The notes beneath the pieces were generated by a model. It ran no database searches, was not told the origin of the DNA, and saw only the letters and a list, made by a program, of their open reading frames with translations. This document shows positions 1 through 64,000 of a stretch of DNA of 64,000 nt, one piece after another. Origin of the DNA: an uncultured Acidobacteriota bacterium. GTDB taxonomy: Bacteria > Acidobacteriota > UBA6911. The translations under genes and the position numbers were made by a program. Position 1 is the first letter of the stretch. Each line of letters opens with the position of its first letter. The stretch is taken from the NCBI GenBank assembly GCA_963809485.1, contig CAWEJX010000007.1, positions 128,001-192,000 on the forward strand, in the 5' to 3' direction.

Positions 1-63
1 GCTCCAATTGCGACTGAAAGTCGCCTGAAGCTTGCCCGCTTGCATCCATCGCCATTCTAACTG

Positions 64-2979
64 TCAATGTATGAATCGCGCGAGCAGCCCGGTTTTCGGC
101 TCGAAGCCTTTCAGCATCCAGAGATTGGATTTTTGCTTTAAGACGGCGTAGACGAAGCTTCTCCCATCCGGAGCAAGGCTGAACCGGATGCCCGGAGTGA
201 GATAAGTGGAGGGGGAGAAATCTTTTCCCAGGTCACCCAGCACCTTTTCCACGCCTATGGCAATATCCACGGAGAACAAAATGCTGCGCTTGCCGTCGCT
301 CCGTATGCCGTAAACGATTTTTCCATCAGCAGAAAACATATAATAGGCGCTGCCCTTGCTGCCCAGGGGCCGCGTTCTTTTGCCGTCCGGAGATATCAAT
401 TCCTCGCCGAAGGCGATCCAGTCCCCGGCCGGAGACCAGGAGGGTATCTGGCCACATGGGTTTTCCCTGAGCATACTCGGCGCCGCCTGGCCGGTGGTTT
501 TTACTTTCATCAGGTTTACCTTCCCGTTTTTGGCGCCCCTATAACAGAACCACATACCATCCGGTGACCAGGAGCCGGGCTGCTCGTGAGCATGGAGATC
601 ATTTGTAAGAGTCGTTGGAGGACCTCCGGATATGGCGGAAATCCAGAGCCGGGAGGCTCCCTTTCCATCTATCCGGGTGTAGACGACACGATCCGCATTT
701 GGCGAAAGCGCCGGGCCCCAGAACCATTGGGTGGTTTCTTCGGAAGGAAAGCTCCGTGCCGTAACCAGCGGGCGGTCAATATCACCTTTGCGCAGCCAGA
801 TCTCAGGTGGCCCATTTCGGTCCGTGACATAGACGAGCGCCGGCTGCTTTGCAGCCCATGCGGGCATATATTCATTGCGCTCCGTGGCGATAAGCTCCCG
901 CGGAGGGGAACCATCCAGACCGGCCAAGACAACATCGAAGTTATAGCTCTGCTCCGTGAAGACTATCTGTTGCCCGTCCGGTGAAACAGCGGGAGAGATG
1001 CGGTTGCTGGTTCCGCTGGTCAGAGCCTGGCGGCGGCCGGACCCGACATCAGCCAACCAAAGTTGCGCAAAGCCATCGGGTGTGGCCTGGGTGGAAAGCA
1101 CAATACGGCGGCTATCGGGCATCCAGGAGAAGGATGGTGTCCCTCCGTATCTTGGCAGGTCTCGAAAAACGAGGTGTGGAGGATTTTGGGTATCAGGCGG
1201 GTAAGGAATCAGCCAGCCTTCTTCTCCCCTCCCGCCCTCTTCCGGTTTGAAGAAAAGCAGTATGTTTTTTCCATCGGGGGAAAAGTGCAAACAAGGCAGG
1301 TTGACGAACAAAGCTGAGGCCAAGGGGTCGGGGGAGTATTTTTTCAGTTTCCAGTCCGGGGGAGTGCCGATCCATATGCCATAGCGCCCGTCCTCGCCCT
1401 TGCGCATCGCTGCAAGAGCTTTTCCATCGGGCGAGAGCTCAATAGCGGTTGTGATTTCGCCCAGGAAACTGAAACTTAAAAATGGCTCGGGCTCGCCGCC
1501 AACGGCTGCCACGGACCATATGCCGGCCGGATTTCGATCGCTCCCAAAGTGGATCCGGCGGCTGTCAGGGGACCACCTGCTAGCGAAGTATGCACCTTCG
1601 GGAATTTGGGTAATCTGCACCGGCACAGAGGAATCAAGATAGCGAATGAAGATCTGGCTGGCGTTTTCAGTGCAGCACCCCTCATAGGCAAAAGCCTTGC
1701 CGTCGGGCGACCAGCTTCCTCCTGATTGCCCCCTTGGATCAAAGGCAAGCGGCGTGAAACGGTAGGCCGACTGGTCCGGCATCGGCGGCGGCGCAAAGTA
1801 CAACCATGCTCCCAACGCCAATCCCAATCCCACAAGGAACGCTATCGCGGGAACCAGCCATTTCACTCGCCGCGGCTTGGTTGCGGCGCCCTGCAGCGCC
1901 GATGCTTCGGAAAAATGGTCGCGCAGGTTGCGCAGCTCTTGATACAGATCCCGGGAAGAGTCATAGCGGTCCGCCGGATTCTTGGCAAGGCACCGGTCGA
2001 TGGTCCATCTCAGCGGACCCGGCATGGAATGCTCGATCGGCGGCGGCTCCTCAGTCAGGATGGCCGAAATCGTTTGCACCGCTTCGGGCTTGTCGAACGC
2101 TTTCTTCCCCGATGCCATTTCATACAGAATCAGGCCAAAAGAAAACTGGTCGGAGCGGTGATCAACCGGTTTGCCGCTTGCCTGCTCGGGGCTCATGTAA
2201 TGCACCGTCCCCAGGATCATTCCGGGCTTGGTCTGGCTGTCGGCCAAGCTTTCAGTGCCTGCTGCTGCGGATGCATTGCTTTGCCGGGCGAGGCCGAAGT
2301 CCAGAATTTTCACGCGCCCGTCCGGAGAGAGCATTATGTTGGCAGGTTTGAGATCGCGATGAGTGATTCCTTCCGCATGAGCCGCCGCCATACCATCAGC
2401 AATCTGTACCGCGATGTCGAGCAGTTTTCGCGCTGCCACAGGCCCGCGCAAAATCAGGTCCCTGAGCGTCTCGCCTTCCACCAGTTCGAGGACGAGGAAT
2501 TGTGTTCCATCCGATTCTTCCAACCCATGTATGGCCGCAATATTGGGATGATTGAGTGACGCCAGAAGTTTGGCTTCGCGCTGGAACCGTGCAATACGGT
2601 CCGAATCGCTCGCGAACTCCCGGGGTATAACTTTGATCCCCACGATGCGGCCGAGGCTGAGATCCTTCGCCTGATACACCTCGCCCATGCCGCCGCGGCC
2701 CACTCTTTTCACAATCCGATAATGCAGGAATGTTTGACCGGCAAAATCCGGAGGCTGTTCCGCTCGATCTTCAGCAATCTCTCTTGCGGCAATCTCCACG
2801 GCCGGAGCCTCTATGAAGTCCTCCGCCTCAGACCGGCTGGAAAGAAGCGAGCCAACCTCTCCTCGCAGGATTTCATCTCCCTCACAGGCCTTCTTCAGAA
2901 AAGCCTCCCGCTCCCTGGGATCCTGCTGCCGGGCCAAATGGTAGAGCCGCTCGATCTCCTGCCATCTTTCAGAAGTCAT
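64..2979 (-). CDS. Ser/Thr protein kinase with TM helix and C-terminal TolB/PD40-like beta-propeller
   Basis: GRGGMGEVY, HRDLKPAN, DFG and YMSPEQ kinase motifs; repeated WSPDG motifs. The likely start MTSERWQ (2979) overlaps the ECF stop as ATGA; the ORF-track start at 3048 is probably too long. Confidence 0.93.
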   Translation of the reverse strand: MTSERWQEIERLYHLARQQDPREREAFLKKACEGDEILRGEVGSLLSSRSEAEDFIEAPAVEIAAREIAEDRAEQPPDFAGQTFLHYRIVKRVGRGGMGEVYQAKDLSLGRIVGIKVIPREFASDSDRIARFQREAKLLASLNHPNIAAIHGLEESDGTQFLVLELVEGETLRDLILRGPVAARKLLDIAVQIADGMAAAHAEGITHRDLKPANIMLSPDGRVKILDFGLARQSNASAAAGTESLADSQTKPGMILGTVHYMSPEQASGKPVDHRSDQFSFGLILYEMASGKKAFDKPEAVQTISAILTEEPPPIEHSMPGPLRWTIDRCLAKNPADRYDSSRDLYQELRNLRDHFSEASALQGAATKPRRVKWLVPAIAFLVGLGLALGAWLYFAPPPMPDQSAYRFTPLAFDPRGQSGGSWSPDGKAFAYEGCCTENASQIFIRYLDSSVPVQITQIPEGAYFASRWSPDSRRIHFGSDRNPAGIWSVAAVGGEPEPFLSFSFLGEITTAIELSPDGKALAAMRKGEDGRYGIWIGTPPDWKLKKYSPDPLASALFVNLPCLHFSPDGKNILLFFKPEEGGRGEEGWLIPYPPDTQNPPHLVFRDLPRYGGTPSFSWMPDSRRIVLSTQATPDGFAQLWLADVGSGRRQALTSGTSNRISPAVSPDGQQIVFTEQSYNFDVVLAGLDGSPPRELIATERNEYMPAWAAKQPALVYVTDRNGPPEIWLRKGDIDRPLVTARSFPSEETTQWFWGPALSPNADRVVYTRIDGKGASRLWISAISGGPPTTLTNDLHAHEQPGSWSPDGMWFCYRGAKNGKVNLMKVKTTGQAAPSMLRENPCGQIPSWSPAGDWIAFGEELISPDGKRTRPLGSKGSAYYMFSADGKIVYGIRSDGKRSILFSVDIAIGVEKVLGDLGKDFSPSTYLTPGIRFSLAPDGRSFVYAVLKQKSNLWMLKGFEPKTGLLARFIH

Positions 2980-3563
2980 TGCGATTTCCTCGCCGCATGC
3001 TTCATTTCCCGGTAAAGCCATCCCTTGGCCAGATCCCAGTCGCGCCACACGGTGTCGGCGGAGATCTTCAGCACTTCCGCGGCTTCCTCCAGACTTAACC
3101 CCCCGAAGAATCGAAGTTCGACCACTTGCGCCTTCCTGGGATCAACTTCCGCAAGCGCCGTCAGCGCATCGTCCAGTTCAACCAGGTTTGCATCCGGACG
3201 CAACGCGAACAGTGAGGCTTGATCCAGCGGCAGTTGGCGGAAATTGCCGCCTCGTTTCTGAGAATTTTTGGAGCGCGCATAGTGAACCAGAACCTGGCGC
3301 ATCAACTTGGCGGAGATTGCAAAGAAATGCGCGCGGTCCTGCCAATTCACTTTGGGCGCATCGAGCAGCTGCAGGTAGACCTCATTGATCAGTGCCGTGG
3401 TTTGGAGAGTGTGCCCGGCATGCTCATGCATCATGTATCGATGGGCGCGGCGGTGCAACTCATCGTGGACCAGGGGAACGAGCTTGTCCAGGGCCGCCGC
3501 TTCACCCCGGCACCACAACTGGAGCAGCTGAGTAACCTCCTGCGGAGAACATGGTTTTTCCAT
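2976..3563 (-). CDS. ECF RNA polymerase sigma factor (kinase-associated, Planctomycete/Acidobacteria type)
   Basis: VTQLL..W..G...ALDKLVPLV, HTLQTTALINEVYL, VVELRFFGGLS; translationally coupled to the kinase. Confidence 0.93.
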   Translation of the reverse strand: MEKPCSPQEVTQLLQLWCRGEAAALDKLVPLVHDELHRRAHRYMMHEHAGHTLQTTALINEVYLQLLDAPKVNWQDRAHFFAISAKLMRQVLVHYARSKNSQKRGGNFRQLPLDQASLFALRPDANLVELDDALTALAEVDPRKAQVVELRFFGGLSLEEAAEVLKISADTVWRDWDLAKGWLYREMKHAARKSQ

Positions 3564-3839
3564 GCCACCCCCTCAGAGAAAAGCCGCTATCTTTAGAATT
3601 GGTCCTAATTATACATCAAATCGCTGTGATCAGGTTTTCGGTAATCGTCTGCCGGCCGCAGAAAAGACCTCCTTTCGTTCAGAAAATTGAGTCCCGTTTG
3701 CCCATTAAGCGATTAGGGCGGCATGAGGAAGCCCCGAAGAGGAATCGCCTCAATAGCAGGCGGCGCCCGGATATCACCCGCCCCTGTTGCGATCCCGCTG
3801 GTTTGGGTTCCTGGAAATCCGAAGAAAGGGGGGTGCCCT

Positions 3840-5201
3840 TTGCGATTTCATGGATGGCTGTATTCCGCCGGCCTGTTGTTTTTGAGTTGTGCAAATCAGG
3901 TAGTCGCAGATCCCGGATTGCCTGTCTCCAACAGCTTTCTTGGAAAACAGCAGAACACTCAGGAATCCTCGACTGCCATCGCGACTTTACGAAAGGCTGC
4001 CGAACAGGGTGATGCCAGATCACGGTTTGAACTGGCATCAGATTATTTCCACGGACGCGGCGTTCGACAAGACTACGCTGAAGCATTGAAGTGGTTTCGA
4101 AAAGTCGCAGATCAAGGCTATGCCGAGGCGCAGTACAGTTTGGCGGTGATGTATGCCGAGGGCAGGGGCGTTTCCCAAGACTACTCTAAGGCTGTGAAAT
4201 GGTATCGAAAAGCTGCCAATCAAGGTTATGCCGAGGCGGAATACAATTTGGCGATGGTGTATGTTGAAGGCAAGGGCGTTACAAGGGACTACGCTGCGGC
4301 GGTGAAATGGTATCGCAAGGCCGCATATCATGGCCTTGCCAGGGCGCAATACAATCTGGCGGTGATGTATATCCAAGGCAGAGGTGTAGCACAGGATTAT
4401 GCTGAGGCAGCGAGATGGTATCGCAAAGCTGCCGATCAAGGCATTGCTGAGGCGCAACACAATCTGGGATTGACGTATCGTGAAGGCAGGGGTGTCACAC
4501 GAGACTACGCCGAGGCAGCGAGATGGTATCGAAAGGCCGCCAATCATGGCGTTGCGGAGGCTCAGCACAGCTTGGGAGTAATGTATGGTGAAGGCATGGG
4601 TCTAACGCAGGACTACGCTGGGGCGGTGCAATGGTATCGCAAGGCCGCCAATCATGGCCTTGCCAGGGCGCAATTCAATCTGGCGAAGATGTATGTTCAA
4701 GGCAGAGGTGTCCCACAGGACTACGCTGAGGCCGTGCAATGGTATCGCAAGGCTGCCGATCAAGGTGATACTGAGGCGCAGAACAATTTGGCGGTAATGT
4801 ATGCCCAAGGCAGGGGTGTTGCGCAGGACTATGCTGAAGCCGCGAAATGGTATCGCAAGGCTGCGGAGCAGGGTGATGCGGTGGCGCAGCACAACCTGGG
4901 ATTTGCGTATCGTGAAGGCAGGGGTGTAACCCAGGACTGCGCGGAGGCCATGAAATGGTATCGCAAGGCTGCAGATCAAGGCGTCAGTGAAGCGCAGCAC
5001 AGCCTGGGAGCGATGTACTTCAATGGCACGGGTGTCCCGCAGGATTATGTTCAGGCCCACATGTGGCTCAATTTGTCCACGGCCCAGGGATCAAAAGGTG
5101 AAGCATTATTGCTCAGCACGATCACCCCAAAAATGACGCCCAGACAAATAGCGGAAGCCCAGCAGCTGGCACGGGAATGGAAGCCCAAAGCGGCGAAGTG
5201 A
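3840..5201 (+). CDS. Sel1-repeat protein, possibly exported or a lipoprotein
   Basis: Ten 36-aa Sel1 repeats (AQxNLAVMYxxGRGVxQDYAEAxxWYRKAAxQG). A TTG start at 3840 gives a signal peptide with LLFLSC; the ORF track starts at 3723. Confidence 0.88.
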   Translation: MRFHGWLYSAGLLFLSCANQVVADPGLPVSNSFLGKQQNTQESSTAIATLRKAAEQGDARSRFELASDYFHGRGVRQDYAEALKWFRKVADQGYAEAQYSLAVMYAEGRGVSQDYSKAVKWYRKAANQGYAEAEYNLAMVYVEGKGVTRDYAAAVKWYRKAAYHGLARAQYNLAVMYIQGRGVAQDYAEAARWYRKAADQGIAEAQHNLGLTYREGRGVTRDYAEAARWYRKAANHGVAEAQHSLGVMYGEGMGLTQDYAGAVQWYRKAANHGLARAQFNLAKMYVQGRGVPQDYAEAVQWYRKAADQGDTEAQNNLAVMYAQGRGVAQDYAEAAKWYRKAAEQGDAVAQHNLGFAYREGRGVTQDCAEAMKWYRKAADQGVSEAQHSLGAMYFNGTGVPQDYVQAHMWLNLSTAQGSKGEALLLSTITPKMTPRQIAEAQQLAREWKPKAAK

Positions 5202-5352
5202 TACGCTCGCACCCGGTTCCGGGCATGCGCCGGACCACGAGGGCCGCGCACGACACAATGAACAATGCGAACAAAATGCAAGTTGAGGTTTCAGGGCAGG
5301 GAAAAGGGGTTGCCGCAAAGCCGCCGGTCAAAAGCAATAGAGAAAGGGATCA

Positions 5353-5522
5353 CTAATTTTTTGCTATTTCTTTTTCAGCCCATGTGATAGCCGATTTCAG
5401 CAATTCGGGGATGGGCAGTTCGTACGGGCACCTGGGTTCACACTCTCCGCATTGGGTACATTCCCTCGCTTTTTCAATGAGACTGGCTGCCATCCCGTCC
5501 GCCCCAATCGCAGTTCCTCCAT
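5353..5522 (-). pseudogene. Internally deleted aldo/keto reductase with 4Fe-4S tail
   Basis: The N-terminal MEELRLGRTG is joined out of frame to the C-terminal AREC TQCGECEPRCPYELPIPELLK; the body of the gene is missing. Confidence 0.7.
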
Positions 5523-5537
5523 GCTGTTCTCCGGTCC

Positions 5538-6515
5538 TTAGGTCTCCTCGGTGTCGTCAAGTATTTTCGTGACGCCGTCTTGCACCTTAATCCTGGGATG
5601 CTGTTTTCTTCTGTTGAGAGGCTCTTTCGTGCCTTCCGCTCCGGATGGGAACAGAATCCTGAATCGCCTTAGTTCTTTGTATTTCATCATCGACTCGGCA
5701 AGCTTGGCGAAATATATCCTGGTCGATTTCTCCCGGATATCCATAGGTTCCCAGTTAACCTCAATGGCGCCCGCAGGACATACTTCCTCACAAAACCATA
5801 TATGGCACGGGCCGCAGGCTTTATGAGAGATGATAATTTTGTCATCCATGGTTATCGCATGATTGGGGCAATGATCCACGCATTCTACACATGAAGTACA
5901 TTTTCTCAGATCAACGACAGGTTTTAGTTTTTCCCAGTCTGACAGGGGAATACTCAGGTCTTTGGGGAGTTCCTCCGGACGCGGCTTGGTTCCGTACAAC
6001 TTGTCATACTTGTCTTTTCGTGGCAACCGGGGGATAAGCCCTCGCTCGCCTTTGGAAATTTTTATTGTTCTTCCCAGTATTTCCTTCCCGAATTCCTTCG
6101 CCTCCTCGATGTCGATGCTGTCAGGATGCCCATCGGTGTAGTATGGCCGGGCGATATACGGCATAAAAGCGCTGCCAAACCAATCATTCCAGCCTGTTAC
6201 CTTCAATCCCTTTTTTTTCAGCGCGGTTACCATTTCAGCGATAAAGCCGCAGGGGCACGTCCCGTGGGTACAGAACGTAAACGCGTACCTTCCTTTCAAC
6301 CGGGGCAGGTCTTTCATGAATTCAGTGACGATGGGGGGCTCCCGGTAGCCAATGGCAGGCGCGCCGATACCGATTAGTTCATAGTCGAGAAGGTCCTGGC
6401 CTTTTACCTTTTCCATGGAGACCAGATCACAGTCCCGCCCAATCCCTTGCTTAATCGCGGCCGCAATTCTCTTGGTGTTTCCTGTCATTGAATAATAAAT
6501 CACAATGCTTCTCAT
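5538..6515 (-). CDS. Flavodoxin-domain plus 4Fe-4S ferredoxin protein
   Basis: IVIYYSMTGNTKRIA flavodoxin loop; CTSCVECVDHCP and CGPC..FCEEVCP motifs; start taken at MRSIVIYY. Confidence 0.85.
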   Translation of the reverse strand: MRSIVIYYSMTGNTKRIAAAIKQGIGRDCDLVSMEKVKGQDLLDYELIGIGAPAIGYREPPIVTEFMKDLPRLKGRYAFTFCTHGTCPCGFIAEMVTALKKKGLKVTGWNDWFGSAFMPYIARPYYTDGHPDSIDIEEAKEFGKEILGRTIKISKGERGLIPRLPRKDKYDKLYGTKPRPEELPKDLSIPLSDWEKLKPVVDLRKCTSCVECVDHCPNHAITMDDKIIISHKACGPCHIWFCEEVCPAGAIEVNWEPMDIREKSTRIYFAKLAESMMKYKELRRFRILFPSGAEGTKEPLNRRKQHPRIKVQDGVTKILDDTEET

Positions 6516-6689
6516 GATACGTTTCTCCAAAATTGATGGAAACCCGGTGGCCGAAGTGGATTGAAGTCTATGAGTGACCGGGATGGGAGTCAAGGCTCGA
6601 CCTCTGCTTCCCGGGAAATGCCCGAAATCACCCGCTCCGTCAGCGGAATCCCGGCAGCATCAAGCCGCAATTGGTTGCCTTCCTCCCAT

Positions 6690-7307
6690 TCAGTACTTGC
6701 CATACTCTTTTGCAGCCTCCATCATGGCGCGCAGGTTCTCCGGATTGACCTGGCTGACCCAGGCGCCGCCCGCGAGAATAAAGCCGCCCCCTGGGGCGCA
6801 AGCTTCGATGACCTTTCGGCAATATTCCTTCACTTCCCTGGGGCCTCCGGTGACCATCAACGAGGAGGGAATATTTCCGGAGATGCAGCATGTCCTCCCT
6901 AGAATCGTCTTGGCTTTGGCCATGTCGGTTTTGTCGAACAGCCAGCCGACGACGCCTTTCGGGAATTCGTTGACAGATTCCAGCCGTGAATCGTAGGTCC
7001 CTTCGGCGAACAGTTCCGACCGGATCCCTTCTTTATCAAGCGCATCCACGACCTTCTTGAGGGACGGCCAGTAGAACTTTTCAAACTGCTTCGGCGACAT
7101 GAAACCATCGGCGCCTTTGTGCAGAGGAAAGCCTGCCGAGTGCGCCCGAGTCGCATTTGCGGCGGCAATGGTCTGACGGATTGTAAAACCAGTGACAGCG
7201 TCGATCGCCTCCAGCAACTGCTCGGGGCGCCGGAACATGTCCATAATGATGCCCTTGGTGCCTCTTTGCTTTTTCCCTGAGTTTTGCATCTTAAGCATCA
7301 AATGCAT
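6690..7307 (-). pseudogene. Uroporphyrinogen decarboxylase/methyltransferase-family protein, 5'-truncated
   Basis: RGTKGIIMDMFRRPE, FMSPKQFEKFYWP, CISGNIP, GGGFILAGG and PENLRAM motifs; recognisable similarity begins only near 7265. Confidence 0.75.
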
Positions 7308-7460
7308 TAAGCGGATCGAGCTTCGGATTTGGCCTTGCGCTCGGAGCTTTATGGAAGAACTTGGTTATCTCTTTTACGTCGAAAGCCGGCCAAACATCAA
7401 AAACAATCGGCCCTCATGGGAATTCATGCCGATCGGCAGCCTGCTGCAACCTTTGAGTTA

Positions 7461-7532
7461 CCCGTTCCCCTTTGAGTTCCTGTCGCCAAAACCGGAAACG
7501 GGAAACGTGAAACGCGTGATCGGCAAAGGCGC
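7461..7532 (+). repeat. REP-like intergenic repeat with GAAACGN heptamers, copy 1
   Basis: Aligns by eye, with several mismatches, to the reverse complement of 10328-10400. Confidence 0.7.
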
Positions 7533-7556
7533 AAGCAAGCTTGCACACTGCAAGGA

Positions 7557-10286
7557 TCAGATGACGCCCGATTTCTTAAGCTTACTCAGTCTGGAAGGTC
7601 CAAGGCCCAGATACTTGAGATAGATGTATTCATTGTCATAGCCCACCGGGCGGCACACCCATTTTGTCCGGATGGGCGTCTCGGTCATTTTATGTTGTGC
7701 CTGAGCTACAACAACCTCGCCATAAAGAGGATCTTTAACAGGAGCAAATATTCCCCGGTCCAGCCAGTTGCTGTCTTTCATGGCTTCTTCAGGGGAACAG
7801 ACCGGCGCGAGCACCGGCGTGATAGGAGCCAGGCGGCCTTTCCTGGCGTATTCCACAGACATGTCCACCAGTTCCTGCTTGGTGTATTTGGATGTCTCCG
7901 CAAAAATCAAAGGCGCCCATTTCAATTGCTCATCCTTTTGTATAAAGGCTGTCGGAGTCGTCCAGCTCGCGGCTCCCCACTCATCCCATTTTCCCATCAT
8001 GTCGGCAAATGCCTGCCACATTTCCAACCTTAATCCGCCCAGAAAAATGGTCCCATCCCTGGTGGGCGCGAAACAGTAGACCCAGCTCGTAATATCCAGC
8101 TGTCCAAAGCGCTCGGCAATCGCTCCGTGTTCCTGATACCACAACGCAGCCCAGCCGTCAAAACAGGCGTAAGCTTCAGCCGTCGCGACATCGAGCGCCT
8201 GTCCCTCTCCGGTCATTCGCCTCCAACGCAGGGCGGCCAGAATGCCGACTGCCATAAAAGTTCCCGGTGAAGCCCAGCCGATCCAGGGGCCGGCCTTTGT
8301 GGGAACTGCCCAGGGGCATTCACTATAAGTCATACCATCGGGCATGATTTCTCCTGTAGCCGACTGTATTCCCGATCTGGCCTGAGCGACATTGTCATAA
8401 TCCGGCATCCCTCTCCGGCTCATCGGCCCGAACTGTCCATAGGCTGTGAGCGAAGCGAATATCAGCCTGGGATTGATCTCTTTTAGTTGTTCATAACCAA
8501 TCCCCCACTCATCCATGGTTCCCGGCGGATAGGTTTCTATCAGCACATCCGTCTGGCTGACCAAACCTTTAAGGATCTCCCTGGCTTCGGGCTCCTTGAG
8601 ATTCAGCGTGATGTGAAACTTGTTTCTGCCCTCCGTCAAATAGTTAAGACCTTCGCCTTTGTGGAGCATACCGTAGGGAGTGCAGGTCCTGATGAAATCG
8701 CCTTCGGGGGGTTCTATTCTCAAAACCGAGGCGCCAAATTCCGCCAGCATGGAAGAGCAGTAGCATCCTGCAAAACTCTTATAACTTAAATCCAACACGG
8801 TGATATCGTTCACGGCCTCAGGTTTTGTTTTTGCAATCCGGGGATCATCTCTCTCTCTCATCCATTCCGCGACAGCCGACTGCCTGCTTCCTGCCGAACC
8901 CGCCTTTTTTTCCTGGCGCGATCCCGCCGGGCCGGCCGCCAACTGCCATGGCGGATCTTTCGTCATGATGAGGCCCGACTTGCCATCCCAATTCTGCGGG
9001 GGCCGGCGTTTCTGGATGTCCGCCCATTTGCCCAAAGCGCCGCACTGATACAACTGCCTGATCTCGTCTCCGCTCTTCCCCAGATGATTCATCATGATGA
9101 ATTCATTATCGAAACCTACCGGCCTTGCCGACCACCGCACCCTCGGCGGCGTCTTTGACATCATCACGGGAAATTCATGGACGAAGTAGCGTCCCAGAAC
9201 AGGATCATCCACCTCGGTCATGTATCCGCGCTCGCGGAAGTGCCGGTCTTCGACGACATCCTTGTTCGTGTAGAGGCGGGATGCGGCAAAACCATGTGTC
9301 TCGGCCAATCGCTCAACTTCATCAGGGGTTTTGGTTATCGTCCAGTCAGCGATGATTCTGATCAATTCCGAGGCGTGATCTTCCTGCAGTCGGGTCAGGT
9401 GGTCTTTAAACCTGGCGTCTTCAGCCAATCCCGGTTTGCCCATCGCAATGCATAGTCCCCTGAACTCTTCCGGGGCCGGCGCTGCGATGACGACGAAGTC
9501 GCCGCCAGCGCAACAGAATGTATCGGCAGGACAGATGGATGCATCACGGTTGCCGCCGGGCATGGCGGACTTGCCGGTGATCTGCTGGTAAGGCCACACC
9601 CAGGACATTGCCCGCATAATCGCTTCGGTCTGCGACAGCTCAATAAACTGACCCTTGCCCGTCCGGTCCCGGTAATGAAGGGCCGCCATAACGGCCATTT
9701 CGCCCATCAGCGCGCCGTAACTGTCGCAAATAAAAAGGCGGCTCTTCAGCGGCGCCCGATTTGGAAAACTCGACATCCACGCATATCCGGAGAAGGCCTG
9801 GGCGGCGCCATCATTGGAAGGCCGGTTCTCCATCGCATACTGGCCCCACTGTCCAAAGCCATTTTTGGAGATGTAAATAATGCCCGGATTGATCTCCTGG
9901 ATCTGTTGATACCCGACATTCCAGCCGTCCATGACTCCCGGTCTCAGGTTATCTTCGATGATGTCGGCTCCGGACGCGAGTTCCCGGAACACCTTCTGCG
10001 CCTCAGGTTTGTGCAGATCAAGTCCCACCCAGTATTTATTGGGATTATCATGCACAAATCCGGGACCATTCTCCCTGAACAAATTCGCGAAGGGAGCCAT
10101 GTCACGATGCGTATCTCCCATAGGAGGGATTTCAAACTTGATGACTTCAGCACCCATCTCAGCCAGGAAAGCCGATCCCAAAGGACCCAGGATAAGAGTG
10201 CAAACCTCCAGCACCCTGATTCCCTTTAACGGCAAAGGCTTGGAGTGCTTCTTTTCTCTATAGTCCGTCCACGTTTTTTCTGCCAT
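7557..10286 (-). CDS. Fused two-domain class III (CaiB/BaiF) CoA transferase
   Basis: Two complete units: LKGIRVLE..AEMGAEVIKFE..GD..R, and VNDITVLDLS..AEFGASVLRIEPPEGD..R; each has a GFGQWG/AYGQFGP and a DxxAQAxSG motif. Confidence 0.92.
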   Translation of the reverse strand: MAEKTWTDYREKKHSKPLPLKGIRVLEVCTLILGPLGSAFLAEMGAEVIKFEIPPMGDTHRDMAPFANLFRENGPGFVHDNPNKYWVGLDLHKPEAQKVFRELASGADIIEDNLRPGVMDGWNVGYQQIQEINPGIIYISKNGFGQWGQYAMENRPSNDGAAQAFSGYAWMSSFPNRAPLKSRLFICDSYGALMGEMAVMAALHYRDRTGKGQFIELSQTEAIMRAMSWVWPYQQITGKSAMPGGNRDASICPADTFCCAGGDFVVIAAPAPEEFRGLCIAMGKPGLAEDARFKDHLTRLQEDHASELIRIIADWTITKTPDEVERLAETHGFAASRLYTNKDVVEDRHFRERGYMTEVDDPVLGRYFVHEFPVMMSKTPPRVRWSARPVGFDNEFIMMNHLGKSGDEIRQLYQCGALGKWADIQKRRPPQNWDGKSGLIMTKDPPWQLAAGPAGSRQEKKAGSAGSRQSAVAEWMRERDDPRIAKTKPEAVNDITVLDLSYKSFAGCYCSSMLAEFGASVLRIEPPEGDFIRTCTPYGMLHKGEGLNYLTEGRNKFHITLNLKEPEAREILKGLVSQTDVLIETYPPGTMDEWGIGYEQLKEINPRLIFASLTAYGQFGPMSRRGMPDYDNVAQARSGIQSATGEIMPDGMTYSECPWAVPTKAGPWIGWASPGTFMAVGILAALRWRRMTGEGQALDVATAEAYACFDGWAALWYQEHGAIAERFGQLDITSWVYCFAPTRDGTIFLGGLRLEMWQAFADMMGKWDEWGAASWTTPTAFIQKDEQLKWAPLIFAETSKYTKQELVDMSVEYARKGRLAPITPVLAPVCSPEEAMKDSNWLDRGIFAPVKDPLYGEVVVAQAQHKMTETPIRTKWVCRPVGYDNEYIYLKYLGLGPSRLSKLKKSGVI

Positions 10287-10327
10287 GGCGATGGTCAGCC
10301 CTCCATTGTCTGTTTTGCGTGCGAAGC

Positions 10328-10400
10328 GCGCCTTTGCCGTGCACGCGTTTCGCGTTTCCGGTTTCCCGTTTTCAAATACAGGATCTCAACGGGAAACGGG
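10328..10400 (-). repeat. REP-like intergenic repeat, copy 2, inverted relative to 7461-7532
   Basis: Followed by the REP-type hairpin AAAAGCGGCGGGAAGCTGCCGCACTC at about 10407-10432. Confidence 0.7.
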
Positions 10401-10584
10401 AAATCCAAAAGCGGCGGGAAGCTGCCGCACTCAAAACATCGCTCAAAAATCCTTTGCTGCACCTAAAATTCGCCGCATCGTCCGAGCTGCCGCTTCCCTT
10501 GCGCTTTGCCACAAGCCGGCACCGACACATCGGGCGCGGTCGTGTGCTCCCGGATGGCAGCGGCGGCAGGTCTGTGGATATCAG

Positions 10585-10977
10585 CTATTTTGTCGACGAA
10601 AAAGCGGCGGATCTATTTTCCTGTCCACGGACGCACCGCACGCGATAGGCGCTGCTTTTATAGTAGCTAAGGATATAGGCCCCATCAAACATGACGATCC
10701 AGGCGCTATAGGTGTTCGGAGCGAATGTTGTTGACGACCAGTAGCTCAGAGTATCCCTGAAGGGAACCTCTTCCCGCACAGTCGGGCGCATTCTCTCAAA
10801 TAGGGTTTTTCGATCGATCAGAGTTTCAAGCTCAGCCGCCGTCGGCAATCGCCAATCATTCCTGCCGTCCAGCGTCAACGACCGCGCGTACTCCCGGGCT
10901 TCGTACCAGGTCATTTCCCCCGGGGAATCGAGCTGCCACTCCAATCCGGTTTCCGGGTCCTTCCACGTCAGCATCAT
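10585..10977 (-). CDS. DUF1566-type protein
   Basis: DPETGLEWQ, MTWYEA, DWRLPTAAEL, YWSST and YRVRCVR motifs. Confidence 0.85.
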   Translation of the reverse strand: MMLTWKDPETGLEWQLDSPGEMTWYEAREYARSLTLDGRNDWRLPTAAELETLIDRKTLFERMRPTVREEVPFRDTLSYWSSTTFAPNTYSAWIVMFDGAYILSYYKSSAYRVRCVRGQENRSAAFSSTK

Positions 10978-11041
10978 GATCAATAGTCAAAGGAGCAGGA
11001 ACGAATGTCCGCGGGGAACACCGGGGGCTGTTCCTCTCCTG

Positions 11042-12958
11042 TTACGGGACGATTCTTTGCAGCCCCTGATCGATACCGCTCGGGAAGGTGGACTCATCTC
11101 CCCAATAAATGCAATGGGCCGGGCAAGCCCAGGTGCATGCCGGAGCTTCGTTTCTGCCGCGCTTCTCAACGCAAAGGTCGCACTTTACCGCTTTCAGGGT
11201 CAGGTGGTTGAACTGCATGACGCCGTATGGGCAGGCCTGCACGCAGGAAGTGCCGCAGGTAATGCATCGCTTCGCTTCCTGCAGAGCAGCCTCTTCCGTA
11301 AGCCCGAGCTGAACTTCATCGGAGCCCATCCGTTCCCGGGGCGGCAACCAGGGGACCTGAACGCGAGGCGCCGGATCATACTTTTCCTTCTGCGGTTGTG
11401 TGATAGGCGTCAGCTTTGCATCTCTCGCTTCTCTGCCCGTGTAAAGATCCAGACCTCTCAGATATCGATCGATGGAAACGGAGGCTTCTTTCCCGCAGCC
11501 GATGGCCTCCACGACGGTCTTGGGTCCATAACAGGCATCCCCGCCTGCGAAGACACCAGGAATCGCCGTTTCCAGCGTTATGGGATCGACTACAAACTGG
11601 CCCGCTTCGCTGGTTGCAATGCCTTGTTCCTTCGCAAAGGCTATGTCCGCCGCCTGGCCAATAGCGACAATGACCGTGTCGGCCTCCAGCAGGGTCAGAT
11701 CCGCCTCATTGTATTTGGGACTGAAGGCGCCCTTTTCATCAAATACTGAAACGCAACGTTTGAATTCAATCCCGAACAGCCGGCTGTCTTTTTGCAAAAA
11801 CCTATTCGGCCCAAGGCCGTTGACAATCTTAATTCCTTCCTCGATTGCCTCGTTGATCTCGCGTTCCCATGCAGGCATCTCAGCGCGCTGCTCCAGAGCT
11901 GCGAGCGTGACCTCGGCTGCGCCTCTGCGGATTGCCGTCATTGCGACGTCCATGGCTACATTGCCGCCGCCCACGACAATGACTTTGCGCCCGAGCGAAA
12001 CAGGAATTCCCAAAGACACATCGCGGAGAAAATCTATCCCGTTCACTACCCCGGGCATATCTTCGTTGGCCACATTCAATCGGATGTTCTGATGAAGGCC
12101 TGTCGCCAGAAAGAAAGCTTTGTACCCTTCCTTCTTAAGGCTCTCGAAGGTCACATCTTTGCCGAAGGTCACTCCGGTTCTGATTTCCACGCCCATCTTC
12201 TTGATCACACCGATGTCGTTGGCCAGCGTTTTTCTGGGAAGGCGATAGAGCGGGATTCCGACGGCCATCATGCCGCCGGCGACCGGGAGCTTTTCGAACA
12301 CCGTCGTCCTGTATCCGTTCTTGGCAAGGAAATAGGCTGCTGCGAGTCCGGCCGGACCGGAGCCGGCAATGGCTACCTTTGCCTCTCTCGTCTGGTTAAT
12401 TTTGGGCACATACGCGTCGCCGTTCGCGCGATCCTGATCGGCCAAAAACCTCTCGATGGAACGGATGGATACCGGGTCATCAATCTGTTTCCGATTGCAG
12501 TCTGTTTCGCACGGGAAGGTGCAGACTCTGCCGCAGATGGACGGGAACGGGCTGGTTTCCTTCAGCAGCCGCAGCGCTTCCTGGTATTTGCTCCTCGCCA
12601 CGAGCCCGATGAATCCCTGGATATCGTTTCCTGCCGGGCAATTGAATTTACATGGAGAGGTTTGCTGCTTCTCCGCTCCCGACTTGCCGGTCACGGCATT
12701 GCAGCCATTGCATTTTTCAGGATCTTGAAGCACGACGCCGGTTTCCGGATCTCTCCGGATGGCTTCTTCCGGACAAGACAGCGCACAAGGTGCATCTTCG
12801 CAATGGTGACAGTAATACTGCATGAACAACGGCGCCCTTTCCAAAACCTTTACCACCCTCGGGCCGACCGGAAGCCCGTGCTCCTGCTTGCATGCGACCT
12901 CGCAGGTGTGGCAACCGCAGCAATCCACCTGGCTGAATATCAATGATATTTTGCTCAT
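11042..12958 (-). CDS. DmsB-like Fe-S subunit with inserted GltD-like FAD/NAD(P)H oxidoreductase module
   Basis: N-terminal CCGCHTCEVAC and CHHCEDAPC; central PCKFNCP, CGRVC..PCE..CNR, GSGPAGL and GGGNVAMD; C-terminal CVQACPYG, KCDLC and PACTWACP. Start MSKISL overlaps the upstream stop as ATGA. Confidence 0.9.
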   Translation of the reverse strand: MSKISLIFSQVDCCGCHTCEVACKQEHGLPVGPRVVKVLERAPLFMQYYCHHCEDAPCALSCPEEAIRRDPETGVVLQDPEKCNGCNAVTGKSGAEKQQTSPCKFNCPAGNDIQGFIGLVARSKYQEALRLLKETSPFPSICGRVCTFPCETDCNRKQIDDPVSIRSIERFLADQDRANGDAYVPKINQTREAKVAIAGSGPAGLAAAYFLAKNGYRTTVFEKLPVAGGMMAVGIPLYRLPRKTLANDIGVIKKMGVEIRTGVTFGKDVTFESLKKEGYKAFFLATGLHQNIRLNVANEDMPGVVNGIDFLRDVSLGIPVSLGRKVIVVGGGNVAMDVAMTAIRRGAAEVTLAALEQRAEMPAWEREINEAIEEGIKIVNGLGPNRFLQKDSRLFGIEFKRCVSVFDEKGAFSPKYNEADLTLLEADTVIVAIGQAADIAFAKEQGIATSEAGQFVVDPITLETAIPGVFAGGDACYGPKTVVEAIGCGKEASVSIDRYLRGLDLYTGREARDAKLTPITQPQKEKYDPAPRVQVPWLPPRERMGSDEVQLGLTEEAALQEAKRCITCGTSCVQACPYGVMQFNHLTLKAVKCDLCVEKRGRNEAPACTWACPAHCIYWGDESTFPSGIDQGLQRIVP

Positions 12959-15076
12959 TTGGCTTCCTCCCATTCTTCGTCGCAGGGGGAAATGTTGCAC
13001 AAGCAGACCCTGAGGTTCGTGGAGCCCATATTGGGATCGCAGGTTTCGAAGGCGTTGTTTGTGATGATATTGGAGCTCGAGATATCCCAACCGTGTCCCG
13101 GATCTTTCATCTCCGGATACCACCATCCGTGCTCCGCGGCGATGACGTTCGGAAGAAGTCCTTCCGTAATTTTAGCCTTTTGTTTGATGCGTCCCCGCGG
13201 CGATTCGATCCAGACCCATTGACCGTCCTTGATTCCATGCTTTTTTGCGGTTTCAGGATGGATTTCGCAGATCGGCCATGGCCGTATTTCCCTCAACCAC
13301 GGGATCATGCGCATCTCGGTATGGAAGAATGTCGGCGTCCTGAGTCCCGAGTTGAAAATGTACGGATATCTCTTCGCCACTTCAGGCGTTGAAACCGGGC
13401 TTTCGGGAATCTCCTGATACTTGGGCACCGGATCGCGCCCCCACCTTTCCAATATGGTGGACGACAATTCCAGTTTTCCGGTAGGCGTTGAAAAACCTCT
13501 TTCCTTATATTTGCCGTAAACCATTTCGCCGTGCAGATAATCCTTCTCCTTGAATTGTTCCCAATTCAGGCCGGAAGGTTCCAGCAGGTAGGTCAGCGAA
13601 TCCTCGACGGTCGGGAACCACTGCTGCCCCATTCGCTTGCCGAGCTCGAGGAAGATTTTGTGATCCTGCCACGCTTCGCCGATATCCACGCACTTCACCC
13701 GGGCAAACACATAGCCGTGCCGCTTCCAGTTGTCGGCGACATAATTCTGTTCCAGCCAGGTTCCTGCCGGCAGGAAGATGTCCGCCAGTTCGGCTGTCGG
13801 AGTCAGGAAATGATCGATGACTACCAGAAATCCCAGCTGCTGCAAGGCGAGATAAGCCTGTTTCGCGTTGGCCCGGGATACGACCGGATTGGTCCCGCAG
13901 AGGAGCCCTGCTTTAAGCTGATACGGCGTCCCATAGACAATGGAGTCCCACGCTTTTTTCGGATTGATAAACTGCACTCGGGCGCCCAGGAAAAACTCCA
14001 TGCCGCCCAGCCGCTTCTGCTGCACTTCTCTCGACAGGCTTTTGTGGCAGGAAAACTCGGCGACCGTCCTGACCGGCGGATTCACAAAAAGGACATTTCC
14101 TCCGGGCGTATCCAGATTACCCGTAATTCCCATCAATCCGATCGCGGTGCGGGTGAAGTCCGTGCAGTTGTTGTTTTGTTCCGTGGGCACACCCCAATGG
14201 ATCGCCGCCGGTTTTGTGGTCGCATAGAGCCGCGCGGCGGCCCGGATCTTTTCCTTGTCCACCCACGTGATTTTCTCCACCTTATCCAGAGCGATAATCC
14301 TTCATGACCCGCTCTTTAAAGGCATCCCAACCGTGAACGTAGGTTTGCACGAAATCCTTGTCGTAGAGCTCCTCTTCGATAATTACATGGTGGAAACCGA
14401 GAGCCAGGGCGCAATCGGTGCCGGGACGAATCTGCAGCCAGATATCGGCCTTCCCTCCATAGAAAGATTTCCGGGGATCGATGCTGATCAGCTTAGCGCC
14501 GTTCTTATAGGCCCGGTAAAAGTTCTCTCCCTTGTATTCATCCGCGTTGGTCCACATGGGATTGCTTGCCCACATGACAATGAGCTTGGGCTCGCCGACG
14601 TAATAGTCGACAACCGGAAGGTTGCCGCAGGTAATGAGGCTTGTGGATACCCTGGAGACATAACACATATGCCCGGCCGTCAAAACGTTGGGCGTTCCCA
14701 ACAGATTCGCGAAGCGGTACATGTGGCTTTCATAATCCCTGCCGGTTCCCTGCCCGACCACGATATATTCCGGCCCGTATTTATCGACAACTTCCTGGAA
14801 CCTGGTTGCGACGGTATCCAGCGCCTCATCCCAGGTGATTCGCTCCCACTGCCCGCTCGGCTTCGGCCCCACGCGTTTCATCGGATAAAGGATCCTGTCC
14901 GGATGATAGGCCAGCTGTGTGACGGACAGCCCTTTGGTACACATGGTGCCGTGGCTGATGGGATCGTCGGGATTCCCTTCAACCTTGATCACCTTGCCGT
15001 CTTTTACGTAGGCAAAACAGCCGCAAGCGCCGTGGCAACAGCGGCAATGCGTTCGGATCTTTTTTATCTCTTCCAT
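12955..15076 (-). pseudogene. Molybdo/tungsto-bis-PGD oxidoreductase, acetylene-hydratase-like clade, with one +1 frameshift (or sequencing error) near 14291
   Basis: CRCCHGAC...CTKG, HPDRILYPMKR, WERITWDEAL, GHMC, DHFLTPTAELADIFLP and the C-terminal molydopterin-binding domain. Removing one base from TATCGCTCTG joins ORFs 14282-15076 and 12955-14280 as KDYPLDKVEKI. Confidence 0.88.
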
Positions 15077-15147
15077 TGGATGTCCTCCTCGGCTTCCTCA
15101 TCTTAGTGAGGTTGGCCCTGGAGAGCCGTCCTCACTAATAATTCCTT

Positions 15148-16083
15148 TCAGACTTTCGGTCTCGGCAACAGCCCGGCCCTCTCAGCGATTTCCGGGATCT
15201 TTTGCTCCCATTCGATGGCCATGAGGTGAACTCCTGCAACACCTCGAATTTCTTTCAAAAGGGAGATCTGTTCGCAGGCGATCTGAATTCCTTCACCCGC
15301 TTCCCTATCCTTCGGGACACCTCGGAGACGAGACACAATTTCATCCGGAATTTCCATCCCGGGCACATCCTTCTGCATGTATTCAGCCATCCGGACGCTT
15401 TTCAGCGGCGTGATGCCGGCGATAAGGTAAACCTCCCCCAGCAGCCCCATGTCCGAAGCGCGCAGGATGAACTCACCGAATCTCGTCATGTTGTAGATGC
15501 ACTGAGTCTGTATAAAATCGGCCCCCGCCCGAATCTTCTTGGCCAGCCGACGGACGCTGAATTCGAATGGGTCCGCGAAGGGATTTATGGCCGCGCCGAT
15601 GAACATCCGCGGCGGACCGTCGATGGGTTCTCCGCCGGCAAATTTACCCTCGTCGCGCATCGTTTTGACCATCCGGATGAGCTGTATGGAATCAATGTCG
15701 AAAACTCCCATGGCATCCGGATGATCCCCGAAATCCTGATGATCCCCGGAAAGGCACACCATGTTCCGAATGCCATTGGCATAGGCCGCCAGGATATCGC
15801 TCTGCATGGCCAGCCGGTTTCGATCGCGGCAGACCATCTGATAATTCGGCTCCAGACCTTCCTGTAGCGCGATGATTGAAGCGCCCCAGCTCGACATGCG
15901 AACCATGGCGGTGGGATTATCGGTAATGTTGACGGCGTCTACGCAATTCCGAAGGTATCTTGCTTTCTCGCGGATCTTGATCGCATTGGCCCCGCGCGGC
16001 GGACCCAGCTCGCCGGTGAATGCGAATTCGCCCGACCTGAGCACTCGTTCCAGGTTGCTGCCTGATTTCATCGTCGCATTCAT
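15148..16083 (-). CDS. metF: Methylenetetrahydrofolate reductase, MetV-associated type
   Basis: TGELGPPRG, DAVNITDN, CRDRNRLAMQSD, LSGDH, KKIRAGADFIQTQ and GVHLMA motifs. Confidence 0.9.
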   Translation of the reverse strand: MNATMKSGSNLERVLRSGEFAFTGELGPPRGANAIKIREKARYLRNCVDAVNITDNPTAMVRMSSWGASIIALQEGLEPNYQMVCRDRNRLAMQSDILAAYANGIRNMVCLSGDHQDFGDHPDAMGVFDIDSIQLIRMVKTMRDEGKFAGGEPIDGPPRMFIGAAINPFADPFEFSVRRLAKKIRAGADFIQTQCIYNMTRFGEFILRASDMGLLGEVYLIAGITPLKSVRMAEYMQKDVPGMEIPDEIVSRLRGVPKDREAGEGIQIACEQISLLKEIRGVAGVHLMAIEWEQKIPEIAERAGLLPRPKV

Positions 16084-16115
16084 GGACGCAATTCGTGTGG
16101 ATTCGTGGCTGCCTT

Positions 16116-16403
16116 TCAGCCGCCGGCGGCCAGCATCATGATGGTTATGCGATCACCGTCCTGCAGGGGCCTCTGCATCTGGTCGGACCGAATCCACTCC
16201 TCTTTGTTGCGCAGGACCTTGAAGATCATGTCCAGGCTGCCGGTTTCGTCGAGAAGGAATTTTTTGACATCCTTTCCGTATTTGTCCGTTATCTGGCGGA
16301 TCAAGCCTTCAACGGTCTGGCCCGAGTAATCCATTGTGATCGTCTTGCTGCCGACCATTTTTACCACATTGGGCAGGCTGAGGAATTCGATCGTAATCGC
16401 CAT
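16116..16403 (-). CDS. MoaD/ThiS-family sulfur carrier
   Basis: About 95 aa starting MAITIEFL and ending LQDGDRITIMMLAAGG (C-terminal GG). Confidence 0.85.
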   Translation of the reverse strand: MAITIEFLSLPNVVKMVGSKTITMDYSGQTVEGLIRQITDKYGKDVKKFLLDETGSLDMIFKVLRNKEEWIRSDQMQRPLQDGDRITIMMLAAGG

Positions 16404-16909
16404 CACTGAACCTCGAGAAGCGAGGAAGCCTTCCGATCCGCGGCCTGGAGCCTCCGGGCCGCCTCCCTCCCTTTTTGCAGGCCCAGGTCCCTGGGCTCGA
16501 CAAAACTGACTGCGGCGACATCGCAGAAGCGAACGCACTGCGGCTCGCCGTCACAAAGATCGCACTTGATCACCTTTCGGTCGGTAGAGACGAAGTGCAT
16601 CGCCCCAAATGGGCATACGGACACGCAGGTGCGGCAACCGATACATTTTTCATAATCCACATCCACCCGCGCCATGTCCGCGTTGCGCGAGAGCGCTTTG
16701 GCCGGACAACCGATTACGCAGGGAGCATCCTCGCATTGCTGGCAGGATACGGGCACATAGATCCCCTCGGATTCCCATTTGATGATGCGTATCCGGCTGC
16801 GCATGGGATTGGACACGTGATCATGTTTTACGGAGCAGACAAGCTCGCACAGCCTGCATCCCGTGCACTTTTCATAATCCACTTTCAGGACTTTGCTGTT
16901 CTTTGGCAT
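16403..16909 (-). CDS. 4x[4Fe-4S] electron-transfer subunit of the AOR
   Basis: CTGCRLCELVC, CQQCEDAPC, CIGCRTCVSVCP and KCDLC motifs; directly downstream of the AOR gene. Confidence 0.9.
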   Translation of the reverse strand: MPKNSKVLKVDYEKCTGCRLCELVCSVKHDHVSNPMRSRIRIIKWESEGIYVPVSCQQCEDAPCVIGCPAKALSRNADMARVDVDYEKCIGCRTCVSVCPFGAMHFVSTDRKVIKCDLCDGEPQCVRFCDVAAVSFVEPRDLGLQKGREAARRLQAADRKASSLLEVQ

Positions 16910-16937
16910 GGACAATTTTCCTCACGGTTGCCGCCGG

Positions 16938-18878
16938 CTACAGCTGGCGGGAAGGCTCGCCCTCCAGTCCAAGCCTTTTCAATGTTTCCGGTTTGGGAAT
17001 GCCGTCTTGATCGAGCCCTTTGTGCGCGTAAAACTCGTCCAGCATTTGGACAAACTTATCTTTGTCGATCTTTATTCCCACCACGCCGGGAGCTCCCCGC
17101 AGGCAGGGCTCATCAAAATAGCGATGGCTGAGCGTGTCTCCCTTTCTCGGGTCGTTGCGCGTCAAGCCTTCGCGCAGGTTGAAAAGCCTTTCAATCATGT
17201 TGCATCGCTCGGCTACCTCCCAAATCTGAACCGGCGATAATTCCAGCCCTGTGTTATAAAAAACCACCTTGGCCCAGTCCTCGAAGTTGGGATGCGTCGC
17301 TCCCAGAAACACCGTGTGATATTTGCATATGCCGAGGCAATCGACCGCCATGTAGCAGTTTTCCTGCCAGAAGACCTGCCAGGATTTGCCCTCGTAGGCT
17401 GTGTGCTCCGAGCTCAGCGGTCCATCATAAGGAACCGGGCTCGAATAGATCTTCCTCAGCACAGGCTCCGGCAGGTGATAGAGATCGATGGCCGGCCGGC
17501 TTCTCAGGTGATCGGACCCGCGCGATGCTGTGGCGATATTCAACGCCAGGGCCGGAGTCGCGCGCTCGTCGGAGTGCAGGTTGTTCATCCCCTTGACCTG
17601 GACCAGGTAGTCGAAGGAATTCTTGCCGATTTTTTCGGAAGCCGGGATCCCGCCGTCGGCCAGAGTATCTCCGAGCCAACCCTTCCGGAAACAAATGCGG
17701 TGGATCATCTCGATGAGCGCTTCATCATTGCCGAAGCGCAGATCGAGTCCGCCAGTTTGCTCCTTCGTCAGGATGCCGAGCTCGAACAGCTCCATGGCCC
17801 ACGAGATCATGCTCCCCGTCTCCAGGTTGTCCAGGCCATATTGATTGACAAGATAATTGCCTGTCATGACGGTCTCGGCATTCCGGCAATCCGGCTCCGC
17901 GCCGAATGCGCCCAGAGACGTGTACTCAGGGCCTTCATCGTATTTCCCGGCGTAAGGGCCTGAGGGCAGCTTGTAGCGGGCGCGGCAGTGGACCTGGCAC
18001 GCATAGCAGCTGGCCATGTGGTAGGGGCCCATGGTTGCCGTCGCGATCTCATCCAGGTGCTCCGGCTCGATATCATCGGCATATTCGCACTGGTTATATT
18101 GGAAATTGCGCGAGCGCACACCGCCCCAGGAGTTGGTCGCGCCCCAAATGAAGGGCGTTCCCAAAGTCCCTTGCGTCTGGTTGACTTTGGAGCTCGTGAT
18201 CTGATCGATAAACCTCTTGTTATATTCGAGGGCTTCGACAGGACGGGCGATCTTAATATCCATGGAGCCGCGGGCGGCAACCGCCTTGAGATTCTTGGAA
18301 CCCATAATGCAGCCCATGCCGGTCCTGCCGCCGGAATTTTTGATGCCGGTCCTGACGTTCGCAAACCGCACCAGGTTTTCTCCGGCAGGGCCGATCACAA
18401 GGCTTTTTACTTCAGGATCCGCAAGCTCTTCTTGAATAGCCCATTGGGTTTCGGTTGCGCTTTTGCCCCAGATATTCTTCGCGTCCCGGATCTCGATCTC
18501 GCCATCATGGATAAAAAGGTAAACAGGCTTAGCTGCTTTGCCCCTGATGACCAGGTGGTGGAATCCGGCCCATGCAAGCTCGGGAGCAAAAAAGCCCCCC
18601 ATGTTCGTGGAACCCAGGAAGCCTGTCAGCGCCGATTTGGCCATGACATGCGTACGTGTCGTGGCGGAAGCGCATGTGGCCGTGAGAAGCCCGCCGGAAA
18701 TCAGCAGGACATTATCCGGTCCCAGCGGGTCGACTCCTTGGGTGGTGTGGTTGTAGAGCAGATAGGCATCCAATCCTCGTCCGCCGAGAAATCTCCTGCG
18801 AATTTCCAAAGGGATCGGCTTGACCTGAATATCGCCGGTTGTCAGATCGATATAGGCGATCTTTCGATTGAGTGCCAT
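16938..18878 (-). CDS. Aldehyde:ferredoxin oxidoreductase family (W-pterin) enzyme
   Basis: FLGGRG, GRTGMGCIMGSKNLKAV, CYACQVHC, EGPEY, RGSDH, DCLGIC and GIPKPETLKRLGL motifs. Confidence 0.93.
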   Translation of the reverse strand: MALNRKIAYIDLTTGDIQVKPIPLEIRRRFLGGRGLDAYLLYNHTTQGVDPLGPDNVLLISGGLLTATCASATTRTHVMAKSALTGFLGSTNMGGFFAPELAWAGFHHLVIRGKAAKPVYLFIHDGEIEIRDAKNIWGKSATETQWAIQEELADPEVKSLVIGPAGENLVRFANVRTGIKNSGGRTGMGCIMGSKNLKAVAARGSMDIKIARPVEALEYNKRFIDQITSSKVNQTQGTLGTPFIWGATNSWGGVRSRNFQYNQCEYADDIEPEHLDEIATATMGPYHMASCYACQVHCRARYKLPSGPYAGKYDEGPEYTSLGAFGAEPDCRNAETVMTGNYLVNQYGLDNLETGSMISWAMELFELGILTKEQTGGLDLRFGNDEALIEMIHRICFRKGWLGDTLADGGIPASEKIGKNSFDYLVQVKGMNNLHSDERATPALALNIATASRGSDHLRSRPAIDLYHLPEPVLRKIYSSPVPYDGPLSSEHTAYEGKSWQVFWQENCYMAVDCLGICKYHTVFLGATHPNFEDWAKVVFYNTGLELSPVQIWEVAERCNMIERLFNLREGLTRNDPRKGDTLSHRYFDEPCLRGAPGVVGIKIDKDKFVQMLDEFYAHKGLDQDGIPKPETLKRLGLEGEPSRQL

Positions 18879-18879
18879 G

Positions 18880-19137
18880 CTACTTTTCCTCCTCCCGCTT
18901 CTTCAGGGCTTCCTCGGCAAGCTTTCGATTGGCGTCCCATACGGGTCCTCGGATCCTTGGAAAGTCCGGACGAATCCAATGAACGCGAAACTCCATGCCG
19001 CACGCGGGGCACTTCACCTGTGCCTGTCCGGCCTCCGGCTGCAGGCGTCCCATGCAACTTGGGTTGTGGCATCGGAATTGTCCGTAGGTCCTTGTTTTTC
19101 TCAAAGCCTCGGCGGTCGAAACATCCTCATCAGCCAT
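18880..19137 (-). CDS. Small Zn-ribbon-like protein, first gene of the AOR operon
   Basis: CHNPSC...CPACG; GGAGAGGGAG RBS; stop lies immediately before the AOR start. Confidence 0.7.
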   Translation of the reverse strand: MADEDVSTAEALRKTRTYGQFRCHNPSCMGRLQPEAGQAQVKCPACGMEFRVHWIRPDFPRIRGPVWDANRKLAEEALKKREEEK

Positions 19138-19260
19138 GGCTCCCTCTCCGGCAGTTCATTATGAAGAACAAAATTGAAATCACAATAACATGGCCGATCC
19201 CGGCCATGTCAATAATAAAATAATTTATGGAAATAACTTAATAAATGCAATAATTTGTTG

Positions 19261-19319
19261 TTGACACAAATCCATATCCTGATTCATATTCTCATTCCAG
19301 ATCGTTCTCTATAGAAAAC
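19261..19319 (+). promoter_or_regulatory. Sigma70-type promoter and IclR-like palindromic operator
   Basis: TTGACA at 19261 and CATATT at 19285; near-perfect palindrome GTTCTCTA|TAGAAAAC at 19304-19319; AT-rich divergent intergenic region. Confidence 0.55.
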
Positions 19320-19339
19320 AATTGCCGGAGCAAGTCCGC

Positions 19340-20113
19340 ATGTACCAGGCGCCGATTGTTACCAAAGCTTTCCGTATCCTTGAGCTTGTCGCCAGGAAGG
19401 ACAAGCTGATGACAATCAGCGATCTCTCCCGGGAATTGGGTATCAATAAAAGCACTGTACACGGGATTGCCCACGCTCTTGAAAAAGCAGGCGCCATCGT
19501 CCGGGACAAAAAGACAAAGCGCTATATGCTCGGCATGGCGCTTTTTGAATTGGCCCGGGCAGGCTACGTTCGAATCGATCTTAAAGATATTGCCAGGCCG
19601 GTCATGGAAGATTTGATGCGATCGACGCAGCAGTCGGTGTTCCTGGGCATCCGCTCCGGCGATCACGTTTCCATCATAGATATCGTCGAGTCGGCGCAGG
19701 ATTTAAAGATCACCTCTCCTGTAGGGACACGGGTGCCTTTGTTGGCGGGAGCCATCGGGAAAGCATTCCTCGCATTAATGGAAGAAGGCCAGGCCGCCTC
19801 ATTGATACGCACTCTGGGCCTGCGCAGGTATACGGAAAATACGATTACGGACCCGAACCTCTATATGAAGAAAGTCGGCGAGGCGCGCGCAGCGGGATAC
19901 GGGCTGGACGATGAAGAATATATTCAGGGGGTCCGGGCCGTTGCTGCGGTCATTCAAAATTCCGGGCCGCGGCCGTCGGCCGTCTGGGTGGTCGGATTCA
20001 GTCCGAGCATGAGTGCGGAAAAGCTGCCGGTGATTGCGCTGGAAACGAAACGCACGGCAGAGGCAATTTCTCAGAAGATCGATCTCCGCTCGTACAACGG
20101 ACAGGAACGATGA
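19340..20113 (+). CDS. IclR-family transcriptional regulator
   Basis: KAFRILE..ISDLSRELGINKSTVHGI HTH; AGAIGKAFL and GYGLDDEEYIQGVRAVA motifs. Confidence 0.92.
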   Translation: MYQAPIVTKAFRILELVARKDKLMTISDLSRELGINKSTVHGIAHALEKAGAIVRDKKTKRYMLGMALFELARAGYVRIDLKDIARPVMEDLMRSTQQSVFLGIRSGDHVSIIDIVESAQDLKITSPVGTRVPLLAGAIGKAFLALMEEGQAASLIRTLGLRRYTENTITDPNLYMKKVGEARAAGYGLDDEEYIQGVRAVAAVIQNSGPRPSAVWVVGFSPSMSAEKLPVIALETKRTAEAISQKIDLRSYNGQER

Positions 20114-20505
20114 TCTATTTCCAGGTAAACAGCAAGTGCAACGGGTGTCTTGCCTGTGTCCGGAACTGTCCGGCCCGGGCGCTTGATGCCAAAGAAGCAG
20201 GAGGCACGCAGACGCTGTTCCATAACATGGCGCTCTGCGCGCGATGCGCCACCTGTTGGAGAATATGCCCCGAGCATGCGATCGAGTTCCAGCACCTGCT
20301 CCAAAACCAATGGGACGAAGTCGTCACACATTACCTTGTGCGATGCAAAGAATGCGGTGAAGTCGTCTACGCGGAGCGCTTGAAGGACAGCCTCGAGCCG
20401 AAAGTCCGCGAACTGGTCGAACCGCTGTGTACCCGCCACAAGCTGGAGCGGCAGGCAAAGGCACTGGCAGGGAGGCAGCGACGGGTCAGCGGGACAGCAT
20501 CATGA
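20110..20505 (+). CDS. 4Fe-4S dicluster protein with an additional Cys-rich tail
   Basis: CNGCLACVRNCP, CARCATCWRICP and CKECG..LCTRH. Confidence 0.85.
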   Translation: MIYFQVNSKCNGCLACVRNCPARALDAKEAGGTQTLFHNMALCARCATCWRICPEHAIEFQHLLQNQWDEVVTHYLVRCKECGEVVYAERLKDSLEPKVRELVEPLCTRHKLERQAKALAGRQRRVSGTAS

Positions 20506-21197
20506 TCGTAGGAGATTTGAAAGAGATCAGCGAGATTGCATCTTCCATCGCCGGCTACTCGAAGGTGCTGGTTCTCGGATGCGGCGGCTGCGTGACTGTT
20601 TGCAGGTCGGGCGGCGACGCCGAAGCCCAGGATCTGTCGCGCCGGCTTTCCCATCCCGAGCATTACAGGGGTGTGCCTCCCGAGCTTATGGTTGGCACCA
20701 TCGAGAGGCAATGCGAGAATGATCTGATCAAATCCTTCCTCCAGATTCCCGAAGGCACCGACGCGATTTTGTCCCTGGCGTGCGGAGCCGGAGTGCAGAT
20801 TGTCGCCGATGCTTTCGAGCCGTTGCCTGTTCTTCCGGCGCTAACCACCACTTTTATGGGTGGAGCCGATGAACCCGGCGTCTGGCGCGAAAAGTGCCGT
20901 GGATGCGGAGACTGTCTGCTGGCCTGCACGGCGGGCATTTGCCCGATTACGCTTTGTGCGAAGCGCCTGCTGAATGGTCCCTGTGGAGGTTCCCGCGGCG
21001 GATACTGCGAAGTGGGATCGGAAACTCCTTGCGCCTGGGCAAAAATTTACGTGCGGCTCGAAAAGCAAGGCCGGCTGCATCTGCTGGACGAGATCCGAAT
21101 GCCGCGCGACTGGCGCAAAGCCGGCTATCGGACGGCGCGGGAGCGCCGGCGGACCGGCGTGGAATTATTTGGCGGCGGTCCACATACCAATTCCTGA
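20502..21197 (+). CDS. metV: MetV-like (MTHFR small, Zn/Fe-S) subunit
   Basis: GCGGCVTVC, RQCE, LACGAGVQ and CRGCGDC..GICPITLCAKRLLNGPCGG..CEV...CAW; start MIVGDL overlaps the upstream stop. Confidence 0.85.
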   Translation: MIVGDLKEISEIASSIAGYSKVLVLGCGGCVTVCRSGGDAEAQDLSRRLSHPEHYRGVPPELMVGTIERQCENDLIKSFLQIPEGTDAILSLACGAGVQIVADAFEPLPVLPALTTTFMGGADEPGVWREKCRGCGDCLLACTAGICPITLCAKRLLNGPCGGSRGGYCEVGSETPCAWAKIYVRLEKQGRLHLLDEIRMPRDWRKAGYRTARERRRTGVELFGGGPHTNS

Positions 21198-21325
21198 GAA
21201 GATTGACGATTTCATCAAGTGCCGGCTGCAATCCTCGGAAGGTGCGGGAATTGTTTTAGCGTCAGTGATTGCGTTTTGGATCATGGGCAAGACGGATGGG
21301 CTGGAAGACGATGGAGGCGTTGGCG

Positions 21326-21841
21326 ATGGATATTACTCAAGAAAAGATTTCCGCATGGATGGACATGTATTTTGCAGCGGTCCGCGAATGCATCGGCCCT
21401 CTCGAAAAGGTGCCGGAACTCGGAAAACTGTTTACAGAGGATTTTGAGTTCGTCTACTACACGCCGCCGGCAACCGCGGAGTTTACGGGAGGAAGAACTT
21501 CTCGCGAAGGACTTCTCATGCAAATGGTGCATCCCGGTCTCCGCGAGATCATTGAGCCCTGCTATTATGCGATCAACCTGGAAAAACTGATCGTTTGTGT
21601 CCGTTTCAACGACAGGACCGTGGATGAGGCGAGCGGCAAGGACATCGTGCCTCCCTTCCAGGCAAGTGCTCACTACACCCTCGTGCCGGCGGAGGACACG
21701 GGATTCAAGATCAAGCTGCTGGAATATTGGACGGAGAACCAGACTCCCGAGAACATTGCCATCACTCAGGCGGCCTGGTTCAGGAACAGCAAGCCCGCAT
21801 TCGAAAGCATCATCTTTGATTGGCTGAAAGCCAGGTACTAG
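21326..21841 (+). CDS. Hypothetical NTF2/SnoaL-like protein
   Basis: GGAGG RBS; WMDMYF..., KLFTEDFEF and a beta-rich C-terminus. The fold assignment is inferred. Confidence 0.6.
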   Translation: MDITQEKISAWMDMYFAAVRECIGPLEKVPELGKLFTEDFEFVYYTPPATAEFTGGRTSREGLLMQMVHPGLREIIEPCYYAINLEKLIVCVRFNDRTVDEASGKDIVPPFQASAHYTLVPAEDTGFKIKLLEYWTENQTPENIAITQAAWFRNSKPAFESIIFDWLKARY

Positions 21842-21856
21842 ACATCGCGTAGCCTC

Positions 21857-22081
21857 TTGAAGACCGGCGTGACCGGCGGCTTTAGCACTTTTATCGGCTT
21901 CTCGACAAAGAAACGCCGCGGCGCGATCGTTCTCGCTAGCTTTCTTTCACGGTCCGGCGGCGGAGGGCCGGTCGATGGGACTGTACTCAATATCGGTATG
22001 GAATTGATCAATCCAGGTTTTAATCTGGGCAATGTTGACGCGCTGTATCGCTGGATCGGCTTACTCATCCGGCAGCGTTGA
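21857..22081 (+). pseudogene. C-terminal remnant of a serine hydrolase/beta-lactamase-family gene
   Basis: KTGVTGGFSTFIGF...RRGAIVLA resembles the conserved (H/K)xG-xT-GGF C-terminal segment; no upstream part is present. Confidence 0.5.
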
Positions 22082-22190
22082 GCTTGCGGTCGAGGTACGC
22101 TTATGCGTCTGCCATTGCGCAGGGGCTTGAGCTTGATGAAGCTTTACTCCTGTCATCGACCGGCGGCCCGGGGCTGCGCCCAGTCTTACC

Positions 22191-23210
22191 CTACCCCTGT
22201 GCCATGCTGCGCTTCCTTGCGTTTGCCGCCAACTGCCATCCAAAACACAGTAGTTGCAGCACCGTGATGGCGGCAATAACGCAAAAGGCCACATGAATTC
22301 CAAGGTTCAGTGAAACCAATGCGCCGGCGTACCGCGCGCTGTCTGCCGTACTGCGCAACGTGAAGTACGTGTGACCCGGCGCAAACAGCATGATGAACTG
22401 CGGGATCAGCGCCAGGGCCGCAAATACCACCCGGTTGATGCCGGCCGTGTGCGGCCACAGTCCGAGCGCCAGCTCGATGCCGCGCCACACGATCTGAAGA
22501 GCGCTCGTCGCCGCTACCCACCAGTAGAATGTCCAACAGACCGGCGCGATCTCGAACGGGATTTGTTTCAAGTAGGCGGCGCCCGGCCCGAGCAGGAGAT
22601 AGGGATAGATCGGCGCCAGCAGCCAGAAGGCAAGGCCCACAATGCTGAAGGCCAGTCCGGCAATCGCTTGCGCGCGCGTGCGCGGCTTCGGTCCCGAAGG
22701 TCTCCGATCGAGCGGCGGGAGCGAACGTGGAGACCACTCCGGCAGCCCCGGCGGCAGCTTTTTGGAGATACGAACGGCCACAAACTCGGCGACGGCAAAG
22801 CTCAAGGTGATGAATGCTGCGAAGCCCAGCAACTGCCAGGGCAAGCGGCCTGCGGCGCGCAGCGACACGCTGCCGGGATGCTCATTTCCTGCGGCCTGAA
22901 TCACGCTAACCACCACATAGATCACGATGAACCAGAGGGATGCCGTTCTTATCACCAGCCGGTAGATGGGGAAGAGCGCTGGGCCGATCAGATACTGCTG
23001 TGGCTGGTAGCGAGCTGCCATCTGCATGGGAGAACCCAACTGCTTCACCCAGGCTTCGGCTTCCTCCCCGGTCATCGGGCGGCCAAGCGCGGACTCCTTG
23101 TCCTCCAACTGCTCCTCCAAGTTGGCGCGCAACTCGGCCAGAAGGTCGTCCTGCCGCTTCAAGGGCAGGTGCTTGCGTACAGCTTCAAGATAGCGGTCAA
23201 GCAGTTCCAT
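22191..23210 (-). CDS. Multi-pass membrane protein with HAAS-like N-terminus, PadR partner
   Basis: MELLDRYLEAVRKHLP..DDLLAEL..LGSP..MAARY; several hydrophobic segments. Confidence 0.8.
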   Translation of the reverse strand: MELLDRYLEAVRKHLPLKRQDDLLAELRANLEEQLEDKESALGRPMTGEEAEAWVKQLGSPMQMAARYQPQQYLIGPALFPIYRLVIRTASLWFIVIYVVVSVIQAAGNEHPGSVSLRAAGRLPWQLLGFAAFITLSFAVAEFVAVRISKKLPPGLPEWSPRSLPPLDRRPSGPKPRTRAQAIAGLAFSIVGLAFWLLAPIYPYLLLGPGAAYLKQIPFEIAPVCWTFYWWVAATSALQIVWRGIELALGLWPHTAGINRVVFAALALIPQFIMLFAPGHTYFTLRSTADSARYAGALVSLNLGIHVAFCVIAAITVLQLLCFGWQLAANARKRSMAQG

Positions 23211-23223
23211 AGCGTGTTCCTTC

Positions 23224-23553
23224 TTACAGAATGTTGTCCATTGAGGCGTTGATCGTTTGCCACTCCTGCAGAAGCCGGGCGAGAATGCCTGAGCCCTCGG
23301 CAGAGAGCTTGTAGAAGCGCTTTTTGCGCTTGTCTTCCTCGCGCCACTCGCTCACCAGCAAGCCCTGAGATTCCAGCCGGCGAAGCAGCGGATAGAGCGT
23401 GCTTTCCTCAATTTCCAGGCCACGCCCTACCAGGGCTTTGCGGAGCGTATATCCGTAATGCTCCCGGCGGAGCTTGGCAAGGACTGCCAATGACAGGCAC
23501 CCGCGGCGGAGCTCAAGTCGAAGATTTTCAAAGAGGTTTTCTTCTACGGTCAT
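23224..23553 (-). CDS. PadR-family regulator
   Basis: ELRRGCLSLAVL, YGY, TLYPLLRRLE and KRFYKLSAEG motifs. Confidence 0.92.
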   Translation of the reverse strand: MTVEENLFENLRLELRRGCLSLAVLAKLRREHYGYTLRKALVGRGLEIEESTLYPLLRRLESQGLLVSEWREEDKRKKRFYKLSAEGSGILARLLQEWQTINASMDNIL

Positions 23554-23565
23554 ACAATGGCCCCC

Positions 23566-23603
23566 ATACTGTATGTAATATACTGTATGTCACATAGTGT
23601 ATG
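23566..23603. promoter_or_regulatory. Candidate PadR operator
   Basis: Tandem ATACTGTATGT repeats followed by the inverted-like ACATAGTGTAT, just upstream of padR. Confidence 0.45.
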
Positions 23604-24003
23604 GAATCAAGTATTATTTTAGATTTCCTTGCACCAATGAGCCTTTAATAAAGGATTAATAAAAGAAATTCTGGATCCTTTGCCAGCCTGCAGTGCTTCG
23701 AAGCACTCATCGAGGAGATCGGAGAACGTCCTCACACTCCCGGAGACCGTGACTATCTTCGGATGAAGGTTAAAAACTGGCGGAGCAATGGCAGCATGCG
23801 CGTGAACAAAACCGCCAAACACGGCTGCCTGCTTCCTCCGGAGACGCGAGGATGCTGTCGTTTTCCATGATTTTATGCGTTAAAAAAAGAGGGTGATAAA
23901 GGGGGAAAGCAGGGGGGAGATAGGGGGGAGATAGGTTAACTGATGGATGCCTGGGCGGTCAGCTTCAGGGCATTGTTCGCCGACCCCTTAGAATAGATTG
24001 CTT

Positions 24004-24354
24004 TCAGCCCTTGGGCGTGATCTTGCTGGTGTAGGACTGGGCGACAATCTTGCCATTCTGCACGACGAACGTGTCCGTACCCAGGTCGTACACGTTATCG
24101 GGCGTCTCTGCGTGCCACAGGATGTAACCGCAGTCGCCCACAACGGACTGCAGTTTCATGCTGAACGCTGAGCCAGGCTTCTCAAATTCCGCAATCAACG
24201 CCTGGAACATCGGCCTGATTGCGTCGACGCCCCTAAGCGGTCCATTTGCGGTGAACATGACGGCATCGGCTGCATAGTCGGAGAGGACGCCGTTGAGGTC
24301 GCGCTCACTAAAATATTTCAAGTGGCGGTCCAGGATGTCTTTTGTTGCAATCAT
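24004..24354 (-). CDS. SnoaL-like/NTF2 protein
   Basis: DLNGVLSDYAADAV, LRGVDAIR and GTDTFVVQNGKIVAQ motifs. Confidence 0.85.
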   Translation of the reverse strand: MIATKDILDRHLKYFSERDLNGVLSDYAADAVMFTANGPLRGVDAIRPMFQALIAEFEKPGSAFSMKLQSVVGDCGYILWHAETPDNVYDLGTDTFVVQNGKIVAQSYTSKITPKG

Positions 24355-24395
24355 TTCTCATTCCTCCTTTGTTGTTTTGTTTCCATTTGCCAGCT

Positions 24396-25793
24396 TCAGA
24401 TATCCGCAGGCACAATGTTTTGATTCACCCGGAATAGGTTGTCGGGATCGTACTTTGCCTTGATTTGACGCAGCCGCCCATAGTTCGCGCCGTACGTTGC
24501 TTCCACCCGCCCCGCGCCTTCTTCCATCATGAAGTTGATGTAGGCGCCAGGCGCCGAAAGCGGGTGCAGCGTATTCCAATATGTTTTTGCCCAGCGGGTG
24601 ATCCTTTCTTTGTTCGCCGGATCTGGGTCGACGCCGATGATCACTTCCGCCCATTTTGTTTTCCTGTAGCTGAAGGCCGTATCGCCCTCGGCCGTGCGGT
24701 GCACCGCTCCGTTGACGGGGTAGAGGTGCATGCTTGAGAGCATAGTCGGCAGCTGCGAGCCGTGGTTCACGTGCAGCGTAATGGCTTCGTCGCTGAGACA
24801 GTCCACGAAGTCGGCTTTCCAGTACCATTGCAGGCCCGGCGGATACAGATTGTCGAACAGGCGCTGCAAAAAGGGGAACGGCATCGGTCCAACGGCTTCC
24901 AGGAGCGGTTTACCCCAGCTCTCGGCCGGCTTGAGGATTTTTCGGGTGCGTTCCTCGTCCGCCAGGGAACACCACACCACGCCACAGACTTTTCGCATGT
25001 GGAGCTCCGCCGGAAACAGGTCCACAGGAGGCACTGTGAGAAAGGCAAAAAAGCCGTTCACTTCTTCCGGCGCGTTCGTGATGAAATCCTCGTACGCTCT
25101 CATCACAGCAGGCGCGTCTTCCAGCGCCCAGAACATCGGCCCGGCAATTACGCTGCCAACCGGGTGCAGCCGGAACTTGAATGAGGTCCCGACGCCAAAG
25201 TTGCCGCCCCCTCCGCGCACTGCCCAAAAAAGGTCCTGGTTTTGCTGATCATTCGCGGTTACGAAGCTCCCGTCGGCAAGCACCATATCCACACTCAGCA
25301 GGTTATCGATCGTCAAGCCCCATTTCCGCGATAAATGCCCGATGCCACCGCCGAGTGTCAGTCCGCCCACCCCGGTAGTGGAAATGATGCCGCTCGGCGC
25401 AGCCAGCCCGAATGCATGTGTGGCATGATCCACATCACCCCACACGCATCCGCCCGAGACCTGCGCGATTTTGGCCTGAGGATCCACCTGCACGCTGCGC
25501 ATGCGCGACAGGTCGATCACCAGGCCGTCGTTGCAGCTCCCAAGGCCCGGCCCGTTGTGACCGCCTCCGCGGACTGCAAGAAGGATTCCCTTTTCGCGCG
25601 CGTAGTTCACGCATGCCATCACGTCGGCCGCATCCACGCAGCGCGCAATCACCGCCGGTTTCTTGTCAATCATTGCGTTGAAGAGCTTCCGCGCCTCGTC
25701 GTAACCGGCATCCCCCCGCTGGATTGTCTCTCCTCGCAGATTTGCTTTTAGAGCGCTAAGGTCTTCCGCGCTTCCCTTCAATTCTGGATTCAT
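24396..25793 (-). CDS. FAD-linked oxidase (berberine-bridge/6-HDNO family)
   Basis: RGGGH covalent-FAD motif, GLTLGGGIG, DLFWAVRGGGGNFG, YINF and KAKYDPDNLF. Confidence 0.92.
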   Translation of the reverse strand: MNPELKGSAEDLSALKANLRGETIQRGDAGYDEARKLFNAMIDKKPAVIARCVDAADVMACVNYAREKGILLAVRGGGHNGPGLGSCNDGLVIDLSRMRSVQVDPQAKIAQVSGGCVWGDVDHATHAFGLAAPSGIISTTGVGGLTLGGGIGHLSRKWGLTIDNLLSVDMVLADGSFVTANDQQNQDLFWAVRGGGGNFGVGTSFKFRLHPVGSVIAGPMFWALEDAPAVMRAYEDFITNAPEEVNGFFAFLTVPPVDLFPAELHMRKVCGVVWCSLADEERTRKILKPAESWGKPLLEAVGPMPFPFLQRLFDNLYPPGLQWYWKADFVDCLSDEAITLHVNHGSQLPTMLSSMHLYPVNGAVHRTAEGDTAFSYRKTKWAEVIIGVDPDPANKERITRWAKTYWNTLHPLSAPGAYINFMMEEGAGRVEATYGANYGRLRQIKAKYDPDNLFRVNQNIVPADI

Positions 25794-25823
25794 AAATTCC
25801 CTCCCTTTCCGTAATTGGCCTAA

Positions 25824-25838
25824 GACAGACAAGTCTGT
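25824..25838. promoter_or_regulatory. TetR operator copy upstream of the FAD oxidase
   Basis: GACAGAC-AA-GTCTGT matches the palindrome at 26462. Confidence 0.65.
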
Positions 25839-25859
25839 TTCAGACCGACGCAAAGAAAA

Positions 25860-26444
25860 TCACCGTAAAATCCGTTTCGCCGCATCGATGGCCTCATAGA
25901 AGGGCTCGGCATCATGGTAGATCTGTGCCATGGCCAAAGCTCCCGCCAGGATCAGCATGAAGTCGTCGGCAGCCTTGTGGGTGTCCCGGCCTTTCCAAGC
26001 GGCGCCGCGCTTTATCTTCAACTCCTGCATAAGCCGCCCGATCAACTGGCGTACATTCCGGTAGTGGCTTTTACATTCCTGCCGCACGGGATTGGCGTGA
26101 TGCGGAATTTCGGACGCCATATTCAAATAGGCGCAGCCGCGGAAGTCCCGCTCCTGGGACCAGGGGATCAGGAACTCGAACAGACCGATCAACTTCTCAT
26201 AGGGTCCCGGGTAGCCTTGGATCCCGTTTTCCATAAGCTTGGTTTCTTCCTTATTCATGATCTTCACGTAGGCAAGAGCCAGGGATTCTTTCGAGGGGAA
26301 ATGGTCATAAAACGTTGCCTTTGCCACGCCCGATTTCTTGATGATCTCGTTGATTCCCGTTGCACGATACCCGTTCCGGTAGAAAAGATCCCGAGCCGTG
26401 TTTAGGATCCGTTTGCGCGCTTCACTGTCCTTTTCCATTGTCAT
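25860..26444 (-). CDS. TetR-family regulator
   Basis: ARKRILNTARDLFYRNGYRATGINEIIKKSGVAKATFYDHFPSKE and FRGC; start taken at MTMEKD. Confidence 0.9.
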   Translation of the reverse strand: MTMEKDSEARKRILNTARDLFYRNGYRATGINEIIKKSGVAKATFYDHFPSKESLALAYVKIMNKEETKLMENGIQGYPGPYEKLIGLFEFLIPWSQERDFRGCAYLNMASEIPHHANPVRQECKSHYRNVRQLIGRLMQELKIKRGAAWKGRDTHKAADDFMLILAGALAMAQIYHDAEPFYEAIDAAKRILR

Positions 26445-26461
26445 GTCAAAATTGTGAACCA

Positions 26462-26477
26462 GACAGACTGGTCTGTC
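26462..26477. promoter_or_regulatory. TetR autoregulatory operator
   Basis: Perfect palindrome GACAGAC-TG-GTCTGTC just upstream of the tetR start. Confidence 0.7.
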
Positions 26478-26816
26478 AAGTGGTGCGTATTGCGGCACCG
26501 TGCCGAAAAGAAAACAAGAAGGTCCGGCGACCGTATGGGGCAAGAAACGGAGGATGGCACCGGAAGAAGATTGTCCTTCCGGCTGCCGACGTAAGACACG
26601 ACAGAAGGGCGACCGGACCACCCCGCCCGGTCGACCATCTCCAGCCCATCAAGTGGAAAAGGCGAACCGTCTATATCTGCGTCGACTGGTCGGCGACCAC
26701 GGCATAACCGCGGGCTAACCTTTGGACCTTGCCTTCAGAGCACAGTTGTCTTAAGGCTTCAACGACACGTTGATTGCGCACCTGCAGTTTTGCCCGGAGT
26801 GTTAAGCAAGGATCGA

Positions 26817-27135
26817 ATGGCCCGTTTCAGGGCCAGGGCGATCGAGGACATGGTCGGGATAAAGCGGACGGCGCTGTACGGAAAGCTGAACCAGCTTGTA
26901 CGGAGCGGACAGATCAAGAAGGACGGAAATCTCTACTATGTCTCGAATGTAGAATAACTTGGGAAGATTTTGGGTTTTCCGTCCAGTTTCCGCGTCCGGT
27001 TTTTCCGTGAATTCGGACGGACGCGGAAAGCTCAATGAACGGAGAGGGATACCGGCGGACAACCGTCCGCGGAAAATTCCGTCCGCTTCACCCTCCCTTT
27101 AGGGGGTGAACGGAGCGGAAAGCGGAGCGGAAATG
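26817..27135 (+). mobile_element. Relic of a replicon: winged-helix tail ORF followed by an origin-like repeat cluster
   Basis: 26817-26957 encodes MARFRARAIEDMVGIKRTALYGKLNQLVRSGQIKKDGNLYYV. It is followed by dense TCCG/CGGA repeats, inverted repeats and a GCGGAAA tandem. Confidence 0.45.
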
Positions 27136-27169
27136 AGATTGTTTGGAAAATTGCTGGGGAAGGCCCACC

Positions 27170-27790
27170 TCAATGCTTCGGATTCAGCCATTTAAGAGGG
27201 ATAAACATCGACACATTTCGCTGATATTCCCGGTATATGTCGCCGAATTCGAGTACAAGCTTTTTTTCCTCCAGGAGGGTTCCAATTACCAGATACGCAG
27301 AAAGAACGGCATTGACAACTATGGTCGCCACATTCAAATCGTTTGCCCATATAAGAATGAATACGGCCAAGTACCACGGATGGCGGATGAGTCCCAAAAC
27401 TCCACTGGAATCAAGTTCGCCGCTTTTTGTCATTGCACCGGCCAGACGATTGCTTCGGATTTGCTGCAAACCGATAAATAGACTCATGCTGTAATGTCGG
27501 GCTCCGCCTATAATGAGCACGGCGGCCAGAAGCGCCAAGGAATAACGAGCCATTCGCCAATTTCCCTCCCAGACAAAGACAACTGAGCCTCTAAATCGAG
27601 GGGAATCTGAAAATAGGAGTAGAGGAATCAACGTTCCAATAGAAAAGAGATTAAATAATATCCGGGAAAAACAATACTTGGTTCCAAGAACGCGCTGGAA
27701 AAAGCGTGTCGCCCTTACGGAAATCAACCAACTGTGAACCGCACAATAGGCGATCCACAACAATGCAAGCACTATGTGATCGGTTCGCAT
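27170..27790 (-). CDS. NnrU/isoprenylcysteine methyltransferase-like membrane protein
   Basis: YCAVHSWL, GLIRHPWY and EEKKLVLEFGDIYREYQRNVSMFIP motifs. Confidence 0.82.
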   Translation of the reverse strand: MRTDHIVLALLWIAYCAVHSWLISVRATRFFQRVLGTKYCFSRILFNLFSIGTLIPLLLFSDSPRFRGSVVFVWEGNWRMARYSLALLAAVLIIGGARHYSMSLFIGLQQIRSNRLAGAMTKSGELDSSGVLGLIRHPWYLAVFILIWANDLNVATIVVNAVLSAYLVIGTLLEEKKLVLEFGDIYREYQRNVSMFIPLKWLNPKH

Positions 27791-27863
27791 AGCAGCTTTT
27801 CTACACCGAATGCCGCGAGACGGGAAGTTTTTTTGAAATATTGCTTGACAATCCATTTGCTTG

Positions 27864-27895
27864 ATACAATTATTGTATTATGCAACTATATTGCA
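27864..27895. promoter_or_regulatory. Candidate MarR operator(s) in the divergent intergenic region
   Basis: Palindromes ATACAAT-T-ATTGTAT and TGCAA-CTATA-TTGCA immediately before marR. Confidence 0.5.
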
Positions 27896-27905
27896 GGGGG
27901 AGCAA

Positions 27906-28391
27906 TTGGAGATCAAATCCATCGAGCGGTTCAGGGCGAAGCTTCGGGAAATAGAGCGCGCCGTGTGGATCCAAACCAAAAGTGAAGCTCTCTGTTGCGG
28001 CGTCACGATGGCGCAGTGCCATGCAATCCTGGAGATAGGCGAAGCGGGAGAATTGAATTTGAAGGATTTATCCGCCCGCTTAGGACTTGATAACAGCACC
28101 CTTAGCCGGACCGTCGAGAGTTTGGTTCAGGACGGGCTTGCGGAAAGAACTCCAAGCACGGAGGACAGACGCGCGACGGTTATACGATTGAATGAAAAAG
28201 GCCGTGCGGCCCGCGACCGTATCAATACCACCTGGAATCGGATCTGCCAGGATATGTTTAAAGGCATTCCGCAGGAGAAACACGCGCAGCTTGTCGAATC
28301 CGTATCGATAGTTGCAGAGCTGCTTGCCGGTTGCTGTATAGATCAATGCTATATAAAAAAATCTGCTACTAAAGAGAGAGCTCGTGTTTGA
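27906..28391 (+). CDS. Cys-rich MarR-family regulator
   Basis: GVTMAQCHAIL, LGLDNSTLSRTVESLV and DRRATVIRL; CC pairs at both ends; TTG start after a GGGGGAG RBS. Confidence 0.88.
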   Translation: MEIKSIERFRAKLREIERAVWIQTKSEALCCGVTMAQCHAILEIGEAGELNLKDLSARLGLDNSTLSRTVESLVQDGLAERTPSTEDRRATVIRLNEKGRAARDRINTTWNRICQDMFKGIPQEKHAQLVESVSIVAELLAGCCIDQCYIKKSATKERARV

Positions 28392-28437
28392 GGTTATATA
28401 TTGGGGTTTTGCAATAATTTTTGGGAGGTAACCACAG

Positions 28438-29286
28438 ATGAATTCCACAGAAATAAAACAGATCGTTAAAGAGAAGTATGGACAGGCGGCGGTGCAGGCA
28501 AAATCCGGCGGGCGCAGCTGTTGCGGATCTTCGAGCTGCTGCAGTTCCGTAGACCCTATTATAAAAGATCTATACTCATCGGACGAGATGGCGGAGCTTC
28601 CGGAAAAGGCTGTTCTGGCATCGCTTGGGTGCGGCAATCCCACGGCTCTCGCGGAGCTAAAGCCTGGCGAAACAGTCCTTGATCTTGGTTCAGGGGGCGG
28701 CATTGATGTTCTATTGTCTGCCAGGCGTGTGGGGCCAAATGGCAAGGCCTATGGTCTCGACATGACAGACGAAATGCTCTCGTTGGCGCATGAAAACCAG
28801 CGCCAGGCCGGCGTCAAGAACGTCGAATTTCTGAAGGGAGAAATCGAAAATATTCCCCTGCCCGACAACTCCGTGGATGTGATCATTTCCAATTGCGTGA
28901 TCAACCTTTCTGCGGATAAGGATAGCGTTCTGCGTGAGGCGTTTCGAGTCCTGAAGCCGGGCGGACGCTTCGCTGTCTCAGATGTTGTTGTGCTGGGAGA
29001 TATCCCGGCAGATATCAGGAAGAATGTTGAGCTTTGGGCTGGCTGCGTTGCCGGCGCATTGCATCAGGATGAGTATCGTTCTAAGCTTGCAAAAGCGGGC
29101 TTCGAGAAGATGGATGTCGAGCCAACTCGCATTTATCAGGGGCAGGACGTCAGGGATCTTCTATCCGGGACGAATCTGGACGCGGAGTCCATAATTGCTC
29201 AGGTTGATGGTAAGTTCGCCAGCGCTTTCGTTCGCGCTCAAAAACCGGCTGCGGCATGCTGTGGATCAGATTGCTGCCGTGGATAG
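28438..29286 (+). CDS. arsM: Arsenite methyltransferase
   Basis: SLGCGNP, VLDLGSGGGID, IISNCVINL and WAGCVAGA motifs; CC-rich termini. Confidence 0.93.
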   Translation: MNSTEIKQIVKEKYGQAAVQAKSGGRSCCGSSSCCSSVDPIIKDLYSSDEMAELPEKAVLASLGCGNPTALAELKPGETVLDLGSGGGIDVLLSARRVGPNGKAYGLDMTDEMLSLAHENQRQAGVKNVEFLKGEIENIPLPDNSVDVIISNCVINLSADKDSVLREAFRVLKPGGRFAVSDVVVLGDIPADIRKNVELWAGCVAGALHQDEYRSKLAKAGFEKMDVEPTRIYQGQDVRDLLSGTNLDAESIIAQVDGKFASAFVRAQKPAAACCGSDCCRG

Positions 29287-29352
29287 TCAGCCATCTCACC
29301 GCTTCGCCATACAGACGGTATTTGGAAACTCGCAGAGGGGAGGAATCTGTCG

Positions 29353-29895
29353 ATGAGAAAGCCATATCTTTTTAATCCGCTCTTTCATCTATCGGCAACG
29401 CTTTTGTTCGTTGGGATCATGCTTGGATCTCCTGAGAGCGGAAGGCTCGCGATGGCTGCAGAAAAATTGGCCGGGGACCAAGCTTCGGAGTCGAAACAGG
29501 CTGATCCGCCCCAAAAACCGATAGTTCATCCCGAAGTACCCAGAATTCCGGCGTTGGAAGTCAAAGAAATGCTCGCCAAGAAGGCAGATTTTGTAATCGT
29601 GGATACGAATCCTGCGGATTTCTTCGATATGTGGCACATTCCGACGGCTATCAACATACCCTATATAATAATGATGCATAATCCGGGTAAACGCGAGAGC
29701 ATGGTTTCGGCTCTCCCCAAAGATAAACTGATTGTGCTTTATTGCCTATGCGAGGAAGGTGCCGACAGCTCTGAGGTGGCATTGATACTGAGAAGTATGG
29801 ATTTCCGCCGGGATAAGATAAAAGTGCTGGAAGGCGGCATGATCAAGTGGGATGAGGCGGGCTATCCTATGATTAAAAACGAAGTGCCCGAGTAG
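29353..29895 (+). CDS. Exported rhodanese-domain protein
   Basis: Hydrophobic N-terminal signal, HIPTAINIP, YCLCEEG active-site loop and VLEGGMIKW. Confidence 0.85.
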   Translation: MRKPYLFNPLFHLSATLLFVGIMLGSPESGRLAMAAEKLAGDQASESKQADPPQKPIVHPEVPRIPALEVKEMLAKKADFVIVDTNPADFFDMWHIPTAINIPYIIMMHNPGKRESMVSALPKDKLIVLYCLCEEGADSSEVALILRSMDFRRDKIKVLEGGMIKWDEAGYPMIKNEVPE

Positions 29896-30069
29896 ACCGG
29901 TTTGGATCAGGCGGGTTTAGATCTCAAAGCAAACTTAGAAAACATCAAGCCTAAATGGAAGGCCTTTCACCCCGCTATATAGCACGAATGCGAATGGAGC
30001 TTTAAATTCCCTGTTTGGCCACAACTCCGGGCGATCTCAAACCCGTGTTCCCTGGACAGTGATCCTTCG

Positions 30070-30480
30070 CTATGTATTGGCAAGTACCTTGTCGACTTCA
30101 GTGGCGATTTTTTCGGCAACCGACTCGACAGCGTCTTTGTCTACTTGCGATGCATTGCGAGATGAACGGCTGCAACTCGCAGCGGTTGTTCTCAGAATTT
30201 CTGAGACCACGATTTCGCCGGTTACAGGGCCACTGTGCTTTTCGGTGCCCCATTTGGCACATTGCTTCGTGCAGCCATCGATAGCGATGGTTGGGTGTGT
30301 TTTTGCGAAATTCCGTTCGCCCTCCTCCCCGGCCAGGAACAACGGCAGGCATAGGGTCACTGTTTTGCCTGGTCGCAGAGATTCCAGCACGCGCCGAACC
30401 GCCAGGCGGGCTATTGTTCCTTCGGGAATCGCTTCGCCGCTGCATGAGATAATTCCTGCCTTCGTGATTTCTTTGCTCAC
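30070..30480 (-). CDS. DGC-domain putative zinc-binding protein
   Basis: IISCSG, LCLP and IAIDGCTKQCA motifs. Confidence 0.85.
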   Translation of the reverse strand: MSKEITKAGIISCSGEAIPEGTIARLAVRRVLESLRPGKTVTLCLPLFLAGEEGERNFAKTHPTIAIDGCTKQCAKWGTEKHSGPVTGEIVVSEILRTTAASCSRSSRNASQVDKDAVESVAEKIATEVDKVLANT

Positions 30481-30902
30481 TGGATTCCCTCCTTGCCGCT
30501 CCGCAGACTCGCTGCCTTATCAGCGACTTCAGCAGCAATTTCTCTGGCAATACTCCAGCCTTCATCATTCAGTTCGGTTGGACTGCCGGGTTTGGCGCCG
30601 GGGTGCTTCTTTAGGGTCTCGACAACTTCAACTGCAACAGGATTTCCCCCCGCGATCTTTACGTTCTTTTCGGCGCACGCCTTAGGGCAGCCATCGATGG
30701 TAATGCAGTGCTGAGTTTTCACAGCATCAACTACTTCAGCTTCTCCTTTCACGAGCAAACCCAAGCACACTGTTTCTGTTTGTTCCGGCGCAATTTCATC
30801 TATGACCAGGTATGTTGCTTCACGTGTCAGCAACCCATGGACTTTGCCAATCCCGCTGCACGGAATCACCAAAACTGGCTTTTTGTTCTCTCCAGACCCC
30901 AT
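30477..30902 (-). CDS. DGC-domain putative zinc-binding protein
   Basis: IPCSGIG, VCLG and ITIDGCPKACA motifs; start MGSGENK. Confidence 0.85.
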   Translation of the reverse strand: MGSGENKKPVLVIPCSGIGKVHGLLTREATYLVIDEIAPEQTETVCLGLLVKGEAEVVDAVKTQHCITIDGCPKACAEKNVKIAGGNPVAVEVVETLKKHPGAKPGSPTELNDEGWSIAREIAAEVADKAASLRSGKEGIQ

Positions 30903-30960
30903 CCAACACCCCCCTTCCAATACCTTGTTGCGTTCCGGCCCCAAACCGGGATCGATAACG

Positions 30961-31458
30961 TCATTCAGGAACTTCCTGTTTGATCATTGGATAACCCGAT
31001 TCATCCCACTTGATCAAACCGCCCTCCAAAACCTTGATTTTGTCACTGTCGTAACCCAAGCGCTTCAATTCCAATGCCATTCGGGCGCTATCGGTGCCCT
31101 CTTCACACAAGCAATAGATGACGATCAATTTATCCATCGGCAGGGCTACCAGCATCATTTCGCGATCGGTTGGATTCCCGGTGGAAATATACGGAATGTT
31201 AACAGCCGTCGGGATATGCCACATTTCATAGTTCTCTGAAGGCTGGGTGTCCAGGATGACAATATCCGCCTTTTTTGCGAGCATTGCCTTGACCTCCAAT
31301 GCGGCAATCCGCGGAACCTCGGGATGCGTCAGTGTTACCTTGGGCGATGCGCCGGTCTTAGTCTCGGAAGCTTCCGGCTGTGAGAAAAGGCTTCCGACCA
31401 AGGACGCACAAAGAGTTAGAAACATCATCGCTTCCAGCAATCTCACAGAAATCCTCAT
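30961..31458 (-). CDS. Exported rhodanese-domain protein, paralog of 29353-29895
   Basis: HPEVPRI, MWHIPTAVNIPY, YCLCEEG and VLEGGLIKWDE are nearly identical to the first copy. Confidence 0.85.
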   Translation of the reverse strand: MRISVRLLEAMMFLTLCASLVGSLFSQPEASETKTGASPKVTLTHPEVPRIAALEVKAMLAKKADIVILDTQPSENYEMWHIPTAVNIPYISTGNPTDREMMLVALPMDKLIVIYCLCEEGTDSARMALELKRLGYDSDKIKVLEGGLIKWDESGYPMIKQEVPE

Positions 31459-31507
31459 TTTTGTTCATTCTCCGGTCAAATTGGAGCCTCGAAAACTTTA
31501 TTGAGGT

Positions 31508-32779
31508 TTAGGGACACTGGATGACACCTTGTGCCCACAGGCAGCCACCGCATGCGGGTATAGGGCTGCCGATGCAGTCCTCCTGGTTTGATTCGAACAA
31601 TTCACAGCCGCCGCAAATGATGCATGGAGAGAAATTGAATTCCTGTAGCCGCCTGCGTAACGCGAGATACTCCGGCTTGTTCCATATTTGTTCGATACTT
31701 CGATTCAGCACATTTCCCACAACGTGGCGTTTTATGGATCGCTGGTAACTATAGAGATACATCTTATGCTCGTGCATCAATGCCAGGCAGGGACTAACAT
31801 CGCCATCCCATCGGATAGCCAAAGCCCCCTTTTCGACAAAAGGACAGCGGTTATTGCTTGCGGCCAGATTGCCTCCGGCAAAGTTCAACGCATGGTCACC
31901 GCGCAATACCTGGAAAATCGCCTCGCGAGTCGCAGGACCGACATCCATCTTTGGAAATTCAAGATAGCGCAATAATGGCGCAGAGGTATAAATGGAATCG
32001 GATACTGCGTGCGAATATAAAATTTCATTCTGCATTTCAGGCGTGTACGGGAGGACGTTTGTCACCATAAAATGGAGGGAGCCCAATCTGTTGGCGAGAC
32101 TGAGGACCGCAGGCAGATCTGCAATATTGCGCTTCATCGCCACGAACACAATCCCGATTTGCGGCTTAAGGTGCAGATCAAAAAACTCAGGCATATACTT
32201 CTGCCATCGTGCATGACGAAATTCATGCAGGTTGTTAACCACCTCAGGCAAAGCCGCCCCGAGGCGCACATCTGTATAGCTTTCGGGCGTGGCACCATCC
32301 AGGGAAACCCACAGTTTGTCCAGACCGATAGCAACCAGTTCCGTCGAAACTTCTTTGCTAAGCAGCATCCCATTTGTAATCAGCTCGACCTTGGAACCGA
32401 GCGCTTTGGCTTCTCTCACCATGCGCAGGATATTAGGATGTGACAGCGGTTCGCCGAGCCCGCCGAAAAAGATATCGGGAGGTGGATCGTAAGAGCGCAA
32501 TCCTTCGATTATTCTCGAGTAAGTATCGGAACTCATCGTCCCCAAGGGTTCATCCCAGCTATTGCGAATGCAGGTTACGCAATCCAGGTTGCAGCGATTG
32601 GTGGGCTCAATATATACCTTCGCCAGCTTGGTCACTGGCCTGAGAATGGTTAGTCTGTTCGTATTCCCTTCGATCCGGATTTTTGCCCCGGAGGTTAATC
32701 CATACTGCCTGGCAATGTCCGGAGGGAAAATGAGGGATCCATCTCTTTGAATATCAATTACAGGGTCTTTATCCTTCAT
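31508..32779 (-). CDS. Radical SAM/SPASM protein with AbrB-like N-terminal domain
   Basis: CNLDCVTC, GGLGEPL and a Cys-rich tail (CPF..SPC..CIICGGC..DC..CGGCLWAQGVIQCP); N-terminal DGSLIFPPDIARQYGL. Confidence 0.88.
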   Translation of the reverse strand: MKDKDPVIDIQRDGSLIFPPDIARQYGLTSGAKIRIEGNTNRLTILRPVTKLAKVYIEPTNRCNLDCVTCIRNSWDEPLGTMSSDTYSRIIEGLRSYDPPPDIFFGGLGEPLSHPNILRMVREAKALGSKVELITNGMLLSKEVSTELVAIGLDKLWVSLDGATPESYTDVRLGAALPEVVNNLHEFRHARWQKYMPEFFDLHLKPQIGIVFVAMKRNIADLPAVLSLANRLGSLHFMVTNVLPYTPEMQNEILYSHAVSDSIYTSAPLLRYLEFPKMDVGPATREAIFQVLRGDHALNFAGGNLAASNNRCPFVEKGALAIRWDGDVSPCLALMHEHKMYLYSYQRSIKRHVVGNVLNRSIEQIWNKPEYLALRRRLQEFNFSPCIICGGCELFESNQEDCIGSPIPACGGCLWAQGVIQCP

Positions 32780-32803
32780 GGAAAGCCTTCAACCGAAGTT
32801 GCT

Positions 32804-33490
32804 TCAGAATCCCATCAGGTTCTTTAAGAGAAGATAGATACCGGCGCCAATGAAAATTACGGCCGTCAATTTGCGCACCCATTTCTCGATTTGAGTCAAT
32901 TTGTCGAAAATCTTCCCAATGGACTTCACGCTGAAAACCATCACAAGCGCGAAAGCAACGACAGGGAGCGCTGTCCCCAGTCCATAGACGGACGGCATCA
33001 TAACGGCGGATTTGCCATCGATTGCCAGTGGGATCAGGCTGCCAAAAAACAGAGCTGCCGAAAGCGGGCAGAAAGTCAGAGCAAAAATGATTCCCAGAAG
33101 CCCGGATCCCCACATCCCCCATTTGCCGGCTTTCTCTTGAACGGAATTGCTGACCAGAGACGCTGAGAATGAAATGGGGATTACATCCAACAGGATGATG
33201 CCGACGATTATCAGCAGGGGCCCAATAATTTTGTGCATATTCGATTCAAGGAAGAAAGATACTTCCGGCAGGGAGAGCAGGCTGGCAACCGCCAGGACCG
33301 CGATAGCAACATACGTGAGCATTCTGCCTGCCGCATAAAGCAATCCGCTCCATAAAACCTTTTTTGATGATCCCAGATTCCTTGATATGAAGGAGACGGC
33401 CGCGATGTTTGTGGCCAGGGGACACGGGCTGATTGAAGTCAGAATCCCGAGCCAAAAGGCGGAGAAGATATCCAGGTAGTAATTCGGCAT
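32804..33490 (-). CDS. ArsG-like (CcdA/DsbD-fold) membrane protein
   Basis: LGILTSISPCPLATNIAA and FALTFCPLSAALFFG motifs. Confidence 0.82.
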   Translation of the reverse strand: MPNYYLDIFSAFWLGILTSISPCPLATNIAAVSFISRNLGSSKKVLWSGLLYAAGRMLTYVAIAVLAVASLLSLPEVSFFLESNMHKIIGPLLIIVGIILLDVIPISFSASLVSNSVQEKAGKWGMWGSGLLGIIFALTFCPLSAALFFGSLIPLAIDGKSAVMMPSVYGLGTALPVVAFALVMVFSVKSIGKIFDKLTQIEKWVRKLTAVIFIGAGIYLLLKNLMGF

Positions 33491-33503
33491 GAACCTTTCC
33501 TCT

Positions 33504-33950
33504 CTAGCCTTTGGCCAGGTAGCTCCGGACTTCTTTTCGCACGTAATTGAGGAAGGCGTCTTTGCGCCCCGTTAATTGCCACACCATTTTCAGGTTCGTC
33601 CACTCGGTTTGTTTCCCATTAACCGTATTCACCAGGACAAGCGATTTGGATACAAGTTTGTAGTCCTGCATGAAATGCTGATTTTCCGGCTTCTCATAAT
33701 TAACAATCCGCATTTCCAGAGTTCCGTTCTTCAGCTCTTCAGGAAAACCCTTTTCGATCGCTTCTTTCGAATAGGCCTCGATTTTCATGCAGGTGCTGCA
33801 ACGGTAATCGGTATGAAAATAATAGGCGATCACCTTATGGGCTCCTGCTGTCGTAGGGGCTTTCTGAGCCAATACGCTTACTGCTGGATATACGACGGCA
33901 ACAGCCAATCCTAGAAAAAACAAACATCTCAAGAAATACTTATTGATCAT
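33504..33950 (-). CDS. ArsF-like exported thioredoxin-fold protein
   Basis: Signal peptide, YYFH..YRCSTC.KIE and W.NL..VWQL motifs. Confidence 0.8.
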   Translation of the reverse strand: MINKYFLRCLFFLGLAVAVVYPAVSVLAQKAPTTAGAHKVIAYYFHTDYRCSTCMKIEAYSKEAIEKGFPEELKNGTLEMRIVNYEKPENQHFMQDYKLVSKSLVLVNTVNGKQTEWTNLKMVWQLTGRKDAFLNYVRKEVRSYLAKG

Positions 33951-34022
33951 CGTAGCCTTCCTCCAATTACTTTGCTTCTTTAGCTATACATCCATCGGGT
34001 TGACAACATCCTGCTGATGACG

Positions 34023-34427
34023 TTAGAAAGTTTTTCCCACGATCGAAACGGAAGACTTCACCTCAACGGGATACTGATACAGGAGACATTCCCCCTTCTG
34101 AACAGCCTTTTGCAGTCGCGCTGAATCCGCTTTCAGAACCTCATCGAAGGGACAACACTTATCCAGGAGTTCGTAAAGAGCTGCAATTTGAGGTGTATCT
34201 GCCGATGCCAGTGAATAAATGATTTTATTCCCACTCCGGCTATCCATAACCACTCCGGCATGCCTCAATCCGGCCAGGTGTCGTGACACTGTCGATTGAG
34301 GGATCTGAAGCACGGCTTGAAGCTCACACACACAAATGCTGCCCAATCTCAGCAGATTGAGAAGCCTGAGTCGTGTAGGGTCCGATACAGCCTTGAACAA
34401 TTGATCCAGTCGATCTGGTTTCATCAT
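34023..34427 (-). CDS. arsR: ArsR/SmtB-family regulator
   Basis: FKAVSDPTRLRLL, ICVCEL and QSTVSRHL motifs. Confidence 0.88.
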   Translation of the reverse strand: MMKPDRLDQLFKAVSDPTRLRLLNLLRLGSICVCELQAVLQIPQSTVSRHLAGLRHAGVVMDSRSGNKIIYSLASADTPQIAALYELLDKCCPFDEVLKADSARLQKAVQKGECLLYQYPVEVKSSVSIVGKTF

Positions 34428-34558
34428 TATGCACCGCTGTCTATGGACAGGTTGAGAATAGCATGGAAATAGAAGACTCCCGTACCGTTGCCCGGATGCC
34501 TTTGGCTAAACCTAAGATATTGCGTTATTTGGGCCTGCAGCATTTATGGAAATAGTCC

Positions 34559-34656
34559 TTGACTACATTCGTTAAACCGGATATATGAATGCAAATCAAG
34601 GAGATCAAACTGAAAGAAACAGCCGGTTCTTTATTGTACTCGCCGATGAGACTCGA
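34559..34656 (+). pseudogene. Orphan ars promoter/operator plus 5' stub of an arsR paralog
   Basis: TTGAC..CATTCGT..AACCGGATAT.TGAAT matches 38976-39007. After an AAGGAG RBS, restoring one base gives (M)KETARFFIVLADETR, compared with [16 protein letters not shown] of the 39030 arsR. Confidence 0.7.
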
Positions 34657-34707
34657 TGGTCCAAAGATCTCGACTCTGATACCTTTCAACCGCACGCCGG
34701 CACGCTG

Positions 34708-36903
34708 CTAGACAGTATTAGCGGCGGCGTTGATTCTCTCCGGCGTCATGGGCATTTGTAAAAGGCGGACGCCGATAGCATCAAAGATCGCGTTGGCAAT
34801 GACTCCGCCAACGGGGACGATCGGCGGTTCTCCTCCGCCCTGAGGGGTTAGTTCGTCATTCTTGACCAGGAATGCATCAATTTCGGGCAGCCAGGAAAAT
34901 CGGGGCACCTTGTAATTATGAAAGTTGGTGGTGAACAGCTGGCCACCCCTGAAGCTGATGTCCTCCGACAGAGCATATCCAAGGCCCATCATGATGCATC
35001 CTTCCATCTGCATCCTGGCTCCCTCGGGGGAGATGGCGACGCCCATATCCTGGGCGGCGAAGATTCTCTTAACCTTTACGTTGCCCTTATCCATCTTGAT
35101 TTCGGCTATTTCGGCGACATAGGCTCCGGCATCAATGCCGCAGGCGATCCCATATCCACGACCACTCGGACTCGCTGCGGGTTTATAACCAAAACGTTGG
35201 GCGACAACTTCAAGAACACGGCGCATGCGTGGATCTGAAGTATTTTTCAAGCGGAATTCCAAAGGATCCATCTTCAGCTTTGCAGCCATGATGTCGATCT
35301 GTGATTCTCTGGCAAAAACATTAATGTTTGCTCCGGGCGCTCGCCATGCACCGGTGGCAAATATATGGGCTTTGGATGTATCCATCATCCAACTGCCGTA
35401 AGTGCTCATAAGATTGTTGGGCACGTCATAAAACTGCTCGGCGCTTCTCGATCCTGCATAATAGACGTGGTAATCCCAGAGGCAGATCTTCCCCGCATTA
35501 TCGACACCCGACCTAATCTTTACGACTGCAGCCGGGCGGAAGGCATCATAAAAGAATTCTTCATCACGATTGTAGGAAACCTGAATGGGTTTTCCCGTGA
35601 TTTTTGCCAGGCGCGCAGCTTCAACAGCTTGAAGGTTGGTACTCTTTCCGCCGAATCCGCCGCCGACATACGGAGTGATGACGCGGACGTTTTGAGGAGC
35701 AAGCTTTAAGGCTCTTGCGATTTCCTGTTGGCCCGGGAATGGGGTTTGCGTGGACATCCAGACGGTCATTTTGTCCCCGTCCAGTTTTGCGCACGCGGTA
35801 TGAGTTTCAATGGAGGCATGGGCGCCGTAGCCGTTCAAATATGTTTGCTCAAAAATGGCGGTAGAGGCTTTCTCGCCCGCGGCAAGATCTCCCTTCCGCT
35901 CCATTTGCTGGGGCTTAGGCGCTACCTTGACGATGTGGTCGAAAATTGTATGTTCATCAACCGTCGGAGTTGGAACATCAAACTCAGCCTTAATGCTCGC
36001 ACGAGCGCTTTCCGCTGTTTCAGGATCCGGATGCAGAACCGCGATCAACCCCTCCTCATTAACAACGATAACACCTGGGATTTTTTCGGCTGCCGAGGTA
36101 TCTGCATGTTTCAAGGTGGCTCCATGTGCAGGCGGACGCAGTACTTTTGCATACAGCAAGCCCGGGAATCGAATATCTCCTGCGAATTGGGCTTTCCCCA
36201 TTACTTTTGCACGCACGTCAAAGCGCAGCGGAGATTTTCCGATCACCGCAAATTCTGAAGCGGATTTGAGTACGGCTTTTTGCTCAAGCTTGCGCGTGAT
36301 TTTCTGGCCTTTGGTGAGCTGGGCGAAAGTCACTTGCGTCTTTTTGTCGGAGATTGGGAAAACGACGCCGTTCTCAACTTGCAGCTTCGCTTTGGGCATT
36401 TTCAATTGTTCTGCAGCAATCTCTAACAAAATTGCTTTCGCCTCGGCGGCTGCGGACCTTAGCGCAGCACCGTAAATACGGATCGACATCGAGCCGAAAG
36501 TTCCCATATCCCAGGGACACAAATCCGTATCTCCCATGATCATATTGATGGCATCCAAGGATACGCCGAGCTCTTCTGCGGCCATTTGGGCCAGGGCAGT
36601 GGTGTTTCCCTGGCCTTGCTCGATTTTGCCCGAAAAGACCGTCACCTTGCCGTCTTCGCCTATTCTCAAGTAGGCATTGAGATCGGACGCGGCAGCACCC
36701 ATTCCCGGCGGTCGGCCGAATCCCGGAGGGGGGCCCTGTTGTCCCGCTCCCGGCGGGCCTTGCTGCGCTGAAGAGGGCGAGTCGACGGTGAAGAATATAA
36801 TAATCCCACCCCCGAGGAGCTTTATGAAGTCGCGCCGGTCAAATACGTCCGTCCCGGGCGTTTCGATAGCTTTGGATCTTTCGTTTCCCATGGTGTGCCT
36901 CAT
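34708..36903 (-). CDS. Xanthine-oxidase-family Mo-hydroxylase large subunit (isoquinoline 1-oxidoreductase beta type)
   Basis: DRRDFIK Tat-like motif, GKIEQGQG, GGGFGGK, WRAPG, QMEG and GGGEPP motifs. Confidence 0.9.
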   Translation of the reverse strand: MRHTMGNERSKAIETPGTDVFDRRDFIKLLGGGIIIFFTVDSPSSAQQGPPGAGQQGPPPGFGRPPGMGAAASDLNAYLRIGEDGKVTVFSGKIEQGQGNTTALAQMAAEELGVSLDAINMIMGDTDLCPWDMGTFGSMSIRIYGAALRSAAAEAKAILLEIAAEQLKMPKAKLQVENGVVFPISDKKTQVTFAQLTKGQKITRKLEQKAVLKSASEFAVIGKSPLRFDVRAKVMGKAQFAGDIRFPGLLYAKVLRPPAHGATLKHADTSAAEKIPGVIVVNEEGLIAVLHPDPETAESARASIKAEFDVPTPTVDEHTIFDHIVKVAPKPQQMERKGDLAAGEKASTAIFEQTYLNGYGAHASIETHTACAKLDGDKMTVWMSTQTPFPGQQEIARALKLAPQNVRVITPYVGGGFGGKSTNLQAVEAARLAKITGKPIQVSYNRDEEFFYDAFRPAAVVKIRSGVDNAGKICLWDYHVYYAGSRSAEQFYDVPNNLMSTYGSWMMDTSKAHIFATGAWRAPGANINVFARESQIDIMAAKLKMDPLEFRLKNTSDPRMRRVLEVVAQRFGYKPAASPSGRGYGIACGIDAGAYVAEIAEIKMDKGNVKVKRIFAAQDMGVAISPEGARMQMEGCIMMGLGYALSEDISFRGGQLFTTNFHNYKVPRFSWLPEIDAFLVKNDELTPQGGGEPPIVPVGGVIANAIFDAIGVRLLQMPMTPERINAAANTV

Positions 36904-37364
36904 CTCTTTGTCGAAACACTTTCGATTGCCTGGACAATTCTCTTATGGGCGCTGCAACGGCAGAGATTATTTTCCATGCCCATAATGATCTGGTCCCGGC
37001 TGAGCTTCGGGTTCTTGAGCAGCAGCGCATAGGCGTTCATTATCATACCTGGAGTGCAAAACCCACACTGGACGGCGCCATATTCGAAAAAGGCATTCTG
37101 CAGCGGATGAAGTTTTTCTCCTTGTGCCAAACCTTCGATAGTCGTGACTTCCTTGTCACGAACCGCTCGGATGGGTAGTTGACAGGATCGCACCGCCTCC
37201 TTGCCGACCAAGACCGTACATGCACCACAAAGACTCTTTCCGCAGCCATATTTCGTTCCTGTAAGTCCCAAATCCGTGCGTAGCACCCACAGGAGCTTTC
37301 TATCGCCTTCGATATTTAGGCTTGTGGATTTTCCGTTAAGTTTGAAACGAATGGTTTCTCTCAT
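36900..37364 (-). CDS. 2x[2Fe-2S] small subunit of the Mo-hydroxylase
   Basis: GTKYGCGKSLCGACTV, QCGFCTPG and NLCRC motifs; start MRETIRF. Confidence 0.92.
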   Translation of the reverse strand: MRETIRFKLNGKSTSLNIEGDRKLLWVLRTDLGLTGTKYGCGKSLCGACTVLVGKEAVRSCQLPIRAVRDKEVTTIEGLAQGEKLHPLQNAFFEYGAVQCGFCTPGMIMNAYALLLKNPKLSRDQIIMGMENNLCRCSAHKRIVQAIESVSTKR

Positions 37365-37713
37365 ATACGTACTCTCAATTGGTTGGTTTGATTGTCTGCC
37401 AATTTTATCAGACCTCAGTTCCTTAAAAATGAATATAGTCTTTTGGATTCTCAAATTTTATAGTGTTAGTGTTTGGCCTGTGCCTCGCAATCTTAGAACT
37501 ATATTTAACGACTTGTCGGTCCTATCCTCTGATGGCTGCTCCTTGGGTGCAATCTCGGTTTTAAAGCAGCCATCAGCGCGCTCTTTCTTATCGCTTTTGA
37601 TCCTCCTTTAACTGATTCGCGCGCGATCCAACACTTGACAACCAGGCTCCATTGCTGCAGCGCGGATGGGGGCGTTCCAGCACCATATTTGATCGTCTCT
37701 GCAGCTCCAATAT

Positions 37714-38772
37714 CTAGGAAAAAATGAAGTTTCCCGTAAACCAGCCGACGAAGGTTCCCAACACTGTAATCAAAAGGACATAAACAATCCCTTTTTTAAA
37801 ACCGAATACTTTCATGATCGCCAATATGTTTGGAAGACTCATTCCGGGGCCTGTCAGCAGAAGGGCCAGGGCCGGACCCTTTCCCATTCCCAAGTCCAAC
37901 ATTTTGTGAACGAAAGGAGCTTCCGTCATCGTTGCCATGTACATGATCTGGCCGATCACCGTTGCGAGGAAGGAAGCCAATATGCCGGTCCCACCCAGCC
38001 AATTTTGAACCCACTGTTGAGGTAAAAGTTTGCCAATAATCCCCACAACAAATACTCCAGCCAATAATAATGGAAGTATGATTCTCACAAACCACCATGT
38101 TTCCCGCATCCAGTTGGCAATCTCTTCCATCGACTTGGTCTTAAAGGCATAGATGCCAATCAAAATCATTCCGATTGCCCAGACATAGATCTTATGAAGA
38201 TATGGTCCTTTTTGAACCAGGTAGTTGGGAGCCAGTAGGGTTGCTACCACCAGAAGAATCAGTATTAGATCTTTGGGCGAAATAAGCTTTTTGCCCTCGC
38301 CATTCAAATGCAATGCCTTTCCAATCCGTTGAGCTTCGTCTCGACGAAAAGCATAGCTCATCACCCAACCCACCAGAAAAGCCATGGCTAGAGCGGAGAT
38401 TATCCGGAGAATCACCATCTGAGATCCCAGAATCGCTCCGGTGTAGACGATAGCCAGAATGTTTGTCGCCGGCGCCACCCAAAGAATAATGAAGGCCGCT
38501 CCAATTCCGGCGCCGCTGTAATACAAACCACCGGATACTGGAATTACGGTGCAGGAGCAGGCTGCTACAAAAAAACTCCCTCCGCTGGCTATGGCAAAGG
38601 ATTTTATTTTGTTAGCGGTCGCTCCCAAATAATGGATGATCGTTTCCTTGGAGATAAAGGAAACCATGGCACCCGCCAGTAAAAACGCGGGAATCAGGCA
38701 GGTCACGATGTGAAGAGCGATGTAGTCCTTCAGGGCATCCAATCCGGCGCGTATCAACTCAAGAACAAACAT
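37714..38772 (-). CDS. ArsP/DUF318-family permease
   Basis: CLIPAFLLAGA, AACSCTVIP, MYMATMTE and GMGKGPALALLLTGP motifs. Confidence 0.88.
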   Translation of the reverse strand: MFVLELIRAGLDALKDYIALHIVTCLIPAFLLAGAMVSFISKETIIHYLGATANKIKSFAIASGGSFFVAACSCTVIPVSGGLYYSGAGIGAAFIILWVAPATNILAIVYTGAILGSQMVILRIISALAMAFLVGWVMSYAFRRDEAQRIGKALHLNGEGKKLISPKDLILILLVVATLLAPNYLVQKGPYLHKIYVWAIGMILIGIYAFKTKSMEEIANWMRETWWFVRIILPLLLAGVFVVGIIGKLLPQQWVQNWLGGTGILASFLATVIGQIMYMATMTEAPFVHKMLDLGMGKGPALALLLTGPGMSLPNILAIMKVFGFKKGIVYVLLITVLGTFVGWFTGNFIFS

Positions 38773-38975
38773 AGACCCTTTCCCCCTTCCGCTTAGAGGC
38801 AACTATGCCAGCAGATGTTAAAAGCTCGTTGTTTAGCAAATCTGGGGCGAGGATAGCATGAGTTGGCGTGAAGGGTATCCGCATTCTCCGAGCAACTAGA
38901 TGTTGCCTCTGGAATCACCGCTTGGTTGGCCCTCAAAAACAGCATGGCGAGATTAGTTTGGATTCGCGATTTATC

Positions 38976-39008
38976 TTGACAGCATTCGTAGAACCGGATA
39001 TTTGAATA
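38976..39008 (+). promoter_or_regulatory. ars operon promoter/ArsR operator
   Basis: TTGACA followed by imperfect inverted repeat ATTCG..N..TTGAAT; a second copy lies at 34559. Confidence 0.6.
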
Positions 39009-39029
39009 TATACCTTTGGAGGGTTTATC

Positions 39030-39461
39030 GTGAAAGAGGCATCTCGGTTCTTTAAAGTCCTTGCCGATGAAGCGCGGCTAAAAATGCTCTGGCTGCTGTT
39101 TAACCATCGGGAGCTCTGTGTTTGCGACATTATGGCCGCACTGGAAATCACTCAGTCCAAAGCCTCCCGGCACCTCGCCGCTCTGCGAAACGCCGGCCTG
39201 GCGACGGATCGAAAGGAAGGATTGTGGTCCTATTACTCGCTCCGCCCAGCTGAAGACGAGCTTGTAGAGGCGCACCTGACGCTTCTACGGACGAGTCTCT
39301 CTAAACGCCCGGATGCGAAACACCTGCTGGTGAAGCTCAACGCATGGTTAAAGGTGAAGCAAGGCGGCGAGACGTGTCCCCAAAACAACAATCGGGTTCA
39401 CGCCACGAAGAACGCTAAAAGCGGTTTTGTGCAAATATCCCTTACTGGAGGTTCTCGATGA
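39030..39461 (+). CDS. arsR: ArsR repressor
   Basis: [17 protein letters not shown] and SKASRHL motifs; heads the acr3-arsC operon. Confidence 0.9.
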
Positions 39462-40546
39462 GTAATAAATCCGCTGTTGCTCCAGCTGCAGAACATGCAG
39501 GCGTTGCGAAGCGACTTTCATTTCTGGACCGTTATCTGACACTTTGGATTTTCCTCGCCATGATCGTAGGTGTCGGGGCTGGGTATCTATTTCCCGGAAT
39601 AGTTCCCTTTCTAAATAAATTCAGCGTGGGAACGACATCCATCCCGATAGCCATTGGCCTCATTCTTATGATGTATCCGCCTCTCGCCAAGGTGCGCTAT
39701 GAGGAAATGGGACCCGTTTTCCGCAACACCAAAGTGCTTGGGCTGTCCCTTGTGCAGAACTGGGTTATCGGCCCAATCCTGATGTTTGCCCTTGCCGTGC
39801 TTTTCCTGCGCGACAAGCCCGAATACATGGTCGGCCTGATTATGATCGGCCTGGCTCGCTGCATTGCCATGGTTATCGTCTGGAACGATCTGGCAAAGGG
39901 AGACACGGAGTACTGCGCCGGTCTGGTTGCCTTCAATTCGATCTTTCAGGTCTTCTTGTATTCAGTCTATGCATACGTTTTCATCACCGTTTTGCCGACC
40001 TGGTTTGGATTGAAGGGTGTAGCGGTGGACATAACCATCGGCGAGATTGCCAAGAGCGTCTTTATTTATCTGGGGATACCGTTCATTGCCGGCATGATCA
40101 CGCGTTACACGCTTATTAAGGCGAAAAATAAGCAGTGGTACCACGAGAAGTTTATTCCGAAAATCAGCCCTATTACGCTCATCGCCCTGTTATTTACGAT
40201 TGTTGTGATGTTCTCACTTAAGGGCGAAACCATCGTGCAGCTGCCGTTTGATGTAGTTCGTATTGCAATCCCGTTGCTCATATACTTTTTGCTGATGTTT
40301 TTCATCTCATTCTTTATGAGCAAAAAGGTTGGCGCCACTTACGGCCAGGCGGCGACGCTTTCTTTTACAGCAGCATCCAACAACTTTGAACTTGCTATCG
40401 CCGTCGCGGTTGCCACTTTCGGCATCCAGCACGGCGGGGCCTTTGCTGCGGTTATCGGTCCCCTTGTTGAGGTTCCGGTACTTATTGGCCTGGTCAATGT
40501 TTCGCTGTGGCTGGGGCGAAAGTACTATGGGAGGAAGGACCTTTAA
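39458..40546 (+). CDS. acr3: Arsenite efflux transporter Acr3
   Basis: [42 protein letters not shown] and GPLVEVPVL motifs. Confidence 0.95.
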
Positions 40547-40956
40547 TGCCCAAAGGCATTCTCTTTTTGTGCGTTGCAAATTCAGCCCGCAGTCAGATGG
40601 CCGAGGGAATTGCGCGCTCTCTTGCGCCGACTGGAGTGAAGATCTGGTCGGCTGGCTCTCGCCCGACGAGTGTTCGCCCCGAGGCCATCGCGGTACTCAG
40701 GGAAATCGGGATAGACATTTCAGGCCATCGTTCAAAAGCGGTGGCCGAGATCCCTGCCTCCGAAGTTGATACGGTGATCACTCTTTGTGCGGAAGAGGAG
40801 TGTCCGGTTTTTCTGGGAAAAGCTCAACGGCTGCACTGGGGATTGCCAGATCCTGCAGCCGTCGTTGGCTCCGAAGAAGAGATCCTGACGGCGTTCAGGA
40901 AAATGCGCGATGAATTGTCCCGACGTATTACAGCTTTCCTGAAGGAGAATTGTTGA
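40546..40956 (+). CDS. arsC: Thioredoxin-type arsenate reductase (LMW-PTP fold)
   Basis: LFLCVANSARSQMAEG, TLC...CP and HWGLPDP motifs; start MPKGIL. Confidence 0.9.
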   Translation: MPKGILFLCVANSARSQMAEGIARSLAPTGVKIWSAGSRPTSVRPEAIAVLREIGIDISGHRSKAVAEIPASEVDTVITLCAEEECPVFLGKAQRLHWGLPDPAAVVGSEEEILTAFRKMRDELSRRITAFLKENC

Positions 40957-42255
40957 TGAAGGATTGGAAAAAATTCGCATGGTTGGTTGGGATATTTCTG
41001 GTTGCCTATTATATCCCGCTCGGAAATCCGAAGGTTCACTAATGCCATTCTCGAATCCTTCCGGCTTCTGCAATGGTATGCGGTAAACCATACTCTCGCC
41101 TGCGTGGTTCCAGCCATGTTCATCGCGGGCGCGATCTCCACATTCATGTCTCAGGCTTCAGTGATGCGCTATCTCGGCCCAAATTCCAACCGCACGCTGG
41201 CTTACGGCGTCGCTTCCGTGTCGGGGACAGTCCTTGCGGTGTGTTCCTGCAGCGTTCTGCCCATGTTCGCGGGAATTTATGCGATGGGCGCAGGGCTCGG
41301 TCCGGCGAGCGCATTTCTATATTCGGGGCCGGCCATCAATGTCATGGCGATATTTCTTTCTGCACGAGTTCTGGGCTTCGACCTTGGCGTAGCCCGAGCC
41401 GTCGGCGCAGTGGTTTTCGCAGTTGTCATCGGACTGTTTATGGCGATTGCATTCCGTGTCGCCGATCAACGAAGGGTCAGCGAAATGCATTTGCCGGATG
41501 CACCGCCAAATCCGCGGCCGCTATGGAAGACCACGCTTTATTTTCTATGCATGATCCTCTTCCTGATCTTCTCCGACTGGTATAACACCAACGATGTGAC
41601 CCTGACCATGAAGGACGGGAAGACGATCAGCGCCAATATCCGTTACTCAACACAGGACAACCTGGATATTCAGGAATATCAGCCGGATGGCCAGTTATCA
41701 ACCGAGGTTCGGCGGATCGACAGGCAGAATATTGCCTCCATTGAGCCGGTGCCGGGTTTTACAATGACCGTTCACGGCATTAAATGGTATCTCGCCGGCG
41801 CGATGGGCCTTCTGGTGCTGCTCATGTTGTGGAAATGGTTTTCTCACGATGAAGTGAAGCAATGGATGCAGGCAACCTGGGACTTCGGATTGATGATAGT
41901 ACCGCTCTTATTCGGAGGCGTGTTCCTGACCGGATTTATAGGCGCGCTGATCCCGGAACGGGCGGTCGCGGTCTTTGTCGGTGGCAATAGCCTGATCTCA
42001 AATTTCATCGCTGCTTTTGTCGGAATGATCTGGTACTTCGCCACGCTGACAGAAATCCCAATCGTCGAAATGCTGATGCGCCTGGGAATGGGCAAGGGAC
42101 CGGCTCTGGCACTTTTGCTGGCTGGGCCTGCGCTCTCCTTGCCCAGCATCTTTGTCATCTACAAAATCATCGGCGGTAAAAAGACATTTGTGTTCTGTTC
42201 GCTGGTGGTGGTCATGTCCACGGTTGTAGGTTTCCTGTTTGGTATGATGCGTTAG
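40956..42255 (+). pseudogene. ArsP/DUF318 permease with a +1 frameshift near 41033 (or sequencing error)
   Basis: ATG 40956 overlaps the arsC stop and reads MKDWKKFAWLVGIFLVAYYIPLGNPKV before stopping; the +1 frame continues TNAILESF. Motifs VCSCSVLP, YFATLTE and GKGPALALLL are present. Confidence 0.82.
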
Positions 42256-42269
42256 GGAGGAGGTGTAAC

Positions 42270-42521
42270 ATGAAGATCAAGGTCCTGGGCACCGGATGCC
42301 CGAAATGCAAGAAGCTGTATTCCGAGGCTGAAAAGGCCATTGCCTCGTCGGGCGTGAAAGTCGATCTGGAAAAGGTCGAGCAGATCACCGAAATTATTAG
42401 ATACGGCGTGATGTCAACCCCCGGCCTGGTCATCGACGAAGAAGTCAAAGCGAGCGGGCGTATTCCCAAAAGCGAAGAGATCGTCTCATGGATTAAGACG
42501 GCTGCAAAAAGCGGCGATTAA
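42270..42521 (+). CDS. Small redox-active disulfide protein (MTH895/ArsE-like thioredoxin)
   Basis: KIKVLGTGCPKC and YGVMSTPGLVID motifs. Confidence 0.9.
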   Translation: MKIKVLGTGCPKCKKLYSEAEKAIASSGVKVDLEKVEQITEIIRYGVMSTPGLVIDEEVKASGRIPKSEEIVSWIKTAAKSGD

Positions 42522-42560
42522 ACTCTGTGTCACTGTAACCTCATTCCATAGGAATCTGCC

Positions 42561-43019
42561 ATGGCGAACGATCCCAATAACGAGCTTAAGCTGACAATAG
42601 ACAAGTTTATCTTTCGGTTTCCCAAAACGCTGCTATACAGCGAAGCCGGACTGTGGATCAGGCAAGAGCACGGTTTGCTCCGGATAGGAATATCCGACTT
42701 TACACAGCAGAGAAACGGCGATATCACATTTGCCACCGTGACAGCGGCAGGAACCTCACTGAATGTAGGTGATGAAATAGCCAGTATCGAAACGGTGAAG
42801 GTCATTTTCAGCCTTCCGTCTCCAATGAAGGGTAAAATCGTTGAAGTCAACGCATCCCTCCAGGATTCCCCCGAGCTAATGAACCAGGAACCCTACGGCA
42901 TGGGTTGGATGGTCGTCCTGCAGCCTGAAGACCTGGAACGCGATCGCGCTACACTCATGACAGCCGAGGCATATTCCAATCTGGCCAGACAGCAAGCCGA
43001 AGCTGAACTGAAGTCTTAG
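42561..43019 (+). CDS. Stand-alone glycine cleavage H-like lipoyl carrier
   Basis: RIGISDF, IETVK (lipoyl Lys), SPMKGKIVEVN and NQEPYGMGW motifs. Confidence 0.88.
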   Translation: MANDPNNELKLTIDKFIFRFPKTLLYSEAGLWIRQEHGLLRIGISDFTQQRNGDITFATVTAAGTSLNVGDEIASIETVKVIFSLPSPMKGKIVEVNASLQDSPELMNQEPYGMGWMVVLQPEDLERDRATLMTAEAYSNLARQQAEAELKS

Positions 43020-43103
43020 CAACTAATTCAAGTGGATCCGGATTACATTCCGGACAACTTGATTCCAGTCACACCTACAACGATATTGCAGTGAGGTACG
43101 CCG

Positions 43104-43562
43104 ATGGCACGCACCGCAACCTATAACACAACAGTTCAGTGGAAAGGTGAACACTGGGGCCATATCCAAATGGGGAACGGCCCTGAAATGGATTTCTCAG
43201 CCCCGCCGGACGCTCAAGGTCACCCAGGCGTACTCACGCCCGAAGATGCCTTCGTGGCTGCGGTCAACACATGTGTCCTGATGATGTTCATCTGGTCGGC
43301 CGAACGATTTAAATTGGACCTTGTATCTTACGAGTGCTTCGCAGAGGGCACAAAACTGATAGAGCTGGATCGCACTGAAATATTCTCTCAGGTTTTATTG
43401 AAGCCGCGAATCGTGGTGAATTCAGAGCAAACGGACAAGGACGCAGTTTCTAAGAGGCTGCGGAGAGCTATGGACAGCGCGGTGAAGTACAGCCTTGTGG
43501 CAAATTCAATCAAATCAAAGCTTGTCATTGAGCCACAAATTGAAATCGTTTCAAAGCAATAG
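43104..43562 (+). CDS. OsmC/Ohr-family protein
   Basis: FSAPP...TPEDAFVAAVNTC; the second conserved Cys position reads KYSLVANS. Confidence 0.8.
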   Translation: MARTATYNTTVQWKGEHWGHIQMGNGPEMDFSAPPDAQGHPGVLTPEDAFVAAVNTCVLMMFIWSAERFKLDLVSYECFAEGTKLIELDRTEIFSQVLLKPRIVVNSEQTDKDAVSKRLRRAMDSAVKYSLVANSIKSKLVIEPQIEIVSKQ

Positions 43563-43589
43563 ATATGTATAGAAGCGTAATGAAAGGAG

Positions 43590-43883
43590 CTTTCCAGGAT
43601 ATTCGGTCTTTATCCGATCATCGGTATATTTCGGCGCGAATCCGACGAACGGTGGTATTTGTCAACAAAACTCACCTTTGGAACGATATCGGCATTGTAT
43701 GGCTTCTCGCATAATATTGTAACTCAGCAGCAGTATTCTATTCTTGTTGCGGTGGTAATTGGCAGCGCCGTTATTCCCACATTGACTGCCGGGCTTTTCT
43801 TTTTGCCTCGCTATCTTCTGCCCGTGACAGAACAAACGAAGGAATCGATACCTGTTGAAGAGGAGCTAAACGAAGAGGGATAG
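43590..43883 (+). pseudogene. C-terminal remnant of a cation:proton antiporter
   Basis: IFGLYPIIG...ERWY.STKLTFGTISALYG...QYSILVAVVIGSAVIPT; no 5' part present. Confidence 0.6.
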
Positions 43884-43967
43884 CAAATCACCCGCATTGC
43901 GGATTGAGGCTGAGCTTTTTGGGCGATGGAATAGGGAACATATGGCGCGACGGGCACATTCGTTTTT

Positions 43968-44897
43968 CTAGCCTGCAAAATATTCTCTGATGTAGCTTAT
44001 TGCCAGGAACAACAACATAACCACCAACATCACTTTAATAAATCTCTGCGGCATGTATTTCTGAAGCCGGGCTCCGCAATACATCCCCACCATGCCGCCC
44101 AGGCCGAAAAGAATTCCAAGCAGCCAGTCGGGAGAGGTGGAGATGCCTTGTTTCAACGGCACAAAGGTGTAGAAAAGGACGCCGGCCATTGAGGTCAGAA
44201 AAGTTCCAAAGAGCGCTGCGCCGGCAATCATGTAAACCGGAAGGCCCAGGAAAGCCACGCAAAAAGGTGCGATTATCGAGCCTCCTCCAATTCCGTATGC
44301 GCCTCCGACGATGCCCACAAGAAATGCCATAACCAGCATTTTGGGAGTGGCGAAGGAAAAGCTGTTCCCGCAGAATTCATATTCCGTCTTCTTTGCCGAG
44401 AAGGAGATGGTTCGGAGATTCACCGGAATTCCAATCATCCGGGCTATGCTTGGGACTTCGTTCTGCCCAATATCTCCGCCATTTTTGGCCTTCGTCATGG
44501 CATCCAGCGCAAGTCGCACGCCCACATATAGGAGAACGCAGGCGACAAACAATCTGAATGATCGAGGATCTGGGAGATATACAACCCGAAAATAGTAGCC
44601 CAGGAATATCCCCGGAAGAGTTGATAAAGCCAGGAGCCAGGCAAGATGCCATGCCATGCGTCCTTCACGGATATAGCGATAGACGCCGCTCGGAATGGCC
44701 ACAATGTTATAGACGAAATTGGTAGCGCTGACGGATGGGGTAACGAAATGCAGATAACTGATCTGAAATGGCAACAGGAGAAAGGCTCCGGAAACTCCTC
44801 CCATCGAGGCAAAGAAGGAAACCACAAAAGCCACGAGAGGCGGAAGGAAAACCCAGGTCGTCACTCCGGATACCGGAAAGCTTATTTGCAGATCCAT
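43968..44897 (-). CDS. TauE/SafE-family sulfur-compound transporter
   Basis: SMGGVSGAFLLLP and GGAYGIGGGSIIAP repeats; PDWLLG motif. Confidence 0.9.
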   Translation of the reverse strand: MDLQISFPVSGVTTWVFLPPLVAFVVSFFASMGGVSGAFLLLPFQISYLHFVTPSVSATNFVYNIVAIPSGVYRYIREGRMAWHLAWLLALSTLPGIFLGYYFRVVYLPDPRSFRLFVACVLLYVGVRLALDAMTKAKNGGDIGQNEVPSIARMIGIPVNLRTISFSAKKTEYEFCGNSFSFATPKMLVMAFLVGIVGGAYGIGGGSIIAPFCVAFLGLPVYMIAGAALFGTFLTSMAGVLFYTFVPLKQGISTSPDWLLGILFGLGGMVGMYCGARLQKYMPQRFIKVMLVVMLLFLAISYIREYFAG

Positions 44898-44958
44898 TCA
44901 TTCCCCCGAGAATTTGTCCCCGTTCAGTTTTTCCGCGGCAGGCTCAGATTAAACCGCT

Positions 44959-45753
44959 TTATAGAGGGCTCTTTTGCCTGATTGCCTCCAGTACTCCAAG
45001 CGCAATTCGCCTCGGCCGCTCCGCGATACCAGTAGTTTTCGATGGTTCACCGCGAGGATCCACTTCGATGACTTTGGCTTTCTGTGCCACCGGCACTCCG
45101 TCGTGCGTAAGCCCGCGAATTATTCCGCTGATTGGGGCATGCAGAATGGAATCTCCAATATTGGCAACCTTCTGACCCGCTGTAACCCTATCGCCGATCC
45201 GGCATGTCGTCTGAAAGACGCCGGCGACTGGTGCATATATATAGCGATCTCGAGCGTGTCCTGCTATTGTCTGCGGTTCACCCTCTAATGGGCGGGTTGC
45301 TCCCTGCCATAGAACCTTTCCTAGCGCCTCGTTCCATCCGGTTTCCACGGCAGCATGGACTGTTTCTCCGGCAATGAAATTGGGGCCCAGGCCCACGGTG
45401 AATGGCGCCAGGGTAATCTGTATCTCGGGCTGTTCATGCTTTTTCATCCTGGCATCCACTAATACATCAGGCCTAATAGAAGAAATCAGAGTTGCCAAAT
45501 CGATCGAGACTATAGGTATGAGGGCATGCAACGCCATGTGTGCGGTGATTTCGGAGAGATCGGTCATATACTTGGCGTTCACTCCCTCCAGCACGGCAAC
45601 GCCATCGAATATCGCATCGCAAAAGGCCATTTTGCGTCGAGTAGCCGTTGGCTGCGCCGAATCATGAATGAAGACCGCATATCCAGCTCTAAATAGCATA
45701 TGCGCAACAGCAGACCCGACATCACCACTTCCACATACAAGAATTGTTTTCAT
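44959..45753 (-). CDS. YqeB-like selenium-dependent Mo-hydroxylase accessory protein
   Basis: GSGDVGSAVA, RRKMAF, DARMKK, GLGPNF, VET and KVIEVDPRG motifs; start MKTILV. Confidence 0.8.
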   Translation of the reverse strand: MKTILVCGSGDVGSAVAHMLFRAGYAVFIHDSAQPTATRRKMAFCDAIFDGVAVLEGVNAKYMTDLSEITAHMALHALIPIVSIDLATLISSIRPDVLVDARMKKHEQPEIQITLAPFTVGLGPNFIAGETVHAAVETGWNEALGKVLWQGATRPLEGEPQTIAGHARDRYIYAPVAGVFQTTCRIGDRVTAGQKVANIGDSILHAPISGIIRGLTHDGVPVAQKAKVIEVDPRGEPSKTTGIAERPRRIALGVLEAIRQKSPL

Positions 45754-45755
45754 AT

Positions 45756-45898
45756 CAGTGCTGTCCAAATTGGCCCATTGGAAGCAGAGGGCTCATTGAA
45801 AGCATTCAACTCGTGGCTCATGAAGTGCCCCTGCAAGGACGAGGTTGGCACCAAGCCCCGGCAGGGGCGGAAATCGAAAGCTAATTTGGACAAGAGTG
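45756..45898 (+). mobile_element. MITE-like element, short copy
   Basis: Imperfect 18-bp terminal inverted repeats CAGTGCTGTCCAAATTGG / CTAATTTGGACAAGAGTG; nearly identical to both ends of 59307-59626 in reverse orientation. Confidence 0.75.
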
Positions 45899-45932
45899 TT
45901 TTCATATGGCAACATCATAAGCCGTCAATTCA

Positions 45933-46675
45933 TTAATCATGAGGAATCCGGAACAGTGCACCCTCTGGGAGTCCGACTATAACTCCGGTCTGACCGTTCG
46001 CAAAGCCAAAAGCTTCAACCGTTCGCTGAGCTGCAAAGAGCTCAAGCACAAGCGGCGACGATTCATGACTAAATTGGATGAGCCATCTTCCTCTGAAATC
46101 AAACAGCCGAATCTGCCCGGTCAACAGGTGCTCATCAGGCTTTGGGGGATGAGCCTCATCGCCCAAATTCACATGCTCTGCAAGAATGCCCACAGTCACG
46201 GCAGATGATGCTGCCGGATCATTCCCCGATTTTGGGAAGCGTGCCGTCAAGCCTATCGTTGGACAATTGACTATCAGAGAATCGTTATCCCGGCCAACTA
46301 CAATTCCATCCCACAAATTGCTTATTCCAAGAAAACGGGCGACCGCATTTGTGGCCGGGCGGCTGTACACTTCAGCCTTATGACCCGTCTGTTTGATTTC
46401 TCCATCAATTAGGATGCTGATCGTATCAGCCAGAAAATAGGCTTCCGTCAGATTATGAGTGACGAGCAGCACCGTGAGTCCATGCCGGGTTTGCAGTTCC
46501 CGCATGAGCCACCATAGCCGGTCACTGCCACCTCGACCCTAATTCCGGTCTCGGATTCAAATCTCTTTTGTGTTTCACCCCAAAGGGGAGTCATGGTCAT
46601 GCCCCCAATAACGGCAATCCGCATCGGCTTTGATTCCAGGGCGAAAAGAATTACTGCGGCAACACCTGCAATCAT
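45933..46675 (-). pseudogene. Deleted oxyanion (tungstate/molybdate-type) ABC operon: binding-protein 5' end fused to ATPase 3' end
   Basis: 46675-46510 encodes MRIAVIGGMT..RFESETGIRVEV. 46505-45933 encodes LLVTHNLTEA, VARFLG and a TOBE-like tail, with no Walker A motif. Confidence 0.7.
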
Positions 46676-46794
46676 TAACCGGTTACGCGTGCATAGCTTT
46701 TCAGATATGGAACAGAATACAAACTTAGCTCTCGCAGACGCCCTTACGCAGGACTTGACAAGCAGAAGGACTGCCAGAATGCATTCCCTCCAGC

Positions 46795-47667
46795 CTACAC
46801 TCTCACAATCTCACCGGTCTCACTTGCATCATAACCGGGAAGCTCACTGATTAATCGACGATGCGGCCGGCTTTGCAGCAATCGGATCAGCCCAAGTATG
46901 CGCGGATCACGTGCCAGGACTTCGGAGTAGCAGATATCCAACATCTCTGTGCGCACGGGCACGAAATGCAGTCCGGCGTTCTCAGCTGTCAGTTGCACGC
47001 AGACGCCGGCTGAGGCCCAGCCCGCCCGTACCGCTTCCGCTACCGCAATATGACCATGGACAGGCTTTCCGGAGGCCGGTTGGCCGCCGAGCAATTCATC
47101 AAGGCATTCCCGTGCCGCTGAGCCCTGTTCACGAAGAGCCCATTGCCGGCATCGCCGAACGATGGTCGATGGAGTGTGCGACCGATCCCTGACCGGTATT
47201 GCTAAGCCCTCCTGCCATTTTGCAGCACGAAGCAGACGATAATTGCCACCCAGTCGCTCCCGGACCGTTTCAAGATTTCTTCCGGGATGTTTAGAAGTTG
47301 AGCGATGCAATCCTGCCAGGTATACCAGGCCTCGTTTCAATAATTCCAGAGCTGCACCCCCGCCACGCTCAATCACAAGCAGGCGAAATCCGGTATCTCT
47401 TTCGTACTCCGAGGCGAGAAGCCCGGCCGCCGGATCGAAACAAGCCAGCACCAGCGCTTCCTCTGCCATCGCCCCGCCGGAGTCATGTGCGGCGCCTCTC
47501 TGCCAGACGCCATCGTGTGGAGTGTCATTCAGCCAGATGCCGGAGCGGTTTTGGGATGCAACCCGGAAAATGGCCCGCCGCACGGTTGGCAAGCATGGAC
47601 CTTTCGTGTTGGGGCGAATGATGCTAGGCTCATGATCATGGCAGGATATCGGATTTTCGTTCAGCAT
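46795..47667 (-). pseudogene. Molybdate-binding PBP-domain regulator, apparently lacking its N-terminal HTH
   Basis: ACFDPAAGLL, ALELL..G.V.LAGLH, REQGSAAR, HIAVAEAVRAG and LPGYD motifs; no recognisable HTH. Confidence 0.65.
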
Positions 47668-47763
47668 TTTGGGGGAAGCAAATTACAGTTGGTTTCGAGA
47701 CGGCGAGGATTGAGTCGAAATTTTGACAACATCAGTTTTCTTCTTTTGTACGACTGATAGGGA

Positions 47764-48375
47764 ATGAACGTGAAGAAATCACCGGAGCGACCGATTTCGT
47801 CTGAAACATGTGTTCAATGGCAGGAAGTGCTTCAAAAGCGACACATTATCGCAGCTGTCCGAAACCTGGAAGCTTTAGCAGCAGCCGCAAAATCGGTAAC
47901 TGAGACTGTCTATCTCCTCTTTGGAAACCCATTAAATGTCGCAGATCTCCTCCAATCTCTGCGAAAACAAGGAAAACTCCCACTGGTTAATCTTGATCTA
48001 TTAACAGGGTTTTCCCGGGATGCCATTAATGCCGAATACTTGGCATTTTGCGGCGCTGCCGGAATTGTATCTACTCATCACGAGGTAATTCGAGCGGCTC
48101 ATAAGCGAGGTTTAATTGCTGTTCAGCGCACCTTTGCGTTGGATTCATCCGCCATCGAAGCAGGACTTCGGGCTTTAAGTCAGTTCGTCCCCGATGCAGT
48201 AGAGATACTCCCGGCGGTAGCGGCGCCACGAGTTGTAGCCCGTTTTCGGGAGGCGCACCCTCAGCTTCGTATAATAGCGGGGGGGCTGATCTCCGATTTG
48301 AAGGAAGTTGAGTATTTGCTGGGAACCGGTATCGACGCAGTCTCAGTAAGCGATCCCCGCTTTTGGATCGCGTGA
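47764..48375 (+). CDS. glpP: Glycerol-3-phosphate-responsive antiterminator
   Basis: IIAAVRN, LVNLDLLTG, GIVSTH, VQRTFALDS, PDAVEILP and IIAGGLI motifs. Confidence 0.88.
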   Translation: MNVKKSPERPISSETCVQWQEVLQKRHIIAAVRNLEALAAAAKSVTETVYLLFGNPLNVADLLQSLRKQGKLPLVNLDLLTGFSRDAINAEYLAFCGAAGIVSTHHEVIRAAHKRGLIAVQRTFALDSSAIEAGLRALSQFVPDAVEILPAVAAPRVVARFREAHPQLRIIAGGLISDLKEVEYLLGTGIDAVSVSDPRFWIA

Positions 48376-48737
48376 GCTTCATTCGCGGGTGACAGTATTG
48401 GGAATTACCTTCTGTATTCAGACTCTTAAAACCTGTTTAGCCCTCCCAAACTTGAACGCCTTTCCAATCTTCGGGAACTGCAAATGAAATCATAGGAAAA
48501 ACATAGATCGGCGCCTTAGTTCACGAGCACCCGCAAATTATCGAACTGCGCCTCAACAGCCTGCAGAGCATCGATACTAGCGTGAGTGTCTATAAGGACC
48601 AGATAGCACATACCTGCCTCCTCCAGATGGTTGTCCCCCTGGTGCCCGGGGACGCGAAGCGCTAATTCCCTATTGGGGATTCCAAAAAACCCATGATTTC
48701 TTGGGTGTTGCTTCGGCTGCTTATTTGGTATTACAGG

Positions 48738-50396
48738 TCAGAGGCTTGCCCAAAGCTTCCGCTCTTCACCTCCAGGATCGTTCACTAGCTCGCACACATG
48801 GTCAAACACCATTGTCGCGCGTTCCGCGGTAGTATAGGCTGGCCAATTCGGCAGTCCTTTGTGGTTGGGATTGCCGCTGCGCGCAAACTGAATCCATGAT
48901 TCGCTCGTCTTGGCCGCCAGCGCCTTCACCTCGGGACCGCCGGTTGTCATTACCTTCGGGATGTCGGTATTGTCAAATACGAACGGGATCTCTACTGTAT
49001 GCGGCGCCCCCATCCTTCCGCCGAGCGCCGGTGAGCGCCAAGCAAATAGGTACATGTATACCGCAGATTTACCCTGAGCATATTTGCGTTCCGCCAGCCT
49101 GATCGAGCTCATTCTCATCCCACGGTCGGTACTTGCCAAAAAGTAAATTTCACTTGGGCTCTTGCCCGGATGCGCTTTCTTATAGGTATCGATCACGCGC
49201 ATTGCGTTCGCCTCACCGGCCAGTGCCACGATCCGCTTACGAAGCCCCTCTTCGTCCAAGTTGAATGCCTCGTCATCTCTTCCAAGGGCCATGAAAGACT
49301 GCTCGTGCTTTGTGCAGCCTGCCAAAATTGGAATCGCCGCAGATATCGGGCTAGCCACCGGATCGAAGGGGTGTGTTGGAAGGATCTTTCCATCCACAAC
49401 CGGCGCAAACGCAAATCCGGAAAGACCTCCGGTGGACCCCGTAGCTTGACGTTTTGACATATCCGCCATCGCCGACAGCAGACGGCTTACTGGAACGTTT
49501 TGCAGCTCGTCGACACGGTTCGGCGAAATTCCCAACTCGGCCATGAAAGCCCTCGCCGTTTTGTCGGCATCCTCGCGTTCATTTGCGCGCAGGTTTGCGC
49601 CGCTCTGGATGGCCGCACGATGGAACAGTCCCTTTGCAGCCGGCATGGCAAGCAACGAGCATACCTTGGCGCCGCCGCCCGATTCACCGAAGATCATAAC
49701 CTTGCCCGGATCGCCCCCGAAATTGGCTATATTGTCGTGCACCCATTGAAGACCTTGGACCAAGTCCAGCATTCCGACATTTCCCGAAGCAGCATACTTT
49801 TCCCCGCCTACGTCGCCAAGATGGCAATAGCCGAACAGGTTCAGACGATGGTTGATAGTGACTACGACCACGTCGCCGCGGCGCGAAAGCGATTCGCCAT
49901 AAACCCACGGCCAGGTACCGCTCTCCTGAAAGAATCCGCCGCCATGACACCAGAACATCACCGGTCGTTTCGCATTAACGTTGGGACCTGGTGTCCAGAC
50001 GTTCAGATAAAGGCAGTCTTCGTCGTATCCTTCCACTGAAGCATCGGCCTGCGGCGCGAGCACGTCCGTGTAACGCATGTTTTGTGGCGACTGGTGGCCG
50101 AATTTGAAAGCATCGCGCACACCGGTCCAAGGAATCGGCTTCGCCGGAGGCATGAAGCGCAGTTTCCCGCCGGTGGGAGCGCCATATTGAATTCCTATAA
50201 ATGCATGAATCCCGTTATGCCCTAATCCCCTTACTTTTCCTGCGGTTGTCTCAACGATCGCCCCTGCCGACGCATTCTGCGCAAAGGACCCAAGGTTGAG
50301 ACAAGAACACGCTGCGCCGGCTGCAATGCCTGCCCCTGCACTCTTTAAAAACGCGCGGCGGCTCGTTTGGCATTTGTCTATTCTGATGGTATTCAC
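48738..50396 (-). CDS. Tat-exported type-B carboxylesterase
   Basis: SRRAFLK, EDCLYLNVWTP, HGGGF, FGESGG and PHTVEIPFVF motifs. Confidence 0.92.
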   Translation of the reverse strand: MNTIRIDKCQTSRRAFLKSAGAGIAAGAACSCLNLGSFAQNASAGAIVETTAGKVRGLGHNGIHAFIGIQYGAPTGGKLRFMPPAKPIPWTGVRDAFKFGHQSPQNMRYTDVLAPQADASVEGYDEDCLYLNVWTPGPNVNAKRPVMFWCHGGGFFQESGTWPWVYGESLSRRGDVVVVTINHRLNLFGYCHLGDVGGEKYAASGNVGMLDLVQGLQWVHDNIANFGGDPGKVMIFGESGGGAKVCSLLAMPAAKGLFHRAAIQSGANLRANEREDADKTARAFMAELGISPNRVDELQNVPVSRLLSAMADMSKRQATGSTGGLSGFAFAPVVDGKILPTHPFDPVASPISAAIPILAGCTKHEQSFMALGRDDEAFNLDEEGLRKRIVALAGEANAMRVIDTYKKAHPGKSPSEIYFLASTDRGMRMSSIRLAERKYAQGKSAVYMYLFAWRSPALGGRMGAPHTVEIPFVFDNTDIPKVMTTGGPEVKALAAKTSESWIQFARSGNPNHKGLPNWPAYTTAERATMVFDHVCELVNDPGGEERKLWASL

Positions 50397-50527
50397 GTGG
50401 TTCTCCTTTCATCAAATATAGCGCTCATCCTGTGAGAGCAAACATGCAATTGATGCAATGGGACTGGTTCTCAGTTGTACATGCATCTATCATTTGGATG
50501 GGGCTCACCGCTACCTCCTTGAAGTGA

Positions 50528-52045
50528 TTACGCTGTGGTCGATGATTCATCCAGCCAGTCGAAGGTACGGGTCACGGCTTTTTTCCATGACCGATACATC
50601 GACTCGCGTTTCCGGCCTTCCATTCCAGGGGTCCAAGTTTTGTTGACAGACCAATGGGAACAGAGTTCCTCGACATTCCTGTACAGACCAATCGCTAATC
50701 CGGCAGCGTACGCCGCTCCCAATGCGGTAGTCTCCTTGATGGAAGGCCTGACAACGGGTTTATTCAGTATGTCCGCCTGAAACTGCATCAGCAACTCATT
50801 CTCGATCATCCCGCCATCCGTGCGCAGCACATCCAGCGTGATCCCGGAATCCTTCTCCATGGCTTCGACTATCTCGCGGGTCTGAAATGCGGTTGCCTCC
50901 AGAACAGCTCGAGCGAGATGTCCCTTCGCCGCATACTGCGTCAGCCCGGCGATCACCCCCCGTGCATTGGCCTCCCAATAGGGCGCAAAAAGGCCCGAAA
51001 AAGCCGGCACGAAATAAACGCCGCCGTTATCGTCGACTGTCTTCGCCAACGCCTCCACTTCCGAACTGGTTCGTATCAGGCCCAGGTTATCCCGTAGCCA
51101 TTGCACCAGCGCGCCGGCGATCGCGACACTGCCCTCAAGGGCATAATGCGCGGATTGATTCCCCAACTGGTATGCGACAGTTGTGACCAGCCCATGCCGG
51201 GACTGCACCGCATGAGGGCCGGTATTCAGGAGCAGGAAACAACCGGTTCCGTAAGTATTCTTCGCCTGTCCGGGCTTAAAGCAGGTTTGTCCTACAAGAG
51301 CAGCCTGCTGATCGCCCAAATCACCAGCAATAGGCACATCGCGTATGCCGGCGACCTGGGCGTAGCCGTAGATTTCACTGCTTGACCGGATGCGTGGCAG
51401 CATGGGTCGCGGAATTTCAAGCACATTCAATATTTGTTCATCCCAATCGAGTGATTGAAGATTCATCAGTTGAGTACGGCTGGCGTTTGTGACATCGGTC
51501 AAATGAATGCCGGACTGCGCTCCCCCGGTCAGATTCCAGATGAGAAAACTATCGATGTTGCCGAACAGCAGGTCTCCGCTTTCGGCCAACTCCCTGGCGC
51601 CAGGGATATGTTCCAGAATCCAGCGAATCTTCAAGCCACTAAAATAAGTGGCGAGAGGCAGACCGGTCTGCGCCCGAAAGCGGTCCTGGCCGCCATCCCT
51701 GGCAAATTCGGAAACATACTCGGACGTGCGGGTATCCTGCCACACAATGGCGTTGTAAACGGCTTTACCGGTTTTGCGATTCCAGACGACGGTGGTTTCG
51801 CGCTGGTTGGTTATCCCGATCCCAGCCAGTTCGGTGCCTGAAATGCCGACTTGTTGCAGGGCCTGGCCGACTACTTCCACGGTCCGTTGCCAGATCTCTT
51901 CAGGATTGTGCTCGACCCATCCCGGCCGAGGGTATATCTGTTCGTGTTCCTTTTGAGCAATGCTTACAATCCGCCCGAGATCATCAAATAGAATAAAGCG
52001 AGTACTCGTAGTCCCCTGATCGATCGCTCCGATGTATTTCGTCAT
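50528..52045 (-). CDS. glpK: Glycerol kinase
   Basis: [32 protein letters not shown] and ETTALGAA motifs. Confidence 0.96.
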
Positions 52046-52141
52046 AGAGTCACCTCGGAAATATCCAGGCATGGCGCGATTGCTATTGCAGGTTTCATTT
52101 TCCCCACCATGCCGCACTTACACTTTTAAATAGCGGACAAT

Positions 52142-53812
52142 CTAACCAACCCTTAAGCTTCGATTGCCGGAATTTCGCAGACCTATCAGCTCCATTAGCC
52201 GGTCGATTTTACTGGCATATCCCTCTACGGCATCCTTCTGTTGAGCCGGTGACCAGCCTAACTCGCGGGCCATGACGGCTCCTACGGCCGGTGCAGCCGC
52301 CCTTGCTTGCTCCCAGGAAAAGAACTGTAGGCCCGTGCGCCGCGCAAGAATATCTTCAATTGCTGTTGCCATTTCCTCCCGGACGCCGTAAACCACTTCC
52401 GCCAGAACGGAAGCCGAACCTTCAACAATAGGTTCCTTAAGCCGGGGGTTGTGTTTCGTCAAGGCAAGGACCTCTTTAGCCGCGGTGCCGAACTTGTGCG
52501 ACAGGTGCCGAGCCGTCTCTCTGGAAATTCCGTAGTCTCGAACAAGTTCCTCCCAGAAATTCGGACTCCATTTCTCAGATCCAGTCAGTCGATGCTTGCT
52601 TGTAATGCAGGGCACCGCCGGCATCGCCAGGCGCTGCATAACCGTATTAATGGCATCTTCAGCCATCGCTCTGTAAGTGGTCCACTTGCCCCCAAGAACG
52701 CTGATGAGGCCGCTGGAGGAGTCTACTTCCACTTCATGATCGCGGATCAGCGCCTTGGTCCCGCGATCCCTGGCCGAGGCGACAAGAGGGCGCATACCGG
52801 CGAAGCCACTGACAATCTGATCCTTGCTCAACGGGCGTACCAGATATCGGTTCAGGTGTTTTAGCAGGTATTCGGCTTCTTCCTCTTTGACCACCATTTC
52901 ATCCTGCAGCGTGGCTTCCGTGTCGGTCGTGCCCACCAACAACCGCCCCAACCAGGGAATGGCAAAAATCACGCGTCCATCGTCGGTCTTTGGCACCAGC
53001 AGCGCATCTTCACTGGCTATCGCATTGATGGGCAGGAGAATGTGGCTTCCTTTGCTCAGTCTTAGACGCCGTCTTACGCCAGGTCCTGCGAGTTCGCGAA
53101 TGCTATCCGCGAATGGACCTGTCGCATTAATAAAAGCCCGGGCTTGCACATCGATATAATTATCGGAAAGACCGTCCTGGACTCGGGCTTGGACCAATTG
53201 GCCATTGCCGCTCTTTTTAAAGCCAACGACTCTCGCGTAGTTGAGTGCCTCACCGCCTGATTTTGTAAATGTTTGAAGGAGGGCAAGGTTATACCTGGCG
53301 TCGTCGAATTGTCCATCCGCATAGGAAATAGCGCCCACGAGCCTGTCCGATATCAGCATCGGCATTCGGCTAAGCGACTCCTCCTTGGAAAGATGGCGAC
53401 TCTGGAACAGAAGGTTACGGCCGGAAATCCAGTCATACAGCTTCATGCCGATACGAAAGTAGTAAATATCGAACCAGCCGAAGCAAGGCACCATGAGTTC
53501 TAAGGGATTCGCTAGAAAAGGAGCATTGTCGAGCATTATTTTTCGCTCGCGCAAGGCTCGTTTTACGACATTATATTGCCCCAGGTCACGCTCCGATATT
53601 GCCTGTTCCAGGTAGCGCACACCGCCATGAATTAGCTTCGTAGAACTGCTGGAAGTTGAGCATGCGAAGTCTCCCGCCTCGACCAAAACGGTTCTGAGCC
53701 CCCGCAGTTGGGCATCCAAAGCGCATCCTGACCCTGTCGCCCCTCCGCCAATCACGCACAAATCGAAGCTATTTTTATCAATTTCCTTTAGCGCCACGGC
53801 TCGATTTCTCAA
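52142..53812 (-). CDS. glpD: FAD-dependent glycerol-3-phosphate dehydrogenase
   Basis: IGGGATG, TSSSSTKLIHGGVRYLE, GTTD and GGKWTTYRAMAE motifs. Confidence 0.94.
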   Translation of the reverse strand: MRNRAVALKEIDKNSFDLCVIGGGATGSGCALDAQLRGLRTVLVEAGDFACSTSSSSTKLIHGGVRYLEQAISERDLGQYNVVKRALRERKIMLDNAPFLANPLELMVPCFGWFDIYYFRIGMKLYDWISGRNLLFQSRHLSKEESLSRMPMLISDRLVGAISYADGQFDDARYNLALLQTFTKSGGEALNYARVVGFKKSGNGQLVQARVQDGLSDNYIDVQARAFINATGPFADSIRELAGPGVRRRLRLSKGSHILLPINAIASEDALLVPKTDDGRVIFAIPWLGRLLVGTTDTEATLQDEMVVKEEEAEYLLKHLNRYLVRPLSKDQIVSGFAGMRPLVASARDRGTKALIRDHEVEVDSSSGLISVLGGKWTTYRAMAEDAINTVMQRLAMPAVPCITSKHRLTGSEKWSPNFWEELVRDYGISRETARHLSHKFGTAAKEVLALTKHNPRLKEPIVEGSASVLAEVVYGVREEMATAIEDILARRTGLQFFSWEQARAAAPAVGAVMARELGWSPAQQKDAVEGYASKIDRLMELIGLRNSGNRSLRVG

Positions 53813-54186
53813 TGGATTCTCCTGGACCCTTCAGCAAAACCCGACCAGAACTGACGCTTGAAAGTGAACCGGTTTTGGGGGCGGTATGGCGCGCAAGTCA
53901 CTTTTGTCATTGGCAGCAGTTATCGAGACGCCTGTGAAAACGATAATAGTGCTTACCGAGATTGTATCCGTGAAAACACCATGTGTACTTATGGCCTCAG
54001 GAAACCGGTCGCAACGGCTATCGCGATTGCGGCCAAACACATTCAGGAAAAAGGAATCGCGATTTAAGACTTTGTTATCACTGATGATTGGCAATCCATT
54101 GGCCAATAGCCGGTCAGAATAGTCGAATTCAAATACCTGCTCGCTTTCAGATTTCCTGTTTGAAATTAGCCGGGTTTAGTCGGCAT

Positions 54187-54260
54187 AAAAAAAGCCCCGA
54201 TAAATGGACCACCACAATCGAGTGGATCATTTATCGGGGCTTCTCTTAGGTCTCTAGCCC
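54187..54260 (-). terminator. Intrinsic terminator in the glpD leader (candidate GlpP attenuator)
   Basis: Minus strand reads AGAGACCTAAGAG-AAGCCCCGATAAATG..CATTTATCGGGGCTT-TTTTT. A candidate promoter (TTGATG 54301-54296, TGnTAGAAT 54280-54272) lies just upstream. Confidence 0.75.
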
Positions 54261-54540
54261 GTAAAAAGGCAATTCTAGCAAAACGCGCATCTTCACATCA
54301 ATCTAATTCTAATTCCCTAATCCCGCATAGCCTCAACCCAAAAGCTTGGCTTTATAAAAAGGCATTCAATTTAGAAACAAAGATTTCATTGATGCTCTAA
54401 TAATCCGTAATTATGGTGCGGGCATTTCGCAGCGTTTCCAGGCGAATACTGCAGCCAACAACGCAGCGATCCTTTTCGTGCGTTCAATTCTCCCTGCATC
54501 TTCGATGCGCCGAAGCGGATATTCCCGACAGCCGGCTCTA

Positions 54541-55269
54541 TCAATAACGGAATATCATGGCGCTGGCCGCACCGATGGCGCCCCCGATCAATGGAGCAAT
54601 GATTGGGATCAGAGCATAGCCCCAATCCGACTTGCCCTTCCCAGCAATCGGCAAAACGAAATGCGCCAGCCGTGGACCAAAATCGCGCGCTGGGTTCATG
54701 GCATATCCCGTGGGACCGCCAAGCGATAACCCAAGCCCCCAGACCAAAAGCCCCCAAAGATATGGGGCAAACCCGGGGGGAAGCCCGTTCGGAGCAACCG
54801 AGGATGCAGTGAATGCAAACCCCACTCCGACGAGCGTGCACGTGGCGATGATTTCGGTCATGGCATTGGACGGAAGGCTCCGAATCGCCGGTGCCGTGCA
54901 AAAGATTCCAAGCTTCGCCGCCTCGTCGGGGGTTTCTTTCCAGTGCGGCAGGTAAGCAAGCCAGACCAGCACGCCGCCAGCGAAACCACCCAGAATTTGT
55001 GCTATAGAGAACGGAACGAAGTTTGCCCAGCTATGCGATGTGAGCGCTACTGCCAGAGTAACTGCGGGATTGATATGCGCACCGGGGCTTCCGCAGGCGA
55101 CGGCCGTAAAAATGCCCGCAGTGACTCCCAGCCCCCACCCCGTTGCTATAACAATCCAGCCTGATCCCTCACCCTTGGATTTTTTCAGCAGAACATTGGC
55201 CACGACTCCGTCACCAAACAGAATCAAGACCATCGTCCCCATAAATTCCCCGAATAGTGGTCCGTGCAT
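54541..55269 (-). CDS. glpF: Glycerol uptake facilitator (aquaglyceroporin)
   Basis: GEFMGT, HINPAVT and GYAMNPARDFGPR motifs. Confidence 0.93.
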   Translation of the reverse strand: MHGPLFGEFMGTMVLILFGDGVVANVLLKKSKGEGSGWIVIATGWGLGVTAGIFTAVACGSPGAHINPAVTLAVALTSHSWANFVPFSIAQILGGFAGGVLVWLAYLPHWKETPDEAAKLGIFCTAPAIRSLPSNAMTEIIATCTLVGVGFAFTASSVAPNGLPPGFAPYLWGLLVWGLGLSLGGPTGYAMNPARDFGPRLAHFVLPIAGKGKSDWGYALIPIIAPLIGGAIGAASAMIFRY

Positions 55270-55519
55270 ACTTACCCCATCCCTTGGTTATTTCTCTGTG
55301 AATGTGATTTTACACTTCGGGGCTTTTTCCCATTTTCCCGAAAATCCGGCAGCGGCTCCGGCTCAAAATTTATCATGGTCGTCAGGTGCGCTTTCGGATG
55401 TCGCACATTGTATCACGATGCTCGAAATACATCGCCGGTGATTTCAATGCTCCTAAAGCCAAAAATATTGCGGATTCCACCGACCAGGTCCGTGACAATC
55501 CGCGGAATCCTTGGACAGC

Positions 55520-55855
55520 CTACCGGAAGAGAAGCGGCGCAAAATCGCACAGGTTCTTGCGCCAGATATCCCAAACATGCCCGCCGGTGCCCTGGATAAA
55601 AGTGTGGTTGATTATATTTCCTGAACACGTCCGCCATAGCCAGGTTATTTTTATATGCGACATCCTCCGGTCCGCCGCATGGGATCCAGATCAGTTGGGT
55701 CTCTTTGTTGAGGATCGGGTTAGTGAGCCTGTCACTGTGATTCTTGAGAAGATCCTCTCGAAACGGGTCGAACCAGCCCGAGCTGAAGGTGCCGTATTAG
55801 GCAAAAGATCCCGGTCTCTGGAGCATGGTATTCAGCATCCACAGGCCGCCCAAGG
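55520..55855 (-). pseudogene. Degraded alpha/beta-hydrolase (putative esterase) 3' remnant
   Basis: LGGLWMLNT..FA*YGTFSSGW..LIWIPCGGPEDVAY, then a frameshift to GGHVWDIWRKNLCDFAPLLFR. Confidence 0.65.
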
Positions 55856-56278
55856 GTTACCGTTTCTATGAACATTGCCTGTTGATTGTGGGGTCCTTCA
55901 CATCCTGCCACAACCTGTAAAGATCTGGCAGAAACCTTGGGAACGTTGATACTTCCGCCCTGTCGTGCGCTTTCCAGATCTCAGAAAGGCCGGGAGGACC
56001 TGGGCCTGGGAATCGGCTTTCCTCTCAACGCGGGACAACCTTTGTCCGCAATCACGCAAAGCATATTCTGGCTACCGATTTTGGGGTGGCGGTAACGGAT
56101 GAATTTTAAAAACCGGGGGTAATGTCTCCTATCGGCTCTATAACTTCAATCGACCCCATGGAGCCCATGACGGTCTTTCCCCATATGAAGCTTTGAAAAA
56201 TATGTTAGGATATCTGCAAATTTGTCCCATGGGGTCCGGAATATTACACTGAAATAATTTCAATTAGGAGAGTTTGCC

Positions 56279-57763
56279 ATGAAATTATCAAAAGAAGTGC
56301 TAAACAGGATAACCCGGAGAGAATTCGTCAAGAATACGGCAATAAAGGGAACGGCGGCCTTTGCTATTGGTGCGGGAGGTATGGCGATTCCAGCGTCAGC
56401 CCAATCCGCCAAGTCGACACAGATATCTGGTAAGACAATCAGGGAAGCCGCCCGTGAGACAAAGGTGTGCCGTACAGCTGATGTTGTGGTCGTGGGCGGC
56501 GGACCCGGTGGCATCGGCGCGGCTTTGGCCGCAGCAAGGAGCGGCGCAGACACGGTTCTTATTGAGAGATATGAGCACCTGGGCGGTATGGGCACAGGCG
56601 GACTGGTCACCATCATACCCGCCATGACCGATGTTAACGGCAAACAAGTGATTGCCGGAATTACTCAGGAGTGGATCAAGAGGCTGGATGCCAGGGGAGC
56701 GGCTGATTACCCGAAGAAGGAGCATTGGGGTTCAACCGACAAAAAACTTGTTGAGTATTATAAAAACCGTTCCCCATTTTATGCCACAGGCAACAGGGTA
56801 GGATATTCTGCGCACATCGATGCGGAGATATCAAAGTGTCTATTCCAGGACATGATGAAAGAAGCAAATGTTAAGACATATCTCCATTCATGGGGGACTG
56901 AGCCCATCATGGAGGGCAACAAGGCCAAGGGTGTCATCTTTGAGAGCAAATCAGGCAGACAGGCGGTGCTGGCAAAGGTTGTTATCGACTCCACCGGCGA
57001 TGGGGACCTGTTGCCCTATACAGGGGCAGCCTTTGAGACCCAAATCGATAAAACCCTGAGGATGTCAAACCTCTCCTTTTCATACTGGATAGATAACGTT
57101 AATCTGCAAAAATATCAGAATTACAAAAAATCCAATGCCAATGAACTGGCCGAAAAGATGCGCGAAGTCAGAAAACTTGGCGGAACACCCGGATTTCTGA
57201 CCAGCAATCTGAAAAACCAGGAGAATGTGGTCTGGTGCTTTCCCCGATACGCAAATAAATCTCAGTACGATGTCGAGGAGCTTACACGGGTAGAGTTTTT
57301 AGGACGTAAAGAGATGTTGATAACACACGATTTTTACATGAAGAATATTCCCGGTTTTGAGAAGAGCTTCATAGTTCTGTCAAATTCGCAGCTCGGCACC
57401 CGCGGCGGCAGACGGGTTGTTGGCGATTACGTTGTCAGTGAAAAAGACATGAAAGCAAAGGATCCTTTTAAGGACACCATTGCCGTATTCCCTAATATGG
57501 ATGAAAAAAATCCTTTGATGTACATGCCCTACCGCTGTCTGATACCGCGCAATGTTAACAATATGCTTGTTGCCTGCCGGGCGTTTTCATCAGATGCTGT
57601 TACCAATGACTCTTTCAACTTAATCCACCATTGTGTCTGCCTTGGGCAGGCAGCTGGAACTGCGGCGGCTCAGTCTATAAGCAGTGGCGTGGATCTCAGA
57701 AAAGTTGATGTAAAGGCTTTGCAGGCCAGCCTTAAGAAGCAGGGCGTAGTCCTGCCGGGTTAG
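56279..57763 (+). CDS. Tat-exported FAD-dependent oxidoreductase
   Basis: TRREFVK, DVVVVGGGPGG, LGGMGT, IDSTGDGD, PYRCLIP and GQAAGTAAA motifs. Confidence 0.9.
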   Translation: MKLSKEVLNRITRREFVKNTAIKGTAAFAIGAGGMAIPASAQSAKSTQISGKTIREAARETKVCRTADVVVVGGGPGGIGAALAAARSGADTVLIERYEHLGGMGTGGLVTIIPAMTDVNGKQVIAGITQEWIKRLDARGAADYPKKEHWGSTDKKLVEYYKNRSPFYATGNRVGYSAHIDAEISKCLFQDMMKEANVKTYLHSWGTEPIMEGNKAKGVIFESKSGRQAVLAKVVIDSTGDGDLLPYTGAAFETQIDKTLRMSNLSFSYWIDNVNLQKYQNYKKSNANELAEKMREVRKLGGTPGFLTSNLKNQENVVWCFPRYANKSQYDVEELTRVEFLGRKEMLITHDFYMKNIPGFEKSFIVLSNSQLGTRGGRRVVGDYVVSEKDMKAKDPFKDTIAVFPNMDEKNPLMYMPYRCLIPRNVNNMLVACRAFSSDAVTNDSFNLIHHCVCLGQAAGTAAAQSISSGVDLRKVDVKALQASLKKQGVVLPG

Positions 57764-57875
57764 TTATTGTTTTAGTTTTTGAAGAACCCTATTAGAGAAG
57801 AATTTTAAGTATAAGAACGAACCACTCCACCATGAGCGGAGGAACGGTTCTGGTGGAGTGGAGGGTTTTTACGGA

Positions 57876-59078
57876 ATGAAAAATAAAGGGCGCCTGTATG
57901 TGAGGTTGGGCTGCTTTTTGCTGGCAACTCTCTTGCTATTGCCCTTCCCATTCTGGATCAATAGCTCCAGAATATTTGTTCAATCAAGCTCCTTTATCAC
58001 AATAGGTACAATCCTGGCAGGTGGAACAATCTGGGTGGGATCGATCCTGGGTTTGGCTTTCTCCGTGGTATCGCTGGCACGGAAGAGGTGGTTCTGCCGC
58101 TATATATGCCCGGTCGGCCTGCTCCTTGATACTGTTTCAGGCGTGAAATTACCAGGTAGGATCTGGTGGAAGCGCTTTCCTCCCCTAGGCAAATACATCG
58201 TTTTAATAACTGCCGCCGGTGCAATCTTTGGTTATCCGCTCTTCTTGTGGATGGACCCATTGGCGTTCCTGAACAATGCCTTTTCAGCCTATAAAGCAAC
58301 GGGTGTCCTGTCTGTTATAGTCTCCCTGTCTGGCATAGTTGTACTTCTTTTTTTGACGATAACTTCGGGTGACTTCTGGTGTGCCCGTATATGCCCTCTA
58401 GGTGCCACGCAAGACATCCTGGGAAATATCGGATCTTTTCGCGGAAATTTCCGGAAGACAAACGGAACAGAATCTCGAGTAACAGCTGCGCCTGGAAATG
58501 CTTTTGCTGCAACGAGGAGAATGTTCATTGCAGCTGCAGCAGGCTTGGGATGCAGCCTGTTGGCACAAAAAATCGGTCAGGCAAGATCTGGAGATGCGCC
58601 ATTACGGCCGCCCGGCGCGATCAGAGAGGACAAGTTTACGGGGCTTTGCCTGCGATGCGGCAATTGCATACGCGCCTGTCCATCCAAGATTATTCATCCT
58701 GACAGGGGACAATCCGGAGTTCTTGGATTTATGTCGCCCGTCGTCCAGTATAAGACGGATTACTGCAAAAAAGAATGCAATGCCTGTACAACGGTATGCC
58801 CCAGTGGAGCCTTACAAAGATTGAACCTGGAGCGGAAGAACCGCTATATCATAGGAAAGGCCAGTGTGGACACCTCCCTGTGTCTATGGGGCGTTAGCGA
58901 GTGTCATGCTTGTTTAAAGCCCTGTCCCTATGAGGCAATTAAGGTTCAATGGAATGAAGAAGCCTACGAATCCTTCCCAGGCGTTGATCCTGCAAAATGT
59001 AATGGCTGCGGCGCCTGTGAGGCAGTATGTCCCACCGGAGATCTGAAAGCCATAAAAGTATGGAAAAAGAATGATTGA
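57876..59078 (+). CDS. Membrane polyferredoxin (NapH/MauN-like fused to NapG/MauM-like)
   Basis: WFCRYICPVG, FWCARICPLG, TRRMFI, LRPPGA and four CxxCxxC..CP motifs. Confidence 0.88.
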   Translation: MKNKGRLYVRLGCFLLATLLLLPFPFWINSSRIFVQSSSFITIGTILAGGTIWVGSILGLAFSVVSLARKRWFCRYICPVGLLLDTVSGVKLPGRIWWKRFPPLGKYIVLITAAGAIFGYPLFLWMDPLAFLNNAFSAYKATGVLSVIVSLSGIVVLLFLTITSGDFWCARICPLGATQDILGNIGSFRGNFRKTNGTESRVTAAPGNAFAATRRMFIAAAAGLGCSLLAQKIGQARSGDAPLRPPGAIREDKFTGLCLRCGNCIRACPSKIIHPDRGQSGVLGFMSPVVQYKTDYCKKECNACTTVCPSGALQRLNLERKNRYIIGKASVDTSLCLWGVSECHACLKPCPYEAIKVQWNEEAYESFPGVDPAKCNGCGACEAVCPTGDLKAIKVWKKND

Positions 59079-59306
59079 ATTATCCCGCCCTGGGCAGCGG
59101 GGTATCTGTAAAAGTGTAGTGCAGCGTTATAAACGCCGGTTCAAAAGTGTACTGGTATACTCTTAATATAAGAGCTTCGAATCCGCAGGAGGCGGCGTAT
59201 AGCGGATCCACCTGGCAAGCTCGGTAATGCCGATCCTCCATTCGTCCAGGGAGCATTTAAACTTCTGACTGATGTTTGCAGCGCCGGCACACAGGATATT
59301 GCGGAG

Positions 59307-59626
59307 GACTCTTGTCCAAATTAGCTTTCGATTTCTAAGGGCCGGAGGCCCGGCAGATAATAGCCAGGGATGAGCGCAGCGAACCCCTGGTAGGAATTGG
59401 CAATAGAAAGAGCCTTGGAAGGATAGCATATAGTCTTTCGCCCTTCCCAGGGCTCTTTTCTTCGCCATAGGAACCAGGGATTCGCTCCGCTCATCCCTGG
59501 CTATTCTCTTTCCGCCCCTACCGGGGCTTGGTGCCAACCTCGTCCTTGCAGGGGCACTTCATGAGCCACAAGTTGACTGCTTTCAATGAGCCCTCTGTTT
59601 CCAATGGGCCAATTTGGACAGCACTG
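59307..59626 (-). mobile_element. MITE-like element, long copy containing an internal REPIN-type hairpin
   Basis: 59509-59626 is the reverse complement of 45756-45873, and 59308-59335 matches 45870-45897. The interior holds AGCCAGGGATGAGCGCAGCGAACCCCTGG ... CCAGGGATTCGCTCCGCTCATCCCTGGCT. Confidence 0.75.
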
Positions 59627-60099
59627 TCAAAATACGGCGTACGACGGCTTTAGCCAACGCAATAGAAAATCGGAAGCTTCAGATACTTGAATTTCTTTAT
59701 TGATGCCTTGACGGTCGATCCGTCATTCCACAAGAGGGAGATATTCCGGTCTGACGAGCAATCGGTGCCTGTGATTTGGATGCGAACGCTCGCGACCATG
59801 TGCTTTATATACTGCCTGCTGTCGGTCAGGCCGGTGATCGGGGTCACAAAGGCAGTCGAATTTCTTGTTTTATATTTCCTTTATACTCTTGCGCCGTCAT
59901 TTTTCTTGATAGGCGCCTTGATGAAAGCGAGCATGACCGCCGCATTGGAGGAGAGTTTGACGAGGGCGATCCCTTGCCGGCATGGCTCGAAGACCTGATA
60001 GCACCATATCAGATCGGTGCTGTCGGCGAGGCGGAGGGCTTTCCAATAGGATTCCCAGAGCATCGGGCCCAGGGATTGCCGGCAGATAGTGCAGGGCAA

Positions 60100-60266
60100 A
60101 TGCCTTGCGGCTGAGACCGCTGCACTGGAATTGTTCAACCATTTGCATCCGCTGATCCGCGGATGCTCGATATTGACGCCGGATTATGGCTATGTTTTCC
60201 ATGAACCCAGCGTAACGGATTGTGCAACGCTGCGGTAGCGGTAGATGTACCCGGCTTGCCGGTTAC
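60100..60266 (-). mobile_element. IS66-family left end with truncated tnpA
   Basis: Minus strand starts GTAACCGGCAAG at 60266 (IS66 ends begin GTAA). ORF MENI..RRQYRASADQRMQMVEQFQCSGLSRKAF is TnpA-like and then diverges. Confidence 0.5.
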
Positions 60267-60403
60267 TTTTCAGTCCGTGCACTGGTATACATGAGGGTAT
60301 ATAAGAAGTGGGGGGTACCTCTGGGAGATTTGGTCCGGCGTGAAACTTCCACCGCCAGGGCTACCGATATTGCGGCACCTTTTGGATTGTCACTTTGGTT
60401 GGA

Positions 60404-60736
60404 CTATTTCCATTCCTTCCATGAATCCGGCTGATAGCCTACCGTCGCTTCACGGCCATTTCTTACTATAGGCGTCCTAAGAAGCATTGAGTCTTTGAGG
60501 AACTCCTCCTCGATATCGTGGATTAGATATTTCAGGTTTTTCTCCTCATATGCCTTGCCTTCCCGGTCAATGAGATTCTCAATGCCCACAGCTGCCTTAA
60601 TGCTGTTCAGTTCACCTTTGCTCAGCCCTTTTCGGGTGATATCCACGAACTGGAACGGGATGCGTCTTTCCTTGAAATATCGTTGAGCCTTCTTCGTGTC
60701 CTGGCACTTCAGTTTTCCGAAAATCTGGATATTCAT
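60404..60736 (-). CDS. ArsC/Spx-family (glutaredoxin-type) protein
   Basis: IQIFGKLKCQDTKKAQRYF and LLRTPIVRNG..ATVG motifs. Confidence 0.85.
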   Translation of the reverse strand: MNIQIFGKLKCQDTKKAQRYFKERRIPFQFVDITRKGLSKGELNSIKAAVGIENLIDREGKAYEEKNLKYLIHDIEEEFLKDSMLLRTPIVRNGREATVGYQPDSWKEWK

Positions 60737-60861
60737 GCCCATCTCCGAGAATCTTGTAGGAGTATTAAACAACAGGACGGGGCCTAAAAGCGACAACCCG
60801 CGATCGCCTTGTTATCTTTTTGGCTTTGGGATTTTCTTGGATTTCGGTAAGTTGATTTTAT

Positions 60862-60906
60862 TGGTGGAGCTGGCGAGGATCGAACTCGCGACCTCCTGAC
60901 TGCCAG
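60862..60906 (-). tRNA. 3' half of tRNA-Ala(GGC), probable att site, not a complete tRNA
   Basis: CTGGCAGTCAGGAGGTCGCGAGTTCGATCCTCGCCAGCTCCACCA contains the anticodon loop, T-arm and CCA; the 5' half is absent. Confidence 0.8.
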
Positions 60907-61517
60907 TTTTCAGCTAAGTGTTGAGCCCATTGAATATAAAGAATTTATAGCGGCACAACCCGGCACAGAGCGGCATTTTCGTGCAACAAATGCAACCCAG
61001 GCGCAACCAAGCGGGGGGGAGGTCGGAGCTCTTGCCAGGGTAGGTCCCGATTCCAGGGTCCCATTCCACATATGCACTATCGCAATTATTTTCGCCCGTA
61101 TTCCGTGATGCTTCTTCTATCGCATAACCCATAGATCCAATGGCGGTCTAGCAATGGTGTCGGGGCATGTAGGGAGATATTGCTGTGGGCGGATAGGTGG
61201 GCTGTAAGCCAAAACGGCAGCCAATGCGTCCGATCCTTCCCCGTTGAGATCCTTTACCAAAATACGGGAAATGTGTGAACTGCAGAGGCGTAGCGCAAAT
61301 TTACATGCTCGCAAAAAATCTGCAGCACCCGCCGATTTCGCGATGATGGCTATATCGGCATCGATGAAAGCGTTGGATCAGGCGCTAACACCGGATTCAG
61401 AGCGGCCTTGTCTTCAAAGCTTGCCCCGTGCATTGAACAGGTGCTTTTGGTTGTGAAACTCCGCACAGCCGCACTCCAATAGACCTCGATCAGACCCTCT
61501 TTTTTGCGCCTTTGCGA

Positions 61518-62021
61518 TTAGTAGGTTATGTTCCCCTCCGCCGCACATGTGTTTGTAACAGTAATTGTCCCAGCCACAGGATCTGTGGTAATGATCGGAG
61601 TGGAACACGATCCAGGAATTATTGTTCCGGATGCATCTTTGAACCTGCCTGTACCACCCGTTATGGTGAGAGTGCTTTCACCGTCCTGAAGGGTTGATTC
61701 ATAAAAGATTTGATCACCGTTAGCAGCGGTCATGAACCCACTTCCCCATGCATTTCCCGTTGACCAGTCAAGAAAACCGTTCCCTTCGAGCTGATATTTG
61801 CCGATGTGAGTGGCCACTCCCCAGCCTTGCGTGTGGACCGGGCGTATGTATTCTACGTCGGTTGGCAGATATATTGTTTCCGTACCGGTGAGCTGTGCTT
61901 TGAATGGCCGTTCCACCCGGTCTTTTGCTGTCAGAGATGCTGTTTGGCTAAAACAACAAATCGCCAAACCCAGCACAACATGTAACAATGCTCTACCTCT
62001 AATTGCTTTCAGGATTTTCAT
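61518..62021 (-). CDS. Hypothetical exported beta-rich protein
   Basis: GGAGGAG RBS, signal peptide, and ERPFK, ATHIG, TAANGD and ITGGTGRFKDASG motifs. Confidence 0.72.
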   Translation of the reverse strand: MKILKAIRGRALLHVVLGLAICCFSQTASLTAKDRVERPFKAQLTGTETIYLPTDVEYIRPVHTQGWGVATHIGKYQLEGNGFLDWSTGNAWGSGFMTAANGDQIFYESTLQDGESTLTITGGTGRFKDASGTIIPGSCSTPIITTDPVAGTITVTNTCAAEGNITY

Positions 62022-62410
62022 CGTCTCCTCCGTGAAAAGAATGATTTCTATTGCATCAAGCGTGAAATTTGGCCCGGAAGACTGCATTGGGGCCGCTATG
62101 CAACCTGGAAATCAGGCCCGCAATCCTCAAAATCAGTCTGATGGCCATGGCACCGTCCCTTTTAGGTCTGGGAGCCTCAAGTCTCTCGCTTGATTGTCCT
62201 ATGCATCCAAAATTCAAAGACTCCAACTTCAAGAATAAGTTGGATTTGCCAGCGTATTGCTATAAAATCATCCCTATAGGATTTTGGCAACTACGCCTAA
62301 CGGGGACAGAAACTGCCCCGGTTCACACGCCGTCCACTGTTAATAATGCGAAAATGGACCTTAAAAACTGTAAGGTTTTGGACGAATTTGCTGATCGTGA
62401 GAGAAAAACG

Positions 62411-63043
62411 GTGAGCACCTCAAGTGCATCTCATAAAGCTGCGTCTTCGAGTTCTCCTTCGGCTCATGAAGTCACCGGACTGCTTCAGGCCTGGAGCAAT
62501 GGTGATGAAGCGGCTTTGGAAAAGCTGATTCCTATTGTCTATGGGGAACTGCGCCGGATAGCTCATCGCTACATGGTGCGAGAAAGAGCCGGCCATCCCT
62601 TGCAGACGACGGCGCTCGTGCATGAGGCTTATCTCAGGCTGATAGACGCCAAGTTGCTCTGGCGGAACCGCGCGCAGTTTTTCGGCATCTCGGCATGCGT
62701 AATGCGGCGCATCCTGGTGGAAATAGCCCGCTCCCGCGCTTCAAAGAAACACGGCCGGAAAAGTCTGACCATCTCGATCGCGGAAGCCGCTAGCGTCTCG
62801 AAAAGCCCCGGCTTTGGTGTCGTGGAGTTGGACCAAGCTCTTAAGGCTTTCGAAAAGGTAGATCCGAGGAGAGCGCAGGTTGTGGAGTTGCGCTTTTTTG
62901 GCGGAATGAGCATCGAGGAAACGTCGAAAATGCTTGAGGTGTCCCCCGAAACGATAATGCGTGACTGGAGGTTGGCGAAAGCCTGGCTGTTTAGGCAACT
63001 CAGCGCGGAGTCACCCTCATCCCCCATGACATCTCGGAACTAA
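62411..63043 (+). CDS. ECF sigma factor (kinase-associated type), second copy
   Basis: EVTGLLQAWSNGD, LQTTALVHEAYLRL and VVELRFFGG motifs; the start is approximate (GTG 62411). Confidence 0.88.
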   Translation: MSTSSASHKAASSSSPSAHEVTGLLQAWSNGDEAALEKLIPIVYGELRRIAHRYMVRERAGHPLQTTALVHEAYLRLIDAKLLWRNRAQFFGISACVMRRILVEIARSRASKKHGRKSLTISIAEAASVSKSPGFGVVELDQALKAFEKVDPRRAQVVELRFFGGMSIEETSKMLEVSPETIMRDWRLAKAWLFRQLSAESPSSPMTSRN

Positions 63044-63099
63044 TAGGAGAGATCCGCGGAGTTATGGGAATTATTGCCTGACTTTCGTCGCAACTCTCA

Positions 63100-64000
63100 A
63101 TGAGTCCTGAACGCGCGGAAGAGGTCGCAAGGCTTTTTAACGAGGCGCTGGAATGTGAACCGGCAAAGCGTGCGGATTTCCTTGCCGAAGCCTGCGCTGG
63201 AGATGATTTGCTGCGCGTCGAGATCGAAAGCCTGCTGGAGCATGCGGAGCAGACGGCAAGCTTCATGCAGGATTCAGCCGCGGGCATGATAGTTAAGGAG
63301 CTTGCTGAAGACTCAGCCTCATCCCAAGCGCAGAAAGTCACACACGATCCAATAGAAGACGACATCACCAAAAAGCCGCGCAAACGCCCACCCTGGTGGA
63401 TGTATGCCATAGGGGCTGCTTTTTTTATCTGTGCCACAGTGCGCTACTATGCCTGCTTTATCGCGCCGGAGAACGCGGGCATTCATGTTCAAAACATTAC
63501 AGATGAAAACGGGCTGCCAACCGGCGTGGTGATCCAATCTTTGGAGTCTGATTCCGCAGCTGCAAGAGCGGGATTAAGGCCCGGGGACATAATCCTTTCC
63601 GCAAGCTCGGATGGTTTCATTCCGTCCGAGCCTCGTTTGGCTCCGCTTTACTGGGAAACCGGCCGCACATACCGCGTGCAAATCAAGCGCAAGGAAGAGA
63701 TCAAGACTATTGCCCTGACCCTCAAGCGGAATCCGTTGAGCAGTTGGTGGACAGGCCCGATGAGAGCCAATCTGGTCCTGGCGATGACTTCATTGCTGTA
63801 CCTGATTCTGGCTGCAACAGTCGGCTTCAAGCGGCCCGACAATAGTGCAGCAAGGTGGGGCGCCCTGTGGCTGGCGAATCTCACGATCACCGCAATTTAT
63901 GCGATTTACACACCCGTGGGGTGGCACAGCACTATTATGAGTTTCCCGCGTCTAATTGGCTGGTTGGCGATGTTTGTGCTGTACAGCACCGGATTTAACC
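63100..64000 (+). CDS. ECF-partner protein: kinase-type N-terminal leader, TM, PDZ domain and multiple TM helices; truncated by the window edge
   Basis: Manual translation gives MSPERAEEVARLFNEALE..FLAEACAGDDLLRVEIESLL, PPWWMYAIG, SAAARAGLRPGDII and further hydrophobic helices; the frame stays open to 64000. Confidence 0.75.
   Translation, partial: MSPERAEEVARLFNEALECEPAKRADFLAEACAGDDLLRVEIESLLEHAEQTASFMQDSAAGMIVKELAEDSASSQAQKVTHDPIEDDITKKPRKRPPWWMYAIGAAFFICATVRYYACFIAPENAGIHVQNITDENGLPTGVVIQSLESDSAAARAGLRPGDIILSASSDGFIPSEPRLAPLYWETGRTYRVQIKRKEEIKTIALTLKRNPLSSWWTGPMRANLVLAMTSLLYLILAATVGFKRPDNSAARWGALWLANLTITAIYAIYTPVGWHSTIMSFPRLIGWLAMFVLYSTGFN

Follow-up and report, generated by a model that had tools for sequence, protein, structure and literature searches.

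An AOR-family gene cluster repeatedly linked to a MetVF-type methylene-THF reductase, in a probably composite 16.5-kb run of genes from an uncultured Acidobacteriota bacterium

Introduction

Among described systems, the nearest to the locus studied here are the Class II/III WORs, represented by WorSL from Acetomicrobium mobile (9mqx) and AorAB(C) from Aromatoleum aromaticum (8c0z). Like it, they combine an AFOR_N/AFOR_C catalytic subunit with a polyferredoxin of four clusters, and have an accessory MoaD-like gene. In the solved WOR complexes, WorS and AorA form the electron wire; the 2026 classification of WORs makes no mention of MetF or of methylene-THF reductase in its main text (PMC13328260). 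The MetVF-type methylene-THF reductase of acetogens, known from Clostridium ljungdahlii, likewise combines MetF (PF02219) and MetV (PF12225). In the study of this enzyme, purified MetVF is reported to use reduced ferredoxin, but not NAD(P)H, as electron donor, and the donor in the cell is described as unsettled (PMC8760232).

Two other systems are relevant to this locus. The soluble catechol dehydroxylases of Gordonibacter (Dodh type) are described as closest to acetylene hydratase, without a TAT signal and with an Fe-S partner gene following (PMC7028382). Class II benzoyl-CoA reductase BamB-I (4z3w), in which the AOR-family enzyme is followed by a ferredoxin subunit, occurs in aromatic-degrading anaerobes and is a precedent for non-aldehyde chemistry in the AOR family. 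BamB drives a low-potential reduction by flavin-based bifurcation with Hdr-like partners.

Here we analysed a 16.5-kb run of genes in a stretch of 64,000 nucleotides, hereafter the window. What is new is that a clade of AOR-family enzymes is repeatedly linked to a MetVF-type methylene-THF reductase.

Gene content and conservation of the run

Gene identities were assigned from Pfam and NCBIfam profile matches. These agree with the genes named in the original prediction, except for the ORF at 21269-21841, which had been called NTF2-like and has no Pfam or NCBIfam match. The original prediction read the whole run as one system, an interpretation that is partly supported overall; its claim that the set is not a described pathway held, as we found no characterised pathway matching it in the literature.

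The run is probably a chain of units differing in age or history, and not one pathway operon. We distinguished three units: a core (15148-21197), an add-on (10585-15076) and a left end without co-conservation. The minus-strand side of the core encodes a Zn-ribbon protein, an AOR-family pterin enzyme, a WorS/AorA-type polyferredoxin, a MoaD-like protein and MetF; on the plus strand, divergent from this operon, are the genes of an IclR regulator, a 2x[4Fe-4S] ferredoxin and MetV. The add-on encodes a soluble bis-PGD enzyme, together with an FeS NAD(P)H flavoprotein and a DUF1566 protein. The left end comprises a fused pair of class III CoA transferases, a UroD-like fragment truncated at its 5' end and a flavodoxin-ferredoxin. 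Two genes are damaged in the window, the bis-PGD gene by a frameshift and the UroD-like gene by its 5' truncation.

We carried out a census of 80 AOR-centred loci from many phyla, counted once by E-value alone and a second time at thresholds; 28 of them, with at least 4 kb on either side, formed a well-flanked subset. By E-value alone, the polyferredoxin was present in 79 of the 80 loci, the Zn-ribbon gene in 78 (77 at thresholds), IclR in 57, MetV in 38 and MetF in 12. At thresholds, the numbers for the well-flanked loci were 28 for both the Zn-ribbon gene and the polyferredoxin, 25 for IclR, 18 for the ferredoxin, 18 for MetV and 5 for MetF. The core recurs across phyla (Acidobacteriota, Desulfobacterota-like and other anaerobes), with a catalytic subunit about 80% identical. 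Co-conservation, predicted for the whole set, was observed for the AOR-family enzyme, the ferredoxins and MetF/MetV, but not for the CoA transferase, the UroD-like gene, the flavodoxin and the "NTF2" gene (each 0/80 at thresholds), and the bis-PGD gene was found in only 3/80. Conversely, only 2 of 80 bis-PGD-centred loci contain the AOR cluster.

An AOR-family clade with several partner options

The first gene of the leftward operon encodes the Zn-ribbon miniprotein (18880-19137, minus strand; 85 aa), which has four Cys (Cx4C...Cx2C) and matches no Pfam family above cut-off. It is followed on the same strand by the AOR/WOR-family pterin enzyme (16938-18878; 646 aa; PF02730, AFOR_N, and PF01314, AFOR_C), the WorS/AorA-type polyferredoxin (16403-16915; 170 aa, four Cys clusters, Fer4 families) and a MoaD/ThiS-like small protein resembling WorX/AorD (16116-16403; PF02597, a weak match with E 1.9e-4). 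The window form of this last protein is present in 16/80 AOR loci, and a second ThiS-like family in 21 loci. The best solved relative of the pterin enzyme is PfAOR (1aor, E 6e-92), then 9mqx and 8c0z, with E values from 6e-92 to 2e-76 over 1aor, 9mqx_D and 8c0z_A; those of the polyferredoxin are 9mqx_E (E 3.7e-36) and 8c0z_C (E 3.4e-35). Unlike in WorSL and AorAB(C), L comes before S in the gene order, there is an obligate upstream Zn-ribbon gene, and MetV, the ferredoxin and MetF stand in place of an AorC-type FAD subunit or WorABC.

The active site differs as well. In the alignment, E313 and Y427 of PfAOR are replaced by Thr and Ser in the window enzyme, and T243 and H448 are retained. This pattern is invariant in 80/80 loci, and the other AOR paralogues of the host genome (on C9 and C20) retain all four residues. 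Judged by these positions, the enzyme is a member of a non-canonical clade, without two of the four residues reported to be conserved in aldehyde-oxidising relatives. Because these two are replaced throughout, aldehyde oxidation is not assured for the clade, and the premise of the original prediction that AORs oxidise aldehydes is unsafe here. Other loci of the clade have Hdr-like or membrane Fe-S partners instead of MetVF; MetVF is one partner option among several. Which type of partner is present follows the AOR tree (6 changes for MetV, versus 19.3 in shuffles).

On the plus strand, the IclR-family regulator (19322-20113; PF09339 and PF01614) is followed by the 2x[4Fe-4S] ferredoxin (20110-20505; 131 aa, Fer4 families, C-terminal Cys2-Cys-His ribbon), whose Cys motifs are invariant in 18 orthologues, and by MetV, the Fe-S subunit of a MetVF-type MTHFR (20502-21197; 231 aa; PF12225, E 7.5e-34), with 13 invariant Cys in 15 orthologues. 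The three genes overlap stop-to-start, the iclR stop overlapping the ferredoxin start. The palindrome pointed out originally at 19304-19319, GTTC-N8-GAAC, lies immediately upstream of iclR. We found its twin at 19154-19169, between a promoter-like -10 and the Zn-ribbon start. The motif is over-represented in the window, with 5 matches versus 0.6 expected and none of 100 shuffles as high, and its core is invariant in 9/9 aligned Acidobacteriota-type loci. The core is a divergent gene pair under putative IclR control, with predicted boxes between both operons.

MetF (15148-16083, minus strand; 311 aa) is an MTHFR-family flavoprotein that matches PF02219 (E 2e-37) and the MTHFR half of NF006396 (224 bits), and its E, D and Q motifs align with human MTHFR. 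In the window, metF and metV are encoded on different strands, with about 4 kb between them. Unlike in C. ljungdahlii, they are thus non-adjacent, an extra ferredoxin gene precedes metV, and both sit inside an IclR-controlled AOR-family cluster. The setting also differs from that of acetogens in that no acetyl-CoA synthase (CdhC/AcsB, CdhC family) was found in the host genome. MetF lies near the AOR gene in two gene orders; in four loci (L062, L063, L072 and L079), MetF, ferredoxin, MetV, Zn-ribbon, AOR and polyferredoxin genes are all on a single strand. A quick MetF tree of 33 rows separates the two gene orders into distinct groups (support 97 and 99). Each group is sister to MetV-MetF pairs without AOR linkage, and MetF was therefore recruited twice.

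Putative coupling of the pterin centre to MetF

We consider it rather probable, from the gene content, that the core provides an Fe-S wire joining the tungsten centre to the flavin of MetF. The polyferredoxin, the extra ferredoxin and MetV would carry electrons from the tungsten (or molybdenum) centre to the FMN of MetF, so that a two-electron reaction of the pterin enzyme would be coupled to the methylene-/methyl-THF couple. MetVF would then occupy the place of the FAD subunit (AorC) or of WorABC in the known WOR classes, and IclR would repress both operons until an organic-acid ligand binds. As to direction, we tentatively propose as the likeliest, judging from general redox potentials, that the pterin centre would oxidise a substrate of low potential and pass the electrons to methylene-THF as their sink. 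The use of reduced ferredoxin rather than NAD(P)H by purified MetVF, as reported for the C. ljungdahlii enzyme, suits an Fe-S wire (PMC8760232).

In favour of this wire are the closeness of the polyferredoxin to WorS and AorA, the recurrence of MetV beside the clade, the double recruitment of MetF and the agreement of partner type with the AOR tree. Against it, MetV is missing in 10/28 and MetF is near the AOR gene in only 5/28 well-flanked loci, other loci of the clade have other partners, metF and metV are apart in the window, and the lack of the Glu313 and Tyr427 equivalents weakens the idea that an aldehyde is oxidised.

The flow could also be reversed or split, which we regard as unlikely. 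The pterin enzyme, instead of oxidising aldehydes, would then reduce a difficult or unusual substrate, and MetVF would feed it electrons from methyl-THF oxidation or be the downhill branch of a flavin-based bifurcation. The replacement of both residues in the whole clade, in a genome whose C9 and C20 paralogues keep them, is consistent with this, as are the Hdr-like flavoproteins and membrane Fe-S protein that serve as alternative partners in the same clade. The family is not confined to aldehydes, as BamB shows according to the text of the WOR classification (PMC13328260). Moreover, in a genome without CdhC/AcsB, methyl groups on THF would need to be oxidised. However, the enzyme is closer to true AORs than to BamB, to which its match is weaker and partial (E 1.9e-63, residues 8-425); the polyferredoxin matches BamC with only E 1.9e-16, and the window contains no BamDEFGHI-like genes. 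The core itself encodes no bifurcating flavoprotein, and methyl-THF, with a redox potential of about -200 mV, would be a poor donor for a tungsten centre.

It is more doubtful still that MetF and MetV are mere neighbours, an ordinary methylene-THF reductase exchanging no electrons with an AOR-family enzyme that uses free ferredoxin like Class II WORs. In favour of this reading, by the text of the 2026 classification a polyferredoxin-AOR pair suffices for a complete Class II WOR (PMC13328260), ten well-flanked loci do without MetV, and MetVF pairs in related genomes adjoin Hdr-, NuoF- or GltD-like flavoproteins instead. The same genomes carry further MetV-MetF pairs, so that adjacency to the AOR gene could be hitch-hiking; yet, against this reading, these pairs are available for housekeeping. 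Also against it, the two MetF recruitments were from different lineages, some loci are single-strand operons, IclR, ferredoxin and MetV are translationally coupled with the same IclR boxes over both operons, and no other AOR paralogue of the host genome lies within 10 kb of any MetV (genome coordinates).

The bis-PGD module and the left end

The bis-PGD enzyme (12955-15076, minus strand; PF04879, PF00384 and PF01568) is encoded in two ORFs (12955-14280 and 14282-15076): relative to intact orthologues, the gene is frameshifted by one extra base at 14294, which had been missed originally. An intact orthologue, L034, matches acetylene hydratase of Pelobacter acetylenicus (2e7z) with E 1.7e-119, by far its best solved relative (next match, 8.8e-62). 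By sequence comparison the enzyme is in the acetylene-hydratase/catechol-dehydroxylase clade; its kinship with acetylene hydratase had been predicted originally. It keeps the [4Fe-4S] Cys motif and the metal-ligand Cys, but at the presumed equivalent positions it has His for the Asp of acetylene hydratase next to the second cluster Cys, and Tyr for the Ile that follows the ligand Cys. With no TAT signal and an Fe-S partner downstream, the module resembles Dodh-type dehydroxylases, a likeness by published description only (PMC7028382).

The partner (11042 to ~12961, minus strand; ~639 aa) is a DmsB-like Fe-S subunit into which a GltD-like FAD/NAD(P)H module is inserted, matching NrfC/ArrB-like profiles at residues 56-144, PRK12771 at 148-674 and the C-terminal part of DmsB at 616-677. 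Such an NAD(P)H module, by which the partner differs from these known systems, leads us to expect a redox reaction and not a hydration. A DUF1566/Lcl_C gene (10585-10983, minus strand; PF07603, E 1.6e-25) is the last of the conserved block. Among 80 bis-PGD loci, the Fe-S partner, full length or in a small Fe-S form, follows the enzyme in 61, the DUF1566 gene is present in 22 and a nearby IclR of their own in 29. The module is normally independent, and is behind MetF only in some Acidobacteriota (a few soil bacteria): it has this position in 3/5 genomes of the genus with enough downstream DNA, and is absent from the close relatives L031 and L033.

Elsewhere, genes of aryl-acid CoA ligases immediately precede the module (in 13 and 8 of 80 loci), and UbiD, TRAP transporters and UroD-like genes (5/80) are found near it. 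A methoxy- or hydroxy-aromatic theme for the cluster is a reasonable guess.

The left end, all on the minus strand, begins with the fused alpha/beta class III CoA transferase (7557-10286; 909 aa; PF02515, CoA_transf_3, twice). Paralogous pairs occupy other contexts, and none of 20 loci with such a pair contains AOR, bis-PGD, MetF or MetV. The UroD/MtaA-like sequence (6690-7307) covers only profile positions 155-346 of 346 and, as the original prediction proposed, is a remnant: its homology to a 445-aa paralogue extends over the last 195 codons only, with an abrupt start at 7277. An EFR1-family flavodoxin with 2x[4Fe-4S] (5538-6593; NF038196, 80 bits, cut-off 75) completes the unit.

It is quite improbable that all genes from the flavodoxin to MetV serve a single route for the catabolism of a methoxylated, hydroxylated or hetero-aromatic acid. 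In such a route an aldehyde would be oxidised, the fused transferase would provide CoA activation, O-demethylation would yield methyl-THF, the bis-PGD enzyme would act as a dehydroxylase, and MetFV and NAD(P)H would balance the redox state. The ligase, UbiD, transporter and UroD contexts fit it, since the transferase could replace the ligase, as do the host genome's 19 tblastn matches to UroD-like and 15 to B12-binding genes, the lack of CdhC/AcsB expected of a demethylating non-acetogen, and the same gene order, transferase included, on the sibling contig L111; but against it stand the absence of all three left-end genes from the AOR loci, the transferase pairs' own contexts, the two damaged genes and the relatives without the bis-PGD module.

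L111 itself differs from the window between the DUF1566 gene and the transferase, where it has a 2.2-kb segment with two other ORFs. It is colinear with the window from 22199 to 10598 at 94% nucleotide identity, breaks there, and resumes at 80%. A recombination boundary lies near 10598, and the CoA-transferase fusion, the UroD-like fragment and the flavodoxin beyond it are passengers.

Gene content of the cluster

An ORF listing and profile searches upheld the gene list of the original prediction, apart from an 'NTF2-like' ORF (21269-21841) that matches no family in Pfam or NCBIfam. The core of the cluster (15148-21197) consists of two divergent runs. The reverse-strand run starts with a 4-Cys Zn-ribbon protein, recognised from its translation (18880-19137), and continues with an AOR-family enzyme (16938-18878), a polyferredoxin, hereafter polyFd (16403-16915), a MoaD-like protein (16116-16403) and MetF (15148-16083; PF02219, E 2e-37). 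The AOR carries both domains of its family, AFOR_N (PF02730, E 3e-70) and AFOR_C (PF01314, E 1.4e-99). On the forward strand lie IclR (19322-20113), a 2x[4Fe-4S] ferredoxin found by profile searches (20110-20505) and MetV (20502-21197; PF12225, E 7.5e-34), the three genes being joined by stop-to-start overlaps.

Profile searches also identified polyFd and the MoaD-like protein, as well as the genes that follow MetF on the reverse strand: a split bis-PGD enzyme (12955-15076), an Fe-S flavoprotein of ~640 aa (11042 to about 12961) and a DUF1566/Lcl_C protein (10585-10983). Further along this strand we found a 909-aa double class III CoA-transferase protein (7557-10286; CoA_transf_3, PF02515, twice, E 3e-182), a 5'-truncated UroD-like ORF (6690-7307) and, by profile searches, an EFR1-type flavodoxin-ferredoxin (5538-6593). 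The CoA transferase scores below every NCBIfam equivalog cut-off. The UroD-like ORF, assigned by profile searches and by homology to a paralogue of 445 aa that this genome also encodes, is homologous to this paralogue over the last 195 codons only, with an abrupt start at 7277; of the full-length URO-D fold of UroD/MtaA-like methyltransferases (about 340-445 aa), it contains the C-terminal 195 codons alone. On the left, the cluster is flanked (2976-5201) by genes for an ECF sigma factor (PF07638) and for a protein of 492 aa that contains 10 Sel1 repeats.

The AOR clade and its conserved neighbours

With the AOR as anchor, one genome per species was scanned, giving 429 related stretches. We used the best 80 of these 429 loci; their identity is 78-90%, and their sources include Acidobacteriota, Desulfobacterota-like MAGs, Aminicenantes and Fibrobacterota. 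Neighbourhood counts here and below refer to the best 80 loci per scan, many of which are truncated at a contig end. By tblastn with the window proteins, polyFd was found in 79 of these loci, the Zn-ribbon protein in 78, IclR in 57, the ferredoxin in 54 (some matches being weak), MetV in 38, the MoaD-like protein in 16, MetF in 12, the bis-PGD enzyme in 3 and DUF1566 in 1; the CoA transferase gave 2 partial matches, at 31-32% identity only. A stricter count, with identity and coverage thresholds, was made on the 28 loci with flanks of 4 kb or more to the left and to the right. Zn-ribbon protein and polyFd are then present in all 28, IclR in 25, ferredoxin and MetV in 18 each, MetF in 5 and the bis-PGD enzyme in 1, while the CoA transferase, the UroD-like gene, the flavodoxin and the 'NTF2' gene each score 0 of 28 under these thresholds. 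Among the 41 relatives searched, the window's genome counted, 9 have an AOR orthologue: besides the window's genome, 8 of the 24 further members of the genus carry one, and none of the 16 from other genera does.

Three further genes recur in the best 80 AOR-clade loci: a full-length EutA-family protein (PF06277, E 1.6e-140) in 23 and a protein of 474 aa, weakly matching radical-SAM, in 16 (L083:5521-6951 and L102:12546-13970 are examples from such loci); and, in several loci, L049 and L053 (L053:7210-8763) among them, a second but shorter AOR-family paralogue of 477-517 aa located between IclR and an extra polyferredoxin.

The best solved relatives of the AOR are PfAOR (1aor, E 6e-92), then 9mqx and 8c0z; BamB comes sixth, with a weaker and partial match. 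The nearest solved relatives of polyFd are WorS and AorA. The 2026 WOR classification (PMC13328260) states that Thr243, Glu313, Tyr427 and His448 are kept in most aldehyde-oxidising members and that a physiological role is known for only a few of the 92 WOR clades. When aligned with PfAOR, our enzyme keeps Thr243 and His448, and has Thr320 for Glu313 and Ser436 for Tyr427; it consequently lacks the four-residue signature of aldehyde-oxidising AORs. This pattern is invariant in the best 80 loci of the clade (80/80), whereas the same-genome AOR paralogues on contigs C9 and C20 keep all four residues. Since Glu313 and Tyr427 are replaced throughout, aldehyde oxidation by this clade is possible but, as judged from sequence, not assured.

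The cluster also differs from known systems by its surroundings. WOR Class III (AorABC) and Class IV (WorABCSL) carry an AorC FAD subunit or a WorABC bifurcating module, whereas neither accompanies AOR and polyFd here: the sole GltD-like flavoprotein follows the bis-PGD enzyme and travels with it elsewhere. Class II benzoyl-CoA reductase combines BamB and BamC with Hdr/Nuo-like BamDEFGHI, but between 5000 and 22000 we detected no BamD-I homologues. Members of this AOR clade share ~80% identity even between phyla, their active site is altered, and their electron-transfer partners vary.

MetV and MetF as electron-transfer partners

The AOR partner seen most often in the sampled loci is MetV, together with the ferredoxin that precedes it. 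On the AOR tree (all trees here are quick or FastTree only), the Acidobacteriota copies nest in a MetV-type deltaproteobacterial group whose genes are arranged identically, a sign that the cluster was transferred as a whole. For MetF itself we found two arrangements, AOR-polyFd-MoaD-MetF and MetF-ferredoxin-MetV-Zn-ribbon-AOR-polyFd. A quick maximum-likelihood tree was computed from 33 MetF sequences, after removal of matches of <250 query residues and of five duplicates. It separates the two arrangements into groups with support of 97 and 99, and the sister of either group consists of MetV-MetF pairs not linked to an AOR; MetF was therefore recruited twice.

The window has both domains of a MetVF-type MTHFR, PF02219 and PF12225, and its metV and metF genes are not adjacent. 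All cluster cysteines are kept in MetV and the ferredoxin, and alignment of MetF with human MTHFR showed the conservation of its Glu, Asp and Gln motifs, whose flavin- and folate-related roles we take to be those of E. coli MetF. Other MetV-MetF pairs in related genomes adjoin very large Hdr-, GltD- or NuoF-like flavoproteins, so that MetVF has the appearance of a module able to work with a variety of electron-transfer partners. In the available text of the 2026 classification, MetVF is not a partner in the published WOR classes; what the window adds to the AOR clade is this link. Our literature search found no paper tying an AOR-family enzyme to MetV or MetF, and the supplementary tables of the WOR paper may list such neighbourhoods.

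Three Desulfobacterota-like genomes (G041-G043) have 5-8 MetF paralogues each, e.g. at L215 (G041:C22:64000-83900) and L217 (G041:C14); the flavoproteins beside several of their MetV-MetF pairs are a 1402-aa GltD+HdrA-like, an 876-aa NuoF+GltD-like and a 911-aa double HdrA-like protein. In addition, a homocysteine S-methyltransferase-domain gene (PF02574) adjoins MetV in the place expected for MetF in five loci, all Desulfobacterota-like (L047, L054, L057 at L057:5561-6619, L064 and L077).

The divergent promoter region

IclR has the HTH_IclR and IclR_C domains of its family, together with a palindromic putative operator in the divergent promoter region. Nine Acidobacteriota-type intergenic regions contain two GTTC-N8-GAAC palindromes, a -10 and, for either direction, a -35 of the TTGACA type. 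The two boxes of the window stand at 19154-19169 and 19304-19319, and the motif has 5 matches over the window against 0.6 expected. An 11-bp-stem palindrome (19186-19211), located in the spacer of the Zn-ribbon/AOR operon's promoter-like site, is common to the window and its sibling contig L111 and absent from the other seven aligned loci. A general scan for promoters and terminators gave chance-level counts (12 promoter-like sites for 9.5 expected, 17 terminator-like for 18.8), and a hairpin at 10411-10428 is a hint at most.

The bis-PGD enzyme

An intact orthologue of the bis-PGD enzyme, from locus L034, has acetylene hydratase as its top match (E 1.7e-119), with the second at 8.8e-62. It keeps the fold, the [4Fe-4S] cluster motif and the ligand Cys of acetylene hydratase; a His replaces the cluster-adjacent Asp and a Tyr replaces the Ile after the ligand Cys, positions which we take to be Asp13 and Ile142. 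The enzyme has no TAT signal, and its partner is a DmsB-type Fe-S protein with an inserted GltD-like FAD/NAD(P)H module. Acetylene hydratase has Asp beside the cluster and no redox partner; with its His and its Fe-S/NAD(P)H partner, the present enzyme falls outside this class. Catechol dehydroxylases are reported (PMC7028382) to be nearest to acetylene hydratase and to include soluble forms that lack a TAT signal and have a small 4Fe-4S partner. On the level of this description, the bis-PGD enzyme fits the three features of the soluble, Dodh-type dehydroxylases, of which it is a candidate relative. Such an enzyme, soluble, linked to NAD(P)H and akin to acetylene hydratase and catechol dehydroxylases, would point to dehydroxylation-type chemistry in soil and sediment anaerobes. 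We found no paper describing this operon; one benzene paper names acetylene hydratase in its list of references and nowhere else.

In the window the gene is broken by one extra base at 14294, absent from intact orthologues (90-99% protein identity). Selenocysteine was rejected as the cause of the split: the break is a frameshift onto TAA, with no in-frame TGA. Relatives' contigs lack the extra base in sequencing runs X2 (1 contig) and X19 (1 contig, RNA library), and those crossing 14294 in X1 (depth 2.8) show no gap; the extra base may be an assembly error or a mutation. None of the runs contained above 0.20 of the sampled words, and contigs from the RNA library are too sparse to count as transcription.

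A proposed electron route

Gene content, conservation and the operator sites are observed; for the electron wire, its direction and the IclR ligand, our best reading is the following inference. An organic acid would bind IclR and release both operons, the pterin enzyme would turn over its substrate, and electrons would run from polyFd to the ferredoxin, MetV, the MetF flavin and methylene-THF. We tentatively propose, as a possible rather than a probable reading, that the Zn-ribbon AOR clade, the ferredoxins and MetVF constitute a new class of tungsten (or molybdenum) oxidoreductase, with MetVF as built-in electron exit or entry and a low-potential pterin-metal reaction, possibly not aldehyde oxidation, tied directly to the folate C1 pool; in Acidobacteriota its genes would be expressed along with those of a dehydroxylase-like, NAD(P)H-linked enzyme for plant-derived aromatic acids. 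According to PMC8760232, purified MetVF accepts reduced ferredoxin and not NAD(P)H as donor, and the in vivo electron partner of MetVF-type methylene-THF reductases, a question of anaerobe bioenergetics on which the cluster bears, is debated. If true, our proposal would name one natural redox partner for these reductases.

Electrons could also flow in reverse or be bifurcated, the pterin enzyme then acting as a reductase. We consider this unlikely, and it is kept alive by the content of the window's genome: 19 UroD-like tblastn matches and 15 B12-binding domain matches (e.g. C7:604817-605401 and C6:118917-120637), with no match to CdhC/AcsB at a completeness of 95.7%, fit a demethylating non-acetogen, rich in methyltransferases and showing no acetyl-CoA synthase. 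That MetVF merely lies next to the AOR, with no coupling, appears distinctly improbable; MetV-MetF pairs do stand beside other flavoproteins, and partner type is clustered on the AOR tree.

Extent of the conserved block

The original prediction read the whole 16.5-kb set as a catabolic route and as the best candidate for a new system. The conserved AOR-clade/MetVF core supports part of this interpretation, but co-conservation of the entire set was not borne out with the AOR, the bis-PGD enzyme or the CoA transferase as anchor, and a single aromatic-acid pathway employing all the genes is very doubtful. In a metagenome scan with the intact L034 orthologue, the Fe-S partner follows the bis-PGD gene in 61 of the best 80 loci, DUF1566 in 22, and an own IclR (~35% identical) is nearby in 29. 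The AOR cluster is present in just 2 of the 80, L140 and L111, the latter 94% nucleotide-identical to the window. ORF clustering of these 80 loci placed aryl-acid CoA ligases directly upstream in 13 and 8 loci, and TRAP transporter genes, UbiD, UPF0261 and UroD-like genes recur in the vicinity. Within the genus, the bis-PGD gene lies behind MetF in 3 of the 5 genomes with enough downstream DNA.

As an anchor, the CoA transferase yielded only paralogues in other contexts: the genus is rich in adjacent or fused pairs (56-70% identity), and none of the 20 fetched pair loci contains AOR, bis-PGD, MetF or MetV genes. The window and L111 are colinear from 22199 to 10598, at 94%; similarity resumes inside the CoA-transferase gene, at 80%. 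Taken with the data from the three anchors, this break marks the DUF1566 gene as the last one of the conserved block. The cluster varies systems of known kinds rather than being a new one, and its value lies in the conserved AOR-clade/MetVF core, not in the 16.5-kb set.

Beyond 10598, about 170 bases of the window (10429-10597) are replaced in L111 by an unrelated 2.2-kb segment (L111:11644-13817) with two other ORFs, one membrane-like (265 aa) and one of 181 aa with a TAT-like signal and, by eye, Rieske-like Cys/His motifs.

Follow-up and report, generated by a model that had tools for sequence, protein, structure and literature searches.

The stretch from 27170 to 45753 of the window (64,000 nucleotides of an Acidobacteriota genome) is a real arsenic-resistance island. 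An initial annotation had described ars genes interleaved with rhodaneses, DGC proteins, a radical SAM (rSAM) enzyme, GcvH, OsmC, TauE and YqeB; profile matches and reading of the open reading frames confirmed every gene it named, in place or a few bases off. The minus-strand genes follow the order arsR1-arsF-arsG-rSAM-rhd-DGC1-DGC2, overlapping or separated by gaps of 13–72 nt, and those on the plus strand the order arsR2-acr3-arsC-arsP-trx3-gcvH-osmC. In one relative (genome G012, locus L014), the genes of both operons are combined into a single operon. The 6.04-Mb genome has no ars locus besides this island, whose accessory genes also accompany ars genes in other phyla; the clustering therefore goes beyond chance. 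The arsR2 promoter and 5' end are duplicated at 34558–34649 (plus strand; 85% identical to 38975–39070; direct repeats D1 and D3).

A MarR-family regulator (27861–28391, plus strand; PF01047, E 5e-14), absent from the initial annotation, precedes the gene for the arsenite S-adenosylmethionine methyltransferase ArsM (28438–29286, plus; NF008823, 377.5 bits; cutoff 263), in which an N-terminal Cys cluster and three more Cys motifs can be read. MarR also lies upstream of ArsM in two relatives, L028 and L014, in the latter with HgcA-HgcB in between. ArsR1 (34023–34427, minus; PF01022, E 1.8e-15), with a CVC motif in its DNA-binding domain, opens the minus-strand accessory operon, and ArsR2 (39030–39461, plus; PF01022, E 3.8e-16; ELCVCD motif) is the regulator of the plus-strand operon. 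The CVC motif is also known from Cd/Pb/Zn sensors of the ArsR family. The arsenite efflux transporter Acr3 (39458–40546, plus; TIGR00832, 469.5 against 282.8) is followed by ArsC (40507–40956, plus; PF01451, E 3e-20), a thioredoxin-coupled arsenate reductase of the low-molecular-weight phosphatase type with a CX5R loop and, further on, a Cys pair; its score of 113 for TIGR02691 is under the cutoff of 174. Two ArsP-family permeases, each with a CSC motif, are encoded at 37714–38802 (minus; PF03773, 237 bits) and 40987–42255 (plus; PF03773, 249 bits).

ArsF (33504–33950, minus; NF040494, 118.8 against 60) is an exported thioredoxin-fold protein with a signal peptide and a CxxC motif retained in 18–19 of 19 sequences. 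Its AF2 model reaches a pLDDT of 83.8 and has 17 Foldseek matches at E ≤ 1e-3, all of them thioredoxins among those listed. ArsG (32804–33490, minus; NF040495, 289 against 200; PF13386, E 3e-16) is a DsbD_2/CcdA-like membrane protein whose CcdA-type cysteines, Cys23 and Cys141, are retained in 13/13. Chen et al. (2019, a study cited in PMC9144182) reportedly described ArsG as an efflux permease and ArsE and ArsF as nitroreductase components; the CcdA-like relay proposed here differs from that account. Downstream lies the radical SAM/SPASM enzyme (31508–32779, minus; PF04055 and PF13186; TIGR04317, 293 against a cutoff of 380), with an N-terminal extension of about 50 aa. ArsG is its immediate upstream neighbour in 10 of the 18 loci from the genus and in 10 of 80 from elsewhere, and the unit of ArsF-ArsG followed by radical SAM/SPASM appears conserved across phyla. 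In the family tree, ars-linked members are intermixed with tungsten-enzyme-linked and unlinked ones, and members also adjoin tungsten aldehyde oxidoreductase and Moa genes. The ars label requires 19 changes, so that a single ars clade is absent. The ArsL/ArsS models are not among the 25 best NCBIfam matches of the enzyme, and any such match is thus weaker than E 9e-9. Both results speak against the ArsL/ArsS-like role first suggested for it.

The exported rhodanese-like protein 1 (29353–29895, plus; PF00581, E 1e-12) has a hydrophobic N-terminus with a signal peptide and a YCLCEEG loop that is invariant in 12/12. Protein 2 (30961–31458, minus; PF00581, E 2.7e-14) also carries a signal peptide, and its nearest NCBIfam model, at 59.6 bits (cutoff 115), is that of the rhodanese-related (seleno)proteins. 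Because the signal peptides mark both as exported, they are not the cytoplasmic persulfide donors that had been proposed. Beyond the genus's own loci, rhodaneses were found only in a single Acidobacteriota record among 80 genome loci and in three of 80 metagenome contigs that lack a taxonomic assignment.

DGC1 (30477–30944, minus, likely start 30902; PF08859, E 8e-13) and the cysteine-rich DGC2 (30070–30480, read on the minus strand; its atlas clusters are 100% PF08859) overlap by 4 nt. A 208-aa open reading frame antisense to both (30059–30685, plus) lacks a family match and was taken to be spurious. Invariant cysteines are C15, C72 and C76 in DGC1 (alignment A3) and C13, C44, C70 and C74 in DGC2 (alignment A2). 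The two proteins are predicted to form a heterodimer: the median complex score was 0.72 against 0.00 for the best of three controls. Of 157 solved complexes, 116 attained this mark, as did 2 of 215 mismatches. Three runs shared at least 79% of contacts with partner pLDDT of at least 83, and the predicted interface spans the Cys motifs of both proteins. Among 12 family representatives scanned, eight contain a DGC-DGC fusion and one a DGC-Thioredoxin_3 fusion; DGC-GcvH fusions occur at loci L131 and L121, and likewise in the L030 sequence. Foldseek gave no match for DGC at E ≤ 1e-3, and the best hit of a fold search (Z 6.2) is within the noise range.

The plus-strand operon ends in three further genes. 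The small Thioredoxin_3 protein of the MTH895/ArsE family (42270–42521, plus; TIGR00412, 106 against 62) has the motif CPKC, its CxxC being retained in 62–63 of 64 homologues. The GcvH-like lipoyl carrier paralogue (42561–43019, plus; PF01597, E 3e-33) shares 32% identity with its nearest GcvH-like counterpart in the genome. Its E-x-x-K lipoyl-lysine motif is retained in 16/16, which upholds the lipoyl role proposed for it, as does the company it keeps elsewhere: ArsR and GcvH flank a dihydrolipoyl dehydrogenase (Lpd) gene in L224 and L229 (TIGR01350, 511 and 515 bits; cutoff 408.8), and an LplA/LipB-type ligase occurs in 11 of 69 cassette loci. The window itself contains neither an Lpd nor a lipoate ligase gene. 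Of the same 69 loci, 16 have CcdA/DsbD_TM genes and 13 have membrane-anchored thioredoxins. The OsmC-fold protein (43104–43562, plus; PF02566, 34.9 against 27.5) retains both Cys columns in 15/15.

The remaining genes appear to be lineage- or genome-specific additions, as do the exported rhodaneses. An ICMT/MddA-like membrane methyltransferase (27170–27856, minus), which scores 61 bits for NF045656 (MddA), far under the cutoff of 270, has no homologue in 18 same-genus loci and is specific to this genome. A molybdenum hydroxylase large subunit and 2Fe-2S subunit of the xanthine-dehydrogenase family (34708–37454, minus; PF02738, PF20256, PF01799) sit between arsP and arsR. This pair and the methyltransferase were absent from the initial annotation. 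All 30 genus genomes carry one to three molybdenum hydroxylase copies, most commonly two; G000 has three, and in G018, which has the closest copy, that copy and the ars locus are on separate contigs. The pair in the island is an inserted, additional paralogue. A TauE/SafE-family anion permease (43968–44897, minus; PF01925, E 7e-40) is weakly linked: the only relative with a homologue (68%), recorded twice as L015 and L030, has it next to ArsR-rSAM-GcvH-DGC-DGC. YqeB (44959–45768, minus; TIGR03309, 221.7 against 220), whose family is concerned with maturation of molybdenum hydroxylases, is probably to be grouped with the molybdenum genes rather than with the ars module. The hydroxylase pair, YqeB and the methyltransferase are not common to the ars loci of the fetched relatives, and TauE is probably another such addition.

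Linkage to ars genes was assessed from three independent seeds. The radical SAM enzyme, GcvH, both DGC proteins, OsmC and the ArsE-type thioredoxin recur with ArsR, acr3, arsC and arsM in Acidobacteriota, Chloroflexota, Deltaproteobacteria/Thermodesulfobacteriota and NC10 records. Of the 80 genome loci seeded with rSAM, 30 lie within 10 kb of a core ars gene and eight contain ArsM; an ordered GcvH-DGC1-DGC2 is present in 15, and in 14 of these with an OsmC-like gene, usually directly downstream. With DGC2 as seed, the 21 metagenome loci no shorter than 12 kb contain GcvH (21), DGC1 (21), ArsR (20), Trx3 (17) and core ars genes (9). In an even draw from one Chloroflexota class, DGC2 is present in 27 of 201 genomes, and the 20 loci fetched there hold ArsR (20), Trx3 (19), GcvH (18), OsmC (18) and core ars genes (10). 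The radical SAM gene is found in a minority of DGC2-seeded loci (1/80 and 0/21 metagenome, 8/20 Chloroflexota). The GcvH-DGC1-DGC2-OsmC cassette is often directly upstream of acr3; at 5 of the 20 Chloroflexota loci the two share a strand, with acr3 0.2–1.1 kb downstream. A core ars gene within 10 kb accompanies only about half of the DGC2-seeded cassettes (9/21, 10/20), and the cassette can therefore stand with an ArsR-type regulator alone. Judged by gene content and order, a GcvH-like carrier, DGC1, DGC2, an OsmC-like protein and a small ArsE-family thioredoxin behind ArsR appear conserved across phyla. Linkage of the accessory genes to ars genes elsewhere thus holds for these thiol and lipoyl genes and for the radical SAM gene, but not for YqeB (0 of 178 fetched loci), TauE or the rare rhodaneses. 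In L015, the module adjoins genes for an ExtI-like porin and a YedE selenium transporter.

These recurring thiol and lipoyl-carrier genes probably represent an undescribed arm of arsenic defence. We postulate, with about even confidence, that the region as a whole is a composite island in which a known core is joined by two putative modules and the additions described above. In the core, the two CVC-motif ArsR repressors would control Acr3 for As(III) efflux and the thioredoxin-type ArsC for As(V) reduction, alongside methylation by ArsM behind its own MarR and the two ArsP-family permeases. The first, cytoplasmic module would be a dithiol redox relay under ArsR control, built around the lipoyl arm of the GcvH paralogue and comprising the DGC1-DGC2 heterodimer, with conserved cysteines predicted to meet at its interface, the two-cysteine OsmC-fold protein and the ArsE-type thioredoxin. 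Dihydrolipoyl dehydrogenase would reduce the lipoyl arm; where its gene is not adjacent, ferredoxin-type partners may do so via the DGC pair. Reducing equivalents would then pass to the OsmC-like protein and the thioredoxin, which could serve ArsC, hydroperoxide reduction or As(III) release from protein dithiols. Lipoyl groups serve as reductants of Ohr/OsmC enzymes (PMC5384416). In the second, envelope module, ArsG may carry reducing equivalents from cytoplasmic thioredoxin to exported ArsF, and the exported CxC rhodanese-like proteins may be further acceptors in this lineage.

Dihydrolipoyl groups are classical As(III) targets, and As(III) is usually bound by three-cysteine sites in ArsR and ArsD. 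Dihydrolipoyl-GcvH and the DGC1-DGC2 interface, into which three invariant cysteines of DGC1 and four of DGC2 are predicted to fall, could accordingly bind As(III) or MAs(III) directly, as a sacrificial buffer for housekeeping lipoyl enzymes or in a hand-over to Acr3/ArsP resembling that from ArsD to ArsA. The Acr3 genes close behind the Chloroflexota cassettes would suit this account, but we consider it unlikely, as the Lpd, lipoate ligase, ferredoxin and CcdA partners point to redox turnover rather than stoichiometric binding, and a pure chaperone leaves the OsmC-fold, peroxidase-type partner without a role. It is very unlikely that the island makes or breaks organic or thiolated arsenicals, with the radical SAM enzyme and ArsM acting on C-As bonds (as an anaerobic C-As lyase or ArsL/ArsS-like synthase) and rhodaneses supplying sulfane sulfur. 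The interleaved rSAM tree, the distant ArsL/ArsS models, the export and rarity of the rhodaneses and the many DGC2-seeded cassettes without rSAM all argue against such chemistry, despite the adjacency of rSAM to arsF-arsG, a named organoarsenical family, the ArsM and two ArsP-family permeases of the island, and the rSAM loci with ArsM.

A generic thiol, peroxide or sulfane-sulfur stress module under ArsR/SmtB-family sensors, acting as a lipoyl-dependent OsmC peroxidase without arsenic-specific chemistry and merely tending to metal(loid) islands, would explain why core ars genes are missing from the 10-kb surroundings of about half of the cassette loci, and the ExtI-like porin and YedE genes next to the module in L015 are in keeping with it. 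Ohr/OsmC, lipoyl proteins and Lpd make up a known peroxidase system (PMC5384416), and in sulfur oxidisers ArsR-type repressors sense sulfane sulfur (PMC12423496, PMC10451225). We nevertheless regard this explanation as quite unlikely, since core ars genes are co-located in 43–50% of loci, whereas a 20-kb segment drawn at random from a genome with a single ars locus would be expected to include it in roughly 1% of cases. Furthermore, several loci have Acr3 close behind on the same strand, and CxC, typical of thiophilic metalloid sensors, is present in 47 of the 49 ArsR proteins adjoining the cassette.

The window holds an ars island whose accessory modules are conserved but undescribed, and this island is the sole ars locus of the 6.04-Mb genome. 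All genes named by the initial annotation are present, as recovered by an ORF listing together with Pfam and NCBIfam scans, the Pfam scan covering 33 ORFs between 24.4 and 50.4 kb of the window. The minus-strand array consists of arsP1 (38802-37714), a 2Fe-2S/Mo-hydroxylase pair (37454-34708), and then arsR1-arsF-arsG-rSAM-rhodanese2-DGC1-DGC2 (34427-30070), in which rSAM denotes a radical SAM/SPASM enzyme gene (31508-32779). From arsR1 (34023-34427) onward, the intergenic gaps measure 13-72 nt, and DGC1 and DGC2 overlap by 4 nt. The second DGC gene, DGC2, is read on the minus strand at 30070-30480; a 208-aa plus-strand ORF (30059-30685) is antisense to both DGC genes, lacks a family match and is spurious by our reading. 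The plus strand carries MarR-arsM-rhodanese1 (27861-29895) and arsR2-acr3-arsC-arsP2-trx3-gcvH-osmC (39030-43562). The G+C content of the island is 49-53%, compared to 55-57% in the neighbouring upstream stretch (16-26 kb) and 53-55% downstream.

The core of the island follows known ars operons and islands (arsR-acr3-arsC with arsM and arsP), with the same regulators, pump, reductase, methyltransferase and permeases recognized by family scores or motifs. Acr3 scores 469.5 bits with TIGR00832 (cutoff 282.8) and ArsM 377.5 with NF008823 (cutoff 263). ArsC matches PF01451 (E 3e-20) and features a CX5R loop and a later cysteine pair, while its TIGR02691 score of 113 lies below the cutoff of 174. 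Both ArsR proteins match PF01022, with a CVC motif readable in each. In contrast to standard ars operons, the island contains ten extra co-oriented genes without an assigned role in arsenic detoxification, namely the GcvH paralogue, DGC1, DGC2, the OsmC-like protein, the rSAM, two exported rhodaneses, the Mo hydroxylase pair and a membrane methyltransferase.

The closest records are uncultured Acidobacteriota MAGs, one UBA6911 among them. At E <= 1e-40, the rSAM is matched in 20/24 same-genus genomes and in 0/16 other genomes sampled from the class. We fetched 18 genus loci, picked around rSAM matches and including paralogue-centred ones, and in ten of these arsF-arsG-rSAM is contiguous beside a divergent arsR-acr3; DGC1-DGC2 is additionally seen in five, with many contigs stopping short of that point. 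In the same-genus genome G012 (locus L014), a single operon reads arsR-arsF-arsG-rSAM-rSAM-rhd-rhd-gcvH-osmC-trx3-DGC1-DGC2, an arrangement that speaks for joint action of the genes that the window divides between two operons.

Other neighbours were recorded at the loci of relatives. By sequence, a putative mercury-methylation pair is embedded in the ars island of G012, where HgcA (NF040863, 425 against a cutoff of 275) and HgcB (120.5 against 99) lie between a MarR gene and arsM (L014:2816-4165). In genome G003, an ExtI-like porin gene (113.8 bits, below the cutoff of 150) and a YedE selenium transporter gene (490 against 200) come after TauE-ArsR-rSAM-(DGC)GcvH-DGC1-DGC2 (L015:13506-15959), so that the context there may be one of selenium or tellurium. 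Two rSAM genes of 70% identity (L013, L020) adjoin glnA, with no ars gene close by.

The GcvH-like lipoyl carrier, DGC1, DGC2, the OsmC-like protein and the small thioredoxin Trx3 of the ArsE family form a cassette behind ArsR, and no publication describing it was found in a search confined largely to literature outside subscription journals. A DGC2 alignment (A2) retrieved 80 metagenome contigs, 21 of which are at least 12 kb long. DGC1 is encoded on 67/80 contigs and on 21/21 of the longer ones, GcvH on 55/80 and 21/21, an ArsR-family gene on 39/80 and 20/21, Trx3 on 34/80 and 17/21, OsmC on 24/80 and 8/21, a core ars gene on 25/80 and 9/21, and the rSAM on 1/80 and 0/21. DGC2 is also matched at E <= 1e-30 in 27 of 201 genomes drawn evenly from the class of a Chloroflexota MAG. 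Twenty of the 28 matching places were fetched, and these loci encode ArsR (20), DGC1 (20), Trx3 (19), GcvH (18) and OsmC (18), together with a core ars gene in 10 (Acr3 in 8) and the rSAM in 8; in 5/20, Acr3 follows on the same strand 0.2-1.1 kb downstream. By our own estimate, a random 20-kb window of a genome with one ars locus meets that locus in about 1% of cases. DGC2 belongs to a small family, with 99 clusters at E <= 1e-30 and 476 at E <= 1e-3 out of 1.84 billion representatives.

Invariant cysteines are found in both DGC proteins (C15, C72 and C76 in DGC1; C13, C44, C70 and C74 in DGC2). Structure prediction of the two as a complex scored 0.87, 0.65 and 0.72 in separate runs (median 0.72), compared to 0.00 for the best of three controls. 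The 0.72 mark is reached by 116/157 solved complexes and 2/215 mismatched pairs, a calibration that is rough with user-made alignments. At least 79% of the contacts agree between runs, the partner pLDDT is at least 83, and the predicted interface (DGC1 13-19, 44-54 and 74-77; DGC2 12-18, 44-51 and 72-78) is made up of the cysteine motifs. The models support DGC1-DGC2 binding, and the predicted heterodimer would be the first structural hypothesis for the DGC domain (PF08859, function unknown). Natural DGC fusions agree with the predicted complex: two DGC domains occur in 8/12 scanned family representatives and DGC plus Thioredoxin_3 in one, while DGC-GcvH fusions are encoded in L131 and L121, and the sequence of L030 reads likewise.

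The AF2 model of DGC2 (pLDDT 73) predicts a flavodoxin-like alpha/beta sandwich. A Foldseek search of this model against the PDB gave no hit at E <= 1e-3, and the DGC profile found nothing below E 0.69 among solved structures. In the VIA wide search, the best Z of 6.2 was tied between flavodoxins, receiver domains, complex I PSST/NuoB subunits and ArsH; as this value is within the noise range, no fold relative is named. An ArsR5-ArsP-ArsE-DGC operon with a DGC of unknown function is reported from Pseudodesulfovibrio mercurii ND132 (preprint 10.1101/2022.10.17.512643), resembling the window in its PF08859 DGC protein behind ArsE in an ars operon. Just one DGC gene is listed in the passage on that operon, where GcvH, OsmC and rSAM do not feature and no function is assigned. 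In the product of L063:12139-13050 and of further Chloroflexota DGC2 genes, the C-terminus is extended by about 100 aa that include a conserved C-S-C-G-S-G-I-P stretch; the best Pfam match of the extension (E 0.08) is not significant.

Identity between the GcvH paralogue and the nearest other GcvH-like gene in the genome is 32%, and the E-x-x-K lipoylation motif is kept in 16/16 paralogue sequences. The extra genes at other cassette loci make sense only with a working lipoyl cofactor. An LplA/LipB-type ligase is encoded in L131 and L121, and by tblastn in 11/69 cassette loci; the window itself showed no lipoate:protein ligase. A dihydrolipoyl dehydrogenase (Lpd) is encoded between arsR and gcvH in L224 and L229 (TIGR01350, 511 and 515 bits against a cutoff of 408.8). 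Recurrent neighbours at the 69 cassette loci are 4Fe-4S ferredoxins (26), a cysteine-rich 125-aa protein (21), CcdA/DsbD_TM proteins (16) and membrane-anchored thioredoxins (13). The OsmC-fold protein is a weak match to PF02566 (34.9 against 27.5), with both cysteine columns kept in 15/15 sequences; protein-bound lipoyl groups are known reductants of Ohr/OsmC peroxidases (PMC5384416).

All three ArsEFG models passed in the window: the ArsE family with TIGR00412 (106 against 62), ArsF with NF040494 (118.8 against 60) and ArsG with NF040495 (289 against 200). The N-terminus of ArsF is a hydrophobic signal, and 18-19 of 19 sequences keep the CxxC motif; the AF2 model of ArsF (mean pLDDT 83.8, 90-98 per 10-residue block over the folded domain) gave 17 Foldseek hits at E <= 1e-3, those listed all being thioredoxins, with a Trx-ArsC complex entry among them. 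ArsG matches DsbD_2 (PF13386, E 3e-16) and keeps Cys23 and Cys141 in 13/13 sequences. For ArsF and ArsG, predicted folds and motifs suggest thiol-disulfide exchange. Thioredoxin-CcdA/DsbD-periplasmic thioredoxin-like relays are known from ResA/TlpA/CcmG and SoxV-SoxW. Likewise, the window encodes a DsbD_2-type ArsG with two invariant cysteines, an exported ArsF with CxxC and thioredoxin fold, and a small cytoplasmic thioredoxin nearby. Given the signal peptide and thioredoxin fold of ArsF and the CcdA-type cysteines of ArsG, ArsE-ArsG-ArsF therefore looks like a relay of thioredoxin, CcdA and periplasmic thioredoxin, in that order. If true, a named family would be revised, and the reading is testable. 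Unlike in the known relays, exported CxC rhodanese-like proteins join the operon in the lineage of the window. Both rhodaneses have signal peptides and a Y-C-L-C-E-E-G loop that is invariant in 12/12 sequences. Their nearest NCBIfam model, below its cutoff, is a rhodanese-related (seleno)protein family; judging from the model name, a selenocysteine in homologues so named would align with the second cysteine of the loop.

ArsEFG, which Chen, Zhang and Rosen are said to have described in 2019 as an organoarsenical system, reportedly has nitro-reduction (nitroreductase) and efflux roles. Different from that system, arsE lies apart from arsFG here, and an rSAM always comes after arsFG: arsF-arsG occupies 32804-33950 on the minus strand, while the arsE-family gene lies at 42270-42521 on the plus strand. 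The three genes are contiguous in the deltaproteobacterial loci L052, L054, L069 and L095. In an Acidobacteriota record, an ArsF homologue (L038:5951-6391) contains two in-frame stops and may be a broken copy.

The best-scoring model for the rSAM is TIGR04317, the radical SAM maturase of a tungsten cofactor oxidoreductase, at 293.3 bits and below its cutoff of 380. Searching with an alignment of 14 rSAM sequences (A1) yielded 80 genome loci, 41-79% identical, which belong to Chloroflexota (mostly Anaerolineae), Deltaproteobacteria/Thermodesulfobacteriota, NC10, Asgard archaea and others and were scored by tblastn with the window proteins. The initial annotation had proposed to check whether the accessory genes co-occur with ars genes. 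Such co-occurrence is borne out for the rSAM, as 30/80 of its loci have a core ars gene (Acr3 at >= 50% identity, ArsC, ArsM, ArsF/G or ArsP) within 10 kb, and for DGC and GcvH, which recur at the loci seeded on DGC2; it does not extend to the rhodaneses, a homologue being present at 1/80 rSAM-seeded loci. The order GcvH-DGC1-DGC2 is kept at 15/80 loci, 14 of which add an OsmC-like gene, mostly directly downstream. A Trx3 homologue is present at 32/80, arsF-arsG lies directly upstream of the rSAM at 10/80, and 37/80 show none of these features.

Among 16 annotated rSAM loci without ars genes, eight encode a tungsten aldehyde:ferredoxin oxidoreductase (AOR), and in three of these eight, MoaA and/or MoaD/MoaE genes adjoin the rSAM. 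The likeness to TIGR04317 maturases consists of the best-scoring model and the AOR linkage of these eight non-ars homologues. The window rSAM differs from them in scoring below cutoff, in lacking an AOR neighbour (no AFOR domain was matched among the scanned window ORFs) and in its place after arsG in an ArsR operon. In a tree of 96 sequences, ars-linked, AOR-linked and unlinked members are interleaved, so in our view the rSAM has been recruited to ars operons repeatedly and does not form an arsenic-specific family; the ars label is clustered (19 changes against 30.9 when shuffled), and a single ars-specific clade is rejected. The ArsL and ArsS models are absent among the 25 best of 39 NCBIfam matches (any match to them is weaker than E 9e-9), and the library may not include them. 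Against solved structures, the rSAM matched generic radical SAM cores only (Tes, BlsE, BtrN, PqqE, MoaA). An AbrB-like (SpoVT/AbrB) domain at its N-terminus had no Pfam match, either with the whole protein (E <= 0.05) or with residues 1-51 (E <= 10), and a PDB profile search of this region gave no AbrB/MazE chain. At L097:8688-8999, L089:4884-5198, L081:6099-6506 and L083:9494-9796, an ORF of about 100 aa with a Gly-Gly end, which by eye resembles MoaD/ThiS, immediately precedes the rSAM homologue; a tungsten AOR is encoded in the first three, and none was matched in L083. As only 4 of 178 loci plus the window show such ORFs, we rejected them as general rSAM partners.

In the mechanism that we postulate, the GcvH paralogue has a lipoyl arm that undergoes redox cycling, driven by Lpd where this is encoded and possibly by ferredoxin/DGC elsewhere. 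The arm would pass electrons to the OsmC-like protein and the small thioredoxin, and the latter would supply ArsC as well as, by way of ArsG, the exported ArsF and rhodaneses. As a whole, we give this lipoyl redox relay about an even chance. The cassette could instead sequester As(III) directly or hand it off, which we consider unlikely. A CxC motif is present in 47/49 ArsR-family proteins within 4.5 kb of DGC2, mostly as G-E-x-C-V-C in the DNA-binding domain and in some cases as a C-terminal cluster, so that the cassette-adjacent regulators would be of the thiophilic metalloid type. For comparison, persulfide sensors have a two-cysteine arrangement. A generic thiol, peroxide or sulfane-sulfur module appears somewhat less probable again than As(III) hand-off. 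A known system of lipoyl-dependent reduction is the Ohr/OsmC peroxidase with Lpd (Cussiol et al. 2010, cited in PMC5384416). The cassette resembles such a system in combining an OsmC-fold two-cysteine protein and a lipoyl carrier, with Lpd in L224 and L229, in one operon. It differs from it in the weak PF02566 match, in its two DGC proteins and thioredoxin as obligatory extra neighbours, and in ArsR instead of OhrR control.

Another related system is sHdr-LbpA sulfur oxidation with a dedicated lipoate ligase and the LipS1/LipS2 radical SAM proteins (PMC6067878, PMC10332631). The shared features are a GcvH-like lipoate-binding protein outside glycine cleavage, adjoining thiol/sulfur proteins and an ArsR-type regulator, an own lipoate ligase at some cassette loci, and tandem rSAM paralogues in some relatives. 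In contrast, the partners here are DGC and OsmC-fold proteins, the rSAM is of the SPASM type, and the context is one of arsenic genes and not of sulfur oxidation; Hdr-like, DsrE and TusA families had no Pfam match among the 33 scanned ORFs. The least probable account, in our estimation, is the module for thiolated or organic arsenic that the initial annotation had proposed for 27170-45753, with the rhodaneses as persulfide donors. Only slightly more credible, and still a long shot, is that the cassette constitutes a new enzyme system, in which a dihydrolipoyl arm recharged by Lpd or ferredoxin reduces pentavalent arsenicals such as methylarsonate or strips As(III) from poisoned dithiols. The rSAM behind arsFG would then perform O2-independent C-As or C-S chemistry, and both together would be the anaerobic counterpart of the oxygen-dependent ArsH and ArsI. 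No gene for a methylarsonate reductase is known to have been identified so far.

Arsenic resistance is among the best-mapped detoxification systems and is known mostly from aerobes. Here, anaerobe-rich lineages (Acidobacteriota, Anaerolineae-type Chloroflexota, relatives of sulfate reducers and NC10) repeatedly place the cassette and a CcdA-like envelope relay in ArsR operons. Should the cassette act on arsenic, protein-bound lipoate would be a new cofactor in arsenic biology, and it would become clear how cells shield or make use of the very dithiol attacked by As(III).

Other genes of the region stand apart from these modules. A xanthine-dehydrogenase-family large subunit and its 2Fe-2S subunit (34708-37454) lie inside the ars array, a position that is odd because arsenite is a classical inhibitor of this molybdenum hydroxylase class. 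The pair is the third paralogue in the genome, besides copies on C14 (about 72-74% identity) and at C7:377.8k (about 50%), and copies occur in all 30 genus genomes, one to three each and mostly two. As a conserved ars partner it was rejected, being absent from the 18 genus ars loci, with the closest copy of genome G018 on a different contig from the ars locus of that genome. Direct repeats at 34558-34649 and 38975-39070 (33 nt and 26 nt, each 85% identical) represent the arsR2 promoter and first codons, copied beside arsR1. They bracket a 4.3-kb segment (34650-38974) with the Mo-hydroxylase pair and arsP1, an arrangement that looks like a rearrangement or insertion scar.

The membrane methyltransferase (27170-27856) is divergent from MarR-arsM and distantly resembles MddA, a methanethiol S-methyltransferase (61 bits against a cutoff of 270); it is absent from the 18 fetched genus loci. 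TauE lies next to the module in one relative only. The window flank genes (BBE oxidase, TetR, GlpP, esterase, PBP-like) are absent from all fetched loci, which is not proof of mobility. YqeB passed its model narrowly, has no homologue in any fetched locus, and adjoins a truncated ABC ATPase gene and the PBP-like gene. The ATPase ORF, between YqeB and the PBP-like gene (45933-46505), matches the C-terminal half of an ABC-transporter ATPase alone (positions 144-298 of the 325-position TIGR01187) and looks like a truncated gene.
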